In this document: one piece after another, positions 1-64,000 of the stretch
Position numbering within the stretch: the stretch's first letter is position 1
Layout: each line of letters begins with the position of its first letter
Assembly: GCF_964213995.1 (NCBI RefSeq)
Contig: NW_027590189.1
Coordinates: 186,001 to 250,000, forward strand
Reading direction: 5' to 3'
DNA: 64,000 nucleotides
Source: Mustelus asterias
Taxonomy: Eukaryota
Made by a program: the position numbers and the translations under genes
Notes under the pieces: model-generated
Told to the model about the DNA's origin: nothing
The model's input: only the letters and a program-made list of their open reading frames with translations
Databases searched by the model: none

Positions 1-146
1 CTTTCAAGATCCTGTAAAATGAGTTTCCAAAAGTCATCAGTGTCAATACAGGATAGAAATTCAGAACAGACAATTTCTATGGAACATTCTTTCCTCTCTC
101 ATTCCCCAAAAGCTGGAAATCTCCATCCCACACACTCTCTCCCCAT
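1..146 (-). other. Intron and splice acceptor of a ZNF gene running off the left edge
   Basis: Reverse complement of the conserved ZNF intron (gtgtgtgggatggagatt...tttctatcctgta...ttttacag|gat) also seen at 6890-7030 and 22850-22985. Confidence 0.7.
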
Positions 147-334
147 TCTCAGCAGGTCTGGCAGCATCTGGATGGAGAGAAAAGAACTGATGTTTCAGAG
201 CTTTGACAAAGGGTCATCTCGACAAGAAACATCAACTCTTTTCTCTCCTTACAAATGCTGCTAGAACTGCTGAGATTTTCCAGCATTTTCTCTCTTGGTT
301 TCAGATTCCAGCATCCGCAGTAATTTGCTTTTAT
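147..334. mobile_element. Penelope-like element terminal fragment (inverted-repeat form)
   Basis: Imperfect inverted repeat tctcagcaggtctggcagcatct...atgctgctagaactgctgaga around a degenerate hammerhead-like core (ttgacaaagggtcatc..gaaac); related copies at 15816, 42375, 47075, 61370. Confidence 0.55.
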
Positions 335-1230
335 AAGGCTGCAGATACCTCCTCCCAAGTAACATGTGTGTGCCCAAGACATCACCACTTGTTTCCCTTA
401 TTTCTTTAGCACCCATGGTGCTCTCCGCAGTAAACACAGAGGAGAAGTATTCATTAAAAATCTCACCCATCTCCTGTGGCTCCACACACAGATGGCCATA
501 CTGATTTTTAAGGGGATCTCTTCTCTCTCTAGCCACCTTTTTACTCTTAATATAGCCATAGAACCTCTTGGAATTTTCTTTAATCTTACCTGCCAGATCC
601 ATATCATACCCTCTTTTTGTCCTCCTGATTTCCCTCTTCAGTATTTTCTTACACTTTTTATAGTCAGAGTGATTCACTTGTCCCCGATTGCCGAAACCCA
701 ATGTCTGCTTCCTTCTTTTACCTGATGTGGAGATGCCGGCGTTGGACTGGGGTAAACACAGTCAGAAGTTTAACAACACCAGGTTAAAGTCCAACAGGTT
801 TATTTGGTAGCAAAAGGTGTGGCTTTTGCTACCAAATAAACCTGTTGGACTTTAACCTGGTGTTGTTAAACTTCTTACTTCTTTTCCCTGACCAGAGCCT
901 CAATGTCCCTTGTCTGCCAGAGATCCCTAAATTTACCATTCTTTCCCTTCATCTTAACAGGAATATACTGCCCCTGGACTCTTGATATCACACTTTCAAA
1001 GCCTCCCAATTGCCAGTCATTCCTTTCCCTTCAAACAAACTCACCTCATCGACATCTGCTCGATCCTGCCTAATGCCCACAAAAGTGGCCCTACTCCAGT
1101 TTAGGGCCTTGACCTGTGGACCTGTCCTATCTTTTTCCAGAACTATTTTGAAACTATTGGTGCTCCCAATAGTGCTCCCTGACTGACACTTCAGTCACTT
1201 GCTCCACCTCATTTCTTAACTGTCTAATAG
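335..1230 (-). mobile_element. CR1 LINE ORF2 fragment, interrupted by a hairpin element at 723-879
   Basis: ORF 261..701 LKREIRRTKRGY..KRFYGYIKSK..MGEIFNEYFSSVFT matches the same region of the intact CR1 ORF2 in this window. Confidence 0.85.
723..879. mobile_element. Penelope-like hairpin insertion
   Basis: 57-bp inverted arms (760-816 / 823-879, 1 mismatch), 6-nt loop, flanked by cttctttt(a/c)cctga duplication; same family at 31770, 39565, 54465. Confidence 0.65.
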
Positions 1231-1530
1231 AAAGTGAGGCCAGGAATTGATGATGAAAAATGAGGAGCTGGGAGATGAATTGAACAAGTATTTTGCCTCG
1301 GTGTTCACAATAGAGGATACAGTTAAAACTCAGAAACAGCTGGAAATCAGAAAACAGAAGTGTGGGATGAACTCTGAAAAAGCACAATTCCCAGGGAAGT
1401 GGTCCTCAGCAAACTGTTGGAGCTGTGGGCTGATGAGTCCTCGGGTCCTGCTGGGCTTCATTCTCGGGTCCTGCTGGGCTTCATTCTCGGGTCCTGCTGG
1501 GCTCCATTCCCGGGTCTTAACAGAGGGAGA
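1231..1530 (+). mobile_element. CR1 LINE ORF2 fragment
   Basis: NEELGDELNKYFASVFTIED and SPGP-like motif. Confidence 0.75.
1441..1516. repeat. 23-bp tandem repeat x3.3 (tcgggtcctgctgggcttcattc)
   Basis: Direct repeat read from sequence, expanded from the CR1 SPGPDGxHPRVL coding segment. Confidence 0.9.
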
Positions 1531-1554
1531 TAGTTGATGTTGTTCAATTTTCTA

Positions 1555-1920
1555 AACCGTCTGTCGCCATTACCCGCACTGCGCATGCTTCAGGTCCCGC
1601 CCCTCATTCACTCCGATTGGTTGGAGGACCAGCCCCTCCCGCTCGGTCCTCCAGCCCCGCCCCCTCTTCCTATTGGTCCGGAATTGCCATCAATCAGTCC
1701 CCGGGCATTGTGATGTGGGGCATGCGCAGTGTCATTGCTGTCCTTGGCGCTTGTTTGTCCCGGAGAAGCGGAGTCAGCGTTAGGCGGTGGCTGGGAGGAT
1801 TTGGAAACACTTTGTGGATCCGCAAACCCTTCAGAATCATTGTCAGCTCCCTGGTTTGCAGCTGCGGGGCTTCTCCCTCCCTCCCTCCCGGGAACAGGCC
1901 CAGGTTAACGGCCCCATCCT
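1555..1920. promoter_or_regulatory. CpG-rich ZNF promoter module (NRF1-like, GC boxes, CCAAT)
   Basis: actgcgcatgc, gcatgcgcagt, ccccgccc, gattgg; paralogous to 60310-60395. Confidence 0.6.
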
Positions 1921-2354
1921 GGCTCAGCCACTGGAGGATGGTTCACATCAGAGGATGGGGGAGGGGGACAATAAATAAGAGGTTACACTTTGGCCTCAAA
2001 TCAATGAGGACTCTGATCTCTGGGAAGGAAGGAAACCCTGGGAGGTGGGCGGGGAGGATTCACAAACACCCGCTGGAGGCCCCAACACCCCCAGTAAAAA
2101 GCTGCAGCTCCCGGGTTTGCAGCTTTTTCCCGGGAGGGAGTTGGGGAAGTTTTGTGGAGACAATTCCCGGTTGGTTCAGTTAGTGGTTCCTGGAGCTCAG
2201 AAACCCTGAGTTAGAATCCTGAACCCCACACTGGGTGGTTGTTTTATTAAATGCTTTTTATTTATTAATCATTAAAATATTAATTTGTTTTGAAAAATCA
2301 TTTTATAGCGTTTGTGAAAATGCCCATTAAAATAGCAATTCTCCCAAAGTATTT

Positions 2355-2683
2355 CATAGAATCCCTACAGTGCTGAAGGAGGTTATTCGGCTCATCGAGT
2401 CTGCACCAACAACAATCCCACCTAAGCCCTATTCCCATAACCCCACATATGTAACCTGCTAATCCCTCGAACCTGCTCATCCCAGGACACTAAGGGGCAA
2501 TTTAGCATAGCCAATGCACCTAACTGGCATATCTTTGGATGATGGGAGGAAACCGGAGCATCTGGAGAAAACCCACGCAGACATGGGGAGAACGGGCAGA
2601 CTCCACACAGACAGTGACCCAGGTTGGGAATCGAACCCAGGTCCCTGGAGCTGCGAGGCAGCAGTGCTAACCACTGTGCTGCC
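2355..2683 (-). mobile_element. HE1-type tRNA-derived SINE
   Basis: 5' ggcagcacagtggttagcactgctgcc head with B-box ggttcgattc, CR1-type 3' tail gggattctatg. Confidence 0.85.
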
Positions 2684-3307
2684 TACATTGCTGATGAGAA
2701 TTTTAATTTACTGACTTAGGAATTAATTCTTGGGAATAGTCATTCTGAAAATGACCATTAAAATGTGTTTAATTTACCCCACTTTGCAGGTTTTCAGTTT
2801 GCATTTCAAAATTGAATTGAGAATGTCTGGGAGCAAATGGTAAAATGAGGTTTGAGACACCAGCTGCAATTATTTTCTGTGACTGATGATACCTTTGTGC
2901 CTGTGCAGGAGGTAATTCCGCTGCTGTTGTGGCACAAATAAAATGGAGCTTTTCCAAGGAACAGGCCCATGTTAATGGTCATCGTGGTGTTTCATTGGTG
3001 AGCAGAGCACGTGTGCCCATTGTGGTAACAACAGAGTCAGTGGGGCTGCACGTCCCCTGACTTGGAAGGAAAATAATTGACTCCTTGATTGTACTCTCAA
3101 TCTGCACATGGTCTGGAGGACTGAATCCAGCTGGAGGGAGAGGGAGCTGGGCTCAGAGTGGAGATGGGGCAATGATTTTGATTTCAGCTCAGGGACAAGA
3201 GAGAGTGTGTGGGATGGGGATTACAGCTCAAGATAAATGAGACAGAGAAATGTTTCGTGGAAACTGAAATTGTCTGTTCTGAAGCAGTTTTTTAAAACTC
3301 TGTGCAG

Positions 3308-4077
3308 GGAACTAGAAGAGGAAGAGTCACAGACAGGAAACTCAAACTAAACTTCACATCAAAGTCTGACAGAGCCATTCGATTCATCATGACCTAAATA
3401 TGATTGCTTTTGACAGTGGAGGGATAAATCGTTCCCTGTTTTGTCAGTGGGAGAAAATTTCAAAATTCAATGTGACAGAAAAAGAACTGAGACACACACA
3501 TACACCCAAGTGAGAGTGCTCCAGTGAACTGACTGTGGATCGAGCTTTAACCAGTTACATAGCCTGAAAAACATCACACCATGGTCTGTATGTGGATGAG
3601 GCTTCAACTAATCATCCAACCTGGAGAGACAGAAGGACACCAGCACCATGGACAAACCGTGGAAATGTGAGGATTGTGGTAAAGGATTCAATTATCCAGC
3701 CCGGTTGGAAACCCATCGACACGGTCACATTGGGGCTGGGAAAATGGAGAAACGATGGAAATGTGATGATTGTGATAAAGGATTCAATTATCTGTACTTG
3801 CTGGAAAACCATAGACACAGTCACATTGGAGAGAGGCCATCTGTTCTGTGTTTGGGAAAGGATTCACTATCTCATCCCACCTGCTGTTACACCAGCAAAT
3901 TCACACTGAGGAGAGGCCGTTCAGTTGCTCCACCTGTGGAAAGGGGTTCTCATGTTCATCCAACCTCAGTGCACATCAGCGAGTTCACACTGGGGAGAGA
4001 TTGTTCACCTGCTCCTTGTGTGGGAAGGATTTTGCTGGGCCATCCAGTCTTTGGACACAACAGCGAATTCACACAGG
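3308..4077 (+). pseudogene. Degenerate C2H2 ZNF exon (duplicated first finger, frameshift, truncated by CR1)
   Basis: MDKPWKCEDCGKGF / MEKRWKCDDCDKGF in one frame and [12 protein letters not shown] fingers in another frame; CR1 starts at ~4078. Confidence 0.8.
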
Positions 4078-5043
4078 ATATATATAATATATATAAATGA
4101 TTTGGAGGAAAATGTAACTGGATTGATAGGTAAGTTTGCGGACGACACAAAGGTTGGTGGATTTGCGGATAGCGATGAGGACCATCAGAGGATACAGCAG
4201 GATATAGACCAGTTGGAGACTTGGGTGGAGAGATGGAGTTTAATCCGGACAAATGTGAGGTAATGCAGTTTGGAAGGTCTAATACAGATAGGAAATATAC
4301 AGTAAATGGCAGAACCTTTAACAATATTGATAGGCAAAGGGACCTGGGTGTACAGGAGCACAGATTACTGAAAGTGGCAATGCAGGTGGAGAAGGTCGTC
4401 AAGAAGGTATACGGCATGCTTACCTTCATCGGCTGGGGCATTGAGTTTAAAAATTGGCAAGTCATGTTGCAGCTTTATAGAACCTTAGTTAGGCCGCACG
4501 TGGAATATAGTGTTCAATTCTGGTCGCCACACTACCAGAAGGATGTGGAGGCTTTGGAGAGGGTCCAGAAAAGATTTACCAGGATGTTGCCTGGTATGGG
4601 GGGCATTAGCTATGAGGAGAGGTTGGGAAACTTGGTTTGTTCTCACTTGAGCGATGGAGGTTGAGGGGAGACCTGATAGAAGTCGACAAGATATGAGAGG
4701 CATGGAAAGAGTGGATAGACAGAAACTTTTTCCCAGGGTGGAAGAGTCAATTACTAGGGGGAATAGGTTTAAGGTGCGAGGGGTAAAGTTTAAAAGAGAT
4801 GTACAAGGCAGATGTTTTACACAGAGAGTGGTGGGTGCCTGGTATTCATTGCCGGGGGAGGTAGTGGAAGCAGATACGGTCTTGACTTTTAAGCGGCGTC
4901 TTGACAAGTACATGAATGAGATGAGAATAGAGGGATATGGTCCCTGGAAGGGTAGTGGGTTTTAGTTAAGTCGGGCAGTATGGTCGGTGCAGGCTTGGAG
5001 TGCCAAAGGGCCTGTTCCTGTGCTGCAATTTTCTTTGTTCTTA
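4078..5043 (+). mobile_element. 5'-truncated CR1 LINE (RT C-terminal half and 3' end)
   Basis: IYINDL..KFADDTK, YRTLVRPHVEYSVQFWSP; acacagg flanks both ends (4071 and 5046), a possible TSD. Confidence 0.9.
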
Positions 5044-5559
5044 GTACACAGGCCAATTTATCTTTCTAGGGGTGTGTGTCTGAGAGGTATGCAACTGGAA
5101 AACATTTTCCATTCACCTTCTGCATTGCTGCAGTATAAATAGATGTTGTTCTCACTCTGCCAGCAGGGCTGTGGGATTAATTGGACAGATCTTAAAGACA
5201 GCCCGACTGGGCAGGATGTGCCAAGTGGTTTCCATCTGTGATGTATCATTCCATAAAACAGAATATTTAGCATCAGGAGAAAGAAAGTGAAAGAAACCTG
5301 TCTCTGTGGGATTTACCCAACCAGCATGAGCACCTTCAGGACAGCAGAGAGAGGGGAGGAATCCAGTGGGAAAAGTTTTAAAAACTCGGGGTATTCCCAC
5401 AGGAGAGCACTGGTTTAAATCAATTTTAGAAATAGAGAATGGCAGCGCACAAATTCCGAGGAATGCATTTTTTAAAATTAATTGATCTTAATTGCACAAG
5501 ATAATTTTCTATTATTGTCTTTGATTGACAATGACGCCATTAATTCCCAGGTGCCCCTG

Positions 5560-5951
5560 CGGGTGTGAAAGTGTCCTATTCATTCCACAGGAGCCTATTG
5601 CGCAGGCGCAGTACTATATCTGGAGCGTGCGCAGTGTCACTTTGCCCGGAGCCCTATGAATGCGGGAGCGGCTTTTTTCAGAGGGTGAGTCAGTGGGGCT
5701 GCGGGAGAAATGTAGCCGGGAGTCGGGGTAGGGAGGGAGCTATGGCTTCACAAACATCCGCTGTAGGCCGCACGGCCCGAATAAGACCCTGCAGGTCCCG
5801 GGTTTACAGCTCCCAGGCTTTTATCCCGGGAACAGGCCCAGGTTATCGGCCGCCATCTTGTTTCAGCGGGGAAGGAGAGCGCATGCGCTGCTGTCGGTGG
5901 CGGGTCACAATGGGCGTGGTTTCAGGGGCTGGTTCAGAACCTCTGTCTTCA
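5560..5951 (+). promoter_or_regulatory. CpG-rich promoter / first exon of the 7382 ZNF gene
   Basis: tgcgcaggcgca, gcgcatgcgc (NRF1-like), gccgccatctt (YY1); ends in ctctgtcttca, the exon-1 sequence that precedes the donor in paralogs. Confidence 0.6.
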
Positions 5952-5960
5952 GAGGGACAA

Positions 5961-6196
5961 TAGAATCATAGAAACCCTACAGCACAGAAAGAGGCCATTC
6001 GGCCCATCGAGTCTGCACCGACCACAATCCCACCCAGGCCCTACCCCCATATCCCTCCATATTTTACCCGCTAATCCCTCTAATTTACGCATCCCAGGAC
6101 ACTAAGGGGCAATTTTTTTAGCATAGCCAATCGACCTAACCCGCACATCTTTGGACTGTGGGAGGAAACCGGAGCACCCAGAGGAAACCCTCGCAG
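5961..6196 (-). mobile_element. HE1-type SINE, 5'-truncated, nested in the 5' end of a Tx1 fragment
   Basis: catagaaaccctacag tail; agaggg on both sides (5951 and ~6197). Confidence 0.85.
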
Positions 6197-6604
6197 AGAG
6201 GGGCGGGTCGGGATGGTGACCTCCTCGTGAACCTGCTCCTGGGCCTGGCGAAGCGCTCCATTTATAGGTCCAGGCAGCAGACGATCGAGGGGGCCGTCCA
6301 TCCTGACTGTCTGCCCCTCTACCGTGGCTACGTTCGCGGCCAGGTGTCCCTGGAGAGGGAACATGCGATGTCCATGGGCGCGGTTGACGCCTTCCACCCC
6401 CGTTGGGCACTGCAGGGGTTGGGGTGTGTTATCGACCCGAATAATCACATTATGATTTGATGTTTTTAAGTTTCCTTTGTACTTTGATTTTTGTTCGGGC
6501 TGCTCCCCCTCCTTTTGGGGAGCTGCTCCTTTTGGGGAGCTGCCCCTTTTACTTTGTCCTGATTTAACTTGAGTTTGTTTATTTGGTTTGACCTTAAAAG
6601 AGGC
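6197..6604 (+). mobile_element. Tx1-clade (L1/Tx1) LINE 3' fragment
   Basis: GDLLVNLLLGLAKRSIYRSR...SLEREHAMSMGAVDAFHPRW ORF2 C-terminus, then T-rich 3'UTR ending gaccttaaaagaggc. Confidence 0.75.
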
Positions 6605-7381
6605 CAACATCTGTGAGTAAAACACTTTCTTTTCTCCCCCTTTCCATTTCTTTTCTCATTCTGGGGGAAATTGGGGAGTTGCAGCAACTGAAGGGAAAGG
6701 AAGTGAATCCAGTCGGTATGTTCCACACATTGTTAGTCCAGTCAGATAGACATATATCTGTCTGGCAGCCTGCATGGAGATTTCCAGCTCTCTGTGTCCA
6801 GGACAGGAAGCAGTGAGCATAGATCTATCAATCAGCACCTTCAGGAGAATTGGGAGGGTGAATATTAGATACAGCAGAGTGAGAATGGAGGGAGAGTGTG
6901 TGGGATGGAGATTTGCAGCTCTTGGGGAATGAGAGAGGAAATAATGTTCCATAGAAACTAGAATTGTCTGTTCTGAATTTCTATCCTGTACTGACAGTAA
7001 TAACCTTTGTAAACTCCTTTTACAGGATATCAGAAGTTGAGGATTTTACAGACAGAAATCTCAAACCAAACATCACATCAACATCTGACAGAGTCACTCA
7101 ATTCATCGGGAGCTGAATATCTTGGGTCTTTGTATCCAGAAGGAAAAATGTTTCTCTGTTCTGTTGGCTTTAGCAGTCTTTAAACATCAGTGTGACTGGA
7201 ACAGGACTCACACACACACACAAAATCAACTGAGATTTTCCCATGCAGTGACTGTGGAAAGAGCCTCCCAGTTACAGAGCCTGAAAAAATATTGCCCCAT
7301 CACAGCAGGGCACTATAATATTGTTCTGTGTGAGACTTCAACTGATGGTCAAACCTGGAGCAACACAAGGACACCTGCCCC

Positions 7382-8212
7382 ATGGAGAAACCGTGGAAAT
7401 GTGGGGACTGTGGGAAGGGTTGCAAAACCCCCTCTGAGCTGCAAATTCATCGACGTATTCACACTGGAGAGAAGCCGCACACCTGTTCTGTGTGCGGGAA
7501 GGGATTCACTCGGTTATATTATCTGCAGCGACATCGGCTGGTTCACACTGGAGAAAGAGCGTTCATCTGCTTTGAGTGTGGGAACGGATTCGCTCATTTA
7601 CCCGATCTGCAGAGACACCAGCGCGTTCACACTGGAGAGAGACCATTCATCTGCTTGGTGTGTGGGAAAGGATTTATGCAGTTATCCAACCTGTCAAAAC
7701 ACAAAGTCACTCACACCAATGAGAGACCCTTGAAGTGCTCTGACTGTGGAAATGGTTTCAAAAGCTCTCGGGAACTGATGATCCACCAGCGCATTCACAC
7801 TGGGGAGAGACCGTTCAGCTGCTCTCACTGCACAAAGACATTTAGAACATCATCCCACCTGCGGGAGCACCAGCGAATTCACACCAGGGAGAGACCATTC
7901 ACCTGCTCTGTGTGTGGGAAGGGATTCACTCATTCATCCAGCCTGCTGAGTCACAATCTCACTCACACTCAGGAGAGACCCTTTAAATGCTCTGACTGTG
8001 GCAGTGGTTTCAAAAGTCCTCGGGATCTGGTTATCCACCAGCGCATTCACACTGAGGAGAGACCATTCAGCTGCTCTCACTGCACAAAGAGATTTAGAAC
8101 GTCATCAAACCTGCAGGAACACCAGCGAGTTCACACTGGGGAGAGACCGTTCACCTGCTGTGTGTGTGGGAAGGGATTCACTCAGTCATCCAGCCTGCGG
8201 AGACACCAATGA
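7382..8212 (+). CDS. C2H2 zinc-finger protein, 9 complete fingers plus a 10th truncated by an Arg>stop change
   Basis: [12 protein letters not shown] start with TGE(K/R)P linkers; upstream donor 6613, exon ~6802-6857, acceptor ttttacag at ~7025. Confidence 0.85.
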   Translation: MEKPWKCGDCGKGCKTPSELQIHRRIHTGEKPHTCSVCGKGFTRLYYLQRHRLVHTGERAFICFECGNGFAHLPDLQRHQRVHTGERPFICLVCGKGFMQLSNLSKHKVTHTNERPLKCSDCGNGFKSSRELMIHQRIHTGERPFSCSHCTKTFRTSSHLREHQRIHTRERPFTCSVCGKGFTHSSSLLSHNLTHTQERPFKCSDCGSGFKSPRDLVIHQRIHTEERPFSCSHCTKRFRTSSNLQEHQRVHTGERPFTCCVCGKGFTQSSSLRRHQ

Positions 8213-8634
8213 GTTCACAAGTGATGACAGGGGTTGAATTCTGCTGTTATTGCTGCTGTTAATCACATCCAGGACTGAACCATGTTCATTCTGACAGTTG
8301 GTGAAGTGGGAGGGTCGAAGGATTTCTTTTTGCTGGACTGGACAGTCTCACGACTTTGCTTCCAGTGGGCTGATGCTCTTTGAGCCTGGGAGAGCACATT
8401 TCCACTGAAATGATCCACAAGAGCTGATGAAGGACATTTATTTTATCCTGGATAGTAAATAGTGTTTTTCCTACCACTACAGGTAGGTCTAAAATAAATA
8501 CAGAAAGGACTGCAAAAATGCATTAGGTCTGGCAACATTTATGGAGAGAGAAACAGTGTTAATATTTCACACTACTGGATTGGGAATCAATCTAGTAAAT
8601 CTCCTCTGAACTGTTTCCATGGTATTTATAAAAT

Positions 8635-8947
8635 GGGGCAGCACAGTGGTTAGCACTGCTGCCTCACAACGCTAGGGACCCAGGTTCAATTCCAGCCTGG
8701 GTCACTGTCTGTGTGGAGTTTGCACATTCTCCCTGTGTCTGCGTGGGTTTCCTCCGGGTGCTCCGGTTTCCTCCCACAGTCCAAAGATGTGTGGGTTAGG
8801 TTGATTTGGCCGTGTTAAATTGACCTTTAGTGTCAGGCGGACTGGCTGGAGTAAATGCATGTGGTTATGGGAATAGGGCCTGGGTGGGATGGTGTTTGGT
8901 ACAGACTCGATGGACAGAACGGCCTCTGTCTGTACTGTAGGGATTCT
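8635..8947 (+). mobile_element. HE1-type SINE
   Basis: Same head, core and tail as other copies. Confidence 0.85.
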
Positions 8948-9402
8948 CCAATCCTTTGTTTAATAGGAGACAAAAACTGCAGCCCCTATTCAAGATGCAG
9001 TTCCAGCAACGCCCTGTATAACTGAAGCATAACATCTTTACTTCAATGTTCAATTTCTCTCAGAATAAAGGATTGCATTCCATATGTAAGAATTTTGATT
9101 TGTTTGAACTAAGATTTATGGGTTCACTTGTTTACAACAACCTCCCTAATCATAACTCACCCAGGTTCCAGTGACTTAACCATATGGCAAGAAAGAACAC
9201 TTTAAATGGTGAATTCAGAAAGTTTATTCACCATTAAAAATGTAACAAGTCAGAAAGATTTAAAAAAGTAAAGTATCGATCAACAGTAAAGGAGAAAGCT
9301 TAACTTTAACTTCTCTCCATCCCTCTCAGACCAGTACATGAAGTGGTGGCACTGAAAACACGGATAACTTGTAAAATCAACAGCTCCCAACACCTCTCTG
9401 TA

Positions 9403-9663
9403 GGACACAGTGGTTCGCACTGCTGCCTCACAGCGCCAGAGACCCGGGTTTGAGTTCTGCCTTTGGTCACTGTCTGTGCAGAGTCTGTATATTCCCCCTG
9501 TCTGTGTGGGTTTTCTCCCACAGACCGAAGGACTTGCTGGTTAGGTACATTGAGCATGCTAAATTCTCCCTCAGTTTACCCGAACAGGCGCCAGAGTGGC
9601 GACTAGGGGATTTTCAGAGTAACTTCATTGCAGTGTGAATGTGTGACACTAATAAATAAACTT
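9403..9663 (+). mobile_element. tRNA-derived SINE, second subfamily (tail gtaacttcattgcagtg..aataaataaac)
   Basis: HE1-like head with a different tail; absent from the paralogous segment at ~41860. Confidence 0.75.
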
Positions 9664-9990
9664 AAAAAAACCTTGAACTTTTAAAAACTTCTGCCAAATT
9701 GGTTTCTCGAATCCCCTTTTTTATACTTTCAGAATGTAGAAAGCCCAGCTCAGCCAATTGTTGGGAATTAACCAATTGGTCTATAACTTGTCAATAATGA
9801 AACTGGTTTGGTTTTTAGCTAGTTGCACAAATTGTCTGAATTTTAAGACAATTCTTTCTCTCAACCGATATCTCTTAGCTTGGGGGAGCCTGAGTGTTGA
9901 CCAATAATTGGTTAACATCAGTCATTCAATGTTGAGACATCTTGAACAGGAGCTGATTCATTCCCTCCAGTCAATGTTAACAATGTTTTA

Positions 9991-10290
9991 AAGTTTATTT
10001 ATTAGTGTCACAAGTAGGCTGACATTAACACTGCAATGAAGTTACTGGGAAAATCCCCCTAGTCGCAACACTCCGGCATCTGTTCGGGTTCACTGAGGGA
10101 GAATTTACCATCGTCAATCCACCTAACCAGCACGTCCTTTGGACTGTGGGAACAAACTGGAGCACCCAGAGGAAACCCACGCAGACACGGGTGAGAACGT
10201 GCAGACTCCGCATAGTCACCCAAGCCGGGAATTGAACCCAGGTCCCTGGCACTGTGAGGCAGCAGTGCTAACCACTGTGGCACCGCACCA
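9991..10290 (-). mobile_element. tRNA-derived SINE, second subfamily
   Basis: Reverse complement of the 9403 type. Confidence 0.75.
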
Positions 10291-10559
10291 CGCTAACAAG
10301 TCTTGTTATCTGTTTTTTTTCTATTCTGTTGGCCTCAGAAGGGAACATTTTATAATTCCCACAGCATTTTAAACATTCTTTATATCTTTATAATTCTAAA
10401 CGTTATAAACTTTTGTGTTCAAATTTACATTTCCAGCCTAACAACTGTATTAATGAATCATTTATTCTTTAATTGTCTCTCAATTCAGGCTGTCCATTTA
10501 ACTAATCTCCTGCTTTACAATTGTGGGAACTTCAGTCACAGATAAGGTCGTCAAATGCA

Positions 10560-11110
10560 TTGTTAAAAGCAGGATGTTCTTTATATAAATAAATAACAAA
10601 GTTTAAAAATCATTGGCAAACAAAAGGAAACAGGAGCATTGGAACCAGCCTGGACTTGCAACTGAAAGCCCGCCCAAAGCCCACACGTGCTCAGAAGGGA
10701 GAGAGGTTGAGAAGAACACTCTGTAACACTTCTCCTCCCCTTAAATTTCAATCCCCCATCAGGACAGAAATACAACAAAGTAATGTCTTTAACAATACGG
10801 AAGTCTGTCAGGAGCTTTGTGGTTGCATTGCGACCTGTACAATACCTCTGGTAAATCTTGTAATGGTGTTTCTGGAATGGGAGGTGAAGAGGTAGTTTGA
10901 GAATCTGTACATGAACATTCCTCTTCCACTCCCACAGCAGAGTCAACTGGCAAAGCTGGAACCATTTCCTGGTGAACATCCACAGCAGCATGACCCTCTG
11001 CCATGTTCTCAGTAACAGGTTGTTGACTCTGAAACTGTTCCTGACTCGGGGTCACACCGCAAGCAAATATGGTCTTAGTGGCTATGCTTAAAATTTCCAC
11101 ATTTAACTGG
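10560..11110 (-). mobile_element. Gypsy-like LTR retrotransposon remnant (integrase tail, PPT, start of 3' LTR)
   Basis: ORF ends PEVLYRSQCNHKAPDRL (LRRSxRxRKPPDRL-type tail), followed on minus by PPT taaggggaggagaag (10743-10729) and TGTTACA at 10728. Confidence 0.5.
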
Positions 11111-11544
11111 TTCCCATAAATCCTCAATTATAAAGCAAAATAGACATAAGTTTCCGGGCGATTTAAAAACAAATTAACTTTTCTACTGAACCTAAAGGGG
11201 TGGGGAGTGAGCAGAAAAAAACTTGGCACACAATTACATCACTTTACATAATTTAAAAAATCTCTAACAACAAAACAATCTTAATTTTAAACTTCATCTA
11301 TTATTCTTTTTGTTTTCTTCCTCAACCGAATTATTTTAATTTGATCAGTTTTTGTTAGGGATGGGTAACTTCTGTTCTTTATAAACTGATTCATTCGTTT
11401 TGTTAGTTCTACATGAGAATCAGAACCCAGACTTTATCATCCTTATAAGAACATAAGAACATAAGAAATAGGAGCAGGAGTAGGCCATCTAGCCCCTCGA
11501 GCCTGCCCCGCCATTCAATAAGATCATGGCTGATCTGACGTGGA

Positions 11545-14541
11545 TCAGTACCACTTACCCGCCTGATCCCCATAACCCTTAATTCCCTTACCGATCAGGA
11601 ATCCATCCATCCGCACTTTAAACATATTCAGCGAGGTAGCCTCCACCACCTCAGTGGGCAGAGAATTCCAGAGATTCACCACCCTCTGGGAGAAGAAGTT
11701 CCTCCTCAACTCTGTCTTAAACCGACCCCCCTTTATTTTGAGGCTGTGTCCTCTAGTTTTAACTTCCTTACTAAGTGGAAAGAATCTCTCCGCCTCCACC
11801 CTATCCAGCCCCCGCATTATCTTATAAGTCTCCATAAGATCCCCCCTCATCCTTCTAAACTCCAACGAGTACAAACCCAATCTCCTCAGCCTCTCCTCAT
11901 AATCCAAACCCCTCATCTCCGGTATCAACCTGGTGAACCTTCTCTGCACTCCCTCCAATGCCAATATATCCTTCCTCATATAAGGGGACCAATACTGCAC
12001 ACAGTATTCCAGCTGCGGCCTCACCAATGCCCTGTACAGGTGCATCAAGACATCCCTGCTTTTATATTCTATGCCCTTCGCAATATAGGCCAACATCCCA
12101 TTTGCCTTCTTGATCACCTGTTGTACCTGCAGACTGGGCTTTTGCGTCTCATGCACAAGGACCCCCAGGTCCCTTTGCACAGTAGCATGTTTTAATTTGT
12201 TTCCATTGAGATAGTAATCCCATTTGTTATTATTTCCTCCAAAGTGTATAACCTCGCATTTCTCAACGTTATACTGCATTTGCCATATCCTCGCCCACTC
12301 ACTCAGCCTGTCCAAATCTCTCTGCAGATCTTCTCCGTCCTCCACACGATTCACTTTTCCACTTATCTTTGTGTCGTCTGCAAACTTTGTTACCCTACAC
12401 TCCGTCCCCTCCTCCAGATCATCTATATAAATGGTAAACAGTTGCGGCCCGAGTACCGATCCCTGCGGCACGCCACTAGTTACCTTCCTCCAACCGGAAA
12501 AACACCCATTTATTCCGACTCTTTGCTTCCTGTCGGATAGCCAGTCCCCAATCCACTTTAACACACTACCCCCAACTCCGTGTGCCCTAATCTTCTTCAG
12601 CAGCCTTTTATGGGGCACCTTATCAAACGCCTTTTGGAAATCCAAAAACACCGGTTCTCCTCCATCAACCGCCCTAGTCACATCTTCATAAAAATCCAAC
12701 ATGTTCGTCAAGCACGACTTTCCCCTCATGAATCCATGCTGCGTCTGATTGATCGAACCATTTCTATCCAGATGCCCTGCTATCTCCTCTTTAATAATGG
12801 ATTCCAGCATTTTCCCTACTACAGACGTTAAGCTGACCGGCCTATAGTTACCCGCCTTTTGTCTCCTTCCTTTTTTAAACAGCGGCGTAACATTAGCCGT
12901 TTTCCAATCAACCAGCACTACCCCAGAATGCAACGAGTTTTGATAAATAATCACTAACGCATCCTCTATTACCTCTGACATTTCTTTCAATACCCTGGGA
13001 TGCATTCCATCCGGACCCGGGGACTTGTCCACCTTCAGTCCCATTAGTCTACCCAGCACTGCCTCTCTGGTAACATTAATTGTATTAAGTATTTCTCCTG
13101 CTGCCAACCCTCTATCGTTAATATTTGGCAAACTATTTGTGTCCTCCACCGTGAAGACCGACACAAAAAACTTATTTAAAGACTCAGCCATATCCTCATT
13201 TCCCACTATTAACTCCCCCCTCTCGTCCTCCAAGGGTCCAACATTCACTCTAGCCACTCTATTCCTTTTTATATATTTATAAAAACTTTTACTATCATTT
13301 TTTATATTAATTGCTAGCCTAGCTTCATAGTCTATCCTTCCTTTCTTTATCGCTTTCTTAGTCTCTCTTTGTTGTTTCTTAAATTTTTCCCAATCACTTG
13401 TTTCTCCACTATTTTTGGCCACTCTGTACGCAGCTGTTTTTATTTTAATACTCTCCTTTATTTCCTTCGTTGTCCACGGCTGGTTCTCCCTTTTCTTACA
13501 ATCCTTGTTTTTTGCTGGAATATATTTTTGCTGAGAACTGAAAAGGATCTCCTTAAAAATCCTCCACTGTTCCTCAGCTATCCTACCTGCCAGCCTGCTC
13601 TCCCAGTCTACCTTAGCCAATTCATCCCTCATCCTATCATATTTCCCTCTGTTCAAACAGAGGACACTGGTTTGGGACCAAACTTTCTCCTCTTCCATCT
13701 GAATCAGAAATTCGACCATATTGTGGTCACTAGACCCAAGAGGGTCCTTCACAATAAGATCCTTAATTCGACCTACCTCGTTACACAATACCAGATCCAA
13801 AATAGCTTGTTCCCTCGTCGGTTCCGTAACATGCTGTTCAAGGAAACTATCCCGACAGCATTCTAAGAACTCTTCCTCCATTCCACCCTTACTGACTTGA
13901 GTCTGCCAGTCAATGTGCATGTTGAAGTCCCCCATGATTATTGCCGTTCCGTTTTTACACGCATCCCTTATCTGCTTGTTTATAGCCCTCCCTACCTCAA
14001 CATTATTATTTGGGGGCCTATATACCACACCTACTAGTGTCTTTCTCCCTCTACTATTCCTCATCTCTACCCATAATGATTCCACGTTTTGTTCCTCAGA
14101 GCCTATGTCATCCCTCAGTACTACCCTGATATTATCTCTTATTAATAGCGCGACCCCACCACCTTTTCCTTCCTGTCTATTCTTCCTAAACGCCTGATAC
14201 CCCTGGATATTCATCTCCCAGTCCTGGTCACCTTTCAGCCACATTTCTGTAATGGCCACTAGATCGTACCCACTTGTGCTGATTTGCACCATCAACTCAT
14301 TTACCTTGTTCCGAATGCTTCGTGCATTCAGGCAAAGTGTCCTTATTCCAGCTTTTATCTGGACCCGCTTTGATGAGTCGCGAACACCCTCTCCCTCTAC
14401 TCCCTTTTCTAAATTACCGCCTTCATTCACTTGCACCCTCTCCTCTACCATTAATTTTGTAATTCCCCTTTCCCCTGCATCCTCCCCCCCATCAATTAGT
14501 TCCTTGATCCTGGTCAACTCTTCTAGCTCCCCTCCCCCCAA
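11545..14541 (-). CDS. CR1 ORF2: APE endonuclease + reverse transcriptase
   Basis: 998-codon open frame: CLNARSI, AITEMWL, VVYRPP, MGDFN, SSDHN (APE); KSPGPDG, NYRPVSL, FLDFQKAFD, GVPQGSVLGP, KFADD (RT). Apparent ~3-residue loss at EPV^FLDF. Confidence 0.95.
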   Translation of the reverse strand: MGGGELEELTRIKELIDGGEDAGERGITKLMVEERVQVNEGGNLEKGVEGEGVRDSSKRVQIKAGIRTLCLNARSIRNKVNELMVQISTSGYDLVAITEMWLKGDQDWEMNIQGYQAFRKNRQEGKGGGVALLIRDNIRVVLRDDIGSEEQNVESLWVEMRNSRGRKTLVGVVYRPPNNNVEVGRAINKQIRDACKNGTAIIMGDFNMHIDWQTQVSKGGMEEEFLECCRDSFLEQHVTEPTREQAILDLVLCNEVGRIKDLIVKDPLGSSDHNMVEFLIQMEEEKVWSQTSVLCLNRGKYDRMRDELAKVDWESRLAGRIAEEQWRIFKEILFSSQQKYIPAKNKDCKKRENQPWTTKEIKESIKIKTAAYRVAKNSGETSDWEKFKKQQRETKKAIKKGRIDYEARLAINIKNDSKSFYKYIKRNRVARVNVGPLEDERGELIVGNEDMAESLNKFFVSVFTVEDTNSLPNINDRGLAAGEILNTINVTREAVLGRLMGLKVDKSPGPDGMHPRVLKEMSEVIEDALVIIYQNSLHSGVVLVDWKTANVTPLFKKGRRQKAGNYRPVSLTSVVGKMLESIIKEEIAGHLDRNGSINQTQHGFMRGKSCLTNMLDFYEDVTRAVDGGEPVFLDFQKAFDKVPHKRLLKKIRAHGVGGSVLKWIGDWLSDRKQRVGINGCFSGWRKVTSGVPQGSVLGPQLFTIYIDDLEEGTECRVTKFADDTKISGKVNRVEDGEDLQRDLDRLSEWARIWQMQYNVEKCEVIHFGGNNNKWDYYLNGNKLKHATVQRDLGVLVHETQKPSLQVQQVIKKANGMLAYIAKGIEYKSRDVLMHLYRALVRPQLEYCVQYWSPYMRKDILALEGVQRRFTRLIPEMRGLDYEERLRRLGLYSLEFRRMRGDLMETYKIMRGLDRVEAERFFPLSKEVKTRGHSLKIKGGRFKTELRRNFFSQRVVNLWNSLPTEVVEATSLNMFKVRMDGFLIGKGIKGYGDQAGKWY

Positions 14542-14546
14542 CCTAT

Positions 14547-15480
14547 CTAGTTTAAATTCTCCCCAGTAGCCTTAGCCAACCTACCGGCCAGGATATTGGT
14601 CCCCGTGTGATTCAAGTTCCACCCGTTTTTTGTACACAGATCACCCCTGCCCCTAAAGAGGTCCCAATGGTCCAGGAACCTGAATCCCTGCCCCCTGCAC
14701 CAGTCCCTCAGCCACACATTCATCCTCCACCTCACTCCATTCCTGCCCTCACCTTCCCGTGGCACAGGCAGTAATCCTGAGATTACTACCTTTGCTTTCC
14801 TCTTTCTCAGCTGTCTCCCTAATTCCCTGTACTCCTTTTTCATGACCCCTTCTCCCTTCCTACCCACATCAGCGGTACCAATATGTACCGCTACCTCAGG
14901 CTCCTCTCCCTCCCACCTCAGGATTTCCGGGACGCGACGAGCGACATCCTGGATCCCGGCCCCAGGGAGGCAGACCACCATGCGAGAATCCCGCCTACCT
15001 CCGCAGAAACGCCTCTGTCCCCTTCACCATCGAGTCCCCGATTAATACCGCCTTCCTCTTTTCCTTAGCCCTCTGAGTTACAGGGCTGGACTCCACTGCG
15101 GAGACACGGCCACTGCTGCTTCCCCCAGGCGGGCTGTCCCCCCCAGCAGTACTCAAGCAGGAGTACTTGTTGTGCAGGGGCAAATCCACCGGGGTGCTCT
15201 CAACCACCCTAGCCTTACCCTTCCTGGCCGTCACCCACTTGGCCTCCTCCCGTGGCCCTGGTGTGACCACCTGATGATAGCTCTTGTCTATCACCTCCTC
15301 ATTCTCCCTCATCAGCCTAAGATCCTCGAGCTGCAGTTCCAGCTCCCTAACACGGTCCCTCAGGAACCGCAGCTCGACACACCCCTCACAGATGTGGATG
15401 TCCGGGAGGCCAGATGCCTCCAGGACCTCCCACATCCTACACTGGGAACAGCACACTGGTTTCACACTCATACTGGACAC
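14547..15480 (-). CDS. CR1 ORF1: Zn-binding/coiled-coil + SGNH esterase-like domain, split by one frameshift near 15015
   Basis: CSQC..HICEGC, RVRELELQLEDLR, LIGDSMV then VCLPGAGIQDV, VHIGTAD, FLDHW; frame offset fits a 2-bp loss in GTDRRF. Confidence 0.85.
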
Positions 15481-15815
15481 TTTATGTCAAGTAAGACCGT
15501 GAAAAGTTAATAAGAGTGTAAGGAAACAAAAACTCACCCCTGCTCGTCCAAGTCCTGTGAGCCAAAGCCCTGACAGCTCACTCAACTTCCCACTCACTCT
15601 GCTGCCCGCTACGATGCTGCCCGCTGTATACTTTGGTGCACTTTTAAACCCTCCAAAAACTTCCCCTGGCCTCTCCTGGCCCTACTTCCGGTTTTGAAAA
15701 AAACCTCCGATTTTAAACCCTTTATCTCCCTTTTATCCTTTATCTCCTTTTGCCACCACTCCCTCTGTTTTGCGGGAGGGTCGTGGGGATTCCAATCAGA
15801 ACTAATCATTTTATC

Positions 15816-15995
15816 ATAAAAGTAAAATACTGCAGATTCTGGAATCTGAAACAAAAACAGAAAATGCTGGAAAATCTCAGCAGGTCTGACAGCATCTGTG
15901 GAGAGAGAATAGAGCCAATGTTTCGAGTCTGAATGACCCTTCATAAGAGCTCTTCTGAAATGTAATCCAGACTCGAAAGATTGGCTCTATTCTCT
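15816..15995. mobile_element. Penelope-like terminal fragment with inverted repeat
   Basis: agagaatagagccaatgtttcgagtct...agactcgaaagattggctctattctct; flanked by atcatttta duplication; paralogous copy 42375-42554. Confidence 0.6.
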
Positions 15996-16827
15996 TATCA
16001 TTTTAATCGATATGTTTCTTGTTCTTAGTTTCCAAATGGCAGGTAAGAGACCTGTCCAGTCCCCACTTGAGCTCTGATTTTTCACTGGCCATGCTTGGGT
16101 AAGATTATAACTATTAGAATCTACTCTCAGAGGTCCGCTTTTCAGTCCATTGCTACTTGGAGAATACCGTCACTTCACCGACTATCAGGTCACAAATATA
16201 TGATAAAATAATTTAAATAATGCCTGAAAACGCTTTGAACCAACTACCTATCATCGTTTGTTGATTGGTCAGACCCCCTTTTTACAGATTCAAGTATCTC
16301 AGCCGCTGAACACCAGCCAGTCCTGGAATAAGTTTAATTCTCACTCATTCTGAGTAAATATTCTTACCAGGTCCTGTGTCAGGGCCCTGCTAAGCAGCTT
16401 TAATGGTCTGTGATTGCAGAAACTGAGCAGTCACAGGAATGTGGTCAAGATAGTCCAGTCCCATAATGCCTCACATTCAATCTGCAGTCCTTCAATTATA
16501 ACAGAATATGTGGCTGTATGTAGCTGCCTCGGCCATGGTCAACCCCAACACTGCCTTCCTGAACTGTTACAATGCCTGAGGTGTAAGTACATCCACAGTG
16601 CTGTTAGGGAGGGATTTCCAGCTACACATTCCAGACTTTCACTAGACTGTAGGTGGATACCAGATTGATATATTCCATTCAACCACACCCAAGGTGAGTT
16701 ATTCCAATTTCTTTATTGTCCAGGAAAGTATAATCACAATATCTTTAAAACAGAAATTAAACATTCCTATTTAATTTCAGGTATTAACACATTCTGTTAG
16801 TTTGTTCTTTATTGTCAATGTCAGGCT

Positions 16828-17130
16828 GGGGTTGTTCCCCTTGGAGCAAAGGAGGTTGAGGGGAGATTTGATAGAGGTGGACAAGATTCTGACAGGTTTA
16901 GATAAGGTGGACAAAGAAAAGCTGTTCCCTTTAGCTGATGGGACAAGGATGAAGGGGGTGCAGATTTTGGTTCAGATATGTGGGATGGGGGGTGGAGGGG
17001 CGGGGAGGGGGGCGATGTGAGGAAGAATATTCTGATGCAGCGAATGGTAATGACCGGGAACTCGCTGCCTGCGAGGGTGGAGGAAGTGGAGACAATAAAC
17101 AATTACAAAGGAAATTGGATGAGCATTTGG
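16828..17130 (+). mobile_element. Old CR1 3' fragment shared by ZNF paralog 3' flanks
   Basis: LGLFPLEQRRLRGDLIEVDKI; copies at 28310-28625 (-) and 43420-43650 (+). Confidence 0.8.
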
Positions 17131-17330
17131 GGGGGCTTTCAAACAGAAATACTAACTAAATATCTCTTAACTACCGAGCACCAGCCTTTGGAGGCAAAAT
17201 CGTGAGACCGGCCAGTCCAGCAGAAAGAAACCCTCGTCCCTCCCCATTGACCAACAGTGAGAATGAACAAAATGCAGTCCTGGATGTAACTGAGAGCAGA
17301 AACAACAACAGCAGAATCCAACCCCTGGAA

Positions 17331-18173
17331 TCACTCGTGAATTTGCTGGTGTCTCAGCAGCTGGGATGAAACTCTGAATCCCTTCCCACACAGAGAGCAG
17401 GTGAATGGTCTCTCTCCGGTGTGAACTCGCTGGTGTGTCCGCAGGCTGGATGAGTTAGTGAATCCCTTCTCACACTTCGGGCAGGTGAATGGCCTCTCTC
17501 CGGTGTGAACTCGCTGGTGTGTCTGCAGACTGGATGAGGCAGTAAATCCCTTCCCACACTGAGAGCAGGTGAATGGTCTCTCCCCAGTGTGAACTCGCTG
17601 GTGTGTTTGCAGGCTGGAAGACTTGGTGAATCCTTTCTCACACTGAGGGCAGGTGAACGGCCTCTCTCCGGTATGAACTCGCTGGTGTTTCTGCAGGGTG
17701 GATAATTGAGTGAATCCCTTCCCACACACAGTGCAGGTGAATGGCCTCTCCCCAGTGTGAACTCGCTGGTGTGTCCGCAGGGTGGATAACTGACGGAATC
17801 CCTTCCCACACACAGGGCAGGTGAATGGTCTCTCCCCAGTGTGAACTCGCTGGTGTCTCTGCTGGTTGGATAACTGACTGAATTTCTTCCCACACACGCA
17901 GCAGGTGAATGGCTTCTTCCCAGTGTGAACTCACTGGTGTTTCTGCAGGCTGGATGACTGAGTGAATCCCTTCCCACACACAGAGCAGGTGAATGGCCTC
18001 TCCCCAGTGTGAACTAGTTGGTGTGTCCGCAGTTCAGATGACTGAGTGAATCCCTTTCCACACACAGAGCAGCTGAACGGCCTCTCCCCAGTGTGACTGC
18101 GTCGATGAATTTCCAGCCGAGATAGGCACATGTATCCCTTCCCACAGTCCCCACATTTCCACGGTTTCCCCAT
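17331..18173 (-). pseudogene. 10-finger C2H2 ZNF with one in-frame TGA (17933-17931) in finger 3
   Basis: ORFs 17931..18173 and 17331..17897 are in the same frame, separated by CAC CAG TGA (HQR>HQ*). Confidence 0.85.
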
Positions 18174-18221
18174 GGTTCGGGTCCTTGTGACTCTGTAGTT
18201 TAAACAATCAGTTAAATCTCA

Positions 18222-18329
<108 letters not shown>

Positions 18330-18899
18330 TCAGGTGTGTGTGTGTCTCGGTACTTTTCCAGTCACACAGATACTTAAAATCTTCAGAAGCTGACAGAACA
18401 GAGAAACATTTCCCCTTCTAGATTCAAAGGTCAGTGATATTGAGGTCCCGATGAATTGAGTGATTCTGTCAGATGTTGATGTGACGTTTGGTTTGAGATT
18501 TCTGTCTGTAAATTCTCACCTTCTGATATGCTGTAAAAGGAATTTACAAAAGTCATCAGTGTCAGTACAGGATAGAAATTCCGAACAGACAAATCAAGTT
18601 TCTAAGGAACATTCTTTTCTCCCTCATTCCCCAAAAGCTGTGAATCTCCATCCCACACACTCTCCCTCCATTCTCACTCTGCTGTATCTAATATTCACCC
18701 TCCCAATTCTCCTGAAGGTGCTGATTGAGGCTGATTGACAGATCCATGCTCACTGCTTCCTGTCCTGGACACATAGAGCTGGAAATCTCCATGCAGGCTG
18801 CCAGACAGATATATGTATATATGACTGGACCAAAAATGTATGGATTATATAGACTGGACTCACTTCCTTTCCCTTCAGTGACTAAGGGCGGACAAGTCA

Positions 18900-20410
18900 C
18901 CAGGACCCAATGAACTGCGTGTCAGCTTTTTAATGGAGGTTGCTGAAGAGATAGTGGAGAATTTTGTTGAAATTTTTTGTAACTTGCTAGATTCCGGGAG
19001 AGTATCAGAAGATTGGCAATCAGCCAATGTGACTCCCTTGGTCAAAAAGGGAGAAAGGCAGAAGGCAGAGAACTATAGGCCAGTTAATTTAACATCTATT
19101 ATTGGCAAGATGCTGGAGTCAATAATCAAAGAGCAAATAGCTAATCATTTAGGAAAGCTGAATATAATCAAACCTCGTCAACATGGTTCTAAGAAAGATA
19201 AATTATTTTTGACAAATTTGCTTGAATTGTTTGAAGATATAAGAAGGAGGGTAGATCGCGAGAAATCTGTAGTTTATTTAGATATGGTGCCATGGCAGCA
19301 CAGTGGTTAGCACTGCTGCCTCACAGTGCCAGGGACCCAGGTTCAATCCCGGCCTTGGGTGACAATCTGTGTGGAGTATGCACATTCTCTCCATGTCTGT
19401 GTGGATTTTTGAGCTCTCCAGGTTCTTCCCACAGTCCAAAGATGTGCGGGTTAGACTGATTGGCCGTGCTAAATTGCCCCTTTGTGTCTCAATAGATGTA
19501 GATTAGGTGGATTAGTGGGGTAAAAATGTAGGGCTACAGGGATAGGGCCAGGAAAGATAAGTCGAGAGTTGGGGAAGATGCAATAAAGTCACCCCTCTGT
19601 CTTCTAAACCTGGCAAATGGAGTTTAAAGTGGGGAAGTGTGAGGTCATGTATTTCAGTTGGAGGAATCAACAGGGAGATTATCTAAATGGAGAGAGGCTG
19701 CCGGTGAGTGAAGTACAGAGGGATCTTGGTGTTCTTGTGCATGAATCACAAAAAGCGAGCAGGCAGGTCCCACACGAGTTAAGGAGGAAAATGGCATTTT
19801 GGCTTTTATTGCAAAGGGGTTGGAGTTTAAAAACAGGGAGGTTTTGTTGCAACTGTACAGTGTGTTGGTGATGCCTCACCTGGGATAATGCATACAGTTT
19901 TGATCCCCTTACCTAAACAAGGATATAGTAATATTGGACATAGTCCAAAGGAAATTCACCAGGCTAATTCCTGGGATAGGAGGGTTGTCCTATCAAGAGG
20001 GAGTAAATTGTCAAGGTCTGTGTTCCTTGAAGTTTTGAAGACAAGGGAGTTATTGAAACATTTCAGATCCTGAGGGGGCTTGACAGGGTAGATGGTGAGA
20101 TATTGTCACGAGTGGGAGAGTCTCAAACAAAATAAAGGGTCAGTCATTTAAAACTGAGGTGTGCAGGAATTTCTTCTCATAGAGGATGATGAAGCTCTGG
20201 AATTCCCCGCCCCAAAGGGTGGTGGAGGCTGGATCGTTAGAAGTATTTAAAGTGGAGGGGGATACATATTTGATAGATCGGGGAATACAGGGCTATGGGG
20301 AAATGGCACAGTAAAGGAGTTGAAACCGGCATCAGTCAGCTATGATCGGATTGAATGGCGGGACAGGCTTCAAGGGCCTGGTGGCCGCTCCTGTTTCTAT
20401 TTCTCGTGAT
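18900..20410 (+). mobile_element. Degraded CR1 ORF2/3' fragments with an HE1-type SINE at ~19294-19560
   Basis: SEDWQSANVTPLVKKG..NYRPVNLTS, MEFKVGKCEVMYF, QRDLGVLVH. Confidence 0.8.
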
Positions 20411-20414
20411 CAGT

Positions 20415-21130
20415 TGCTGCAAGTCAACAATTTCCCCCAGAATGAGAAACAAAATGGAAAGGGTGAGAAAAGAAAGTGTTTTACTCACAGATGTTGAAGA
20501 CAGAAGGAAGTTTGAGTCTGTCTGAAGCTCAATCTTCATTCAGAGAAAGAGCAGCAGCAGCTTCGCTGGGCAGGAATGAGCAGTTGAACAAGCTCATTGT
20601 CCAACTTCCGCATTCAGACACTGTGGGAGCTCTGATTGGCTGGAGGATCAGAGGCCTTCCGGTCTTCCAGAGTTCCCATTGGTCAATCCCCCGCAGACAG
20701 ACAATGAGGGGCGGAGCCCCACGTAGGGATGGGCGGGCCTGTGCCCGCCAGCCGCGCTGAGCTGTTGTCCAATTGGAAAGGCTGGAAGACCCAGACAGAC
20801 AATGGTCAGTGCGCCGGCTTTGTCCCGGGCCCCGCCCCACACCCGCACATGCGCATTCCCCCAAAACCCGCACATGCGCACTTCTGATTCACTTCCGCTC
20901 ACCAGCTCTGGCAATGGGAAGACTTGGAGGACCGGAAAGACCGTGGTCCTCCAGCCAATCAGAGCGCGGGCTTTGTGTGCATGAAGATTGAGCTTCAGAC
21001 AGACTCAAACTTCCTTCAGTCTCAACCTAAAAGAGGCCAACATCTGTGAGTAAAACACTTTCTTTTCTCATTCTGGGGGTAATTGGAGAATTGCAACAAC
21101 TGAAGGAAAAGGAAGTGAATCCAGGGAGAG
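20415..21130. promoter_or_regulatory. Palindromic bidirectional promoter with two mirror-image first exons
   Basis: 20415-20550 is the reverse complement of 20980-21110 (donors GTGAGT at 20488- and 21046+); 20630-20675 is the reverse complement of 20912-20965; cacatgcgca x2, GC boxes and CCAAT in the centre. Confidence 0.75.
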
Positions 21131-21185
21131 TGCAGACTCAGGAAAGGTTGGCCCAGGTCTCTCTCTCTTCAAGAAATTTAAGAGA

Positions 21186-21665
21186 AACATAGAAGATCGG
21201 AGCAGGAGGAAGCCATTTGGCCCTTCGAGCCTGCTCTGCCATTCATTAAGATCATGGATGATCAAGCAACTCAATAGTCTAATCCTGCTTTCTCCCCATA
21301 ACCTTTGATCCCATTTGCCCCAAGTGCTATATCTAGATGCTTTTGAATACATTCAATGTTTTGGCATCAATTACTTCCTGTGGTCATGAATTTCAGAGAC
21401 TCACCACTCTTTGGGTGAAGAAATGTCTCCTCACCTCTGTCATAAATGGTCTACCCTGAATCCTCAGACTGTGACCCTTGGTTCTGGACTCCCCCCACCA
21501 TCAGAAACATCCTCCCTGCATCTATCCTGTCTCGACCTGTTAGAATTTTATAAGTCTCTATGAGATCCCCCCTCATTCATCTGAACTCCAGCGAAAACAA
21601 TCCTAACCGAGTCAGTCTCTCCTCATACATCAGTCCCGCCATTCCCTGAATCAGCCTGGTAAACA
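21186..21665 (-). mobile_element. CR1 3' fragment
   Basis: acatagaagatcggagcagg tail and RT C-terminal sequence like 11450-11940. Confidence 0.8.
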
Positions 21666-22319
21666 TCCTTTGCTCCCTCAGCTTGACACATTTATTTGTC
21701 TGTCTAAAAGGATGGTCTTTTTTCTAATGTTCACAATTAAAGGGCAGCTTGCCCCAGGAGATGGCTGACATTTACGTTAATATAGGACAGAGATATGTCT
21801 AGTGTTGTTATAAGGTACCCAGATTAGATATATTATTTATGTTTCTGTAATAAAATACTTTTATTATTATTTCTTGCATTGTAATATAATGCTGTAGCGA
21901 TGTTATACATTTCCAGTCATAAAGCCCATTACAGCACAGAAGGAATCCATTCGGTAACTCGAGTCCATGCTGACTCTCTGTATAACATTCCAGTCCCATT
22001 CCCACTCTCTATCCCCATTCTCCTGAAAGTTTATTTCCTTCAAGTGCCCATCCACTTTCATTTTTAAATAGAATCCATAGATATGGATGGATATTTACAA
22101 CTTTTTGGGAATGAAATAGGAAAGAATGTTCCATAGAAACTAGAATTGTCTGCTCTGAATTTCTATCCTATACTGACTGTGATGACTTTTGTAAACTCAT
22201 TTCACAGGATTTTGAATGAGGAATCACAGGCAAAAATCTCAACCGTCAAATCTAGAAAGAGTCATATTCCTTGGGATCTGAATATCTTGTAATATGGAAC
22301 TGTAGCTACGTTATATATT

Positions 22320-22735
22320 TCCAGACATCTCTTCACTCAGAGGGTTGTGAGTCTTTTGGATTTCTCTTCCACAGGAACCAGTTGAGGATGAGGATCATTG
22401 AATATATTCCAGTTAGACAGATTTTTGACTGACAAGGGTGTCAAGGGTTATGGGGAACAGACAAGAGGATGGAGCAAAAGCTAATATGTGGGGGGATTTC
22501 TTCACGCAAGGATGTGGTAAAGCTTTGGAATTCTCAACCCCTGAGGACAGTGAAACCTCAGTCATCAACTATTTTCAAGAGAGAGATTGATTGGTTTCTA
22601 GATATTGAAGATATCAAGGGATATGGGTTTAGTGTGGGGACAATAATGCTGAGGGAGATGAACAAATTATCTCATTGAATAGTTTAAAAGGCTCGATGGG
22701 CCAAATGGCCGACTGCAACTCCTATTTGTTATGGT
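22320..22735 (+). mobile_element. Two old CR1 3'-end fragments
   Basis: ttcactcagagggttgtg.. and ttcacgcaaggatgtggtaaagctttggaattc.. FFTQRVV-type ends. Confidence 0.6.
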
Positions 22736-23332
22736 CTCTGTGTCCAGGACAGGAAGCAGTGAGCATGGATCTGTCAATCAGCATCAATCAGCACCTTCAG
22801 GAGAATTGGGAGGGTGAATATTAGATACAGCAGAGTGAGAATGGAGGGAGAGTGTGTGGGATGGAGATTCACAGCTTTTGGGGAATGAGAGAGGAAAGAA
22901 GGTTCTATAGAAACTAGAATTGTCTGTTCTGAATTTCTATCCTGTACTGACACTGATGACTTTTGTGAACTTGTTTTACAGGATATTGAAAGAGGAATCA
23001 CAGGCCAAAATCTCAAACGTCACGTCTCGATCTGACAGAGTCATATTCCATGGGAGCTGAATATCATCGGCCTTTGAATCTAGAAGGAGAAATGATTGTC
23101 CAGTCTGTTGATTTGAAAAGATTTCAAACATCAGTGTGACTGCAAAAGCACCAACACTCTGCCACACACGAGTGAGAGTGTTCCAGTGCACGGACTAAAG
23201 AGCTTTAACCAGTTACACAGCCTGAATAACTATCACACCATTCACAGCGGGGAGAGACGGTACCCGTGTTCTGTGTGTGGACGAGGCTTCAACTGATTGT
23301 CCACCCAAGAGAGAGGCAAGGACACCTGCACC

Positions 23333-24511
23333 ATGGAGAAACCATTCAAATGTGGGGACTGTGGGAAGAGATACAGAGCCCCATCTCTGCTGGAAGCTCA
23401 TCGGCGCAGCCACACTGGGGAGAGGCCGTTCACCTGCTCTCAGTGTGGGGAGGGATTCACTCTGTCATCCAGCCTGCAGTCACACCAGCGAGTTCACACT
23501 GGGGAGAGACCGTTCACCTGCTCTCAGTGTGGGAAGGGATTCACTCGGTCATCCAGCCTGCAGTCACACCAGCGAGTTCACACTGGAGAGAGGCCATTCA
23601 CCTGCTCTCAGTGTGGGAAGGGATTCACTCAGTCATCCCACCTTCAGAGACACCAGCGAGTTCACACTGGGGAGAGGCCATTCACCTGCTCTCAGTGTGG
23701 GAAGGGATTCACTCAGTTATCCCACCTGCGGATACACCAGCGAGTTCACACTGGGGAGAGGCCATTCACTTGCTCTCAATGTGGGAAGGGATTCACTCAG
23801 TCATCCCAGCTGCAGATACACCAGCGAGTTCACACTGGGGAGAGGCCGTTCACCTGCTCTCAGTGTGGGAAGGGATTCACTCGGTCAATCAACCTGCTGA
23901 CTCACCAGCGAGTTCACACTGGGGAGAGGCCATTAATCTGCTCGCAGTGTGGGAAGGGATTCACTCAGTTATCCAGCCTGCAGACACACCAGCGAGTTCA
24001 CACTGGGGAGAGGCCATTAATCTGCTCGCAGTGTGGGAAGGGATTCACGCAGTTATCCAGCCTGCAGACACACCAGCGAGTTCACACTGGGGAGAGGCCA
24101 TTAATCTGCTCGCAGTGTGGGAAGGGATTCACGCAGTCATCCCACTTGCAGACACACCAGCGAATTCACACTGGGGAGAGGCCATTCACCTGCTCTCAAT
24201 GTGGGAAGGGATTCATTGAGTTATCCAGCCTGCAGAAACACCAGCGAGTTCACACTGGGGAGAGGCCATTCACCTGCTCTCAGTGTGGGAAGGGATTCAC
24301 TCAGTCATCCAGTCTGCGGACACACCAGCGAGTTCACACTGGGGAGAGGCCGTTCACCTGCTCTCAGTGTGGGAAGGGATTCACTCAGTTATCCAGCCTG
24401 CGGACACACCAGCGAGTTCACATTGGGGAGAGGCCATTCATCTGCTCTCAGTGTGGGAAGGGATTCACAGTTTCATCCCAGCTGCTGAGACATCAACAAG
24501 TTCACGAGTGA
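23333..24511 (+). CDS. C2H2 zinc-finger protein, 14 highly homogenised fingers
   Basis: accATGG at 23333 ([10 protein letters not shown]); 84-bp repeats of [28 protein letters not shown]; upstream exon ~22748-22813, acceptor at 22981. Confidence 0.9.
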
Positions 24512-24737
24512 TTCCCAGGGGTAGGATTCTGCTGTTATTGTTTCTGCTCTCAATTACACCCAGGGCTGCATTTTGTTCATTCTCACAGTTGGTCAATGGG
24601 GAGGGTCAGAGGGTTTCTTTGTGCTGGACTGGCTGGTCTCAGCCTCCAGTGGGCTGATGCTCTTTGAGTCTTTTTGTGAATACCTGGTTTCAAATGTCAC
24701 AAGGATCACAGAGTGACAGGGTGTTAGGAGGTTTTGA

Positions 24738-25810
24738 GATATTTAGTCAGAAGAAAACAGAGGTTGGCAGTGCAAAGGTACATTTCTGAATGGAGGGCTG
24801 TGACAAATGACGTTCCTCAGGGATCAGTGCTGGGACTTTTGCTGTTTGTAATATATGTAAATGATTTGGAGGAAAATGTAACTGGTTTTATTGGTAAGTT
24901 TGTGGACGACACAAAGGTTAGTGGAATTGCGGATAACGATGGGGACCGGCAGAGGATACAGCAGGACATGGATCAGTTGGAGACTTGGGCGAAGAGATGG
25001 CAGATGAAGTTTAATCTGGACAAATGTGAGGTAATGCATTTTGGAAGGTCTAATACAGATGGGATATGTACAGTAAATGGCAGAACCCTTAAGAGTATTG
25101 ATAGGCAGAGGGATCTGGGTGTACAGGTACACAGGTCATTGAAAGTGGCAATGCAGGTGGGGAAGATAGTCAAGAATGCATACGACATGCTTGCCTTCAT
25201 CGGCCGGGGCATTGAGTTTAAAAATTGGCAAGTCATGTTGCAGCTTTATAGAACCTTAGTTAAACCGCACTTGGAATCTAGTGTTCAATTCTGGTCACCA
25301 CACTACCAGAAGGATGTGGAGGCTTTGGAGAGGGTCTGGAAAATATTTATCAGGATGTTGCCTGGTGTGGAGGGCATTAGCTATGAGGAGAAGTTGGAGA
25401 AACTTGGTTTGTTCTCACTGGAACAACGGAGGTTGAGGAGGGCAACCTGATAGAAGTCTACAAGATTATGAGGGGCACGGACAGAGTGGATAATCTGAAG
25501 CTTTTTCCCAGGGTGGAAGAGTCAATTACTAGGGGCGTAGGTTTAAGGTGTGAGGGGCAAGGTTTAAAGGAGATTTACGAGGCAGGTTCTTTACACAGAG
25601 GTTGGTGGGTGCCTGGAACTCGTTGCCGGGGAAGGTAGTGGAAGCAGATACGATAGTGACTTTTAAGATGTGTCTTGACAAATATATGAATAGCATAGGA
25701 ATAGAGGGATATGGTCCCCGGAAAGGTAGGGGGTTTTAGTTCAGACGGGCAGCATGGTTGCTACAGGCTTGGAGGGCCAAAGGGCTTGTTTCTGTGCTGT
25801 AATTTTATAG
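24738..25810 (+). mobile_element. 5'-truncated CR1 LINE
   Basis: VPQGSVLG, KFVDDTK, YRTLVKPHLE; same subfamily as 4078-5043. Confidence 0.9.
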
Positions 25811-25817
25811 AGAATAT

Positions 25818-25984
25818 AATAGAATCCCTACAGTACAAAAGGAGGCCATTCAGCCCATCGAGCCTGTTCCGACCACAATCCCACCCAGGCCCTACTCCCG
25901 TAAACTCACATTTACCCTGCTAATCCCCCTGACACTAGGATCAATTTAGTATGGCCAATCAACCTAACCTGCACATCTTTGGAC
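25818..25984 (-). mobile_element. HE1-type SINE 3' half
   Basis: atagaatccctacagt..cacatctttggac. Confidence 0.75.
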
Positions 25985-26494
25985 ATTTATTGGTGAAACT
26001 AACAATGCAATAACACGAAGGGCCGATAGTTAACAGTGCTATAAAACAGGCGGATGTGATCATCAACAGAGCCCAATTCCCTAAACCTTTCTCATATAGA
26101 CTTTCACCCGTGCCCTCCTGGCGACCCCACAACATCTCCATCTCCCGTGGTCCAGCGCCACATCAACACGTCCCCCCAGGATGCACATCAGAACTGGAGG
26201 CAGCCAGCTGCACTCCGCACCCATTTGCCTGTGATGCCCCTGGCAGGCGTCTGCTGGAGAGCTGGGACCTAGAGGGGTCCAGCCGTCTTCCTGGTGATAT
26301 GGATGTATCCTTGCCTTGCTGTTCACCCTGCTGCTCTTGAGATGCACCGGTGTCAGGAAAGGGGGAGTCGGAAATCGCTGCATCCCATCGGCTGGAATCC
26401 CCCGGGTGGAAGGCCCCAGCACCGTCCCCAGGCCCCCCTCCTCCCTCGAGGCGCCAATGGACCCCTGGGTCACTCCATGGGACGGTGAAGCTGA

Positions 26495-26750
26495 CTCGGG
26501 GGAGGGAGCGGTGATTGGGAAATTCTGCAGGGGTGCTGATTGAGGAGGGGGTTAGGGGGGGGAGCTCTGCAGGAGTCCTGATGGGGGAGGGAGCTGGTGA
26601 TCGGGGAAACTCTGCAGGGGTGGTGATCGGGGAGGGGGCGAGAGGGAGAACTCTGCAGGGATGCTGATTGGGGGGAGGGGTTGGTGATTTGGGGGAAACG
26701 CTACAGATGAGGAGATTGGTGGGGCGATTTCTGTGGGGAGGGGGGGATGT
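26495..26750. repeat. G-rich imperfect tandem repeat (~40 bp units, ctctgcagg core)
   Basis: About 5 units such as ggggagggagc..gattgggaaattctgcagggg. Confidence 0.6.
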
Positions 26751-27549
26751 CCACTGAAGATGGAAACTGGGAGGATGGAGCGCATGCACAATGACACCCC
26801 TCCAGATCAGCAGCTGGCTTCCCCAGCAAGTTTAGGTCCCTCCCTTTCCTCCTGCAGTGAGGATTATATTGTGACTGTTTTTGACTAAGTGCCACAAGAT
26901 TGCTTTTTTTAATTTGCCCAAGAAACGAGTTTGAAACTTTTCTCACTCATTCAGCACTTCGAATTTTTTACATGGAATTCCACCCGATGTCTTTTGGTTC
27001 TAAACCAATGGAAACAGACATGCATTTTATCAAAACCTCTCAAAAGTTTGAATATCACGATTAAATCTTTCCTTAACCTTTCCTGCTCTCATCCAGGTAA
27101 AGAATATTCCCCCTTACTCCTGATTTATACCTTGTGAATCATGGCAAGCCTTTGGGGAGTCATTAAGTGAGTAACCTGCCACAAAACTCCCAACCTCTGA
27201 TCTGCTCTTGTAACCTCAGTATTTAAATGACTGGTCAATGGTAACCCCAAAGTTATTGCTGGTGGGGCATTCACTGATGGTAATGCCATTGAATATCATG
27301 GGAAGGTGGTTCGATTTTCTTGCTGGAAATAGATATTTCCTGATAATTATGTGGTGTCAGTATGAATTGACAATCAGCTCCAACCTGAATGTTGTCCTGG
27401 TCCTGCGCTGCATGCGGGCAGCTTCAGTATTCAGAGTTGTGAATGGTCATATACACTGCAATCATCAGTGAACATCCCCGTTTCCCACCCTACGGTGGGG
27501 AGACGGTAATTAATGAAGCAGCTGAAAATGATTAGGCCCAGGAGACATG

Positions 27550-27965
27550 AGGAACAACAAAATATATTTATATAGCGCCTTAAAGTAATAAAACATCCAG
27601 GGAGCATTGTAAAATAAAGTATGATATTGAGCCACAAAGAAGATATTTGGTTAGATGACCAAAAGTTTGGTCAAAGTGGTAGATTTTAAGGGGTGTGTTA
27701 AAGGAGTAAAGCGAGGTGGAGAGTTGGAGACGTGTAGGGATGGTATTCCAGAGGTTGGAGCCTAAGCAACTGAAGGTAGAGCTTGCAATGGTGAAGCAAG
27801 GTCAGGGACAAACTAAAGACCAGAATTAGAGCAGTGTCATATATTGAGGGTTGTGGGGCTTATCGGAGATTATAGATATTGGGACAGGCAAGGTCATGGA
27901 GTGATTGGAAACCAAGGATGAGAATTTTAATGTTAAGTTGTTGCTTTACTGGGTGGATCATCGTG
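27550..27965 (-). mobile_element. L2-type LINE 3' end
   Basis: aacaacaaaatatatttatatagcgcctt terminus; minus-strand ILGFQSLHDLACPNIYNL (xxxFKxLHxLAPxYLxxL-type). Confidence 0.55.
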
Positions 27966-29212
27966 CACAAGGGTGATAGTGGAATAACACTTAATGTGAG
28001 TTTAAACATGGCCAGCAGAGTTTTAGATGAACCCTGCAGTGACCTTTGCAGTGATGACTGACCTCCAACAACCACAGCCATCCTCGTCTGTACCTGGTAT
28101 ATCCCCAACCGGCGGAGAGTTCCCCCCGCCCCCCAACTCCCACCGATTCCAACCCTGTGCAGGTCCCTTTCTGCCACACTCAGTCAAATGATGTCTTGAT
28201 GGATTTTCTTTGGTTTTTTTTGTTTTGTTTTGTTTTTTTTGTTTAAAGAAAACAAAATTTTCTTTGTTCTTCGTTCTGTTTGGAACATCCCAAATGCCCA
28301 TCCAATTTCCTTTTTAATTGTTTATTGTCTCCACTTCCTCCACCCTCGTAGTCAGCGGGTTTCAGGTCATTACCATTCGCTGCATCAGAATATTCTTCCT
28401 CACATCTCCCCCCCACCGCCCCCCCCACCCCCCACTCCCCCCCCCTCCCACTCCCCCCCTGCATCTCTGACCCAAAACAAGAAATCTGTGTCCCCCCTCG
28501 TCCTTGTCCCTTCAGCTAATGAGAACAGCTTTTCTTTGTCCACCTTATCTAAACCTGTCAGAATCTTGTCCACCTCTATCAAATCTCCCCTCAATCTCCT
28601 TTGCTCCAAGGGGAACAACCCCAGCCTGACATTGACAATAAAGAACAAACTAACAGAATATGTTCCTGTCTGAAATCAAATGGGAATGTTTAATTTCTGT
28701 TTTAAAGATATTGTGAATATATTGTCCTGGACAATAAAGGAATCAGCAATAACTGAGCAAGAAGAAGTCGGTTTCAATGTGCAATTGACTGGAATATTGT
28801 CTCTGGATTTAAACAGTGGAGAAACTGCAAACATGAAAGAAAATAAATTTCAAAATGTGAACTCTGTACAGACTGTTTTCAAAATAGAACTTGAAAATTC
28901 ACAACTGAACAACAATGAAGACTCTCCTTTTGCAGGAGGAACTTTGGACTATAATTATTGTAAAAAGAAAAGTTTCAGAAAAGACTGCAAGCAGTAATTT
29001 CCATCTTCAGTGGACTGAATTCCTGGACATGGAACCCAGCAGTGTGCTGTTACCAAGCTGGACTTGTGAATGTGAAGTGGACAATGGAGGGATTATTATG
29101 TCTATTGCAGGTTATAAGATAGATCAACATAGGAAAACAGTGGATTTAGGAACAGGAGGAGGCCATTTGGCCCTTCGAGCCTGCTCTGCCATTCAATAAG
29201 ATCATGGCTGTT

Positions 29213-30705
29213 GTTAAGATATACAGCATGTTGTATATTGTAATATTCTAAATGGGATATTATGAAGGTGATACATTTCCATTTCTTCCTGTTTTTGTTC
29301 CAAAAATCTAATTTCATAATTCCTATGTTTTAGAAATAAGAATTAGTTGCAAGAATTGCTTTTAAAAAATGGAAAACCTGGGTTGAGAATCTGACAAGAA
29401 CACCCTCAAGGAATTCGCAGTCACAAAGCATGACCCATGTTGGTTTAAGAAGTCAAAACTCGAGAAGTAAGAACTGTAAAAGGTCAGCTGGATCTTTTAG
29501 CTGGAGACATTGGGTCTGACAATTATTGTACTGTTTTTGTTAGGTGAATTCTTCATGCAGACCTCAGGGAAAAAGGGTTTAGTTTTGAAGCTAAATCTGT
29601 CAGATATTCCACCTGGTCTCTGTTACCATGGGGATATGTGATTCAGGGTGGAGCCTCGGTTAGAATTAGACCATAAGATATCGGAGCAGAATTAGGCTAT
29701 TCGGCCCATCAAATCTGCTGTGCCATTCGATCATGGCTGATAAATCTCAATCCCATTCTCCTGCCTTTTCCCCGGAACCTTTGAGTCCTTTCCAATCAGT
29801 GACCTGGTTCCAGCGGACAGTCTGCAGTTAGCTTGGAAGCCACCAGTTGTGGGACCAGGAGCTGTGAACCAGCTGTGGGACGAGAAGCCTAGAGGACCGT
29901 TGGAAACCAGGGGTGTTTCCAACATTTAAATGCCTCAGCAAGAATGCAGTGAAGCCCATGTTTAGACTGAGGAGTCCACAGTTTGAGAGCTTAAAGGAAA
30001 ATTGGAGGCTTGTTTAGTGAAAAGATAATGGATGGACTCCCATAAACTCTTGGCCTCTTTTTAGGTCAAACCGAATAAACAAACTCAAATTACGTCAGGA
30101 CAAAGTAAAAGGGGCAGCTCCCCAAAAGGAGGGGGAACAGCCCGAACAAAAATCAAAGTACAAAGGAAACTTAAAAACATCAAATTAAAATGTGATTATC
30201 AGGGTCGATAACGCACCCCAACCCCTGCGGTGCCCAGCGGGCACGGAAGGCATCAACCGCGCCCGTGGACACCGCATGCTCCCTCTCCAGGGACACCTGG
30301 CTGTGAATGTAGCCGCAGTAGAGGGGCAGACAGTCAGGATGGACGGCTCCCTCGATCGCCCGCTGCCTGGGGAGAATATCTGGTGTACTGGGGAGAATTA
30401 AAGTGAATTGTGGAGAGCTTTGACATACCTTTGGGATGGTCCTAGGACCAGAAGTGAATGAAACTTCAAGATATTGTTAAGTATAAAGAAACTCTTGAGG
30501 TAAAAAAATAGAACTCGGTTTATATCATAAATCTTTATTGAGTGTAGTATTCAATTTGTAGTGTTGTCTTTTAAAATTTTATTTAAACATACAGTAAAGT
30601 TTGTTTTTGTTTAAAAATGTGGAATCTTGTGATGTAATTCTTTCAGTTAATCACCGGGTGTTCGAATTTCTCTGCAAACGTTAACAGTCCTGACCGGGAT
30701 CGCAA
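29213..30705 (+). mobile_element. Probable solo LTR, interrupted by a Tx1 fragment
   Basis: TGTT start, AT-rich 3' part, ends gaccgggatcgcaa (cf. gatcgtaaca end at 31925 on minus); no coding signal. Confidence 0.35.
30053..30370 (-). mobile_element. Tx1-clade LINE 3' fragment (same family as 6197)
   Basis: Reverse complement closely matches 6270-6604, ending gacctaaaaagaggc|caa. Confidence 0.75.
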
Positions 30706-31516
30706 AAATTCACACAGTGTTTCAAAACAAATCGAAGAAAAAGATGGTTTTTCTCCTTCAGTCCAAATGTTACACATGAAGAGACCCTCTTCTGGTATCT
30801 CCAATAATTTGTTGCTTTGAGCAATTCTTTTCATGGAACAATCAGATAATTGATGACTGAAAATGGAACTAATTGTATCCCTTTAAAGCAGGAGGGCGAT
30901 CGCCCGGCACAGAGGGGAATTCGGGATTTCTCCCACAGACCAATTGACAGGGATTCTACCCTCCAACCACCTGAAGTGAATTCTTTACATGAATCATCCG
31001 TGCCAGTGCAGTTATCAACTTGCAGTTTGGCTGATCAGAAAATGCTTTGTTGCTGATTTTCCTTGTGTTAGGAAGTGACAGTGCCAAGGCCAGATCTTGT
31101 TTCCTCCTTGATCGGGATGTAACCCGTGTCCACATCGCCACTTCATTCTTCCACTGGTTGTATGGTTCAGACTCCGAGAGCATCAGCAGGTAATCAGACC
31201 CTGACAATTCCCACTGCCTTTCAGTCATTTCTCACAAAAGCTGCTGGGATTGTAAGCTTCTGTCTGAAATATACTTTCTTTTAGTTTCCAACCTTCACCA
31301 TTAGACAAGCATTTTCTGTTACCATGTTATAATCCTGACAGCCTTGGGGTGGAGTCAATCTTTATTTGGTATAGATTTGTTCACAGAATCAAACATTACA
31401 GGCTCAACTCTGACTCCAAGCTATATTAGTGAGTCCCACTTTTTACCTGCTCATTATAACTATCTCATCAGTGCCCTCCATCTGAATAAACTTAACCTCT
31501 ATTGGTATAATTAACA
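30706..31516 (-). mobile_element. Internally deleted Ty1/copia (GalEa-like) element: 5' LTR, PBS, gag start, RNase H end
   Basis: LTR TGTTAA..ATAACA 31516-31325, PBS TGGTAACAGAAAATG, gag SESEPYNQWKNEVAMWTRVT..KQDLALALSLP, and HQLSDCSMKR..KLLEIPEEG. Confidence 0.65.
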
Positions 31517-31549
31517 GCCACAGTCAGAGCATCCAAAAGATCACTAATG

Positions 31550-31745
31550 GGTGTGACTGCCATGGTGTCTCAGCAGCTTGGGTGAACAAGTGAATCCTTT
31601 CCCACACACTGAGCAGGTGAATGGTCTCAGTTTGGAAACGAAGGGAAAATAACATTTCAGGCAGAAGCTTCCAATCTGGTAGTTTTTATGAGAAATCGCT
31701 GAAAGTGAGTGGGAATTATCAGGGTCTCTTCCCCAGTGTGAATTC
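31550..31745 (-). pseudogene. Single terminal ZNF finger remnant split by a 96-bp insert
   Basis: [22 protein letters not shown]; linker HTGK..RP interrupted at 31629-31727. Confidence 0.7.
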
Positions 31746-31769
31746 CCTAATGTTCCAGTAGGTTGTTTG

Positions 31770-31897
31770 GTCATCAGGTGAGAAGGAGCAGCGCGCTGAA
31801 AGCTCGTGATTCGAAATAAACCTGTTGGACTTTAACCAGGTGTTGTGAGACGTCTTACTGTGCCCACCCCAGTCCAACACCGGCATCTCCACATCAT
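31770..31897. mobile_element. Penelope-like terminal fragment
   Basis: gaaggagcagcgcgctgaaagct (degenerate hammerhead-like core) + aaataaacctgttggactttaacc..cggcatctccacatcat. Confidence 0.6.
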
Positions 31898-32216
31898 ATG
31901 CACCAACACCAGACATATCAATGTTGTTACGATCCTCATGGTCACCTTATAATAAACAAATTCCCACAAATCCCAATGGAATAAACAAAGACAATGTTTC
32001 ATTTTAAAAAATTTTTACTTTAAAAATTAATCTAAAATTAACATCACTGAATCATGCATTAAGAAACAGTATTTGAATAGACAGGATAAATTAAACTTTA
32101 AAACGCTCAGACAATAAAAACAGGTTCCACAAAATCACAAACATTCCCCCCTCAGTATATTTGGCTCTAATTCCAGTTCCAGAGTCCACAACTCTCTGAA
32201 TTTCCCAGGGGGGGGA

Positions 32217-32549
32217 AATCATAGAAATCATAGAAGCCCTACAGTGCAGAAGGAGGCCATTCGGCCCATCGAGTCTGCACCGACCACAATCCCACCCAGG
32301 CCCTACCCCCACATATTTACCCGCTAATCCCGCTAACCTACACATCTCAGGAGTCTAAGGGGCAATTTTTAACCTGGCCAATCAACCTAACCCGCACATC
32401 TTTGGACTGTGGGAGGAAACCGGAGCACCCGGAGGAAACCCACGCAGACACGAGGAGAATGTGCAAACTCCACACAGTGACCCGAGCCGGGAATCGAACC
32501 CGGGATCCTGGAGCTGTGAAGCAGCAGTGCTAACCACTGTGCTACCGTG
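32217..32549 (-). mobile_element. HE1-type SINE, full length
   Basis: (catagaaat)2 tail to cacggtagcacagtggttagc head; nearly identical to 45467 and 46450 copies. Confidence 0.9.
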
Positions 32550-33155
32550 GTTAGCACTGCTGCTTCACAGATTTACCCTTAACCGTTATGGGTAACCGTG
32601 AGATTTACCCTTAACCGTGGTTAAGGGTAAAGATATGGCACCCGGTGGAGACAGAGACTAGCACTAACTTTGACTACTGTGAAGAAGGTGCAGTCCCTGC
32701 CCATTGACTTGGTCAGTTCTAATAAATCAGTTAATCATACCATCCAAACAAGGATGTTTGATCTCGAGACCACAATCATTTTATACATATACTGTGGCAG
32801 CTACTTCTTGCACCACAACTGATACAGTTTAAACCAAATAGAGTTCAAAGTTTTCTGTAGTACTCGCTAAATAAACATCTTCCTCAGACGGTGCTGAGTC
32901 TGATATCTGTGGCTGCCACACAGGTAACTCATCCACTCTCCAACCAGTCGATCAACTCTTCGCTTGAAAAACCTCAGTCTTGTCTGAATCTCTAGATTCA
33001 GTGGCAGAGAATGACGGAGATTGTCTGGATCAGAGATTCCATATTTTTGGGATCAGGGAGACCACCTGCATTCCAGGATCATCCATTGGACCATTTGGCA
33101 AGCAGGCAATGCCATCACAGGAAACACCCCTCAGCTCCTTGTCCAGGTTGTCAGG

Positions 33156-33422
33156 TCAGCTCCTGGAGCAGTTGAGTTTGATGGAGTAGGCGAGGTCAGC
33201 CAGGTAGGCCAGGAAGTTGAGGACGAGCAGGGAGGTGAAGAGGAGCAGCTGGTTCCGCCGGCAGTCCACCCGCGAGCACTCGTCCAGCCAGTCGGCGTGG
33301 CGGGTCAGGTGGAGACCCCAGGCCAGCAGCACGGCCAGCTGGAGCAGGGCGGCCAGGCTGCTGGAGGCCAGCAGGAGGCGGCTGAGGGGCAGCTGGCCGC
33401 AGGCCCGGCACTCCCCAACCAT
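33156..33422 (-). pseudogene. MYADM: MYADM-like (MARVEL domain) C-terminal coding fragment
   Basis: GECRACGQLPLSRLLL..LLAW..C..C.RNQLLLFTSLLVLNFLAYLADLAYS resembles the MYADM C-terminal MARVEL (GECT..P..FL..LW..LTxxNLLAYxxDLxxS); very GC-rich, N-terminal part absent. Confidence 0.6.
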
Positions 33423-33464
33423 AAAAGAAAGTGTTTTCCTCACGGATGTTGTCCAGAGGAGGAG

Positions 33465-34039
33465 GTTTGAGTCTGTGTGTGAAGTTTGAGTCTGTGGTGA
33501 AGTTTGAGTCTGTGTGTGAAGTTTGAGTCTGTGGTGAAGTTTGAGTCTGTGTGTGAAGTTTGAGTCTGTGGTGAAGTTTGAGTCTGTGGTGAAGTTTGAG
33601 TCTGTGGTGAAGTTTGAGTCTGTGTGTGAAGTTTGAGTCTGTGGTGAAGTTTGAGTCTGTGTGTGAAGTTTGAGTCTGTGGTGAAGTTTGAGTCTGTGTG
33701 TGAAGTTTGAGTCTGTGTGTGAAGTTTGAGTCTGTGGTGAAGTTTGAGTCTGTGTGTGAAGTTTGAGTCTGTGGTGAAGTTTGAGTCAGTGTGTGAAGTT
33801 TGAGTCTGTGTGTGAAGTTTGAGTCTGTGGTGAAGTTTGAGTCTGTGGTGAAGTTTGAGTCTGTGTGTGAAGTTTGAGTCTGTGTGTGAAGTTTGAGTCT
33901 GTGTGTGAAGTTTGAGTCTGTGGTGAAGTTTGAGTCTGTGTGTGAAGTTTGAGTCTGTGGTGAAGTTTGAGTCTGTGGGTGAAGTTTGAGTCTGTGTGTG
34001 AAGTTTGAGTCTGTGGTGAAGTTTGAGTCTGTGGTGAAG
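33465..34039. repeat. Minisatellite, ~31 units of 18/19 bp (gtttgagtctgtg[t]gtgaa)
   Basis: Direct reading; unit matches the single-copy gaagtttgagtctgtctgaag of ZNF exon 1 at ~20507. Confidence 0.95.
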
Positions 34040-34129
34040 CTACAAACAGAAGCTGTTCTGTTTCAAATCAAACTGCGGGACTTGGAAGAAAATGATGGGA
34101 AGAGATTTTGCAAAGTTCCCTCCCCCACT

Positions 34130-34595
34130 CCCTCAGCTGGCAGACCAGCGCGCAGGCGCAGAGAGCGCTGCTGAGTTGAGCTGTCCGGAGCAGGCGCAGA
34201 GAGCGCTGCTGAGCCGAGCTGTCCGGAGCAGGCGCAGAGAGCGCTGCTGAGCCGAGCTGTCCGGAGCAGGCGCAGTGCGGCTGCCGCCAGCGGTCGCTCT
34301 CGATCTCTTTTTGGAGCCGCAGCCGCCGTAGAGAGAGGGGGCGGGGGAGATCACCGAGCGGCTTCTCGCTCTGGCCGGAGCCGCCAGCCGGTTGCCTGGA
34401 AACCTTGGCTGGAGGAGGTGCAGGAGGAGGGGAATGGGTGGGGGCGGGGCTCCCGTGTCCGCGCGCCCGGGCCTGCGCACTGAAACCACAGGACGTCACC
34501 GCGGAGCAGACTTATTCTTATTGGCTAATTCACGCGAGGTTCCATTGTGACGTCACAATGCGGAAGTTGGCCAATGAGGTTCAGAGTGAAACTTA
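34130..34595. promoter_or_regulatory. CpG-island bidirectional ZNF promoter
   Basis: NRF1-like gcgcaggcgca, GC boxes, CRE tgacgtca (~34548), ETS cggaagt, CCAAT; exon-1 homologs on both sides. Confidence 0.7.
34152..34276. repeat. 38-bp tandem repeat x3.3 within a CpG island
   Basis: gcaggcgcagagagcgctgctgag(c/t)(c/t)gagctgtccgga. Confidence 0.9.
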
Positions 34596-34683
34596 CTGTT
34601 CCCCCTCCTTTTGGGGAGCTGCCCCCTTTACTTTGGCCTGACTTAATCTGAGTTTGTTTATTTGGTTTGACCTAAAAAAAGGG
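34596..34683 (+). mobile_element. Tx1-clade LINE 3'UTR fragment (88 bp)
   Basis: Matches 6500-6604 and the reverse complement of 30053-30140. Confidence 0.75.
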
Positions 34684-36063
34684 CAACATCTGGGAGGAAA
34701 TCAATGTTTCCCCCTTTCCATTTCCTTTCTCATTCTGGGGGAAACTGGGGACTTGCAGCAACTGATGGGAAAGGAAGTGAATCCAGGGAGACTGCAGACT
34801 CTGAAAACGTTATAGACGAACATCGGAATTAGGAGCAAGACTCGGCCCAGGTATCTTTTTCTTTCTCTCACAAGACATTGACATCCTTTAGCTCCCTCAC
34901 TTTGACATGTTTATATATCTGGCTAATAGGATGGCCTCTTACCCAATGTTCATAATTCAAGGGGGAGTTTTCTCAGGAGAGGGCTAACATTTTAATGAAC
35001 AGTAAATTTGTATGGGAGAGAGATGTGTTTAATGTAGTTACATGGTATATACTATGTTATTTACGATTCCCTATTTCTTGTCTTAAAATATATAGCAGTG
35101 TATCAACATTATCTATTTTCAGTGATGGAAACATTACAACATAGAATAGGCAACTCAGATCCATGCCAACTCTCTGTGAAGCAATTCAGTCAGTCCCATT
35201 CCCTCTCTGTATCCCCATTCCCCTGTGTTTCATGTCACAATGAAATGGATGAGAGTTCCAAAGGAGCTGAGACTGGAGTAGAGTTGATCAATGGCACTGA
35301 GGTGGAAATAGGCGGTCTTGATGATGATGTGGCAATGTGGCTGGAAGCTCAACTTGGGGTGAAATATTTTACCATGGTTGTGAACAGTTTGCTTCAGCCT
35401 CAGACAGTTGCCAGGAAGAGGGAGAGAGTTGCTGGCGAGGGAGTGGAGTTTGTAGTGGGGACTGAAGACAATGGGTACAGTCTTCCCAATGTTTATATGA
35501 AAGAAATTTCTGTTCTTTTAGTACTGGACGTCAGACAAGTCAGGGTGGTGTGTGAGTTGGAGGGGAACTTGAAGGTGATGGTGTTCCCATCTAGTTGCTA
35601 CCCTGGTCCTTCTAGGTGGGTGGAGGTTGAGGGTTTGGGAAACTTTCTGTCAAAGTTCCAATTGAGTTGTCAATGTACAAAATCCCTCTCCTTCACCCTG
35701 ACCTCTCCTACTTCTCTCTGTCTTCTCTCTGTGTCCAGAGTCTTGTGTCCAGACCGTGTGGCAGATTTCCTGCCCTGAAGGATATCAGTGAACCCGCTGG
35801 GTTTTTATGACAATCCAGCAGTTTTCATGATCACTTTTTCCGAGTGCCAGCCCCACAAATGACCAGATTCATTCAGCTCAATTTCACAACCTGACTTTGT
35901 GTTTTTGTGGGTTCTCTCTCACTTCCTTTTTTCTGTTTTACATCAATTTCACAGGGTTTTAGAAGAGGAGGATTTGCAGTTGGGAAACTGAAACCAAATA
36001 TTATATCAAAACCTGATTGAGTTAGCCAATTTATTGTAACCTGAATATCATTGTGTTTTGAAC

Positions 36064-36933
36064 ATGGAAGGAAATAGCACCGTTCACAGTGAAGAGAAAC
36101 TGTACACGTGTTCTGTGTGTGGACAAGACTTCAACCAATCATCCAGCCTTTCGGAACATAATTGCAGTCACAACAGGGAGAAGCTGTGGAAATGTGGGAA
36201 CTGTGGGAAGGGATTCGATTACCCTTCCCAGCTGGAGATTCATCGGCGCAGTCACAGTGGGGAGAGACCATTCACCTGCTCCCAGTGTGGGAGGGGATTC
36301 ACTCAGTCAAACAGTTTACATATACACCAGAGAACTCACACTGACGAGAGACCATTCAACTGCTCCCAGTGTGGGAAAGGATTCAGTGCCTCATCCCATC
36401 TGCTGAAACATCGGTGAATCCACACTGGGGAAAGGCCGTTCACCTGCTCTGTGTGTGGGAAGGGATTCACTCAGTCTTCCAACCTCGCATTACACCAGCA
36501 AATTCACACTGGGGAGAGGCCATTCACTTGCTCCCAGTGTGGGAAGAGATTTGCTCAGTCAGCCACCCTCTTCACACACCAGCGGATTCACACTGATGAG
36601 AGACCTTTTAAATGTCCAGACTGTGGGAAATGCTTTAAAAATTCTGTAAATCTGCACTACCATCAACGTGTTCACACTGATGAGAAACCATTCAGGTGCT
36701 CTCACTGTGGGACTGGGTTCAAGCAATCATCTCAACTCACTGTACACCAGCGCACTCACACTGGGGAGAGACCCTTCACCTGCTCCCAGTGTTGGAATGG
36801 ATTTGCTCACTCATCCACTCTGCTGACACACCAGCGAATTCACACCGGGGAGAAGCCGTTCACTTGTTCCAAGTGTGGAAAGGGATTCAGTCAGTCATCC
36901 AATCTGCTGAGACACCAGCGAGTTCACAAGTAA
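36064..36933 (+). pseudogene. 10-finger C2H2 ZNF (MEGNSTVHS subfamily) with one in-frame TGA at 36415-36417
   Basis: ORFs 36058..36417 and 36451..36933 share a frame; CAT CGG TGA ATC CAC; acceptor tttcacag at ~35954. Confidence 0.85.
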
Positions 36934-37189
36934 CTATTGTGATTGGATTTTGTTGTTTTCATGTTCAGACTGAATCATGTACCTTTGGGTCTGTTTCTGC
37001 TGAATTGAAAAGTGACTCCAGCTCTGTTATAGGTGTTCAGATAATTGGTCTTAGAAGGGGAGGATTTGGGGGTCAGGAAACTTGCACAAAACATCAGATC
37101 AGGATTGGATGGAATTGCACAATGTATTGTAACCTGAACAGCAGAGAATTTTGAACATGGAAGGAAATAGCACCGTTTTAATTATCTAA

Positions 37190-39240
37190 CAGTCGCGAGA
37201 TTTGAGGAAAATTCCAGTAGATTGCAAAGTAGCAAATGTAACTCCTTTATTCAAAAAAGGAAGGAGGCAAAAAGGAAACTAAAGGCCACTTAATCTAAAA
37301 TCTGATGTAGGGAAAATATTAAAGCTTTATTAAAGATATCATGAGAATGAGAAAAATTCAGACAACCAGAGAGAGTCAGCACGGTTTGAGAAAGGGAAAT
37401 CATATTCAACCTATTTATTGAAATTCTTTGAAGGAGTCACATATGCTTTGGATAAAGGGGGTCGGTTCGCTCAGTTGGCCGGGTGGCTGGTTTGTGATGC
37501 ACAGCGACACCAACAGCACAGTTTCAATTCTCGTGCCAACCAAGGTTATTCATGAAGGTGCCGTCTCCTCAATCTTGCCGCTCACCTGAGGTGTGGTGAT
37601 CCAAGATGATGAAAGGTATGGATAAAGCAGACGTGGAACGGATGCTTCCTCTTCTGGGGCATTCTAGGATGAGAGGTCATAGCCTTAGGATAAGGGGCAG
37701 CAAAGTTAAAACAGAGTTGAGGAGAAACTGCTTCTCCCAAAGGGTTGTGAATCTGTGGAATTCGCTGTCCCAAAGGGTGGTGGATGCTGGGACAGTGAGT
37801 AAATTTAAGGAGGAGTTAGACAGATTTTTAATTGGTAATGGGGTTGAAGGGTTATGGGGAGAAGGCAGGAAAATGGGGATGAGGAGCTTATCAGCCATGA
37901 TCGAATGGCGGAACAGACTCGATTGGCCAAATGGTCTAATTCTGCTCCTATATCTAATGAATTTATGATCCTCAGGTTAAGTGACCACCAGTCAGCTCTC
38001 CCTCTCAAGGGGACATCTGGGAGATGGTGACTTTATATATTGGATAATGGGGCAGCAAAGGTGAATGTACTGTACTTTGATTTGCAAAATGCATTTCATA
38101 ATCTGCCACATCAAAGCTTAATGTGGAAAATAGAATCTCACAGTGTGGGGGTAATATGGCATGGAAAGAAGATTGGCGAGCTAACGGGAAACAGAGTTGG
38201 CAACACATGGATCTTTATCTGGTTGGCAGGATGTGACGAGTGGTGTGCCAAAGCGATCAGAACTGGAACCTCTACTTTTAACAATTTATATAAATGACTT
38301 GGATGCAAGCATGGTCGCTAAATTTGCTGAGGACACAAAGGTAGAAAAGTAAGTTGTGAAGAGGATGTAAGGAGGCTACAAAGGGATGTAGATAAGTTCA
38401 GCTAGTGGGCAAAGATTTGGCAAATGGAGCATAACGTGGGCAAATGTGGAATTATCAATTTTGGCAGGAATTCCTGCCAAATTTTTAAAAAACGTTAAAT
38501 AGTGAGAGATTGCAGAGCTCTGAGATTCAGAGGTGTCCTAATACATGAATCACAAAAGGCTGGAATGCAGGTACAGCAAGTAATCAGGAAAGTTAATAGA
38601 ATGTCATTGTTTATTGTGAGGAAATTGGTTACAAAAGGAGTGAGTTTATGTTTCAGTCATACAGGACACTGGTGAGACCACATCTGGAGTGTTGTTAAAG
38701 TATTGAACTCCTTATTTAAGGAAAATGTAAATGCATTGGAAGCAGTTCAGAGAATGTCTACCAGACTAATATCAGAAATTGGCAGGTTGACTTATGAGGA
38801 AAGATTGGAGAGTCTGGGCTTGTGTCCACCGGAGTTTAGAAGAGTAAGAGGTGCCTTGATTGAAGCCTTTTAAGTTTCTGAGGGCTGTTGACTGGGTTGA
38901 TGTGGAAAGGATGTTTTATTTCTTGTGAGAGAATCTTGAACAAGGAGACACTGTTTAAAAATGTGTTTCAGACAGAGGTGGGGAGAAGTGTTTTCTCTCA
39001 GAGGATCATGGATCTTTGGAACTCTCTTCCTCAAAAGGCAGAGGAAGCAGAATCTTGGAATATTTTGAAGAAGAGCAAGATGGTCTCCTGATTAACAAGG
39101 AGATGGAAGATTATTGGTGAGGGTAGTGGGCAGGAATGTGGGGTTGAGGTTACAATCAGATCAGCCACGATCCTATTGAATGGTGGAACAGCTCGAGGGG
39201 CCGAGTGGCCTCCTTCTGTTCCTAATTATTATGTTCGAAT
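37190..39240 (+). mobile_element. Nested CR1 fragments plus a tRNA-type SINE (37458-37602 / 37966-38035) split by a younger CR1 3' end
   Basis: ANVTPLFKKG, GHSLRIRGSKVKTELRRNCFSQRVVNLWNSL; tgatcc flanks the inner CR1. Confidence 0.75.
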
Positions 39241-39564
39241 GGGTCTGTTTCCATTGCTGTTAATAAACAACAGTCCATTTATAGATGTTAATATTGTGGA
39301 TAATAGTCAAATAAATTGACTTTGTGTTAAACACATGGCCTTTTTAATATCTGTAACACAGGTTCGTCCAATGATTGGCCGTGGTAAAATTGACCTTAGT
39401 GTCAGTGGTAATAGCAGGGTCATTAAATGGGGTTACGGGAATAGGGCCTGGGTGGGATTGTGCTTGGTGCAGACTGGATGGGCTGAATGGCCTCCTTCTG
39501 CACTGTAGGGATTCTATGATTCTAGTCTTGTAATAGAATATTGTAACTATGTTAATATATTTCC

Positions 39565-39646
39565 AGTAAGAAGTTTAACAACACCAGGTTAAACTTCTTA
39601 CTGTGTTTACCCCAGTCCAACGCCGGCATCTCCACATCATGACTAC
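39565..39646. mobile_element. Short Penelope-like hairpin insertion
   Basis: agtaagaagtttaac..gttaaacttcttact inverted repeat; 13-bp TSD aatatatttccag. Confidence 0.7.
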
Positions 39647-40511
39647 AATATATTTCCAGGCATTGTTATTCCAATAGAGAAGGAGTCCATGTCAACTCCT
39701 TATAGAGCAATCCAGTCAGACCCATTGCCCCTCCATCTACTCATTCTCCTGCAAGATTATTTCCTTCAAGTGCGCATCCAATTTCATTTTGAAATCTTTA
39801 ATTGCTTTCACTGCCACCAGATCCGTGGGCACCCAGTTCCAGATCATGATCACTCGCTGAACCCACTATATCTCCAACCACGTAATGAGTGCTGCATATT
39901 ACACACATTTGAACAGGAAGTGATGCGCATGGATTCATTACCCAACATGAATTGGCACCTTTAGGAGAATTGGGAGGGTGTATAGTGGGATACAGCAGGG
40001 TAAGAATAGTGGGAAAAAGTAAAGAATTTTCTCTAAAAACTGGAATTGTCTTTTCTGAATTTCTAAGTTGCACTGACAGTGATGAATTTTGGAAATTCGT
40101 TTTACAGGATATCAGAAGAGGATTTCCAGACAGAACATAGAACATAGAACAGTACAGCACAGAACAGGCCCTTTGGCCGAGCTTTATCTGAAGAATCTCA
40201 GAAATCTCAAAACAAATACTCATGGTGATCTGACAGATTAACTCCATTCATCGGGACCTGGAAAACATCAGCCTTTGGAATCTACAAAGAGAAATATTTG
40301 TCTGTTCTTCTGCTTCAAGAGATTTCAACCACAAGTGTGATTGGAAAAGCGTGGACGCACATAGATCGGAGTGAGAGCGTTCCAGTGAACTGACTGTGGA
40401 AAAAAACTCCAACACAGCTTGAAAAGACAGCACCAGTCACATTGGGGTGAGACCGTTCGGGTGTTTTGTTGTGGATGAGGCTTCAGCTGACTGTCAAACT
40501 GGGAGAGACAC

Positions 40512-41429
40512 ATGGACACCAGCACCATGGAGAAGCCGTGGAAATGTGGAGACTGTGGTAAAGGATTCAATTTCTCACACCAACTGGAAACTCATCGATG
40601 TAATCACACTGGGGAGAGGCCGTTCATTTGCTTGGAGTGTGGGAAGGGATTTGCTCATTCATCCTCCCTGCAGACACACAAACGAGTTCACACAGGGGAG
40701 TGGCCATTCACCTGCCCCGAGTGCGGGAAAGGATTCACAAGTTCATCCCACCTGCAGACACACAAGCGAGTTCACAGCGGGGAGAAGCCATTCACCTGCT
40801 CCGATTGTGGGAAGGGATTCAGTGAATCCTCCAACTTGCTGATGCACCAGCGAGTTCACACCGGGGAGAAATGGTTCACGTGTTCAGAGTGTGGGAAGGG
40901 ATTCACTCAGTTATCCCACCTGCAGACACATGAGCGAGTTCACACCGGGGAGAGGCCATTCATCTGCCCTGAGTGTGGGAAAGGATTCAGTAATTCATCC
41001 AACCTGCAGAGGCACCAGCGAGTTCACACCAGGGAGAGACCGTTCAGCTGCTCCGAGTGTGGGAAGGGATTCACTGATTCATCCGATCTGCTGATACATC
41101 AGCGAGTTCACACTGGGGAGAGGCCGTTCATCTGCCCTGAGTGTGGGAAGCGTTTCCCTTATGCATCAAATCTGCAGAGACACCGACGATTGCACACTGG
41201 GGAGAGACCATTCACCTGCTCCTATTGTGGGAAAACATTCACTCAGTCATCCCACCTGCAGATACATCAGCGGGTTCACACCGGAGAGAGACCATTCACC
41301 TGCTCTCAGTGTGGGAAAGGATTCAGTAATTCATCCAACCTGCGGACACACCAGCGAGTTCACACTGGGGAGAGACCAGACTCCTGTTCCACATGTGAGA
41401 AGGATACAATCGATCATCTAATTGGCTGA
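40512..41429 (+). CDS. C2H2 zinc-finger protein, 10 fingers plus a frameshifted 11th
   Basis: [17 protein letters not shown]; TGE(R/K)PF linkers; acceptor ttttacag at ~40107. Confidence 0.85.
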
Positions 41430-43931
41430 CACACCGGCGAGTTCAGCAGTGATTACTGGGATTGGATTCTGCTGCTGTTAATGACATCCAAGACTGAACT
41501 CTGTTCATTCTGATAGTTTGGGTTTGTTTCAGTTGATATTTACAATCTCTGTAACTGGACTGGATGTTTAATATTCTGGAACTTGTAATGTAATGTTCTT
41601 TGTTCGATGTTCTAGGTTCCAGTGTCTTAACCAAATGGCAAGAAAGAGTACTTTAAATGGTGAATTCAGAAAGTTTATTAATCATTAAAAATGTAGCAAG
41701 TCAGAAAGATAAAAAACAGATTGTCGATTAACAGTTAATAGAGAAAGTTTAACATTAACAATTGAACAGACTTCTCTCCATCCCTCTCAGACCAGGACAT
41801 GAAGTGACCGCTCCAAAAACATGGATAACTTGTAAAACCAACAGCTCTCAACACCTCTCTGTAAACATATCCCTCCACCTCTCTCTACCAAATTGCCTTC
41901 TCAAGATCACTTTTTTATACTTTAAAAATGTCAAAAGTTCATCTTAGCCAATTCCCATAAATCTTCAATTATAAAGTAAAATAGACATGAATTTTCGGGC
42001 GATTTGAAAACAAATGAACTGTCTGCTGAAAGGGTTAACTTTTCGACAGAGCCTAAAGAGGTGGGGAGTGAGCAGAAAAAACTTGGCACACAATTACATC
42101 ACTTTACACAAGTTTAAAACAAAACAAACGATTTTAAACTTCATCTATTAATTTTTTTGTTATATTCCTCAACCTATTTTATTTGATCAGTTTTTGTTAG
42201 GGATGGGTAACTTCTGTTCTTTATAAACTGATTCACTCATTTTGTTAATTCTACATGGGCACGGAGAATCAGAACCCAGACTTTATCATCCTTATCCTTT
42301 TTCTCCCTTTGCCACCACTCCCTCTGTTTTGCGGGAGGGTCGTGGGGATTCCAATCAGAACTAATCATTTTATCATAAAAGTAAAATACTGCGGATGCTG
42401 GAATCTGAAACAAAAACAGAAAATGCTGGAAAATGTCAGCAGGTCTGACAGTATCTGTGGAGAGAGAATAGAGCCAATGTTTCGAGTCTGGATGACCCTT
42501 TATAAGAGCTCTTACGAAGTGTCATTCAGACTCGAAAGATTGGCTCTATTCTCTAATCATTTTAATCGATAAGTTTCTTGTTCTTAGTTTCCAAATGGCA
42601 GGTAAGAGACCTGTCCGGTCCCCACTTGAGCTCTGATTTTTCGCTGGCCATGCTTGGGTAGGATTATAACCATTAGAATCTACTCTCTGAGGTCCGTTTT
42701 TCAGTCCAGTGCTACTTGTTTGGAGTATACCGTCACTTCACCGACTATCGGGTCACAAGTCTCTCACAGTTCTTATCACAAATGTATGATAAAATAATTT
42801 AAACAATGCCTGAGAACGCTTCTTAACTTCTTAGTCAGCTTCTTATCACCGTTTGTTGATTGGTCAGACCTCCTCTTCACAGATTCGGGAATCTCAGCCG
42901 CTGAATACCAGCCGGTCCTGGAATAAGTTTAATTCTAACTCATTCTGAGTAAATATTCTCACCAGCTCCTCTGTTGGGGCCCTGCTAAGCAGCTTCAATG
43001 GTCCGTGATTGCAGAAACTGAGCAGTCACAGGAATGTGGTCAAGATAGTCCAGTCCCATAATGCCTCACATTCAATCTGCAGTCCTTCAATTATAACAGA
43101 ATATGTGGCTGTATGTAGCTGCCTCGGCCGTGGTCAACCCCAACACTGCCTTCTTGAACTGTTACAATGCCTGAGGTGTACGTACACCCACAGTGCTGTT
43201 AGGGAGCGATTTCCAGCTACACATTCCAGACTTTCACTAGACTGCAGGTGGATATCAGATTGATATATTCCATTCAACCACTCCCAAGGTGAGTTATTCC
43301 AATTCCTTTATTGTCCAGGACAATATATTCACAATCTCTTTAAAACAGAAATTAAACATTCCCATTTGATTTCAGGTATTAACATATTCTGTTAGTTTGT
43401 TCTTTATTGTCGATGTCAGGCTGGGGTTGTTCTCCTTGGAGCAAAGGAGGTTGAGGGGAGATTTGATAGAGGTGGACAAGATTCTGACAGGTTGAGATAA
43501 GGTGGACAAAGAAAAGCTGTTCCCATTAGCTGATTGGACAAGGACGAGGGGGACATAGATTTATGGTTTTGGGTCAGAGATGCAGTGGAGGGGGATGTGA
43601 GCAAGAATATTTTGATGCAGCGAATGGTAATGATCTGGAACTCGCTGCCTTAGATGGGCATTTAGGCGGTGTTTCAAATATAAATGCTGACTAAACATGT
43701 CTTAACTTCCTCACACCCTGTCACTCTGTGATCCGTGTGAAAGTTGAAACCAGGTATTCACAACAAGACTCAAAGAGCATCAGCCCACTGGAGGCAAAGT
43801 CATGAGACCGGCCAGTCCAACAGAAAGAAACCCTCCGACCCTCCCCATTGACCAACTGTGAGAATGAACAAAATGCAGTCCTGGATGTAACTGAGAGCAG
43901 AAACAATGACAGCAGAATCCAACCCCTGTCA

Positions 43932-44773
43932 TCACTCGTGAATTGGTTGGTGTCTCAGCAGGGCGGATGAAGCTCTGAAACTCTTCCCACACTGAGAGCA
44001 GATGAATGGCCTCCCGCAGTGTGAACTCGCTGGTGTCTCCGCAGGGTGGATGACTGAGTGAATCCCTTCCCACACTGAGAGCAGGTGAATGGTTTCTCCC
44101 CAGTGTGAACTCGCTGGTGTGTCTGCAGGTTGGATAAGTCAGTGAATCCCTTCCCACACTGAGAGCAGGTGAATGGCCTCTCCCCAGTGTGAACTCGCTG
44201 GTGTGTCTGCAGGTGGGATAATTGAGTGAATCCCTTTAGACACTGAGAGCAGGTGAACAGCTTCTCCCCAGTGTGAACTCGCTGGTGTCTCCGCAGGGCG
44301 GATGACTGAGTGAATCCCTCCCCACACTGAGAGCAGGTGAATGGTCTCTCCCCAGTGTGAACTCGCTGGTGTCCCCGCAGGCTGGATAAGTCAGTGAATC
44401 CCTTCCCACACACAGAGCAGGTGAATGGTCTCTCCCCAGTGTGAACTCGCTGGTGCGTTTGCAGGTGGGATGTCTGAGTGAATCTCTTCCCACACTGAGA
44501 GCAGGTGAATGGTCTCTCCCCAGTGTGAACTCGCTGATGAGTCTGCAGGCTGGATAACCGAGTGAATCCCTCCCCACACTGAGAGCAGGTGAACGGCCTC
44601 TCCCCAGTGTGAACTCGCTGGTGCATCCGCAGATTCGATAACTGACTGAATCCCTTGCCACACACACAGCAAGTGAATGGTCTCTCCCCAGTGTGACTGC
44701 GTCGATGAGCTTCCAGCTGAGATGGAGAAATGAATCCCTTCCCACAGTCCCCACATTTCCACGGTTTCTCCAT
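43932..44773 (-). CDS. C2H2 ZNF, 9 intact fingers; 10th lost by a 1-bp deletion near 44012 (paralog of 17331-18173)
   Basis: accATGG at 44773; cacactgcgggaggccattc vs consensus cacactggggagaggccattc; span 842 bp vs 843 bp in the paralog. Confidence 0.8.
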
Positions 44774-45466
44774 GGTGCGGGTGTCCTTGTGACTCTCCAG
44801 GTTAAACAATCAGTTAAATCTCACACAGAACACGGGTACAGTCTCTCCCCGCTGTGAATGCTGCGATGTATTTTCAGGCTGTGTAACTGGTTAAAGCTCT
44901 TTCCACAGTCAGTGCACTGGAACACTCTCACTCGGGTGTGTGTGTGTCTCGGTGCTTTTCAAGTCACACAAATGATTAAAGTTTTTGAAGCACAGAACAG
45001 AGAAACATTTCTCCTTCGAGAATCAAAGGTCGAAATATTCAGGTCCCGATGAATTGAGTGAGGATGTCAGATGTTGATGTGATGTTTGGTTTGAAATTTG
45101 TCTGTAAATCCTCCCCTTCCAATATCCTGTAAAAAGAATTTACAAAAGTGATCAGTGTCAGTACAGGATAGAAATTCAGAACAATTCTAGTTTCTCTGGA
45201 ACATTCTTTCCTCTCTCATTCCCCAAAGCTGTGAACTCCATCCCACACACTCTCCCTCCATTCTCACTCTGCTGTATCTAATATTCACCCTCCCAATTCT
45301 CCTGAAGTTGCTGGTTGAGGGTGATTGACAGATCCATAGTACACAGAACATAGAACATTACAGCGCAGTACAGGCCCTTCGGCCCTCGAACAAAGAACAA
45401 TACAGCACAGGAACAGGCCTTTCCCCGTGATGAATTCTCCCATTTCTAACATTTTGTCAATCATTT

Positions 45467-45783
45467 TCATAGAAATCATAGAAACCCTACAGTGCGGAAG
45501 GAGGCCATTCGGCCCATCGAGTCTGCACCGACCACAATCCCACCCAGGCCCTACCCCCACATATTCACCCGCTAATCCCTCTAACCTACGCATCTCAGGA
45601 CTCTAAGGGGCAATTTTCAACCTGGCCAATCAACCTAACCTGCACATCTTTGGACTGTGGGAGGAAACCGGAGCACCCGGAGGAAACCCACGCAGACACG
45701 AGGAGAATATGCAAACTCCACACAGACAGTGACCCAAGCCGGGAATCGAACCCGGGACCCTGGAGCTGTGAAGCAGCAGTGCT
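45467..45783 (-). mobile_element. HE1-type SINE
   Basis: Nearly identical to the 32217 copy. Confidence 0.9.
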
Positions 45784-45939
45784 TCTCTTTATTTTCTCTT
45801 TATATATCTATAGAAATTTTTACAGTCAGTTTTTATGTTCTTGCGAGCTTACTTTCATACTCCATTTTTCCCTGGGAGTGGGTGTTTCAAACCTGTTGCT
45901 CAGTTTTCAATGCTTTCCGGTCACGAGGACCCGGTTGGG

Positions 45940-46345
45940 AGCAGAAAACGCTGAAGCCCCGCCCACTCACTGTTGCGTCACCAAGACACCAGCGCATGCG
46001 CTCTGCTCCCTGCTGAATCAAGATGGCGGCTGTTAACCTGAGCCTCGTCTCGAGAAAAAGACCTGAAGCTGCAAACACGGGACTTGCGGATTACTATTAG
46101 AGGTTTGAGACCTTCACCAGATATTTAGAAACCCTCTCCGTCCATCTGCCGGTTCCAATCCTCCCTCCATGTCTACGCATCCTTACCGGTTGCTGATGAG
46201 ACAGAGGAACGTCTCTCCCCATTGCCATCATCCACGCTGCACATGCGCCAAACACGGCCTGACTGCGCATGTGCACCTCTCTCCCGTGCTGTGGATAGGG
46301 AACATTCCCCACCGCGAGGAATGTTGGGTAAAGCGCACGCCATCG
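45940..46345. promoter_or_regulatory. CpG-rich promoter between divergent ZNF genes
   Basis: ccccgccc, tgcgtca, gcgcatgcgc, caagatggcggc (YY1), actgcgcatgtgc. Confidence 0.65.
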
Positions 46346-46449
46346 AAACTCCTCATTTAGGAACGGTGAGCTTTTTCTGCTGCGATGTGAAAATTAGGGA
46401 TACGGGTGCAGTCAATAACATTAGGAATCAAATTATACTGTAACCTATG

Positions 46450-46773
46450 CGGCACGGTAGCACAGTGGTTAGCACTGCTGCTTCACAGCTCCAAGGACCT
46501 GGGTTCGAATCCCGGATCGGGTCACTGTCTGTGTGGAGTTTGCACATCCTCCTCGTGTCTGCGTGGGTTTCTTCCCACAGTCCAAAGATGTGCAGGTTAG
46601 GATGATTGGCCATTCTAAAAATTGCCCCTTAGTGTCCTGAGATGCGTAGGTTAGAGGGATTAGCGGGTAAAATATGTAGGGATATGGGGGTAGGGCCTGG
46701 GTGGGATTGTGGTCGGAGCAGACTCGATGGGCCAAATGGCCTCTTTCTGCACTGTAGGGTTTCTATGATTTCT
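46450..46773 (+). mobile_element. HE1-type SINE, full length
   Basis: ggcacggtagcacagtggttagc head, gggtttctatgatttcta tail. Confidence 0.9.
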
Positions 46774-47610
46774 AAGTATTCAAGGCATTCATTATCCAAC
46801 AGAAAGTAGGGGAATGGAAATTCTCAACCGAAGTATCTGAAATTGATACATAATGAGGGGGAAGTCGATCCGTATCTTTAATGAACATGAACACGCAAAA
46901 ATGGAACTTGACAACTTTTAAACAGCGCATCCTCTTGACACAGAAGTGTCATAATGGGAAATGTGTGTGATGGATAGAGCTGTTTCTGGGGCACAGGGGA
47001 TTGTAGGATCCACGGCCCCGTTAAACAGCAGCTATTGGTATGTGTTTTATTAGAGGAGCGTCAGTGACTGCAAACATTAATTCTGTTTCTGTCTCCATAG
47101 ATGCTGTCTAACCTGATGAGTATTTCCAACGTTTTCTCTTTTCATTTCAGATTTCCAGCAGCTGCAGTGTTTTGATTTTGTTTAGTTGAAGGCGTTGCTC
47201 ATGGAACCGACTCGAGAAACAAATGGACCATTTAAAGCTGTGTTTCAAGTAAGGAAAAAGTAGTTCTGTCAGGGATTTTCATTAAATTTACATTTAGAAA
47301 AATTTCAAATTTTTCAGTGTGTGGGAAGGGATTCAGTCGTTCATCCACACTGCTGAGGCACCAGCGAGTTCACAACTGGAACATGGACATGACTAGAATT
47401 ACCAGCAATTGGCTAAACCTCCTTTGACAGCACCTTCCAAAACTACAAACCTCTCCTCCAACATGGATAAGGGCAGTTTGTGCATGGAAACCCCACTACC
47501 TGCATTTACTCTTCAGAATCACACACTATTTTGACTTGGTAGTATACTGCTCTGCCTTCACAATCACTCGGCCAAAATCCTAAAACTTATTTCCGAGCAA
47601 TACAGTACAG

Positions 47611-47810
47611 TGGCACAGGGTGGCACAGTGGTCAGCACTGCTGTCTCACAGCACCAGGGACCCAGGTTTGATTCCAGCTTTGGGTGACTGTCTGTGTGGA
47701 GTTTGCACGTTCTCTCTGTGACTGCATGAGTTTCCTTCAGGTGCTCCGGTTTTCTCCCACACCCCAAAGGTGTACAGGTTAGGTGGACTGGCCATGCTAA
47801 ATTACCCCTT
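47611..47810 (+). mobile_element. HE1-type SINE 5' part
   Basis: Diverged head and core. Confidence 0.7.
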
Positions 47811-48334
47811 AAATGCAGGAGGATACAGGTTACCTCAGGATTACAAGTTGTTTTGAGACTTGAGATTGAAAACGACATTTGGAGGTGGGTTTCCTGCATC
47901 CTTTGAGTTGGTGAAGGTTGCGGTTTGGCAGGTTCTGTCAAAGTTCTTGTCCAGTTGTAGACGTATAAAGTCCTTACTGTTCATTCCCTCCCTGTTTCAT
48001 CTCTTATCTTTCTCCTCCCATTGAGGCTGAATTCTTGTGTAGATCTGGAAAGGTGGCAGGTTTCCTGCATTGAAGGACATTAACAAACCATTAGGGTTTT
48101 TAATTACAATCCAGCAGCTTCCAGAGTCACTTCTTCCTTGTGCCGGCTCCACAAATTACCAGATTCATTCAGCTCAATTTCACAACCTGCCTTTGTGTAT
48201 CACTGTTTTTTCTGCTCTTTGAATTAATTTGCAGCCTCGAGAAATCCATGAGCCATGTACGTATTCAGTGTGAGAGATTGCAACCCCTGAAGGAGCTGCT
48301 TCTCCACTTTTAGTTACAATTCTGTTCTGCCCCA

Positions 48335-48650
48335 CGCTCCTGTTTGTTGGCTGCCCAGTGTGGAGGAGACTGGGGAGGTCAGAGGATCTTTTCCTGGACC
48401 TGCTCTTGGGGCTGGTTAAAACAGTAATTTGTAGTTCAGCAGAGGGTAACTTGGCTGTGGGCCCCTCTTCTGTGGTTTCACAGTAACTTCATTACAGTGT
48501 TACTGTCAGCCTTACTTGTGACTAATAAAAATAAACTTTAACTTTCTTGTCCGTGCTCGTGTGGTCCTGGAGAGGGAGCAGACAGTGTCGACTGGAACAC
48601 TCGATATCTTCCACAACTCAGGGGACAGAGTGTCTCACAAGCACTGGAAA
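48335..48650 (+). mobile_element. Old Tx1-like ORF2 C-terminal fragment split by a SINE tail
   Basis: GRSEDLFLDLLLGLVK and VVLEREQTVSTGTLDIFH, homologous to 6200-6400. Confidence 0.5.
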
Positions 48651-49275
48651 CAAAGTTCTGGTTGAGTTCAGATGGAAGTTCGATTGGTTCACAAGATTGG
48701 GGAAACAAGATTTGAAATAATATTCCATGGAAACTAGAATTGTTTGTTGTGAATTTCTATCCTGTGCTGACAGCGATACTGACTCTGTCAATGTCTTTTA
48801 CAAGGTCCACAAGGGCGATGAATTGCAGATGGGAAATGGAAACCAAACATCACATCAAGATCTGACAGAGTCACTCAATTCATCAGAACCTGAATATCAT
48901 CGACCTTTAAATGTGGAAGGAGAAATGTTTGTCTGTTCTGGCGGTGGGGAACAATTTCAAACATCAGTGTGACTGGAAAAGCACCGAGACACAGACCTGA
49001 GTGAGAGTGAACTGACTGGAAAGAGCTTTAACCAGTTACACAGCCTGAAAAAAACATCACACCATTCACAGCAGAGAACAATAAGATCATAAGAATTAGG
49101 ATCAGAATTAGGCCATTGGACTCATCGAGTCTGCTCCTCCATTCAATGAGATCACGGCTGATCTGATATGACAATCCAATTTTCTGCCTTGTCCCATAAC
49201 CCTTAATAGCCTCACTTAGAAGCAATACACATGTTGTGTGTGGACAAGGCTTGAACAGACAAGAACACCGGCACG

Positions 49276-50261
49276 ATGGAGAAACCATGGAAATGTGGGG
49301 ATTGTGGGAAGGGATTCAGTTACCCATCGCTGCTGGAAATGCATCGGCGCAGTCACACTGGGGAGAGACCATTCACCTGCTCCATGTGCGGGAAAGGATT
49401 CATTCAGTCATCCCACCTGCTGACCCACCAGTTCACATTGAAGAGAGGCTTTTTAACCATGCTGACGGTGATCACAACTCTAAAAGCCCTGAGGACCTGG
49501 TCATGCACCAATCTATTCACACCGAGAAACAGTTCTGCTGCTCTTACTGTGGGAAGTTATTTAAGCGATCACAGAATCTCATTGAACACAAACGCATTCA
49601 CACTGGGGAAAGGCCGTTCACCTGCTCTGTGTGTGGGAAGGGATTCACACGATCATCCCACCTCGCTACACACCGACTGGTTCACACTGATAACAGACCT
49701 TTCAAATGTACTGAATGTGCGAAGAGTTATAAAACCACAAGTGATCTGCTGATACACCAGCGAGTTCACAATGAGGAGAGGCCATTCAGATGTACAGTGT
49801 GTGGGAAGGGATTCACTCTGTTATCCAGCCTCCAGAAACACCAGCGAGTTCACACCGGGGAGAGGTCGTTCACCTGCTCCTTGTGTGGAAAAGGATTCAT
49901 TTATTTAACCAGCCTCAGATCACACCAACTTGTTTACTCGGATAAGAAACCTTTCAAATGTTCTGAATGTGAGAAGAGCTTTAAGACCTCCAGTGTTCTG
50001 CTGAGACACCAGCAAGTTCACTCCGGGGAGAGACCGTTCACCTGCTCCGACTGTGGACAGGGATTCACTCGTTCATCCAAACTGCAAACACACCAGCACA
50101 TTCACACCGGGGAGAAACCGTTCACTTGCTCTGAGTGTGGGAAGGGATTTTCTCACTCATCCCACCTGCTGAGACACCAACACACTCACAATGGAGAGAG
50201 ACTGTTCACCTTCTCTGAGTGTGAGATGGGATTCACTCAGTCAACCCATCTTCTAAATTGA
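49276..50261 (+). pseudogene. C2H2 ZNF with a frameshift near 49430 and degenerate fingers
   Basis: [10 protein letters not shown] frame switches at caccagttcac (4-bp loss vs caccagcgagttcac); ~8 intact fingers in the second frame; CR1 tail inserted upstream at ~49078-49205. Confidence 0.8.
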
Positions 50262-50945
50262 CAAATGTCTGGAGGGGTTGGATTCTGTTGTTATTGCGGC
50301 TGTCAATCACATCCAGGACTGAACCGTGTTCATTCTGACAGTTGGAGTTTGTTTTTGCTGATGTTAGTGATCGCTATAACTGGGCTGGAGTTTAATACTC
50401 TGGATAAATGTCAACTGAACTAATATTGTTTCAGACACAAAGCCGGCACCTTCATTTCTCCAGGATAAGAACAGATTAATCAATGTCTTGTTGCACTTCT
50501 GTGCCCTTTTCTCGTTTCTAACTCTATATTATTTCAGTTCTCATACCTTCAGTTACTCTCATGGACAAGTCCCAGCTCCCCATACCTTCCAGAGTGTCTT
50601 TCCTGGCATCGGAATCCAGGGAAGGCATCAGTAACACATCCACGATCACAAACGATAAATCACAGTTGTTTGCACTGATCCACTGTTGCCCCAATCATTG
50701 AGGATGGTGATATTTGTGGAGCTTTCTCTCTCTGTGATTTGTTTAATTGTCCACCACCATTCACGACTGGATGTGGGGGGACTGCAGCTCTGATCTGATC
50801 CGTTGTTTGTGGGATCGCTTGGCCCTGCCTGGAACATGCTGCTTCTACTGTTCAGCATGCTTATAGTCTCATGTTACAGAGTAACCAGGTTGGAGGGTGC
50901 CCAGTGCTGCTCCTGACTTGTTCTCCTACACTCCATGTTGATTTA

Positions 50946-51300
50946 GGGGAGGTGATGACTGGTGGTATTATTGCTGAACTATTAATCCAGAAACTCAGCT
51001 AATGATTTGGGGACCGGGTTTCGAATCCCACCACATCAGTTGGTGGAATTTGAATTCAATGAAAAAAATCTGGAATTAAGAATTTACTGATGACCATAAA
51101 ACTATTGTTGATTATCGTAAAAAACCCATCTGGTTCACTAATGCCCTTTAGGGAAGGAAATCTGCTATCCTTACCCGGTCTGGCCTACATGTGACTCCCT
51201 CTGAAATGGCCTCGCAAGTCACTCAGTTTAAGGGCAACTAGGACTGGGCCATAAATGCTGGCCATCCAGCAATGCCCATTTCCCACGAATGAATAAAAAA
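50946..51300 (+). mobile_element. tRNA-derived SINE with conserved central domain (DeuSINE/SacSINE1-like, tentative)
   Basis: B-box tttcgaatccc, core ctggttcactaatgccctttagggaaggaaatctgc, tail ataaatgctggcc..gaatgaataaaaaa. Confidence 0.55.
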
Positions 51301-51399
51301 GAATTTCAACTTGAGGACTCCCAGGAAGACTCACTTGCACTGTCCACCTCTGTGCTGCTCCCTCTACTCAGGTCTGAACTGCTGGTAGGACAGAACATT

Positions 51400-52541
51400 T
51401 TGGCAGGAAGGATAAAAGGGAAGCATATTATCTAAATGGTGAGAGATTGTAGAGCTCTGAGATGCAGAGGGTTCTGAGTGTTCGAGAGATTGAATAAACT
51501 GGGATTGTTCTCCCTGGAAAGATGGAGGCTGAGGCTCGACCTGATAGACGTTTATAAAATTATGAGGGGTGTGGATAGGGTGAACAGTTGGGAGCTTTTT
51601 CCCAGGGCAGAAATGACAATTACAAGGCGGCACAAGCTCAAGATAAAGGGGAAAGGTTCAGTGGAGATGTGCGGGGAAGGTTTTTACACAGAGGATGGTG
51701 GGGCCTGGAATGCGCTGCCAAGTGAGGTGGTTGAGGCAGATACATGAGCAACATTTAAGTCTTATCTGGATAGACACATGAACAGCCGGGGAATAGAGGG
51801 ATATAAGTGGTTGGTCTTGATAGGACAATGTGATCAGCGTTGGCCGAAGGGCCTGTTCCTGTGCTGTGCTGTTCTTTGCATGAATCACAAACAGCTAGTA
51901 AGCAGGTAAAGCAACTAATTAGGAAAGCTCTCATTTATTGTGAGGGGAATTGATTACATAAATATGGAGATTATGCTTCAGTTATCCAGAGCACCAGTGA
52001 GACCACATCTGGAGTACGGTGTACAGGATTGGTCATCTTGTTGAAGCAAGGATGTAAATACATTGGAAGCAGTCGATTGACCAGACTAATGCCAGAAATG
52101 TGTGGTTTATGGGTAAAGCTTGGACAGGCTAGGCTTGTGTCTGCTGGAGTTTAGAAGAGTAAGATAAATTTGATCGAAACATAGAAGATCCTGAAGGGTC
52201 TTGACAGGTTGATGTGGAAAGGATGTTTCCTCTTCTGTGAGAATCTAGAGCTCGGGGTCCCTGTTTAAAAATAAGGGTTCGCACATTTAAAACGGAGATG
52301 AAGTGAAATATTTTCTTTCAGAGGGTCGTGAACCTCTGGAACGCCTCTGAAAAGGCGGTGGAAGCAAAATATTTGAAAATTTTTAAGGCAGATGTAGATA
52401 GATTCTTGGCAAGCAAGTAGGCGATAGATTATTGGGGGTAGGCAGGATGCAGATTTAAGGTTACTATCAGGTCAGCCCTGATCTGATTAAATGGTGGAGC
52501 AGACTCAAGGGACCAAATAGCCGAATCCTGCTCCTTGTTCC
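51400..52541 (+). mobile_element. Old CR1 3' fragment with a nested younger CR1 3' end (~51481-51878)
   Basis: ERLNKLGLFSLERWRLRLDLIDVYKIMRG; flanking QRxLGV..HES sequence resumes after 51878. Confidence 0.8.
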
Positions 52542-53410
52542 TGTGAGACATTGGCAGTAAGATATGATTCAAAGTATGACTGTGTCAGCCTGTTTCTCGA
52601 CTGGACTGTTTGACTGTAGGAACGGTCATGTTTAATAGTTTGTAGCTTAGCTATGTGTAATGATCAAGTAATTGAAGCTTATTAATCAATTAATCTGCTG
52701 TGATATTCTGCTGAATTGTAATACATTAGTATCATGTAACTGGCTTTGTCTGTAACTGCGTTCTTATTTGACAAGTGAAATACATCACATGACCCGAGGC
52801 CGGTGTAAAGCTACACTTTTATACTTTAATTACAGAGTCCTGTGGATCCCATCAACTCTGGATGAGCTAAGGTCTGGAACTGTTACCCCTCAGCCATTGA
52901 CAACAACAGTTATACTTGAGTTAGAGGCCATATTGTGTGAAGAAACCAGCTGTGAAGTTTCAAACCTTCAGCACTGTGTCGTAAATTAATGTATCCTTTT
53001 AACTTGTAATATCTTAAAAGAAGCAGTCACTTTCCTTCAGACTATATAACCATCATTGGTTTGAAAAATTAAAGATTTTAGTTCTCCAATCAGTTTTCAT
53101 AGCGTAGTGGTTATTCTGACTAATTACTTTTGAACATTTATCAATTGAATGTATTATGCTGTATTTGTGTTTCCTGCTCTCTCACCTTTCACACACTGAT
53201 TTGATGCCACTTTCTTTGGATTTTAGATCTGAAGTAACTTTGTAATTTCTGTATTAGTTTAAGGCTGTGTGTCACTTTGTGTCCTTTTAATTAACTGTGT
53301 TCCAAGCTCTGGCAACCACTACAAAAACCAGCAAGCACTTTCTTTAACCAAAATATACTGATAGTCACCTGCCCCAATGAGAACTCTACAGGATTACTAC
53401 ACATCAATTA

Positions 53411-55745
53411 GACAAAGAACAAAGAACAATACAGCACAGGAACAGGCCCTTCGGCCCTCCAAGCCAGCGCCGCTCAAGTGCCCAACTAGACCATCCGTTT
53501 GTATCCCTCTATTCCCAGTCTGTTCATGTGGCTATCTAGATAAGTCTTAACGATCCCAGCGTGTCTGCCTCAATCGCCTTGCTTGGCAGTGCATTCCAGG
53601 CCCCCACCACCCTCTGTGTAAAATACGTCCCCCTGACATCTGTGTTGAACGTTGCCCCCCTCACCTTGAACCCGTGACCCCTTGTGTTCGTCACCTCTGA
53701 CCTGGAAAAAGGCTTCCCACCGTTCACCCTATCTATACCCTTCATAATTTTATACACCTCTATTAGGCCACCCCTCGTCCTCTGTCTTTCCAGGGGGAAC
53801 ATCCCCAGTTTACCCAATCTCTTCTCATAGCTAAGACCCTCCATACCAGGCAACATCCTGGTAAACCTTTTCTGCACTCTCTCCAAAGCCTCCACGTCCT
53901 TCTGGTAGTGTGGCGACCAGAACTGGACGCAGTATTCCAAATGTGGCCTAACCAACATTCTATACAGCTGCAACATCATACGCCAACTTTTATATTCTAT
54001 GCCCCATCCAATAAAGGCAAGCATGCCATATGCCTTCTTCACCATCCTCTCCACCTGTGCTGCCACCTACATGGATCTGTGGACTTGTACACCCAGGTCC
54101 CTCTGTGTGTCTATACTCCTGATGGTTCTGCCATTTATTGTATAGCTCCCCCTTACATTAGATCTACTGAAATGCATCACTTTGCATTTATCTGGATTAA
54201 ATTCCATCTGCCATTTCTCCGCCCAATGTTCCAGCCTATCTATATCCTGCTGTATTCTCTGACAATGTTCATCACTATCCGCAACTCCAGCAATCTTCGT
54301 GTCGTCCGCAAACTTACTGATCACGCCAGCTACATCTTCCTCCAAATCATTTATATATATCACAAACAGCAGAGGTCCCAGTACAGAGCCCTGCGGAACA
54401 CCACTAGTCACAGACCTCCAACCGGAAAAAGACCCCTCCACTGCTACCCTCTGTCTTCTATGGCTAAACACAGTAAGAGGTTTAACAACACCAGGTTAAA
54501 GTCCAACAGGTTTATTTGGTAGCAAAAGCCACACAGCTGCCCGGTTCACAGCTCAGAGAAGCTGAGTAGGAAGAAGATAGACAACAGTCTATCTGTATTA
54601 TGTCACCCAGTGGTGGCATGTAGATGAGAAACAGGAGGGGCAAAGGATAAACTCTTGGGGGAAACTAGTGCAGGGGCTTTGGAGAGGAAAGAGAGGTTGG
54701 AGATGGGGTACCAAAAGTGTGGCTTTTGCTACCAAATAAACCTGTTGGACTTTAACCTGGTGTTGTGAAACTTCTTACTGTGTTTACCCCAGTCCAACGC
54801 CGGCATCTCCACATCATGACTTCTATGGCTAAGCCAGTTCTCCACCCATCTAGCTAGCTCACCTTTTATCCTGTGAGATTTAACCTTTTGCACCAGCCTG
54901 CCATGAGGGACCTTGTCAGACGCTATACTAAAATCCACGTAGACGACATCCACGGTCCTTCCCTCCTCAATCGTTTTTGTCACCTCCTCAAAAAACTCAA
55001 CCAAATTTGTGAGGCATGACCTCCCTCATGCAAAACCATGCTGTCTTTCGACAATGAGATTATTCAGTTCTAAATGCGCATATATCCTATCTCTAAGAAT
55101 CTTCTCCAACAATTTCCCTACCACGGACGTCAAGCTCACCGGCCTATAATTACCCGGGTTATTCTTGCTACCCTTCTGAAATAACGGGACCACATTTGCT
55201 ATCCTCCAATCCTCTGGCGCCTCACCTGTGTCCAGTGAAGAGACAAAGATTTCTGTTAGAGGTCCAGCAATTTCATCTCTTGCCTCCCTGAGGAGTCTAG
55301 GATAGATGCCATCTGGCCCTGGAATTTGTCTGTCTTAATGTTTCCTAAAAAACCTAACACTCCCTCCCTTGTAATTGAGATTTTTTCTAACGGGTCAACA
55401 CATCTCTCTGAGACAATACCAGTCAACATGTCCCTCTCCTTTGTGAATACTGATGCAAAGTATTCGTTTAGGATCTCATCGACTTCCTTTGGTTCGAAGC
55501 ATGATTCCCCTCCTTTGTCCCCGAGAGGTCCGATTCTCTCCCTAACAACCCTCTTGTTGCTAACGTATGTATAAAATGCCTTAGGATTCTCCTTAATCCT
55601 GTATGCCAAGGACATTTCGTGACCCCTTTTTGCCCTTCTAACTCCCCGTTTGAGTTCTTTTCTCCTTTCTCTGTATTCCTCCAGTGCTCCATCTGTTTTT
55701 AGCTGCCTGGACCTCATGTATGCCTCTTTTTTCTTTTTAGCTTCT
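53411..55745 (-). mobile_element. 5'-truncated CR1 LINE (2.3 kb) with a Penelope-type insertion
   Basis: GVPQGSVLGP, KFADDTK, LVRPHLEYCVQFWSP; (acaaaga)n tail at 53412. Confidence 0.9.
54465..54819. mobile_element. Penelope-like hairpin carrying 177 bp of captured local DNA
   Basis: ~70-bp inverted arms, 13-bp TSD cttctatggctaa (54455 / 54820), middle copies 56684-56861. Confidence 0.75.
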
Positions 55746-56252
55746 CTGGAACATGTTTCTGTCTGTTGTTCCCCCAAATCTGTAAATACCCATCCCACAC
55801 ACACTCCCCCCTCCCTGGGCTGAAATCCAAATAAAGTTATGGATAATTATGCTAAATCGCCCTTTGGTGATGGGGGGGTGGGAGGAGCGGGGTGCTAGCA
55901 AGGTGAATGCATGGGGTTGTGGGGATGGAGCCTGGGTGCAGACTTGATGGGCCAAATGGCCTCCTTCTGCACTGTAGGGATTTTATGATTCTAGAGTAAC
56001 AGACCTTGTGTCCGGAACTGACTGCGTGGAGATTTTCTTTGAGGAGCCAAACCGCCTGGTTATTAACCCCTCTAACAAGAGGAAAGGTTTTCTGCAAAAA
56101 AATGGAAAGGTTATAACATGGGGCAGACTCCGAAAGTAACTGATACATTAGAGGGCCAGTCAGGAGGCTGCAGGAAATGATCGGTAGATGACCATCACCA
56201 TGAAGAAACCAATCAGAAACTGATTCCACACCACCGACATCAATCAGGGACA

Positions 56253-56578
56253 TCTTTTTTGTGTCCAACCAAATAAACAAAATCAACTTAACTTCGGGAC
56301 AACTCAAAAAGGGGCAGCTTCCTAAAAGGAGGGGAACCGCCCGAAACAAAAAACAAAGCGGAAAGGAAACTTAAAACATCAAATTAAAATGTGATTAAAG
56401 GGGTCAATAACACACCCCAGTCCCTGCAGTGCCCAGCGGGCATGGAAGGCTTCAGTGGTGCCCTCAGACACTGCATGCTCCCTTTCCAGGGACACCTGGC
56501 CACGAATATAGCTGTGGTAGAGGGGGCAGACAGTCAGGTTGAAGACCCTTTCGATCGCCCTCTGCCTGGACCTGTAGA
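56253..56578 (-). mobile_element. Tx1-clade 3' fragment, more diverged subfamily
   Basis: Homologous to 30053-30370; ends ggacacaaaaaagatg. Confidence 0.65.
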
Positions 56579-56683
56579 TGGAATTAAATCAATCAGAGAC
56601 TGATCATGCGAACCAGAGTTCAGGAACACCATTGATCATGTACAAGGGGCTGTGTCCAGAAAAAGTTAATAAGTATCAGCTTT

Positions 56684-57280
56684 CAGCTGCCCGGTTCACA
56701 GCTCAGAGAAGCTGAGTAGGAAGAAGATAGACAACAATCTATCTGTATTATGTCACCCAGTGGCGGCATGTAGATGAGAAACAGGAGGGGCAAAGGATAA
56801 ACACTTGGGGGACACCTAGTGCAGGGCCTTTGGAGAGGAAAGAGAGGTTGGAGATGGGGTAGTAGTTGGCAAAGACTTGGGATTGAGTGTTTTTTTAGGA
56901 TTGGTGATGACAGTGGATTTGAAAGTGAGAGAGACAGTATGAGAGAAAAGAGAGAACTGTCAACAATATCACCTAATGAGGGGAAGTTGGATGATCAGCA
57001 GTTTAGTGAGAATAGGATTGATGGAGCACAAGGTGGGTCTCATGGACAAGATGCAGAGGGCATGAAGGGAGATAGGAGAGAAACTGGAGAAAGCTGTAGG
57101 TTCTGGGCTTGAGCAAGATGGAACTTTAGACACGGTTTGTCCCGGTGGGCTAGTGGAAGGGAGGGAAGCAGCAGAGGCAGCTGATCAGATTGTCCCAATC
57201 TCACAAAGAAGCTCCATGAGCTCCTCACACTTGGAGGTGAGGTTGGAAGAGACAGGGGAGCGTGAGAACCCTTCAAAAGG
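56684..57280 (-). mobile_element. Degraded L2-type LINE fragments
   Basis: Minus strand ggtgtcccccaagtgtttatcctttgcccctcctgtttctcatctacatgc (GVPQxxILxPLLFLIYM). Confidence 0.5.
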
Positions 57281-57344
57281 AAATAACATATGTTAAAGGT
57301 GTTAAAAGATTAAACACTGTTAACACAAAGCTAATTTATTGAAA

Positions 57345-58457
57345 TTATTTGTGAATTCGCTGGTGTCTCAGAAGGTTGGATGACTGAGCGAATCTCTTCC
57401 CACACTTGGGGCAGGTGAACGGCCTTTCCCTGGTGTGAACTCGCTGGTGTGTCAGCAGGGAGGATGACTGAGTGAATCCCTTCCCACACTGGGAGCAGGT
57501 GAATGGTCGCTCCCCAGTGTGAACTCGCTGATGTACAGTGAGGTCAGATGATGTCTTGAACCCAGCGTCACAGTGAGAGCACCTGAATGGTTTCTCGTCA
57601 GTGTGAACACGTTGATGGCGCATCAGTTCCCCAGAACTTTTAAAGCATTTCTCACAGTCTGGGCAGTTAAAAGGTCTCTCCTCAGTGTGAACTCGTTGAT
57701 GGTGGAGCAGTTGCCGGGAACTTTTGTAGCACTTCCTGCAGTCTGGACATTGAAATGGTCTCTTCTCATTGTGAACACTCTGGTGATTCAGCAGAGTGGA
57801 TAATTGAGTGAATCCCTTCCCACACTCAGAACAGGTGAAAGGTCTCTCCCCAGTGTGAATTCGCTGGTGTGTCCGCAGGTTAGATGACCGACTGAACCCA
57901 TTCCCACACACAGAGCAGGTGAATGGCCTCTCCCCGGTGTGACTACACTGGTGCTCAGTGAGTTGAGATGATTGTTTGAACCCAGTCCCACAATGAGAGC
58001 ATCTGAATGGCCTCTCGTCACTGTGAGCACGTTGATGGAGTATCAGGTCCCGGGAACTTTTATAGTAATTCCCACAGTCTGGACATTTAAATGGTCTCTC
58101 GTCAGTGTGAACTCGCTGGTGCACCATCAAGTCAGAGGACCGAGCGAATCCTTTCCCACACTCTGAGCAAGTGAATGGTCTCTTCCCAGTGTGAACTCGC
58201 TGGTGTCTCAGCAGGTTGCCTGACTGAGCGAATCCCTTCCCACAGTTGGAACAATTGAAAGGTCTCTCTCCAGTGTGAACTCGCTGGTGTTGCAGCAGGC
58301 TGGATGAGCGAGAGAATCCCTTCCCACACTTGGAGCAAGTGAATGACCTCTCCCTGGTGTTTCTGGGCTGATGAGTTTCCAGTTCCGATGGGGAACTGAA
58401 TCCCTCCCCACATTCCCACCGTTTCTCCCCACTGTGAACAGTGCTTTTTCCTTCCAT
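57345..58457 (-). CDS. C2H2 zinc-finger protein, 12 intact fingers ([12 protein letters not shown] subfamily)
   Basis: Open frame with TGERPF/TDERPF linkers; acceptor tttcag at 58567; donor AG|GTGAGT at 60238. Confidence 0.88.
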
Positions 58458-59194
58458 GTTCAAAATTCACAAATATTCAGCTGACAATAAATTGGGTGAC
58501 TCCATCTGATCCTGATGGGATGTTTGGTTTGAGTTTTCTGATTGGAAATCCTCCACTTCAGATAATCTGAAATTGATTTTAAACAGAAAAAAGGGGATGA
58601 GAAAGAACTCACAAAAGGCAGGTTGTGAAATTGAGCTGAATGAATCTGGTCATTTATGGGGTTGGCACAAGGAAAAAGTGACCATGAAACCTGTTTGGTC
58701 CTTTGTCAGAAGTGAAATGCTCACTAATGTCCTTCAGGGAAGAAAGCCTGCCTCTGGTCTGAGTCTACAAGAACACAAGTTCTCTGAGTCTACAAGTTCT
58801 CTGCAAGAACACAAGAAATAGGAGCAGGAGGAGGCCATTCGGCCTGTCGAGGCTGCTCTGCCTTTCAACCACATGTCATCATCATATTGAATGATGTAGC
58901 ACCCTGGGCCAGAGAAATCTATGTTACAAGAGAGACAGAGAGAAAAACAGAGAGAAAAACAGAGAGAAAGTAGCAAGAGACAGGGGCAAATGGGAGGCAT
59001 TCTATAGACCTAGAACTGAACCACAATCTCCTAATCCCTCAACCTCCACCACCTGGATGGACCAGGGCAGCAAGAGTATGTGGACACCATCACCTGCAAG
59101 TTCCCCTCCAAGCTCCATAGCATCCGAACTTGTCTGACATCCAAGGCTGGATGAGCAGAAATGTCCCCCATTTAAATATTAAAGTTAAAGCTCA

Positions 59195-59462
59195 AGTTTA
59201 TTTATTCGTCACAAGTAAGGCTTTCATTTACATTACAATGAAGTTACTGTGAAATTCCCCGAGTCGCCACACTCCGGCACCTGTTTGGGTAGTCAACCAA
59301 CACGTCTTTCAGACTGTGGGAGGAAACCTGAGCACCCAGAGGAAACCCACGCAGGCACGGGGAGAACATGCAAGCTCCACGCAGACAGACAGTGACCCAA
59401 GCCGGGAATCAAACCCAGGTCCCTGGCGCTGTGAGGCAGCAGTGCTAACCACTGTGCCACCC
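59195..59462 (-). mobile_element. tRNA-derived SINE, second subfamily
   Basis: Same head and tail as 9991. Confidence 0.75.
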
Positions 59463-60039
59463 ATGGCACATATATTGACGAATGCTGATCTACAAACAAA
59501 TGCTCACTGATCTACAATGCTTAATTTTAAGATGCACCAAGATTGTAAATTTCTTATCCTTGTTTTCCTCCATGGTTGCAATCATCCCAATCTCTGTAAT
59601 CTCCTCCAGGCACATATCCTCCGAGATCTCAGCACTCATCTAATTTTGACCACTTGAGCAGTCCCGATTTTAATCGTTCCATCATTACTGATTTTGCCTA
59701 TTTCAGAAGCTCTGGAATTTCCTCCTTAAACCTCTCTGATTCGCCACCCTATTTTTCTCAGTTAAGATTCTCCTTAAAACCTAATATCTCGTCATGTGGC
59801 TCAATGTCAATTGTTATTTCATAACATTTCTCTGAAATGTGTTTAAAAGTTTAATTCTATTCATGCACAATATAAATACAAATAATGGTGACTGCCCTGG
59901 ATATATATCATTGTTCTGCCTCATCAGTAAGAAACTGGGAGTGACAGAGTGAAACAGGTTGATGGAGATTCTCACTTGGAGATAATCAAAATTGTTGCCC
60001 CCAACAAAGGTGGCGGCGATACACACATTCTGCTGCTAC

Positions 60040-60395
60040 TGCCCCGAACAAAGATGGAGCCGCGCATGCGCTCTGCTGCTAATGCCTGGATAAAGATAGC
60101 GGCCGCTAAACCCAGCTCTGTGAGAAAGCTGCGGCCCCTGCTGCAGGGAGGAGGCAACGGTTCGCGGGAAACGCTGGGAAATTTTTTCCGCATTTGCGGT
60201 TTGTGTAACGTGTTTACGTTACGTATCCAGTCACTCACCTGATCCGTGGTTCCCTTCGTCTCGCCATTCTCTCCGTTACGGATGGCAGATCCAAGGAACA
60301 AAAGCTTGTCTCCGTCGCCATTAACTAGACTGCGCATGCTTCACTCACAGCCAAGCCCCGCCCCCTCATTCACTCTGATTGGTTGGAGGGCCAGC
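60040..60395. promoter_or_regulatory. CpG-rich promoter and minus-strand exon 1 of the 57345 gene
   Basis: gcgcatgcgc, aagatgg, gtcgccatt (YY1-like), actgcgcatgc, ccccgccc, gattgg; donor at 60238. Confidence 0.7.
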
Positions 60396-60823
60396 TTATT
60401 CACACTGAGGAGAAGACTGCATTCACTGTGGAAAGAGGTTCAGGTCCTCAGCCAACCTCACTGCGCACCAGTGAATTCACACCAGGGAGAAGCCGTACAC
60501 CTGCTCCGTGTGTGGGGAGGAATTTGCCCAGTTATCCAGCCTCCAGTACCACCAGGAAGTTCACACTCAGGAGAGGCCATTCAACTGCAGTGCCTGTGGG
60601 AAGAATTTCAGATCTTCATCCAACCTCATTGAACACCAGCGAGCTCACACTGGGGAGAGGCCATTTATCTGCTCTATATGTGGGAAGGGATTCACAAAGT
60701 CCTCCAACTTGATGGTACACCAGTGAATTCATACCGGGGATAGGCCATTTATCTGCTGTGTGTGGGGGAAGGGATTCACGGAGGCAGCTAAAGAGCGGAG
60801 ACATCAGCGAGTTCAAAAGTGAC
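60396..60823 (+). pseudogene. ZNF 3' remnant fused directly to promoter
   Basis: Degenerate fingers with two caccagTGA stops (~60472, 60724) and frameshifts. Confidence 0.75.
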
Positions 60824-62239
60824 TGAAGGGATTGAATTCTGCTGTTGTTAGTGCTGCTGTTTATCACATTCAGGATTGATAATCTGACAATATCTGATTT
60901 GATTTTGCTGATGTTAACAAACCCTGTGGCTGGAGTTCAATATTCTGGAAATGTCACTGATTTTCGGGGCTGCAATGTCCCTTTTTAAACGCACATTCTG
61001 TGATCTTTCTCCTAAATTCAAGAATTCAGGAACTGGTTTACAATAAAATTATAAACTTTTACTTCAATCCTAAATTGATACAAAATCCAGAAGTCAATGT
61101 TTAAAAGGGTCCATTAATTAACATCTCCAATTAGAAAGTGTTGATTAATCCTTGCTGACAATTACTGATTTACACGTTCTTCACAGTGACATTCCCATTC
61201 TGAAATGAAATTATCAAGGAAAATTGAACAAAATAGTGAAATATTTTACAGACACATCAATTAAAACTTTAACAATCAACATTGATATTGATGCAACTGG
61301 AAAGTCGCTGAGTTCAATAATTTCTGACACAGCAGCAGCAACATTTGGTAAAGGTGGAACACACAACAAACCAAAAGAGAAAATGCTGGAAAATGTCAGC
61401 AGGTCTGGCAGCATCTGTAAGGAGAGAAAAGAGCTGACGTTTCGGGTCCAGATGACCCCACACACAACAAAGACTGGTTTGAGATCCATTCAGCAGAGAT
61501 GACGTGTCATTGAAGCAAAAAGCAAAGTCTACTTGATGGTACAACATAAACCCAACAGCTGGAACACTGTGTCACTTGAAAATAGCCAGGAAAAATGTGT
61601 AAAAACAGCGCGATACTGTGCCAATAATCACTGGACCAGCTGATATCAAGAAATTCAAAAACTGACAATGCTGAAAAATCTCGGCCGGTCTGATAGCTTC
61701 TGTGGAGAGAGAATAGAGCCAACGTTTCCAGCCTGGATGACCCAGCTAGAAGAGAAGTGAACAATTGGTACTGAATCTAAAATGCTGCCAGCTGCTGCGC
61801 TGAGAAAAATGAAATGTTCTAATTACTGAGTGAAAAATGTACTTGTACCATATTTTACATTTAGTCTTGCTGGAAGCTCAAGGGTTTGTATTGCTGATTC
61901 TGATCATTCGAGTAGCGTCTTGATTACATATCGATGATATGTAATCAAGAAATTAAAACAAGCTCGTGGTTTAGGAATTACTGGGTTAATCAGAAATCAT
62001 TTGTGAGAAGTGAATAAGGATGGGGAAATCAGGAAACAATTGCCACTTAATCAGTTTTAAATGTATTGAATTTATAGGACAGTGTAGACTGTTTATCCCA
62101 ACCAAAAGCGTCTCTCCAGCACAGACCTGAAACAAGACAAACTTGGTAGGGTGGGGTGATCATGGCCTATATGTAAACTCACTACATAAAGGTTAAACAG
62201 GATGTTGCAGCAAGCAATGAACCACAAAGTGACTGAAGA

Positions 62240-63068
62240 GACTTCCAATGGGCTGACGAATGGCAGATGGAGTTTAATTTAGATAAATGTGAAGTGATGC
62301 ATTTTGATAGATCAAAACAGGGCAGGACTTACTCAGTTAATGGTTGGGCATTGGGGAGAGTTATAGAACAAAGAGATCTAGGGGTACAGGTTCATAGCTC
62401 CTTGAAAGTGGAGTCACAGGTGGACAGAGTGGTGAAGAAGGCATTCAGCATGCTTGGTTTCATCGGTCAGAACATTGAATCCAGGAGTTGAGACATCTTA
62501 TTGAAGTTGTATAAGACATTGGTAAGGCCACACTTGGAATACTGTGTACAGTTCTGGTCACCCTATTATAGAAAGGATATTATTAAACTAGGAAGAGTGC
62601 AGAAAAGATTTAGTAGGATGCTACTGAGATTTGATGGTTTGAGATATAAGGAGAGGCTGGATAAACTGTGACTTTTTTCTCTGGAGCGAAGGAGGCTGAG
62701 GGGTGATCTTATAGAGGTCTATAAAATAATGAGGGGCACAGATCAGCTCGATAGTCGATATTTTTTCCCAAAGGTAGGGGAGTCTAAAACTAGAGGGCAT
62801 AGGTTTAAAGTGAGAGAGGAGAGATACAAGAGGGTCCAGAGGGGCAATTTTTTCACAGAGGATGGTAAGCATCTGGAACAAGCTGCCAGATTAGTAGTAG
62901 AGGCGGGTACAATTTTGTGTTTTAAAAAGTGGTTACATGGGTAAGATGGGTATAGAGGGATGTGGGCCAAATGCGGGCAATTGGGACTGGCTTTGTGGTT
63001 AAAAAAAGGGGCGACATGAACAAGTTGGGCCAAAGGGCCTGTTTCCATGCTGTAAACCTCTCTGACTC
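62240..63068 (+). mobile_element. CR1 3' fragment
   Basis: WQMEFNLDKCEVMHF, QRDLGVQVH, ctgtaaacctctctgactc tail. Confidence 0.85.
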
Positions 63069-63286
63069 GAATGGAAATAGCAGGGAATTCACTGAACATC
63101 TGTCCCTTGCAAATGATAATTAAATAAATGATTGACATAAACACCAACACGAGCCACCACACCACCACCCCGCGCCCCCCCCTCCCCCGCCGCCACAGAA
63201 ATAAGCTACATAAATGGAATTTTGTGTGGGGAAATCACTTCAAACAACAAAGAGCTTTTCAAAGTGGCTAAAGGTGACTGAAACAG

Positions 63287-63450
63287 GAGATCGGCATCCT
63301 TCTGATCCGGGATCAGTAAACCATTCCGAGGAGAATATCACCTCCAGACACGGAGATCAGTATCCCCCTGATCCGGGATCAGTAAACCCTTCCGAGGAGA
63401 ATATCATCTCCAGCGATTAGCGGAGATCAGTATTTCCTTCATCCGGGATC
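63287..63450. repeat. ~65-70 bp tandem repeat x2.4
   Basis: ggagatc(a/g)g..tgatccgggatcagtaaacc.ttccgaggagaatatca.ctccag at 63287, 63352, 63422. Confidence 0.85.
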
Positions 63451-63667
63451 TTACCTATTACAGGTTTTATGTCTTTTATGTATCATATCTAAACTGTTGC
63501 TTCTTAATAACTGAGTGAAAAATCACCGGCGACTTCTATCCATTTTTCAAATGCTCAGGCCAGCATTTATTGCCCCTTCCTCATTACTCTTGTGAAGGTG
63601 GTGGTGAGCTGCCTTCTTCAATCACTGCAATCCCTGTGGTACAGGTACACGGTGCTGTTAGGGAGGG

Positions 63668-64000
63668 AGCTTTTAAACCTCTTCTCACAGTCCAAGCATT
63701 TAAACAGTCTCTTCTCAATGTGAACAAGTTGATGTTTACTGAGATACAATGACTGAGTGAATCCCTTCCCACACATGGAGCAGGTAAACAGCCTCTGCTC
63801 AGTGTTGTGCTTGTGTTGCAGCAGATCCATTGCACTTTTAAATCTCGTCACAATCAGAACATCAAAACCATGTATTTTTCGGTCTGAACAAGTTGATGTG
63901 AAATAAAGCTGCTTAACTGATTGAATCCCCTGTCACACACGGAGCAGGTGAACATGCTCCCTCAGTGGGAGTGCACCGGTGTTTTAGCAGGCTGGGTGAC
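63668..64000 (-). pseudogene. Degenerate ZNF 3' part, running in from the right edge and cut by a CR1-type tail
   Basis: [40 protein letters not shown] with upstream frameshifts. Confidence 0.7.

Follow-up and report, generated by a model that had tools for sequence, protein, structure and literature searches.

A 64,000-nt stretch of contig NW_027590189.1 from Mustelus asterias (the window) carries several C2H2 zinc-finger (ZNF) genes, and raises the question of how the 3' ends of one LINE came to lie before the same short sequence in three of them. An earlier note had attributed this to independent insertions of a Tx1-like element with a preference for the 5'-untranslated exon of the family. 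The reading favoured here, to which a probability of roughly 0.85 is given, is one of many independent insertions by a Tx1-clade LINE, made at fixed nucleotides in a first exon that a large C2H2 family shares, that lies on the promoter side and that is predicted not to code for protein; the position is likely set by a combination of nicking and RNA pairing.

In the window, CAACATCT stands immediately 3' of a LINE 3' end at 6605, 21038 and 34684, as had been claimed, and the sizes given for the inserts (about 410, 11-13 and 88 bp) are also correct. The longest (6193..6603, +) is a 5'-truncated end of an older subfamily, comprising the end of ORF2 and the 3'UTR, and shares 91% identity with an intact young one. 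A SINE, presumably HE1-like, is nested in its 5' junction (5960..6192, +), an arrangement repeated in the twin locus L107. The upstream exon end had been thought to survive at 5941; what lies there (5941..5951, +) is an 11-nt match where the exon profile gives no hit, weak evidence for the original 5' flank. On the 3' side, the filled site CCAACATCT and a predicted splice donor, GTGAGT (6613-6618), occupy 6604..6618 (+), followed by an intron predicted from sequence motifs that extends to a conserved acceptor, TTTTACAG (6613..7025, +), and by the C2H2 array of the host gene (7346..8212, +).

The shortest insert is a stub in the partner gene of a head-to-head pair (21027..21036, +), with a filled site and predicted donor at 21037..21051 (+), an acceptor at 22974-22981 and a C2H2 array at 23297..24511 (+). 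The third (34596..34682, +), at which about 11 bp of the host site have been lost, precedes a filled site of a second type, GCAACATCTGGGAGG (type II; 34683..34697, +), and an array at 36109..36933 (+). All three inserts have duplicated twins elsewhere, in sets of 5 (that of 6193), 2 and 2 (the single twin of the stub being L175), and their three 5' junctions are mutually different. Empty sites are found at 20496 (-) and 33451 (-), again as described. The former belongs to a first-exon end (20483..20550, -) that holds the older-subfamily site, a young-subfamily site (TCTCTGAATG) near 20546 and a predicted donor at 20488-20483, with a C2H2 array downstream (17331..18314, -); the latter is a variant (CAACATCCGTGAGG; 33437..33451, -) in an exon grown into a tandem repeat. 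The fourth copy, already placed elsewhere by the earlier note, is an off-site 3' fragment at a CCAA site, followed by CCAAGAG (30053..30370, -), and a fifth relative, 77% identical, also lies away from the target (56253-56582, -).

The inserts derive from the 3' part of a LINE of the Tx1 clade. ORF2 matches PF03372 (APE endonuclease) and PF00078 (RT) above cut-off, is 53% identical to Xenopus Tx1L over 824 residues, and groups with Tx1L and with sturgeon and turtle proteins in a clade of 10 rows marked 100*. ORF2 frames of 1304 aa are open, and ORF1 is about 760 aa in young copies; on a decayed copy its zf-CCHC match (E=0.002, 18.5 bits) is below the cut-off of 20.8. Copies show a fixed 3' end, variable 5' truncation and target duplications (13-15 bp) or short deletions; tandem arrays also occur.

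From its position and from donor and acceptor motifs, the target is predicted to be the first exon of a ZNF gene. This exon is predicted to be non-coding, in keeping with the proposed 5'UTR position: as a coding exon (MKIELQTDSNFLLSPTS) it was rejected, many paralogs having stops or shifts and 30 of 33 an exon 2 that closes ahead of the fingers, and the ZNF ORF begins 6 codons before finger 1. A ZNF protein search did not find the shark N-termini. Of 12 matches obtained when looking for processed retrocopies that the predicted mRNA might have left, none was spliced. When an empty paralog was compared with sequencing runs from related organisms (three presumed to be RNA, one DNA), zinc-finger repeats swamped the result, and among the 15 joints listed, with 218 more unlisted, none linked exon 1 to exon 2.

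The older subfamily sits before (C/G)CAACATCTG in this exon. Genome-wide, AAARAGGC directly precedes 238 of 626 exact 21-mer ZNF sites (reversed-pattern controls, 0), so that insertion at the same nucleotide does recur; within 264 kb around the window 9 of 13 sites are filled. Because the base before CAA matches that of the host in all 19 off-site copies that have target duplications, which rule out CAA as element sequence, the element ends in AAGAGG and the cut falls 9 nt before the GT, 1 nt further upstream than the boundary formerly drawn at 8 nt. The 10-mer CCAACATCTG occurs 12,990 times in the genome; fetched junctions of the element with CAACATCTG are of ZNF type or in tandem arrays in 30 of 30 and 10 of 12 cases, the exception being one duplicated pair on C17. 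The proposed preference thus holds as an exact, recurrent site, but the older subfamily is leaky: CAACATCTG follows 173 of 1100 of its 3' ends in the sampled pattern, a count that leaves out stubs under about 27 nt, while the other 927 (84%) are elsewhere, and part of the count reflects host duplication. Its off-site flanks start with CA in 64 of 66 cases, like its own target, and the sampled off-site ends lie at (C/G)CA sites. PMC4494074 calls a family target-specific when more than 20% of its flanks are of one kind of sequence; the share of the older subfamily lies below this value and that of the young subfamily (92/198) above it.

The young subfamily, whose ORFs are intact, inserts before TCTCTCTGAATG, within the same exon but some 50 nt further upstream. 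Among young ends followed by T, to which the denominator of 198 is restricted, 92 precede the exon motif and 29 more precede the element's own copy of that motif, a copy of the host exon being carried at its 5' end. Full-length copies at the target, which had been sought, were found. Of the 15 young 5' ends located, 11 adjoin a ZNF promoter and 4 are preceded by another copy. Off-site flanks read TC in 17 of 17 cases (the first T having been selected), like the subfamily's own target. Dozens of intact, near-identical copies exist, with a median distance of 0.44% in ORF2 and of 19.6% in the host flanks, 1 of 45 pairs being near-identical. The older-subfamily site is shared by a partner element of 1.2-2.5 kb, taken as non-coding since its family has zero Pfam matches across six frames; an Rfam search of this family gave no match. 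This second, younger site and the partner are both absent from the earlier note.

Insertion would very probably proceed by target-primed reverse transcription. Its fixed position is likely explained by an endonuclease that nicks a loose DNA motif and a read-through RNA that likely pairs with the nicked strand. We lean somewhat towards a scheme in which RNA without poly(A) would continue into the host exon, so that ZNF sites would offer its 3' end the best pairing, and an insertion at a new spot would found a subfamily whose target is new but whose endonuclease has hardly changed. Full-length copies are probably transcribed from the ZNF promoter, to judge from where they lie. A donor re-created by duplication, or borne in the 5' end of the element, might also let the host splice the element out; this is rather doubtful, and donor re-creation is absent for most truncated inserts. 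Only tentatively, and as a picture unlikely to hold in full, can one imagine a LINE lineage living in transcription-factor first exons that would be steered by read-through RNA, re-target without a new endonuclease, borrow the host promoter, be spliced out by means of a donor in a decoy first exon, bring tRNA pieces and a partner to the same base, and rewrite roughly one in three of these ZNF genes at the 5' end.

It is extremely unlikely that the filled sites go back to a handful of ancestral insertions, copied along with ZNF genes by duplication or conversion and later trimmed. Duplication is certainly at work, as sets reach 7 members, duplicates make up about 40% of filled junctions, and filled hosts cluster on their tree (32 filled/empty changes, at least 7 forced, versus 42 when shuffled). 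Against this, 87 filled junctions (insert lengths 10 to 7205) fall into 52 conservative 5'-junction classes, giving at least 52 distinct 5' ends, 38 of them singletons, and filled hosts form no single clade; most insertions are therefore separate, and some are later duplicates. Target duplications vary in length, a second, unrelated family occupies the same base, and the 34596 site has an empty near-twin (G000:C157:136198). Spread is largely refuted by the young inserts, which differ by 0.4% where their hosts differ by 20%. The outcome named beforehand as fatal to independent insertion, random 3' flanks and an insert tree mirroring that of the hosts, is absent: flanks are non-random and the relationships among inserts do not track those among hosts (Mantel p=0.19). 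No starred branch of the insert tree forbids one ZNF clade, its bootstrap being still unsettled. It is also very unlikely that the target is part of a transposon beside the ZNF genes. The nearest named relatives, Tx1L and Tx1-Mar, go for transposons (PMC4494074, available part), a sister family in this genome is located in an LTR-like repeat, and exon 1 splicing is predicted from motifs; however, a same-strand C2H2 finger lies within 3 kb in 29 of 35 sites having 3 kb of sequence, a conserved acceptor precedes the first finger, CCAAT and GC boxes are upstream, and the first 100 sites listed all lie within three cluster regions.

What fixes the cut is a separate matter. That protein alone does so, a few ORF2 substitutions having shifted the cut by 50 nt with RNA pairing irrelevant, is a serious possibility, if a doubtful one. 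The Tx1L endonuclease nicks its own target almost exclusively in vitro (PMC1950540, available part), the hairpin loop here is 3 residues shorter than that of Tx1L, most old and young endonucleases (the part of ORF2 compared) differ at about 20 residues, and off-site targets of the older subfamily are weakly similar to the ZNF site upstream (94 of 209 positions matching at -12..-2, 52 expected, p<0.0001), a similarity that equally favours the nicking of a loose motif in the combined reading. Yet L108, at the old ZNF site, and L340, with an old-type flank, hold nearly all young residues; 7 of 240 endonuclease residues separate a young new-site copy from an intact one whose flank is of the old type, and position 239 is the sole residue dividing all young from all old-type copies. 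Moreover, of 7 off-site targets of young copies 6 keep T at -11 from the cut whereas post-cut bases vary, and the first flank base tracks a 3'-end variant (C in 14/15; G in 38/51). A tether, of chromatin or of some bound factor, that keeps the element at open ZNF promoters and leaves it to cut at the nearest tolerated short motif would suit the CCAAT boxes 50-80 nt from both sites, the use of two different sequences in one exon, and two young copies with a ZNF promoter 5' but another TCT site 3'. It is nevertheless improbable, given single-nucleotide precision, the 7-fold lower filling of type II promoters (22/424 versus 238/626) and the finding of hits solely in this exon family among 31 ZNF arrays near the window, whose other promoters were not gone through singly.

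Several described elements invite comparison. The Xenopus laevis element Tx1L (YTX2_XENLA) shares with the shark element its clade, APE endonuclease, RT and target specificity, but the shark specificity loop lacks RDGH, and Tx1L targets the DNA transposon Tx1D (available parts of PMC4494074 and PMC1950540) rather than a host gene first exon. Crocodilian Tx1-Mar and SINEU, as described in PMC4494074, have a leaky preference, two hot spots per target and tandem insertion in common with it, and Tx1-Mar also a non-autonomous partner on the same target and a proposal of flank transcription; Tx1-Mar 5' ends gain snRNA-derived heads, where the shark element has a tRNA-Val head. By the same account the target of Tx1-Mar is a Mariner element, whereas that of the shark element is a Pol II gene family, and the long non-coding partner, the same orientation of both sites and the separate sites of old and young subfamilies are further differences on the shark side; for introns of RING/B-box family genes the paper notes no more than 3 copies of SINEU-1B. 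Keno, Kibi, Koshi and other target-specific families share the Tx1 clade and a multicopy target, and are set apart by the targets described in the available parts of PMC4494074 and PMC4640811 (U2 snRNA genes, microsatellites, 5S, satellites); here the flanks are the ZNF exon or dispersed (C/G)CA and TC sites, not U2 genes, Tx1D, Mariner-N4 or microsatellites. R1, of another clade, inserts in 28S rDNA and is alike in its 14-bp target duplication, target-like off-site insertions and transcripts proposed to include flanking target sequence that anneals; the portions available of PMC2718515 and PMC7265360 describe no site shift within one host exon.

Site-specific LINEs, according to the list in PMC4640811, go for RNA genes, spliced-leader exons, transposons, microsatellites and telomeres. 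To these a protein-coding multigene family would add a new class of target; no such target was found in the literature searched. The old and young subfamilies show an APE-type element on either side of a change of target and so provide a natural comparison of how such a change comes about, one that dozens of intact copies open to direct tests. Should RNA pairing set the site, RNA could be used to re-aim a vertebrate LINE, a prospect relevant to gene-insertion tools. Repression of transposons is widely ascribed to C2H2 zinc-finger families, and an element filling 38% of one exon subtype therefore sits within a possible host defence system.

The exon itself comes in more than one form. The GT donor said to follow the site is present in one promoter subtype and absent at 34684, which reads CAACATCT-GGGAGG; type II sites of this kind number 424 exact copies, and 22 of these are filled even though they lack the GT. 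In some type II genes there is a possible second donor further downstream.

The Tx1-clade LINE of Mustelus asterias shows a real target preference, leaky to strong, for the first exons of zinc-finger (ZNF) genes. This kind of target would be new, and the insertion site has recently shifted within the same exon. The three filled first exons described in an earlier note, in which the 3' end of the element adjoins CAACATCT (6605, 21038 and 34684), are present in the window, as are two empty sites on the minus strand (20496 and 33451) and an off-site copy (30053-30370). A same-strand C2H2 array lies 0.8-2.3 kb downstream of each filled site and of the empty site at 20496. Within a 264-kb region around the window the element occupies 9 of 13 sites, and a C2H2 finger was found no more than 3 kb away at 29 of the 35 sites examined with 3 kb of downstream sequence. 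The ZNF genes are paired head-to-head (20496/21038 and 33451/34684), with about 0.4-1.2 kb between them and a common region of CCAAT and GC boxes. At 33455-34040, an 18-20 bp tandem repeat has expanded from part of a ZNF first exon, with twins on several contigs.

Long copies at the target site carry APE endonuclease and reverse transcriptase (RT) domains. The assignment to Tx1 was borne out by ORF2, which is 53% identical to that of Xenopus Tx1L and joins it in a 100* clade (29 rows picked out of 69 matches); its nearest relative is a stingray protein. The element is about 7.0-7.6 kb in full, with a tRNA-Val-derived head near its 5' end and a 130-nt 3'UTR without a poly(A) tail. An older Tx1 relative at 56253-56582 (minus strand), 77% identical, differs in 3' end and flank. 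Another LINE, at 11545-14571 (minus strand), has a 1008-aa open endonuclease/RT frame and is by eye a candidate CR1-like element.

Across the 3.68-Gb assembly, in which the window is G000:C157:186001-250000, the exact 3'-terminal 16-mer of the older subfamily occurs 1100 times and is followed by CAACATCTG in 173 cases; targeting is leaky. Conversely, AAARAGGC directly precedes 238 of 626 exact 21-mer target sites. This occupancy is not explained by a short core, because the 10-mer CCAACATCTG alone occurs 12,990 times. Junctions of the element with CAACATCTG were ZNF-type or tandem-array in 30 of 30 cases in one sample and in 10 of 12 in another, which took in the only matches from contig C17 among those listed. 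In a second promoter subtype, type II (CAACATCTGGGAGG, lacking the GT donor), 22 of 424 exact copies are filled; this lower filling could mean that the element recognises the subtype less well, or that selection removes inserts for which splicing-out is impossible.

Filled exons might arise by repeated insertion or by duplication of filled hosts. The sample for INDEPENDENCE comprised 87 distinct older-family filled junctions, picked non-randomly from search lists, in which the element measures between 10 and 7205 bases. By 5' junction they form 52 classes, 38 of them singletons, although this clustering over-merges short stubs and later deletions may account for some long junctions. On a host intron-flank tree (139 rows) the filled state requires 32 changes, at least 7 of them forced by starred branches; it is nevertheless more clustered than when shuffled (32 versus a mean of 42 changes), as duplicates predict. 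The insert tree (35 on-site and 34 off-site copies, 330 nt) is star-like, and on-site inserts form one clade in 0 of 200 bootstrap trees, yet no starred branch forbids such a clade. Distances among inserts show no significant correlation with those among their hosts (Mantel p=0.19), in agreement with the independent insertions suggested earlier. The 34596 site has an empty near-twin 84 kb away.

For the young, intact subfamily, host duplication cannot yield the divergence seen: in ten copies with host flanks, the elements are 0.44% apart and the hosts 19.6% (medians). An endonuclease search gave 150 scored matches among 1040 candidates, about 70 with an open frame of at least 1300 aa (hand count). 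Among 20 young copies sampled from small or cluster contigs, median ORF2 divergence is 0.5%. Of the 19 with a defined 3' end, 17 are followed by the exon-1 sequence TCTC..GAATG. Twelve of these occupy a host exon, and the other five stand ahead of the next tandem-array copy; the remaining two of the 19 lie at other TCT sites. Where the old site persists, the 12 host-exon inserts lie 50-54 nt upstream of it. Across the genome, young ends with T as the next base number 198, of which 92 precede TCT..AATG and a further 29 precede the element's own motif variant, many from one short tandem array on contig C89. The young 5' end is a diverged exon copy spanning the new site to the old, followed by a decayed tRNA-Val. 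Each of 15 young 5' ends has a GTGAG at a distance of no more than about 150 nt, but the evidence is weak, the motif being a 5-mer and the copies being related. The flanks of off-site young copies begin TC, with 14-15 bp duplications in 7 of 17 (three of the 17 being older copies). In two young full-length copies (loci L371 and L373) the 5' end adjoins a ZNF promoter but the 3' end adjoins a different TCT site; insertion combined with loss of host DNA is the likely cause.

Off-site older copies define the cut. Seventy ends were taken from contigs C1-C3, of which 66 were analysed (three were unparsable and one was a ZNF site). The first flank base is C in 65, the second A in 64 and the third A in 45, and positions +4 to +10 are weakly target-like (145/462 matches versus 119 expected, p=0.006). 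Duplications of 10-17 bp flank 15 copies; excluding two internal matches and adding one 8-bp case and five from a partner family gives 19 cases. In all 19 the base preceding CA equals the last insert base, which places the true cut 1 nt upstream of the boundary originally drawn. The 11 bases upstream match the ZNF site at 94 of 209 positions, against 52 at random (C/G)CA sites (p<0.0001), which points to loose endonuclease recognition.

[quoted passage not shown] Read-through RNA may pair with the target, as has been proposed for R1 and SART1 (PMC2718515, PMC7265360). Three observations point to such pairing: off-site flanks open with 2-4 bases that repeat the target of the subfamily concerned, the first flank base tracks a 3'-end variant, and two old-type copies, either of which could be recombinant, have a nearly young endonuclease. 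CAACATCAGAGAG is common to the 5' junctions of several old full-length copies with TGTGAG 3' flanks, suggesting that the RNA carries target-like sequence along with it; a start of transcription inside the host exon would produce this pattern. The host is probably harmed little, because exon 1 is predicted to be non-coding and short stubs leave the downstream donor intact.

No retrotransposon whose target is the first exon of a protein-coding gene family, zinc-finger or other, was found in the literature searched, including PMC4494074 (whose supplementary lists of Tx1 targets may affect the novelty of this one), PMC4640811, PMC1950540, PMC7265360, PMC2718515 and bioRxiv 10.64898/2026.06.26.734816; most subscription papers fell outside this scope, and Repbase or Dfam may record the family.

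The old site is also used by a non-coding partner family of 1.24, 1.87 or 2.5 kb (129 exact 3' ends), with 15 of 30 sampled ends there, often in tandem arrays (G000:C71:13.57-13.58 Mb; C140:0.32-0.34 Mb; L122:284-1525). A target-like 14-mer precedes 30 of 30 sampled partner 5' ends and is exactly CAACATCTGTGAGT in 27, which restores a predicted donor. As a rule this family re-creates a predicted donor on the upstream side of its inserts, but only about 5 of 32 Tx1 events examined do so. The partner has an internal 620-bp repeat and forms arrays of 6-11 units with the target 14-mer between units; in arrays on C19 and C26 the target sits inside the unit.

At the ZNF site, tRNA pieces are attached 5' of short Tx1 stubs, and whole tRNAs with trailers precede 13-18 nt stubs or truncated copies. 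The latter joints (loci L161, L172, L191, L109 and L095; G000:C157:86766, 87751 and 148201) were likely made by template switching. At L017:1853-2536 an off-site truncated Tx1 has two U2 snRNA copies (Rfam) directly 5'. In a sister Tx1 family (L387-L394, on G000 contigs C1, C2, C3, C11, C12, C14, C22 and C69) most copies have an intact ORF2, and the 3' end differs. The flanks of this sister family start with CT(A/G)CCTGATGA in 6 of 8 cases, five continuing into one LTR-like repeat, so that this family likely has a target of its own.

What the first reader, a model, noticed from the sequence alone, without database searches (positions are those of the whole stretch)
14520..14565. Canonical -1 slippery heptamer U_UUA_AAC joins CR1 ORF1 to ORF2
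Seen: on the minus strand ORF1 ends GAG AAT TTA AAC TAG (heptamer T TTA AAC at 14556-14550, correctly phased). A -1 slip reads TTT AAA CTA GAT AGG TTG..., which is exactly the 998-codon ORF2 frame. The listed ORF2 start is TTG and the first ATG is ~30 codons in. A G-run (ggttggggggagggga) starts about 6 nt downstream. Established: UUUAAAC is the coronavirus -1 frameshift site, and -1 frameshifting is typical of gag-pol, whereas well-studied LINEs use reinitiation or coupling. Inference: this CR1 may make an ORF1(esterase)-ORF2 fusion by programmed frameshifting.
Basis: partly seen in the sequence, partly recalled or inferred. Interest (0 to 1): 0.7.

Follow-up and report, generated by a model that had tools for sequence, protein, structure and literature searches.

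The report
Ribosomal frameshift signal in CR1 retrotransposons
A very common jumping gene of vertebrates keeps a seven-letter 'slippery' signal right at the end of its first gene in sharks, bony fish, frogs, reptiles and probably birds, which suggests that it makes its copying enzyme the way retroviruses do, by a ribosome slipping back one letter; this has not been tested in the lab.

Summary
Confirmed: in this near-full-length CR1 LINE of a cartilaginous fish, esterase ORF1 ends T-TTA-AAC-TAG (14556-14547, minus strand), in phase, and the -1 frame runs open 1,001 codons through endonuclease and RT. It is not a one-off. ORF1 ends Leu-Asn-stop in shark, ray, sturgeon, eel, turtle, snake and swallow proteins. 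The heptamer stands before TAG, TAA or TGA in 18 published CR1-type consensus junctions; no synonymous heptamer-breaking variant was seen at a junction. Other esterase lineages end Gln-Gly-Asn, as G_GGA_AAC would give. A G-run sits 11 nt downstream in 8 families. A distant family has no AUG before the endonuclease Asn. Related L2 elements instead put ORF2 in frame behind UGA-C. Best reading (0.8): programmed -1 frameshifting makes an ORF1-ORF2 fusion of about 1,310 aa. Against: no stem-loop or pseudoknot; this subfamily keeps an in-frame AUG; 3 of 18 junctions read UAAUG; no experiment. Ten literature searches found no report for CR1, but the original CR1 papers could not be read; -1 shifting is already stated for Dictyostelium TRE5-A/TRE3-A.

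The parts
11445..15790 (-). Near-full-length CR1 LINE (esterase ORF1 + APE/RT ORF2); 5' boundary approximate
   Evidence: ORF2 58-66% identical to three database CR1-type ORF2s
14995..15471 (-). ORF1 5' half (CxxC-x14-CxxC zinc finger and leucine zipper), ATG at 15471; runs into a stop because of a frame break near 15015-15020 in this copy
   Evidence: homologs P0001-P0016 are continuous across this point
14547..15023 (-). ORF1 3' half: SGNH/GDSL esterase ending Leu-Asn-stop
   Evidence: Lipase_GDSL_2 E 1.8e-10; the family profile matches ZfL2-1 esterase 4C1B at E 1.4e-48
14550..14556 (-). Slippery heptamer U_UUA_AAC, in phase with ORF1
   Evidence: no variant at 4% or more in 4 runs; same heptamer in L002 and in 18 published junctions
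14547..14549 (-). ORF1 stop codon directly after the heptamer (TAG here; TAA or TGA in other families)
14529..14539 (-). G-rich element, G6 at +11..+16 and G4 at +18..+21 after the heptamer; candidate frameshift stimulator
   Evidence: first run at the same offset in L002 and in 6 published consensuses (read by eye); second-highest G4Hunter peak of the element
14466..14490 (-). Second G-rich tract in the linker, top G4Hunter peak of the element; not seen in L002
14449..14453 (-). TAATG: stop of a 13-codon mini-ORF (ATG 14492, ORF1 frame) overlapping the first ORF2-frame ATG (14451); relevant to the reinitiation rival
11545..14550 (-). ORF2 in the -1 frame from the first post-slip codon: linker of about 70 codons, endonuclease, RT; 1,001 codons; lacks about 4 residues before the LDFQKAF motif compared with homologs
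11445..11467 (-). 3' tail of tandem 8-nt units, CR1 type

Best explanation
The junction is a programmed -1 ribosomal frameshift signal shared by vertebrate esterase-type CR1 LINEs. Shown: position, phase, open -1 frame and conservation. Inferred: most ribosomes stop at the ORF1 stop and make ORF1p (about 310 aa). A minority, with tRNA-Leu and tRNA-Asn on UUA AAC, slip one base back and go on in ORF2, giving a zinc finger-coiled coil-esterase-endonuclease-RT fusion of about 1,310 aa with the junction E-N-L-N/L-D-R-L-G-G-G. This would set a high ORF1p to ORF2p ratio and tie the enzyme to ORF1p multimers, as Gag-Pol does. The stimulator is inferred to be the G-run at +11 (protein-bound or a weak quadruplex), perhaps with the adjacent stop codon; this step is the least certain.
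For: (1) U_UUA_AAC and G_GGA_AAC are named among the most shift-prone heptamers for mammalian ribosomes (PMC5009743 passage). (2) Sister copies: 1,323 and 1,161 contigs laid (X1, X7) show no variant at 4% or more from 14513 to 14556 and no indel, while 14557, the base just 5' of the heptamer, differs in 43% and 20% of depth; a second family in X4 and X8 has the heptamer in exact register before TGA. (3) L002, found by a heptamer-blind scan, esterase 38% identical: same heptamer and stop, -1 frame open 110 codons to the contig end through the endonuclease motif, and first in-frame Met after the motif's Asn. Changing the conserved endonuclease Asn (N17A) cuts Zorro3 retrotransposition below 5% (PMC1965478 passage); that it is the homologous residue is my inference. 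(4) Proteins: 59 of 102 whose end coincides with the esterase end finish in LN and 9 in GN. In the DGLHL type, 62 of 87 end in a dipeptide that a slippery heptamer can encode, against a background of 5.9%; in the L2-like DGLHP type 1 of 9. The distance from the catalytic His motif to the end varies from 18 to 34 aa, so the dipeptide follows the stop, not the fold. (5) The residue before LN avoids E/Q/K/M/W, which have no T-ending codon: 1 of 36 dereplicated, against 36 of 180 at positions -4 to -8. GN is preceded by Gln in 9 of 9. (6) Two copies that fall into the -1 frame inside ORF1 read F-K-L at the expected place (P0014, P0065). (7) PMC13343379 supplement: 18 of 23 motif hits lie at CR1-type ORF1 ends (11 TAG, 6 TAA, 1 TGA; catshark, dogfish, sawfish, stingray, chimaera, bowfin, a halosaur, coelacanth, bullfrog, bearded dragon, alligator, crocodile, species read from row prefixes). 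Searching by the upstream G-L-H codons gave 9 of 9 readable junctions with the heptamer. 0 of 26 hits of nine synonymous heptamer-breaking spellings lay at a junction. (8) LN lies after the last helix in the AlphaFold model, and the solved ZfL2-1 esterase has no LN at the aligned place.
Against: No experiment and no ribosome profiling. No stem-loop or pseudoknot-like stem downstream (z -0.2 to +0.5); no long-range partner above shuffles; the quadruplex predicted for the window is not predicted for L002. This subfamily keeps an in-frame ATG 42 codons upstream of the endonuclease Asn, without variant in sister copies. 3 of the 18 published junctions read TAATG, the SART1 stop-start, which needs the same -1 phase. 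Phase down to the endonuclease is shown for only two families by script, plus one by eye (ScyCan_CR1-1a); in AllMis_CR1-1b and PogVit_CR1-2 the motif is out of phase in visibly gappy consensuses, and the rest are unreadable. 25 of 87 DGLHL-type proteins do not end in a compatible dipeptide. L009 ends CTG AAC TAG without a heptamer (it looks L2-like and decayed). Two Squalus CR1 5' UTRs also carry the heptamer plus stop plus G. The sequences are related, the search profile was built from LN-ending proteins, and the codon spellings were chosen.
Confidence: 0.8

Rival explanations
1. Termination-coupled reinitiation: ribosomes stop at the ORF1 stop and restart ORF2 as a separate protein, at an overlapping UAAUG, at the downstream AUG, or without an AUG as in mammalian L1. 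The conserved bases would serve termination and tethering.
For: SART1 uses UAAUG (PMC3894237 section 5). L1 ORF2 tolerates loss of its AUG (PMC1965478 passage). 3 of 18 published junctions read TAATG. The window has an ORF2-frame ATG at 14451 inside a TAATG. TGGGA, a recalled calicivirus reinitiation motif, lies 117 and 81 nt upstream of the stop in the window and in L002.
Against: 15 of 18 published junctions, the window and L002 have no AUG overlapping the stop. L002 has no in-frame AUG before the endonuclease Asn. Two out-of-frame AUGs precede 14451. The stop codon varies while the seven bases before it do not. Reinitiation gives no reason for an XXXYYYZ pattern or for an LN-to-GN switch. 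TGGGA arises from Trp-Asp codons and is not at a fixed distance.
Confidence: 0.12
2. A conserved nucleic-acid element with another job (protein-binding site, packaging, internal promoter or transcript-processing signal) that happens to look slippery.
For: The same heptamer-stop-G string lies in the 5' UTR of two Squalus CR1 consensuses. The G-run is conserved at the nucleotide level.
Against: The element is locked to the last two ORF1 codons and to the -1 phase of ORF2. The protein-level alternatives (QGN; FF-x) fit other slippery heptamers, not one binding consensus.
Confidence: 0.05
3. Protein constraint: ORF1p needs a C-terminal Leu-Asn, and the heptamer is a by-product of codon choice and descent.
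For: Leu at -2 could continue the amphipathic pattern of the last helix (inference). Position -6 also avoids E/Q/K/M/W (1 of 36), so that test alone is not specific. The sequences share ancestry.
Against: P about 0.009 per independent family for this spelling. 11 TAG junctions with the heptamer against 0 with nine tested synonymous spellings. LN is outside the last helix. The L2 esterase lacks it. The distance to the fold varies by 16 residues.
Confidence: 0.03

Closest known systems
Vertebrate CR1 with type IVB ORF1 (zinc finger/leucine zipper + esterase; subgroup CR1_7 of Metcalfe and Casane 2014, PMC4120745; 'canonical CR1' of PMC13343379)
   Same: Domain order of ORF1 and ORF2 and the octamer tail. 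This is the family to which the element belongs.
   Different: Neither paper contains the word frameshift in its main text; the junction signal is not described there.
Dictyostelium TRE5-A and TRE3-A
   Same: APE-type non-LTR elements said to require a -1 frameshift for ORF2 (figure legend in PMC5911963).
   Different: Amoebal, tRNA-gene-targeting elements; I saw no slippery site, stimulator or experiment in the passage read.
Zebrafish ZfL2-1 and fish L2 clade A
   Same: Homologous esterase ORF1 (4C1B). ORF2 reached by recoding at the ORF1 stop: stop-codon suppression reported by Kajikawa et al. 2012, Gene 499:41 (content recalled; only the title seen).
   Different: ORF2 is in frame 0 behind TGA-C (L004, L008, L012 open 562+, 560+ and 87+ codons; L005 36+), with no heptamer.
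Coronavirus ORF1a/1b and retroviral gag-pol -1 frameshift sites
   Same: Same heptamer as IBV, phase, and the logic of an abundant upstream protein and a rare polymerase fusion.
   Different: No pseudoknot or stem-loop predicted downstream; the host element is a LINE, not a virus.
Arterivirus (PRRSV) protein-stimulated frameshift
   Same: The stimulator is a short single-stranded motif 11 nt 3' of the shift site; the CR1 G-run starts at +11.
   Different: C-rich motif bound by PCBP and nsp1beta, and -2 shifting in the passage read; here the motif is G-rich and no binding protein is known.
SART1 UAAUG translational coupling
   Same: Same -1 phase of the two ORFs; 3 of 18 published junctions have TAATG.
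   Different: Most CR1 junctions have no AUG at the stop; coupling gives separate proteins.

Membership tests
Vertebrate CR1 LINE, esterase ORF1 type | ORF2 with APE endonuclease and RT | tested here: met
   Exo_endo_phos, Exo_endo_phos_2, RVT_1; FADD at residue 725
Vertebrate CR1 LINE, esterase ORF1 type | ORF1 with zinc finger, leucine zipper/coiled coil and SGNH esterase | tested here: met
   long helix 17-57 in the model of the closest homolog; ORF1 is broken in this copy
Vertebrate CR1 LINE, esterase ORF1 type | 3' tail of short tandem repeats, no poly(A) | tested here: met
   8-nt unit repeated at 11467-11445
Vertebrate CR1 LINE, esterase ORF1 type | RT groups with CR1 rather than L2 in a phylogeny | not tested
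   No RT tree built. The esterase tree puts the window in a 45-row vertebrate clade (SH-aLRT 95) apart from the L2-like clade (quick tree); ORF2 is 42% identical to a stork CR1-type ORF2.
Programmed -1 ribosomal frameshift (simultaneous slippage type) | X XXY YYZ heptamer in the zero frame, before the zero-frame stop | tested here: met
Programmed -1 ribosomal frameshift (simultaneous slippage type) | Open -1 frame from the site into a conserved coding region | tested here: met
   window 1,001 codons; L002 110 codons to the contig end
Programmed -1 ribosomal frameshift (simultaneous slippage type) | Conservation of the site beyond coding need | tested here: met
Programmed -1 ribosomal frameshift (simultaneous slippage type) | Stem-loop or pseudoknot 5-9 nt downstream | tested here: not met
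   (ViennaRNA does not predict pseudoknots, but no strong stem 1 exists in this purine-rich stretch); no Rfam family at the junction
Programmed -1 ribosomal frameshift (simultaneous slippage type) | Some other 3' stimulator (quadruplex or protein-bound motif) | tested here: inconclusive
   G-run at fixed offset +11 in 8 families; quadruplex predicted in the window but not in L002
Programmed -1 ribosomal frameshift (simultaneous slippage type) | Measured transframe product | not testable with these tools
   needs a reporter assay, ribosome profiling or mass spectrometry
UAAUG stop-start coupling (SART1 type) | AUG of ORF2 overlapping the ORF1 stop | tested here: not met
   window and L002 lack it; present in 3 of 18 published junctions
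Stop-codon readthrough (ZfL2-1 type) | ORF2 in the same frame as ORF1 behind a leaky stop | tested here: not met
   frame 0 after the stop closes within 9 codons in the window; met instead by L004, L008, L012

The most novel reading that the evidence does not exclude
Vertebrate CR1, the dominant LINE of sharks, reptiles and birds, makes an esterase-endonuclease-RT fusion by a -1 frameshift that is stimulated not by an RNA fold but by a protein, or a weak quadruplex, on a G-rich motif 11 nt downstream, the spacing of the arterivirus trans-activated signal. The esterase ORF1 module is always joined to its polymerase by recoding: frameshift in CR1 (with U_UUA_AAC swapped for G_GGA_AAC in other lineages) and UGA readthrough in L2. 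That mirrors the frameshift/readthrough split among retroviruses and may let ORF1p or a host G-tract-binding protein tune RT output.
Probability: 0.3. Interest if true: 0.88.

Novelty: new variant of a known kind. Interest (0 to 1): 0.76.

Why it matters
How LINEs translate ORF2 is called an open and important question in a review of the subject (PMC3894237). CR1-group elements make up 22-34% of shark and ray genomes (PMC13343379) and CR1 about 12% of the chicken genome (PMC11835228). A conserved slippery site would give a direct, cheap test for this family. It would change the annotated ORF2 start to a fusion with a membrane-associated esterase, and explain why a CR1 ORF2 can lack an AUG before the endonuclease. 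It would also add an ancient cellular -1 frameshift whose stimulator is not a stem-loop; natural quadruplex-stimulated frameshifting was described as not yet known in 2016.

Tried and rejected
No host genome is held, so no copy-by-copy count of phase. No other ORF1 copy lies in the window. Viral contigs held no ORF1 relative and only 5 distant RTs; plasmids none; genome contigs gave one chance bacterial match. Of 12 metagenome loci only L002 is a CR1 with a full junction: L001, L006 and L011 end at or before the junction (L006 ends inside it, consistent with the first T), L003, L007 and L010 are decayed or cut, L004, L005, L008 and L012 are L2-like, L009 is unclear. No annotated esterase-ORF2 fusion of 756-2155 aa was found (weak evidence, and gene callers would not make one). 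N-termini of 18 ORF2 homologs do not reach the junction. No RNA holder on record was listed. Watson-Crick stimulator, long-range duplex and Rfam match at the junction: none. Motif hits in the supplements of PMC4316615 and PMC2817409 are the ORF2 3' end, not the junction; PMC11303007 had none. The G_GGA_AAC spelling was not found at any vertebrate junction (0 of 3 hits), so the GN variant rests on protein ends only, and the element type and hosts of those proteins are unknown. A target-site duplication was not established. The binomial and Fisher P values ignore relatedness and are not used as probabilities. The tree is the quick one; the careful search did not finish.
Full report
Observation. 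On the minus strand ORF1 ends GAG AAT TTA AAC TAG, with the heptamer T TTA AAC at 14556-14550 in phase and the stop at 14549-14547. The -1 frame is open from 14571 to 11545 and encodes endonuclease and RT domains; the ORF1 3' half is a GDSL/SGNH esterase. The first ORF2-frame ATG is at 14451, 35 codons after the TTT; two out-of-frame ATGs precede it. In-phase slippery heptamers occur at 6 of the other 1,313 codon positions of the element, and the exact spelling has P about 0.009 given x-Leu-Asn. This copy is young but probably dead: ORF1 has a frame break near 15015-15020 and ORF2 lacks about four residues before LDFQKAF. The named ORF1 homologs at 58-69% identity are from skates and rays, so the host is a cartilaginous fish (inference); no genome is held.

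Sister copies. Contigs of four runs were laid on 14330-14750 at 80% likeness (1,323, 10, 1,161 and 7 laid). No difference at 4% or more and no indel is listed between 14513 and 14556. The base immediately 5' of the heptamer (14557) differs in 43% of depth in X1 and 20% in X7, and ORF1 upstream has more than 30 variant rows. Summed depth rises across the junction, so further subfamilies align there. A loose end in X4 and X8 belongs to another family and has the heptamer in exact register before TGA, followed by a G-run. The ATG at 14451 is also without variant.

Protein ends. Of 14 aligned homologs at 50-84% identity, 12 end in LN, one in IN and one runs on LN-LNG, while the residues before vary. 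A profile search of 1.84 billion representatives gave 5,204 hits, of which the best 150 were listed. Of 165 proteins in hand, 122 reach the C-terminal region and 102 end there; 59 end in LN and 9 in GN. Named LN-enders include a snake, a swallow, two turtles, a sturgeon and an eel. Among 96 proteins kept because they end 15-40 residues after the catalytic His motif, the DGLHL type ends in a heptamer-compatible dipeptide in 62 of 87 (background 5.9%) and the L2-like DGLHP type in 1 of 9; the motif-to-end distance ranges from 18 to 34. In a quick tree the vertebrate CR1 esterases form one 45-row clade (SH-aLRT 95), almost all LN; LN and QGN recur in other clades whose hosts and element types are unknown. 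The residue before LN is E, Q, K, M or W in 1 of 36 dereplicated sequences, against 36 of 180 at positions -4 to -8 (position -6 alone is also 1 of 36). GN follows Gln in 9 of 9. Among 53 proteins whose match stops early, two read on with F-K-L at the expected place, the -1 reading of the site. AlphaFold places the last helix at 278-293 of 297, leaving LN outside, and the solved ZfL2-1 esterase has no LN at the aligned place. These sequences are related and the profile was built from LN-ending proteins, so the counts are not independent trials.

DNA of other families. A scan with a pattern from the esterase core, blind to the junction, gave 12 metagenome loci. One, L002, is a CR1 with a full junction; its esterase is 38% identical to the window's and nearly identical to a sturgeon protein. 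It ends CAT TTA AAC TAG, its -1 frame is open for 110 codons to the contig end through the endonuclease motif, and its first in-frame Met lies after the motif's Asn. It is a single copy and could have lost an AUG. Four L2-like loci have instead TGA followed by C, with the next ORF in frame 0. L009 ends in Leu-Asn without a heptamer and looks L2-like and decayed.

The supplement of PMC13343379 lists consensus sequences, of which only the first 400 letters are visible. 18 of 23 hits for heptamer plus stop lie at CR1-type ORF1 ends (11 TAG, 6 TAA, 1 TGA), 3 are chance hits in L2/Rex1 rows and 2 lie in Squalus CR1 5' UTRs. A search by G-L-H codons gave 17 hits, 10 in the right context, 9 readable to the junction, all 9 with the heptamer; the codon spellings were chosen. 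Nine synonymous spellings that keep x-Leu-Asn-TAG but break the heptamer gave 26 hits, none at a junction; three further spellings and the TAA and TGA versions were not tried. Read by eye, ScyCan_CR1-1a is open in the -1 frame from the heptamer to the endonuclease motif; AllMis_CR1-1b and PogVit_CR1-2 are out of phase there, in consensuses with obvious gaps; the rest cannot be judged. Three of the 18 read TAATG.

Stimulator. No Watson-Crick structure exceeds shuffles downstream, no long-range partner does, and Rfam has nothing at the junction. The two highest G4Hunter peaks of the 4.3 kb element are at 14490 and 14547, and quadruplex-aware folding places a two-tier quadruplex 6 nt after the heptamer, but not in L002. 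What is conserved is a run of five or six G at +11: window and L002 and, by eye, six of the 18 consensuses (two alligator, crocodile, catshark, sawfish, chimaera), these six and the window with a second GGG close behind, at about +18. Most of the other consensuses have a G-run shifted by a few bases, and two have none. The PRRSV stimulator, a protein-bound single-stranded motif, lies 11 nt 3' of its shift site (PMC5009743 passage). The analogy is a lead only.

Mechanism. Most likely (0.8) is a programmed -1 frameshift giving a fusion of about 1,310 aa with the junction E-N-L-N/L-D-R-L-G-G-G. Shown: site, phase, open frame, conservation beyond coding need. Inferred: slippage, its rate, the fusion and the stimulator. 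Termination-reinitiation (0.12) needs the same phase and fits the three TAATG families and the window's ATG, but not the fixed heptamer before a variable stop. Another cis role (0.05) and protein constraint (0.03) fit worse.

Literature. Ten full-text searches returned no paper that reports frameshifting in CR1. Seen as passages from term searches: PMC11835228, PMC1965478, PMC5009743 (first 300,000 characters; no occurrence of CR1), PMC3905857, PMC5135761, PMC5408684, PMC4120745, PMC3894237 (section 5 read whole), PMC13343379 (supplement searched), PMC5911963, PMC4176376, PMC4255032, PMC11303007 (supplement 79), PMC4316615 (supplement 75, one file not searchable), PMC2817409 (supplement only, 78, one file not searchable). 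PMC5911963 states that TRE5-A and TRE3-A need a -1 frameshift, so the mechanism is not new for LINEs. Stop suppression in ZfL2-1 (Kajikawa 2012) is recalled; only its title was seen. Kapitonov and Jurka 2003 is not held, and Haas 1997/2001, Kajikawa 1997 and Repbase entries were not seen; any of them may mention the overlap or a frameshift. Two unchecked notes of this scan point the same way; one says that parts of the layout are in print. They are leads, not support.

Verdict. A real, widely conserved feature; a new variant of a known kind; interest 0.76, held down by the lack of an experiment and by the unread older papers.

Noticed in passing
L004, L005, L008, L012 (ORF1 stops): L2-like fish elements with esterase ORF1 have ORF2 in frame 0 behind TGA-CAT, TGA-CAA, TGA-CAA and TGA-CTA: 4 of 4 have C after UGA, a readthrough-type context. 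Fits the recalled stop suppression in ZfL2-1.
   Followed up: partly
Proteins P0069, P0070, P0072, P0075, P0081, P0084, P0087, P0130, P0151; also P0095, P0098, P0076, P0116, P0134, P0117: Unnamed esterase ORF1-like proteins end in QGN (9), FF plus one residue (3), EN (2) or KN (1), as other slippery heptamers would give; hosts and element types unknown, DNA not obtained.
   Followed up: partly
PMC13343379 supplement rows SquAca_CR1-3 and SquAca_CR1-18: The heptamer plus stop plus G string also lies in the 5' UTR, roughly 130 nt upstream of the ORF1 start; unexplained.
   Followed up: no
window 14449-14492 (-): A 13-codon mini-ORF in the ORF1 frame ends in TAA overlapping the first ORF2 ATG (TAATG); absent from L002.
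   Followed up: partly
window 3612-8212, 17331-18013, 23226-24511, 36418-36933, 40491-41429, 43955-44809, 49200-50261, 57345-58466: The window is a cluster of tandem C2H2 zinc-finger ORFs on both strands, many beginning with a similar MEKPWKC-type segment.
   Followed up: no
window 33156-34062: Tandem repeat with units of a few tens of bases, open in several frames, next to a stretch that translates like a membrane protein exon.
   Followed up: no
window 15904-15995, 42281-42895, 147-334, 61368-61743: A dispersed repeat family just beyond the CR1 5' end, with a 92-nt near-palindrome at 15904-15995 that scores weakly (below the gathering score) as mir-5681; probably a SINE or MITE.
   Followed up: no
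window 369-668, 4075-4953, 18882-20308, 24740-25736, 37211-39070, 53542-55723, 62246-62941 and others: More than a dozen 5'-truncated, decayed CR1 ORF2 fragments of other subfamilies; none reaches the ORF1 junction.
   Followed up: yes
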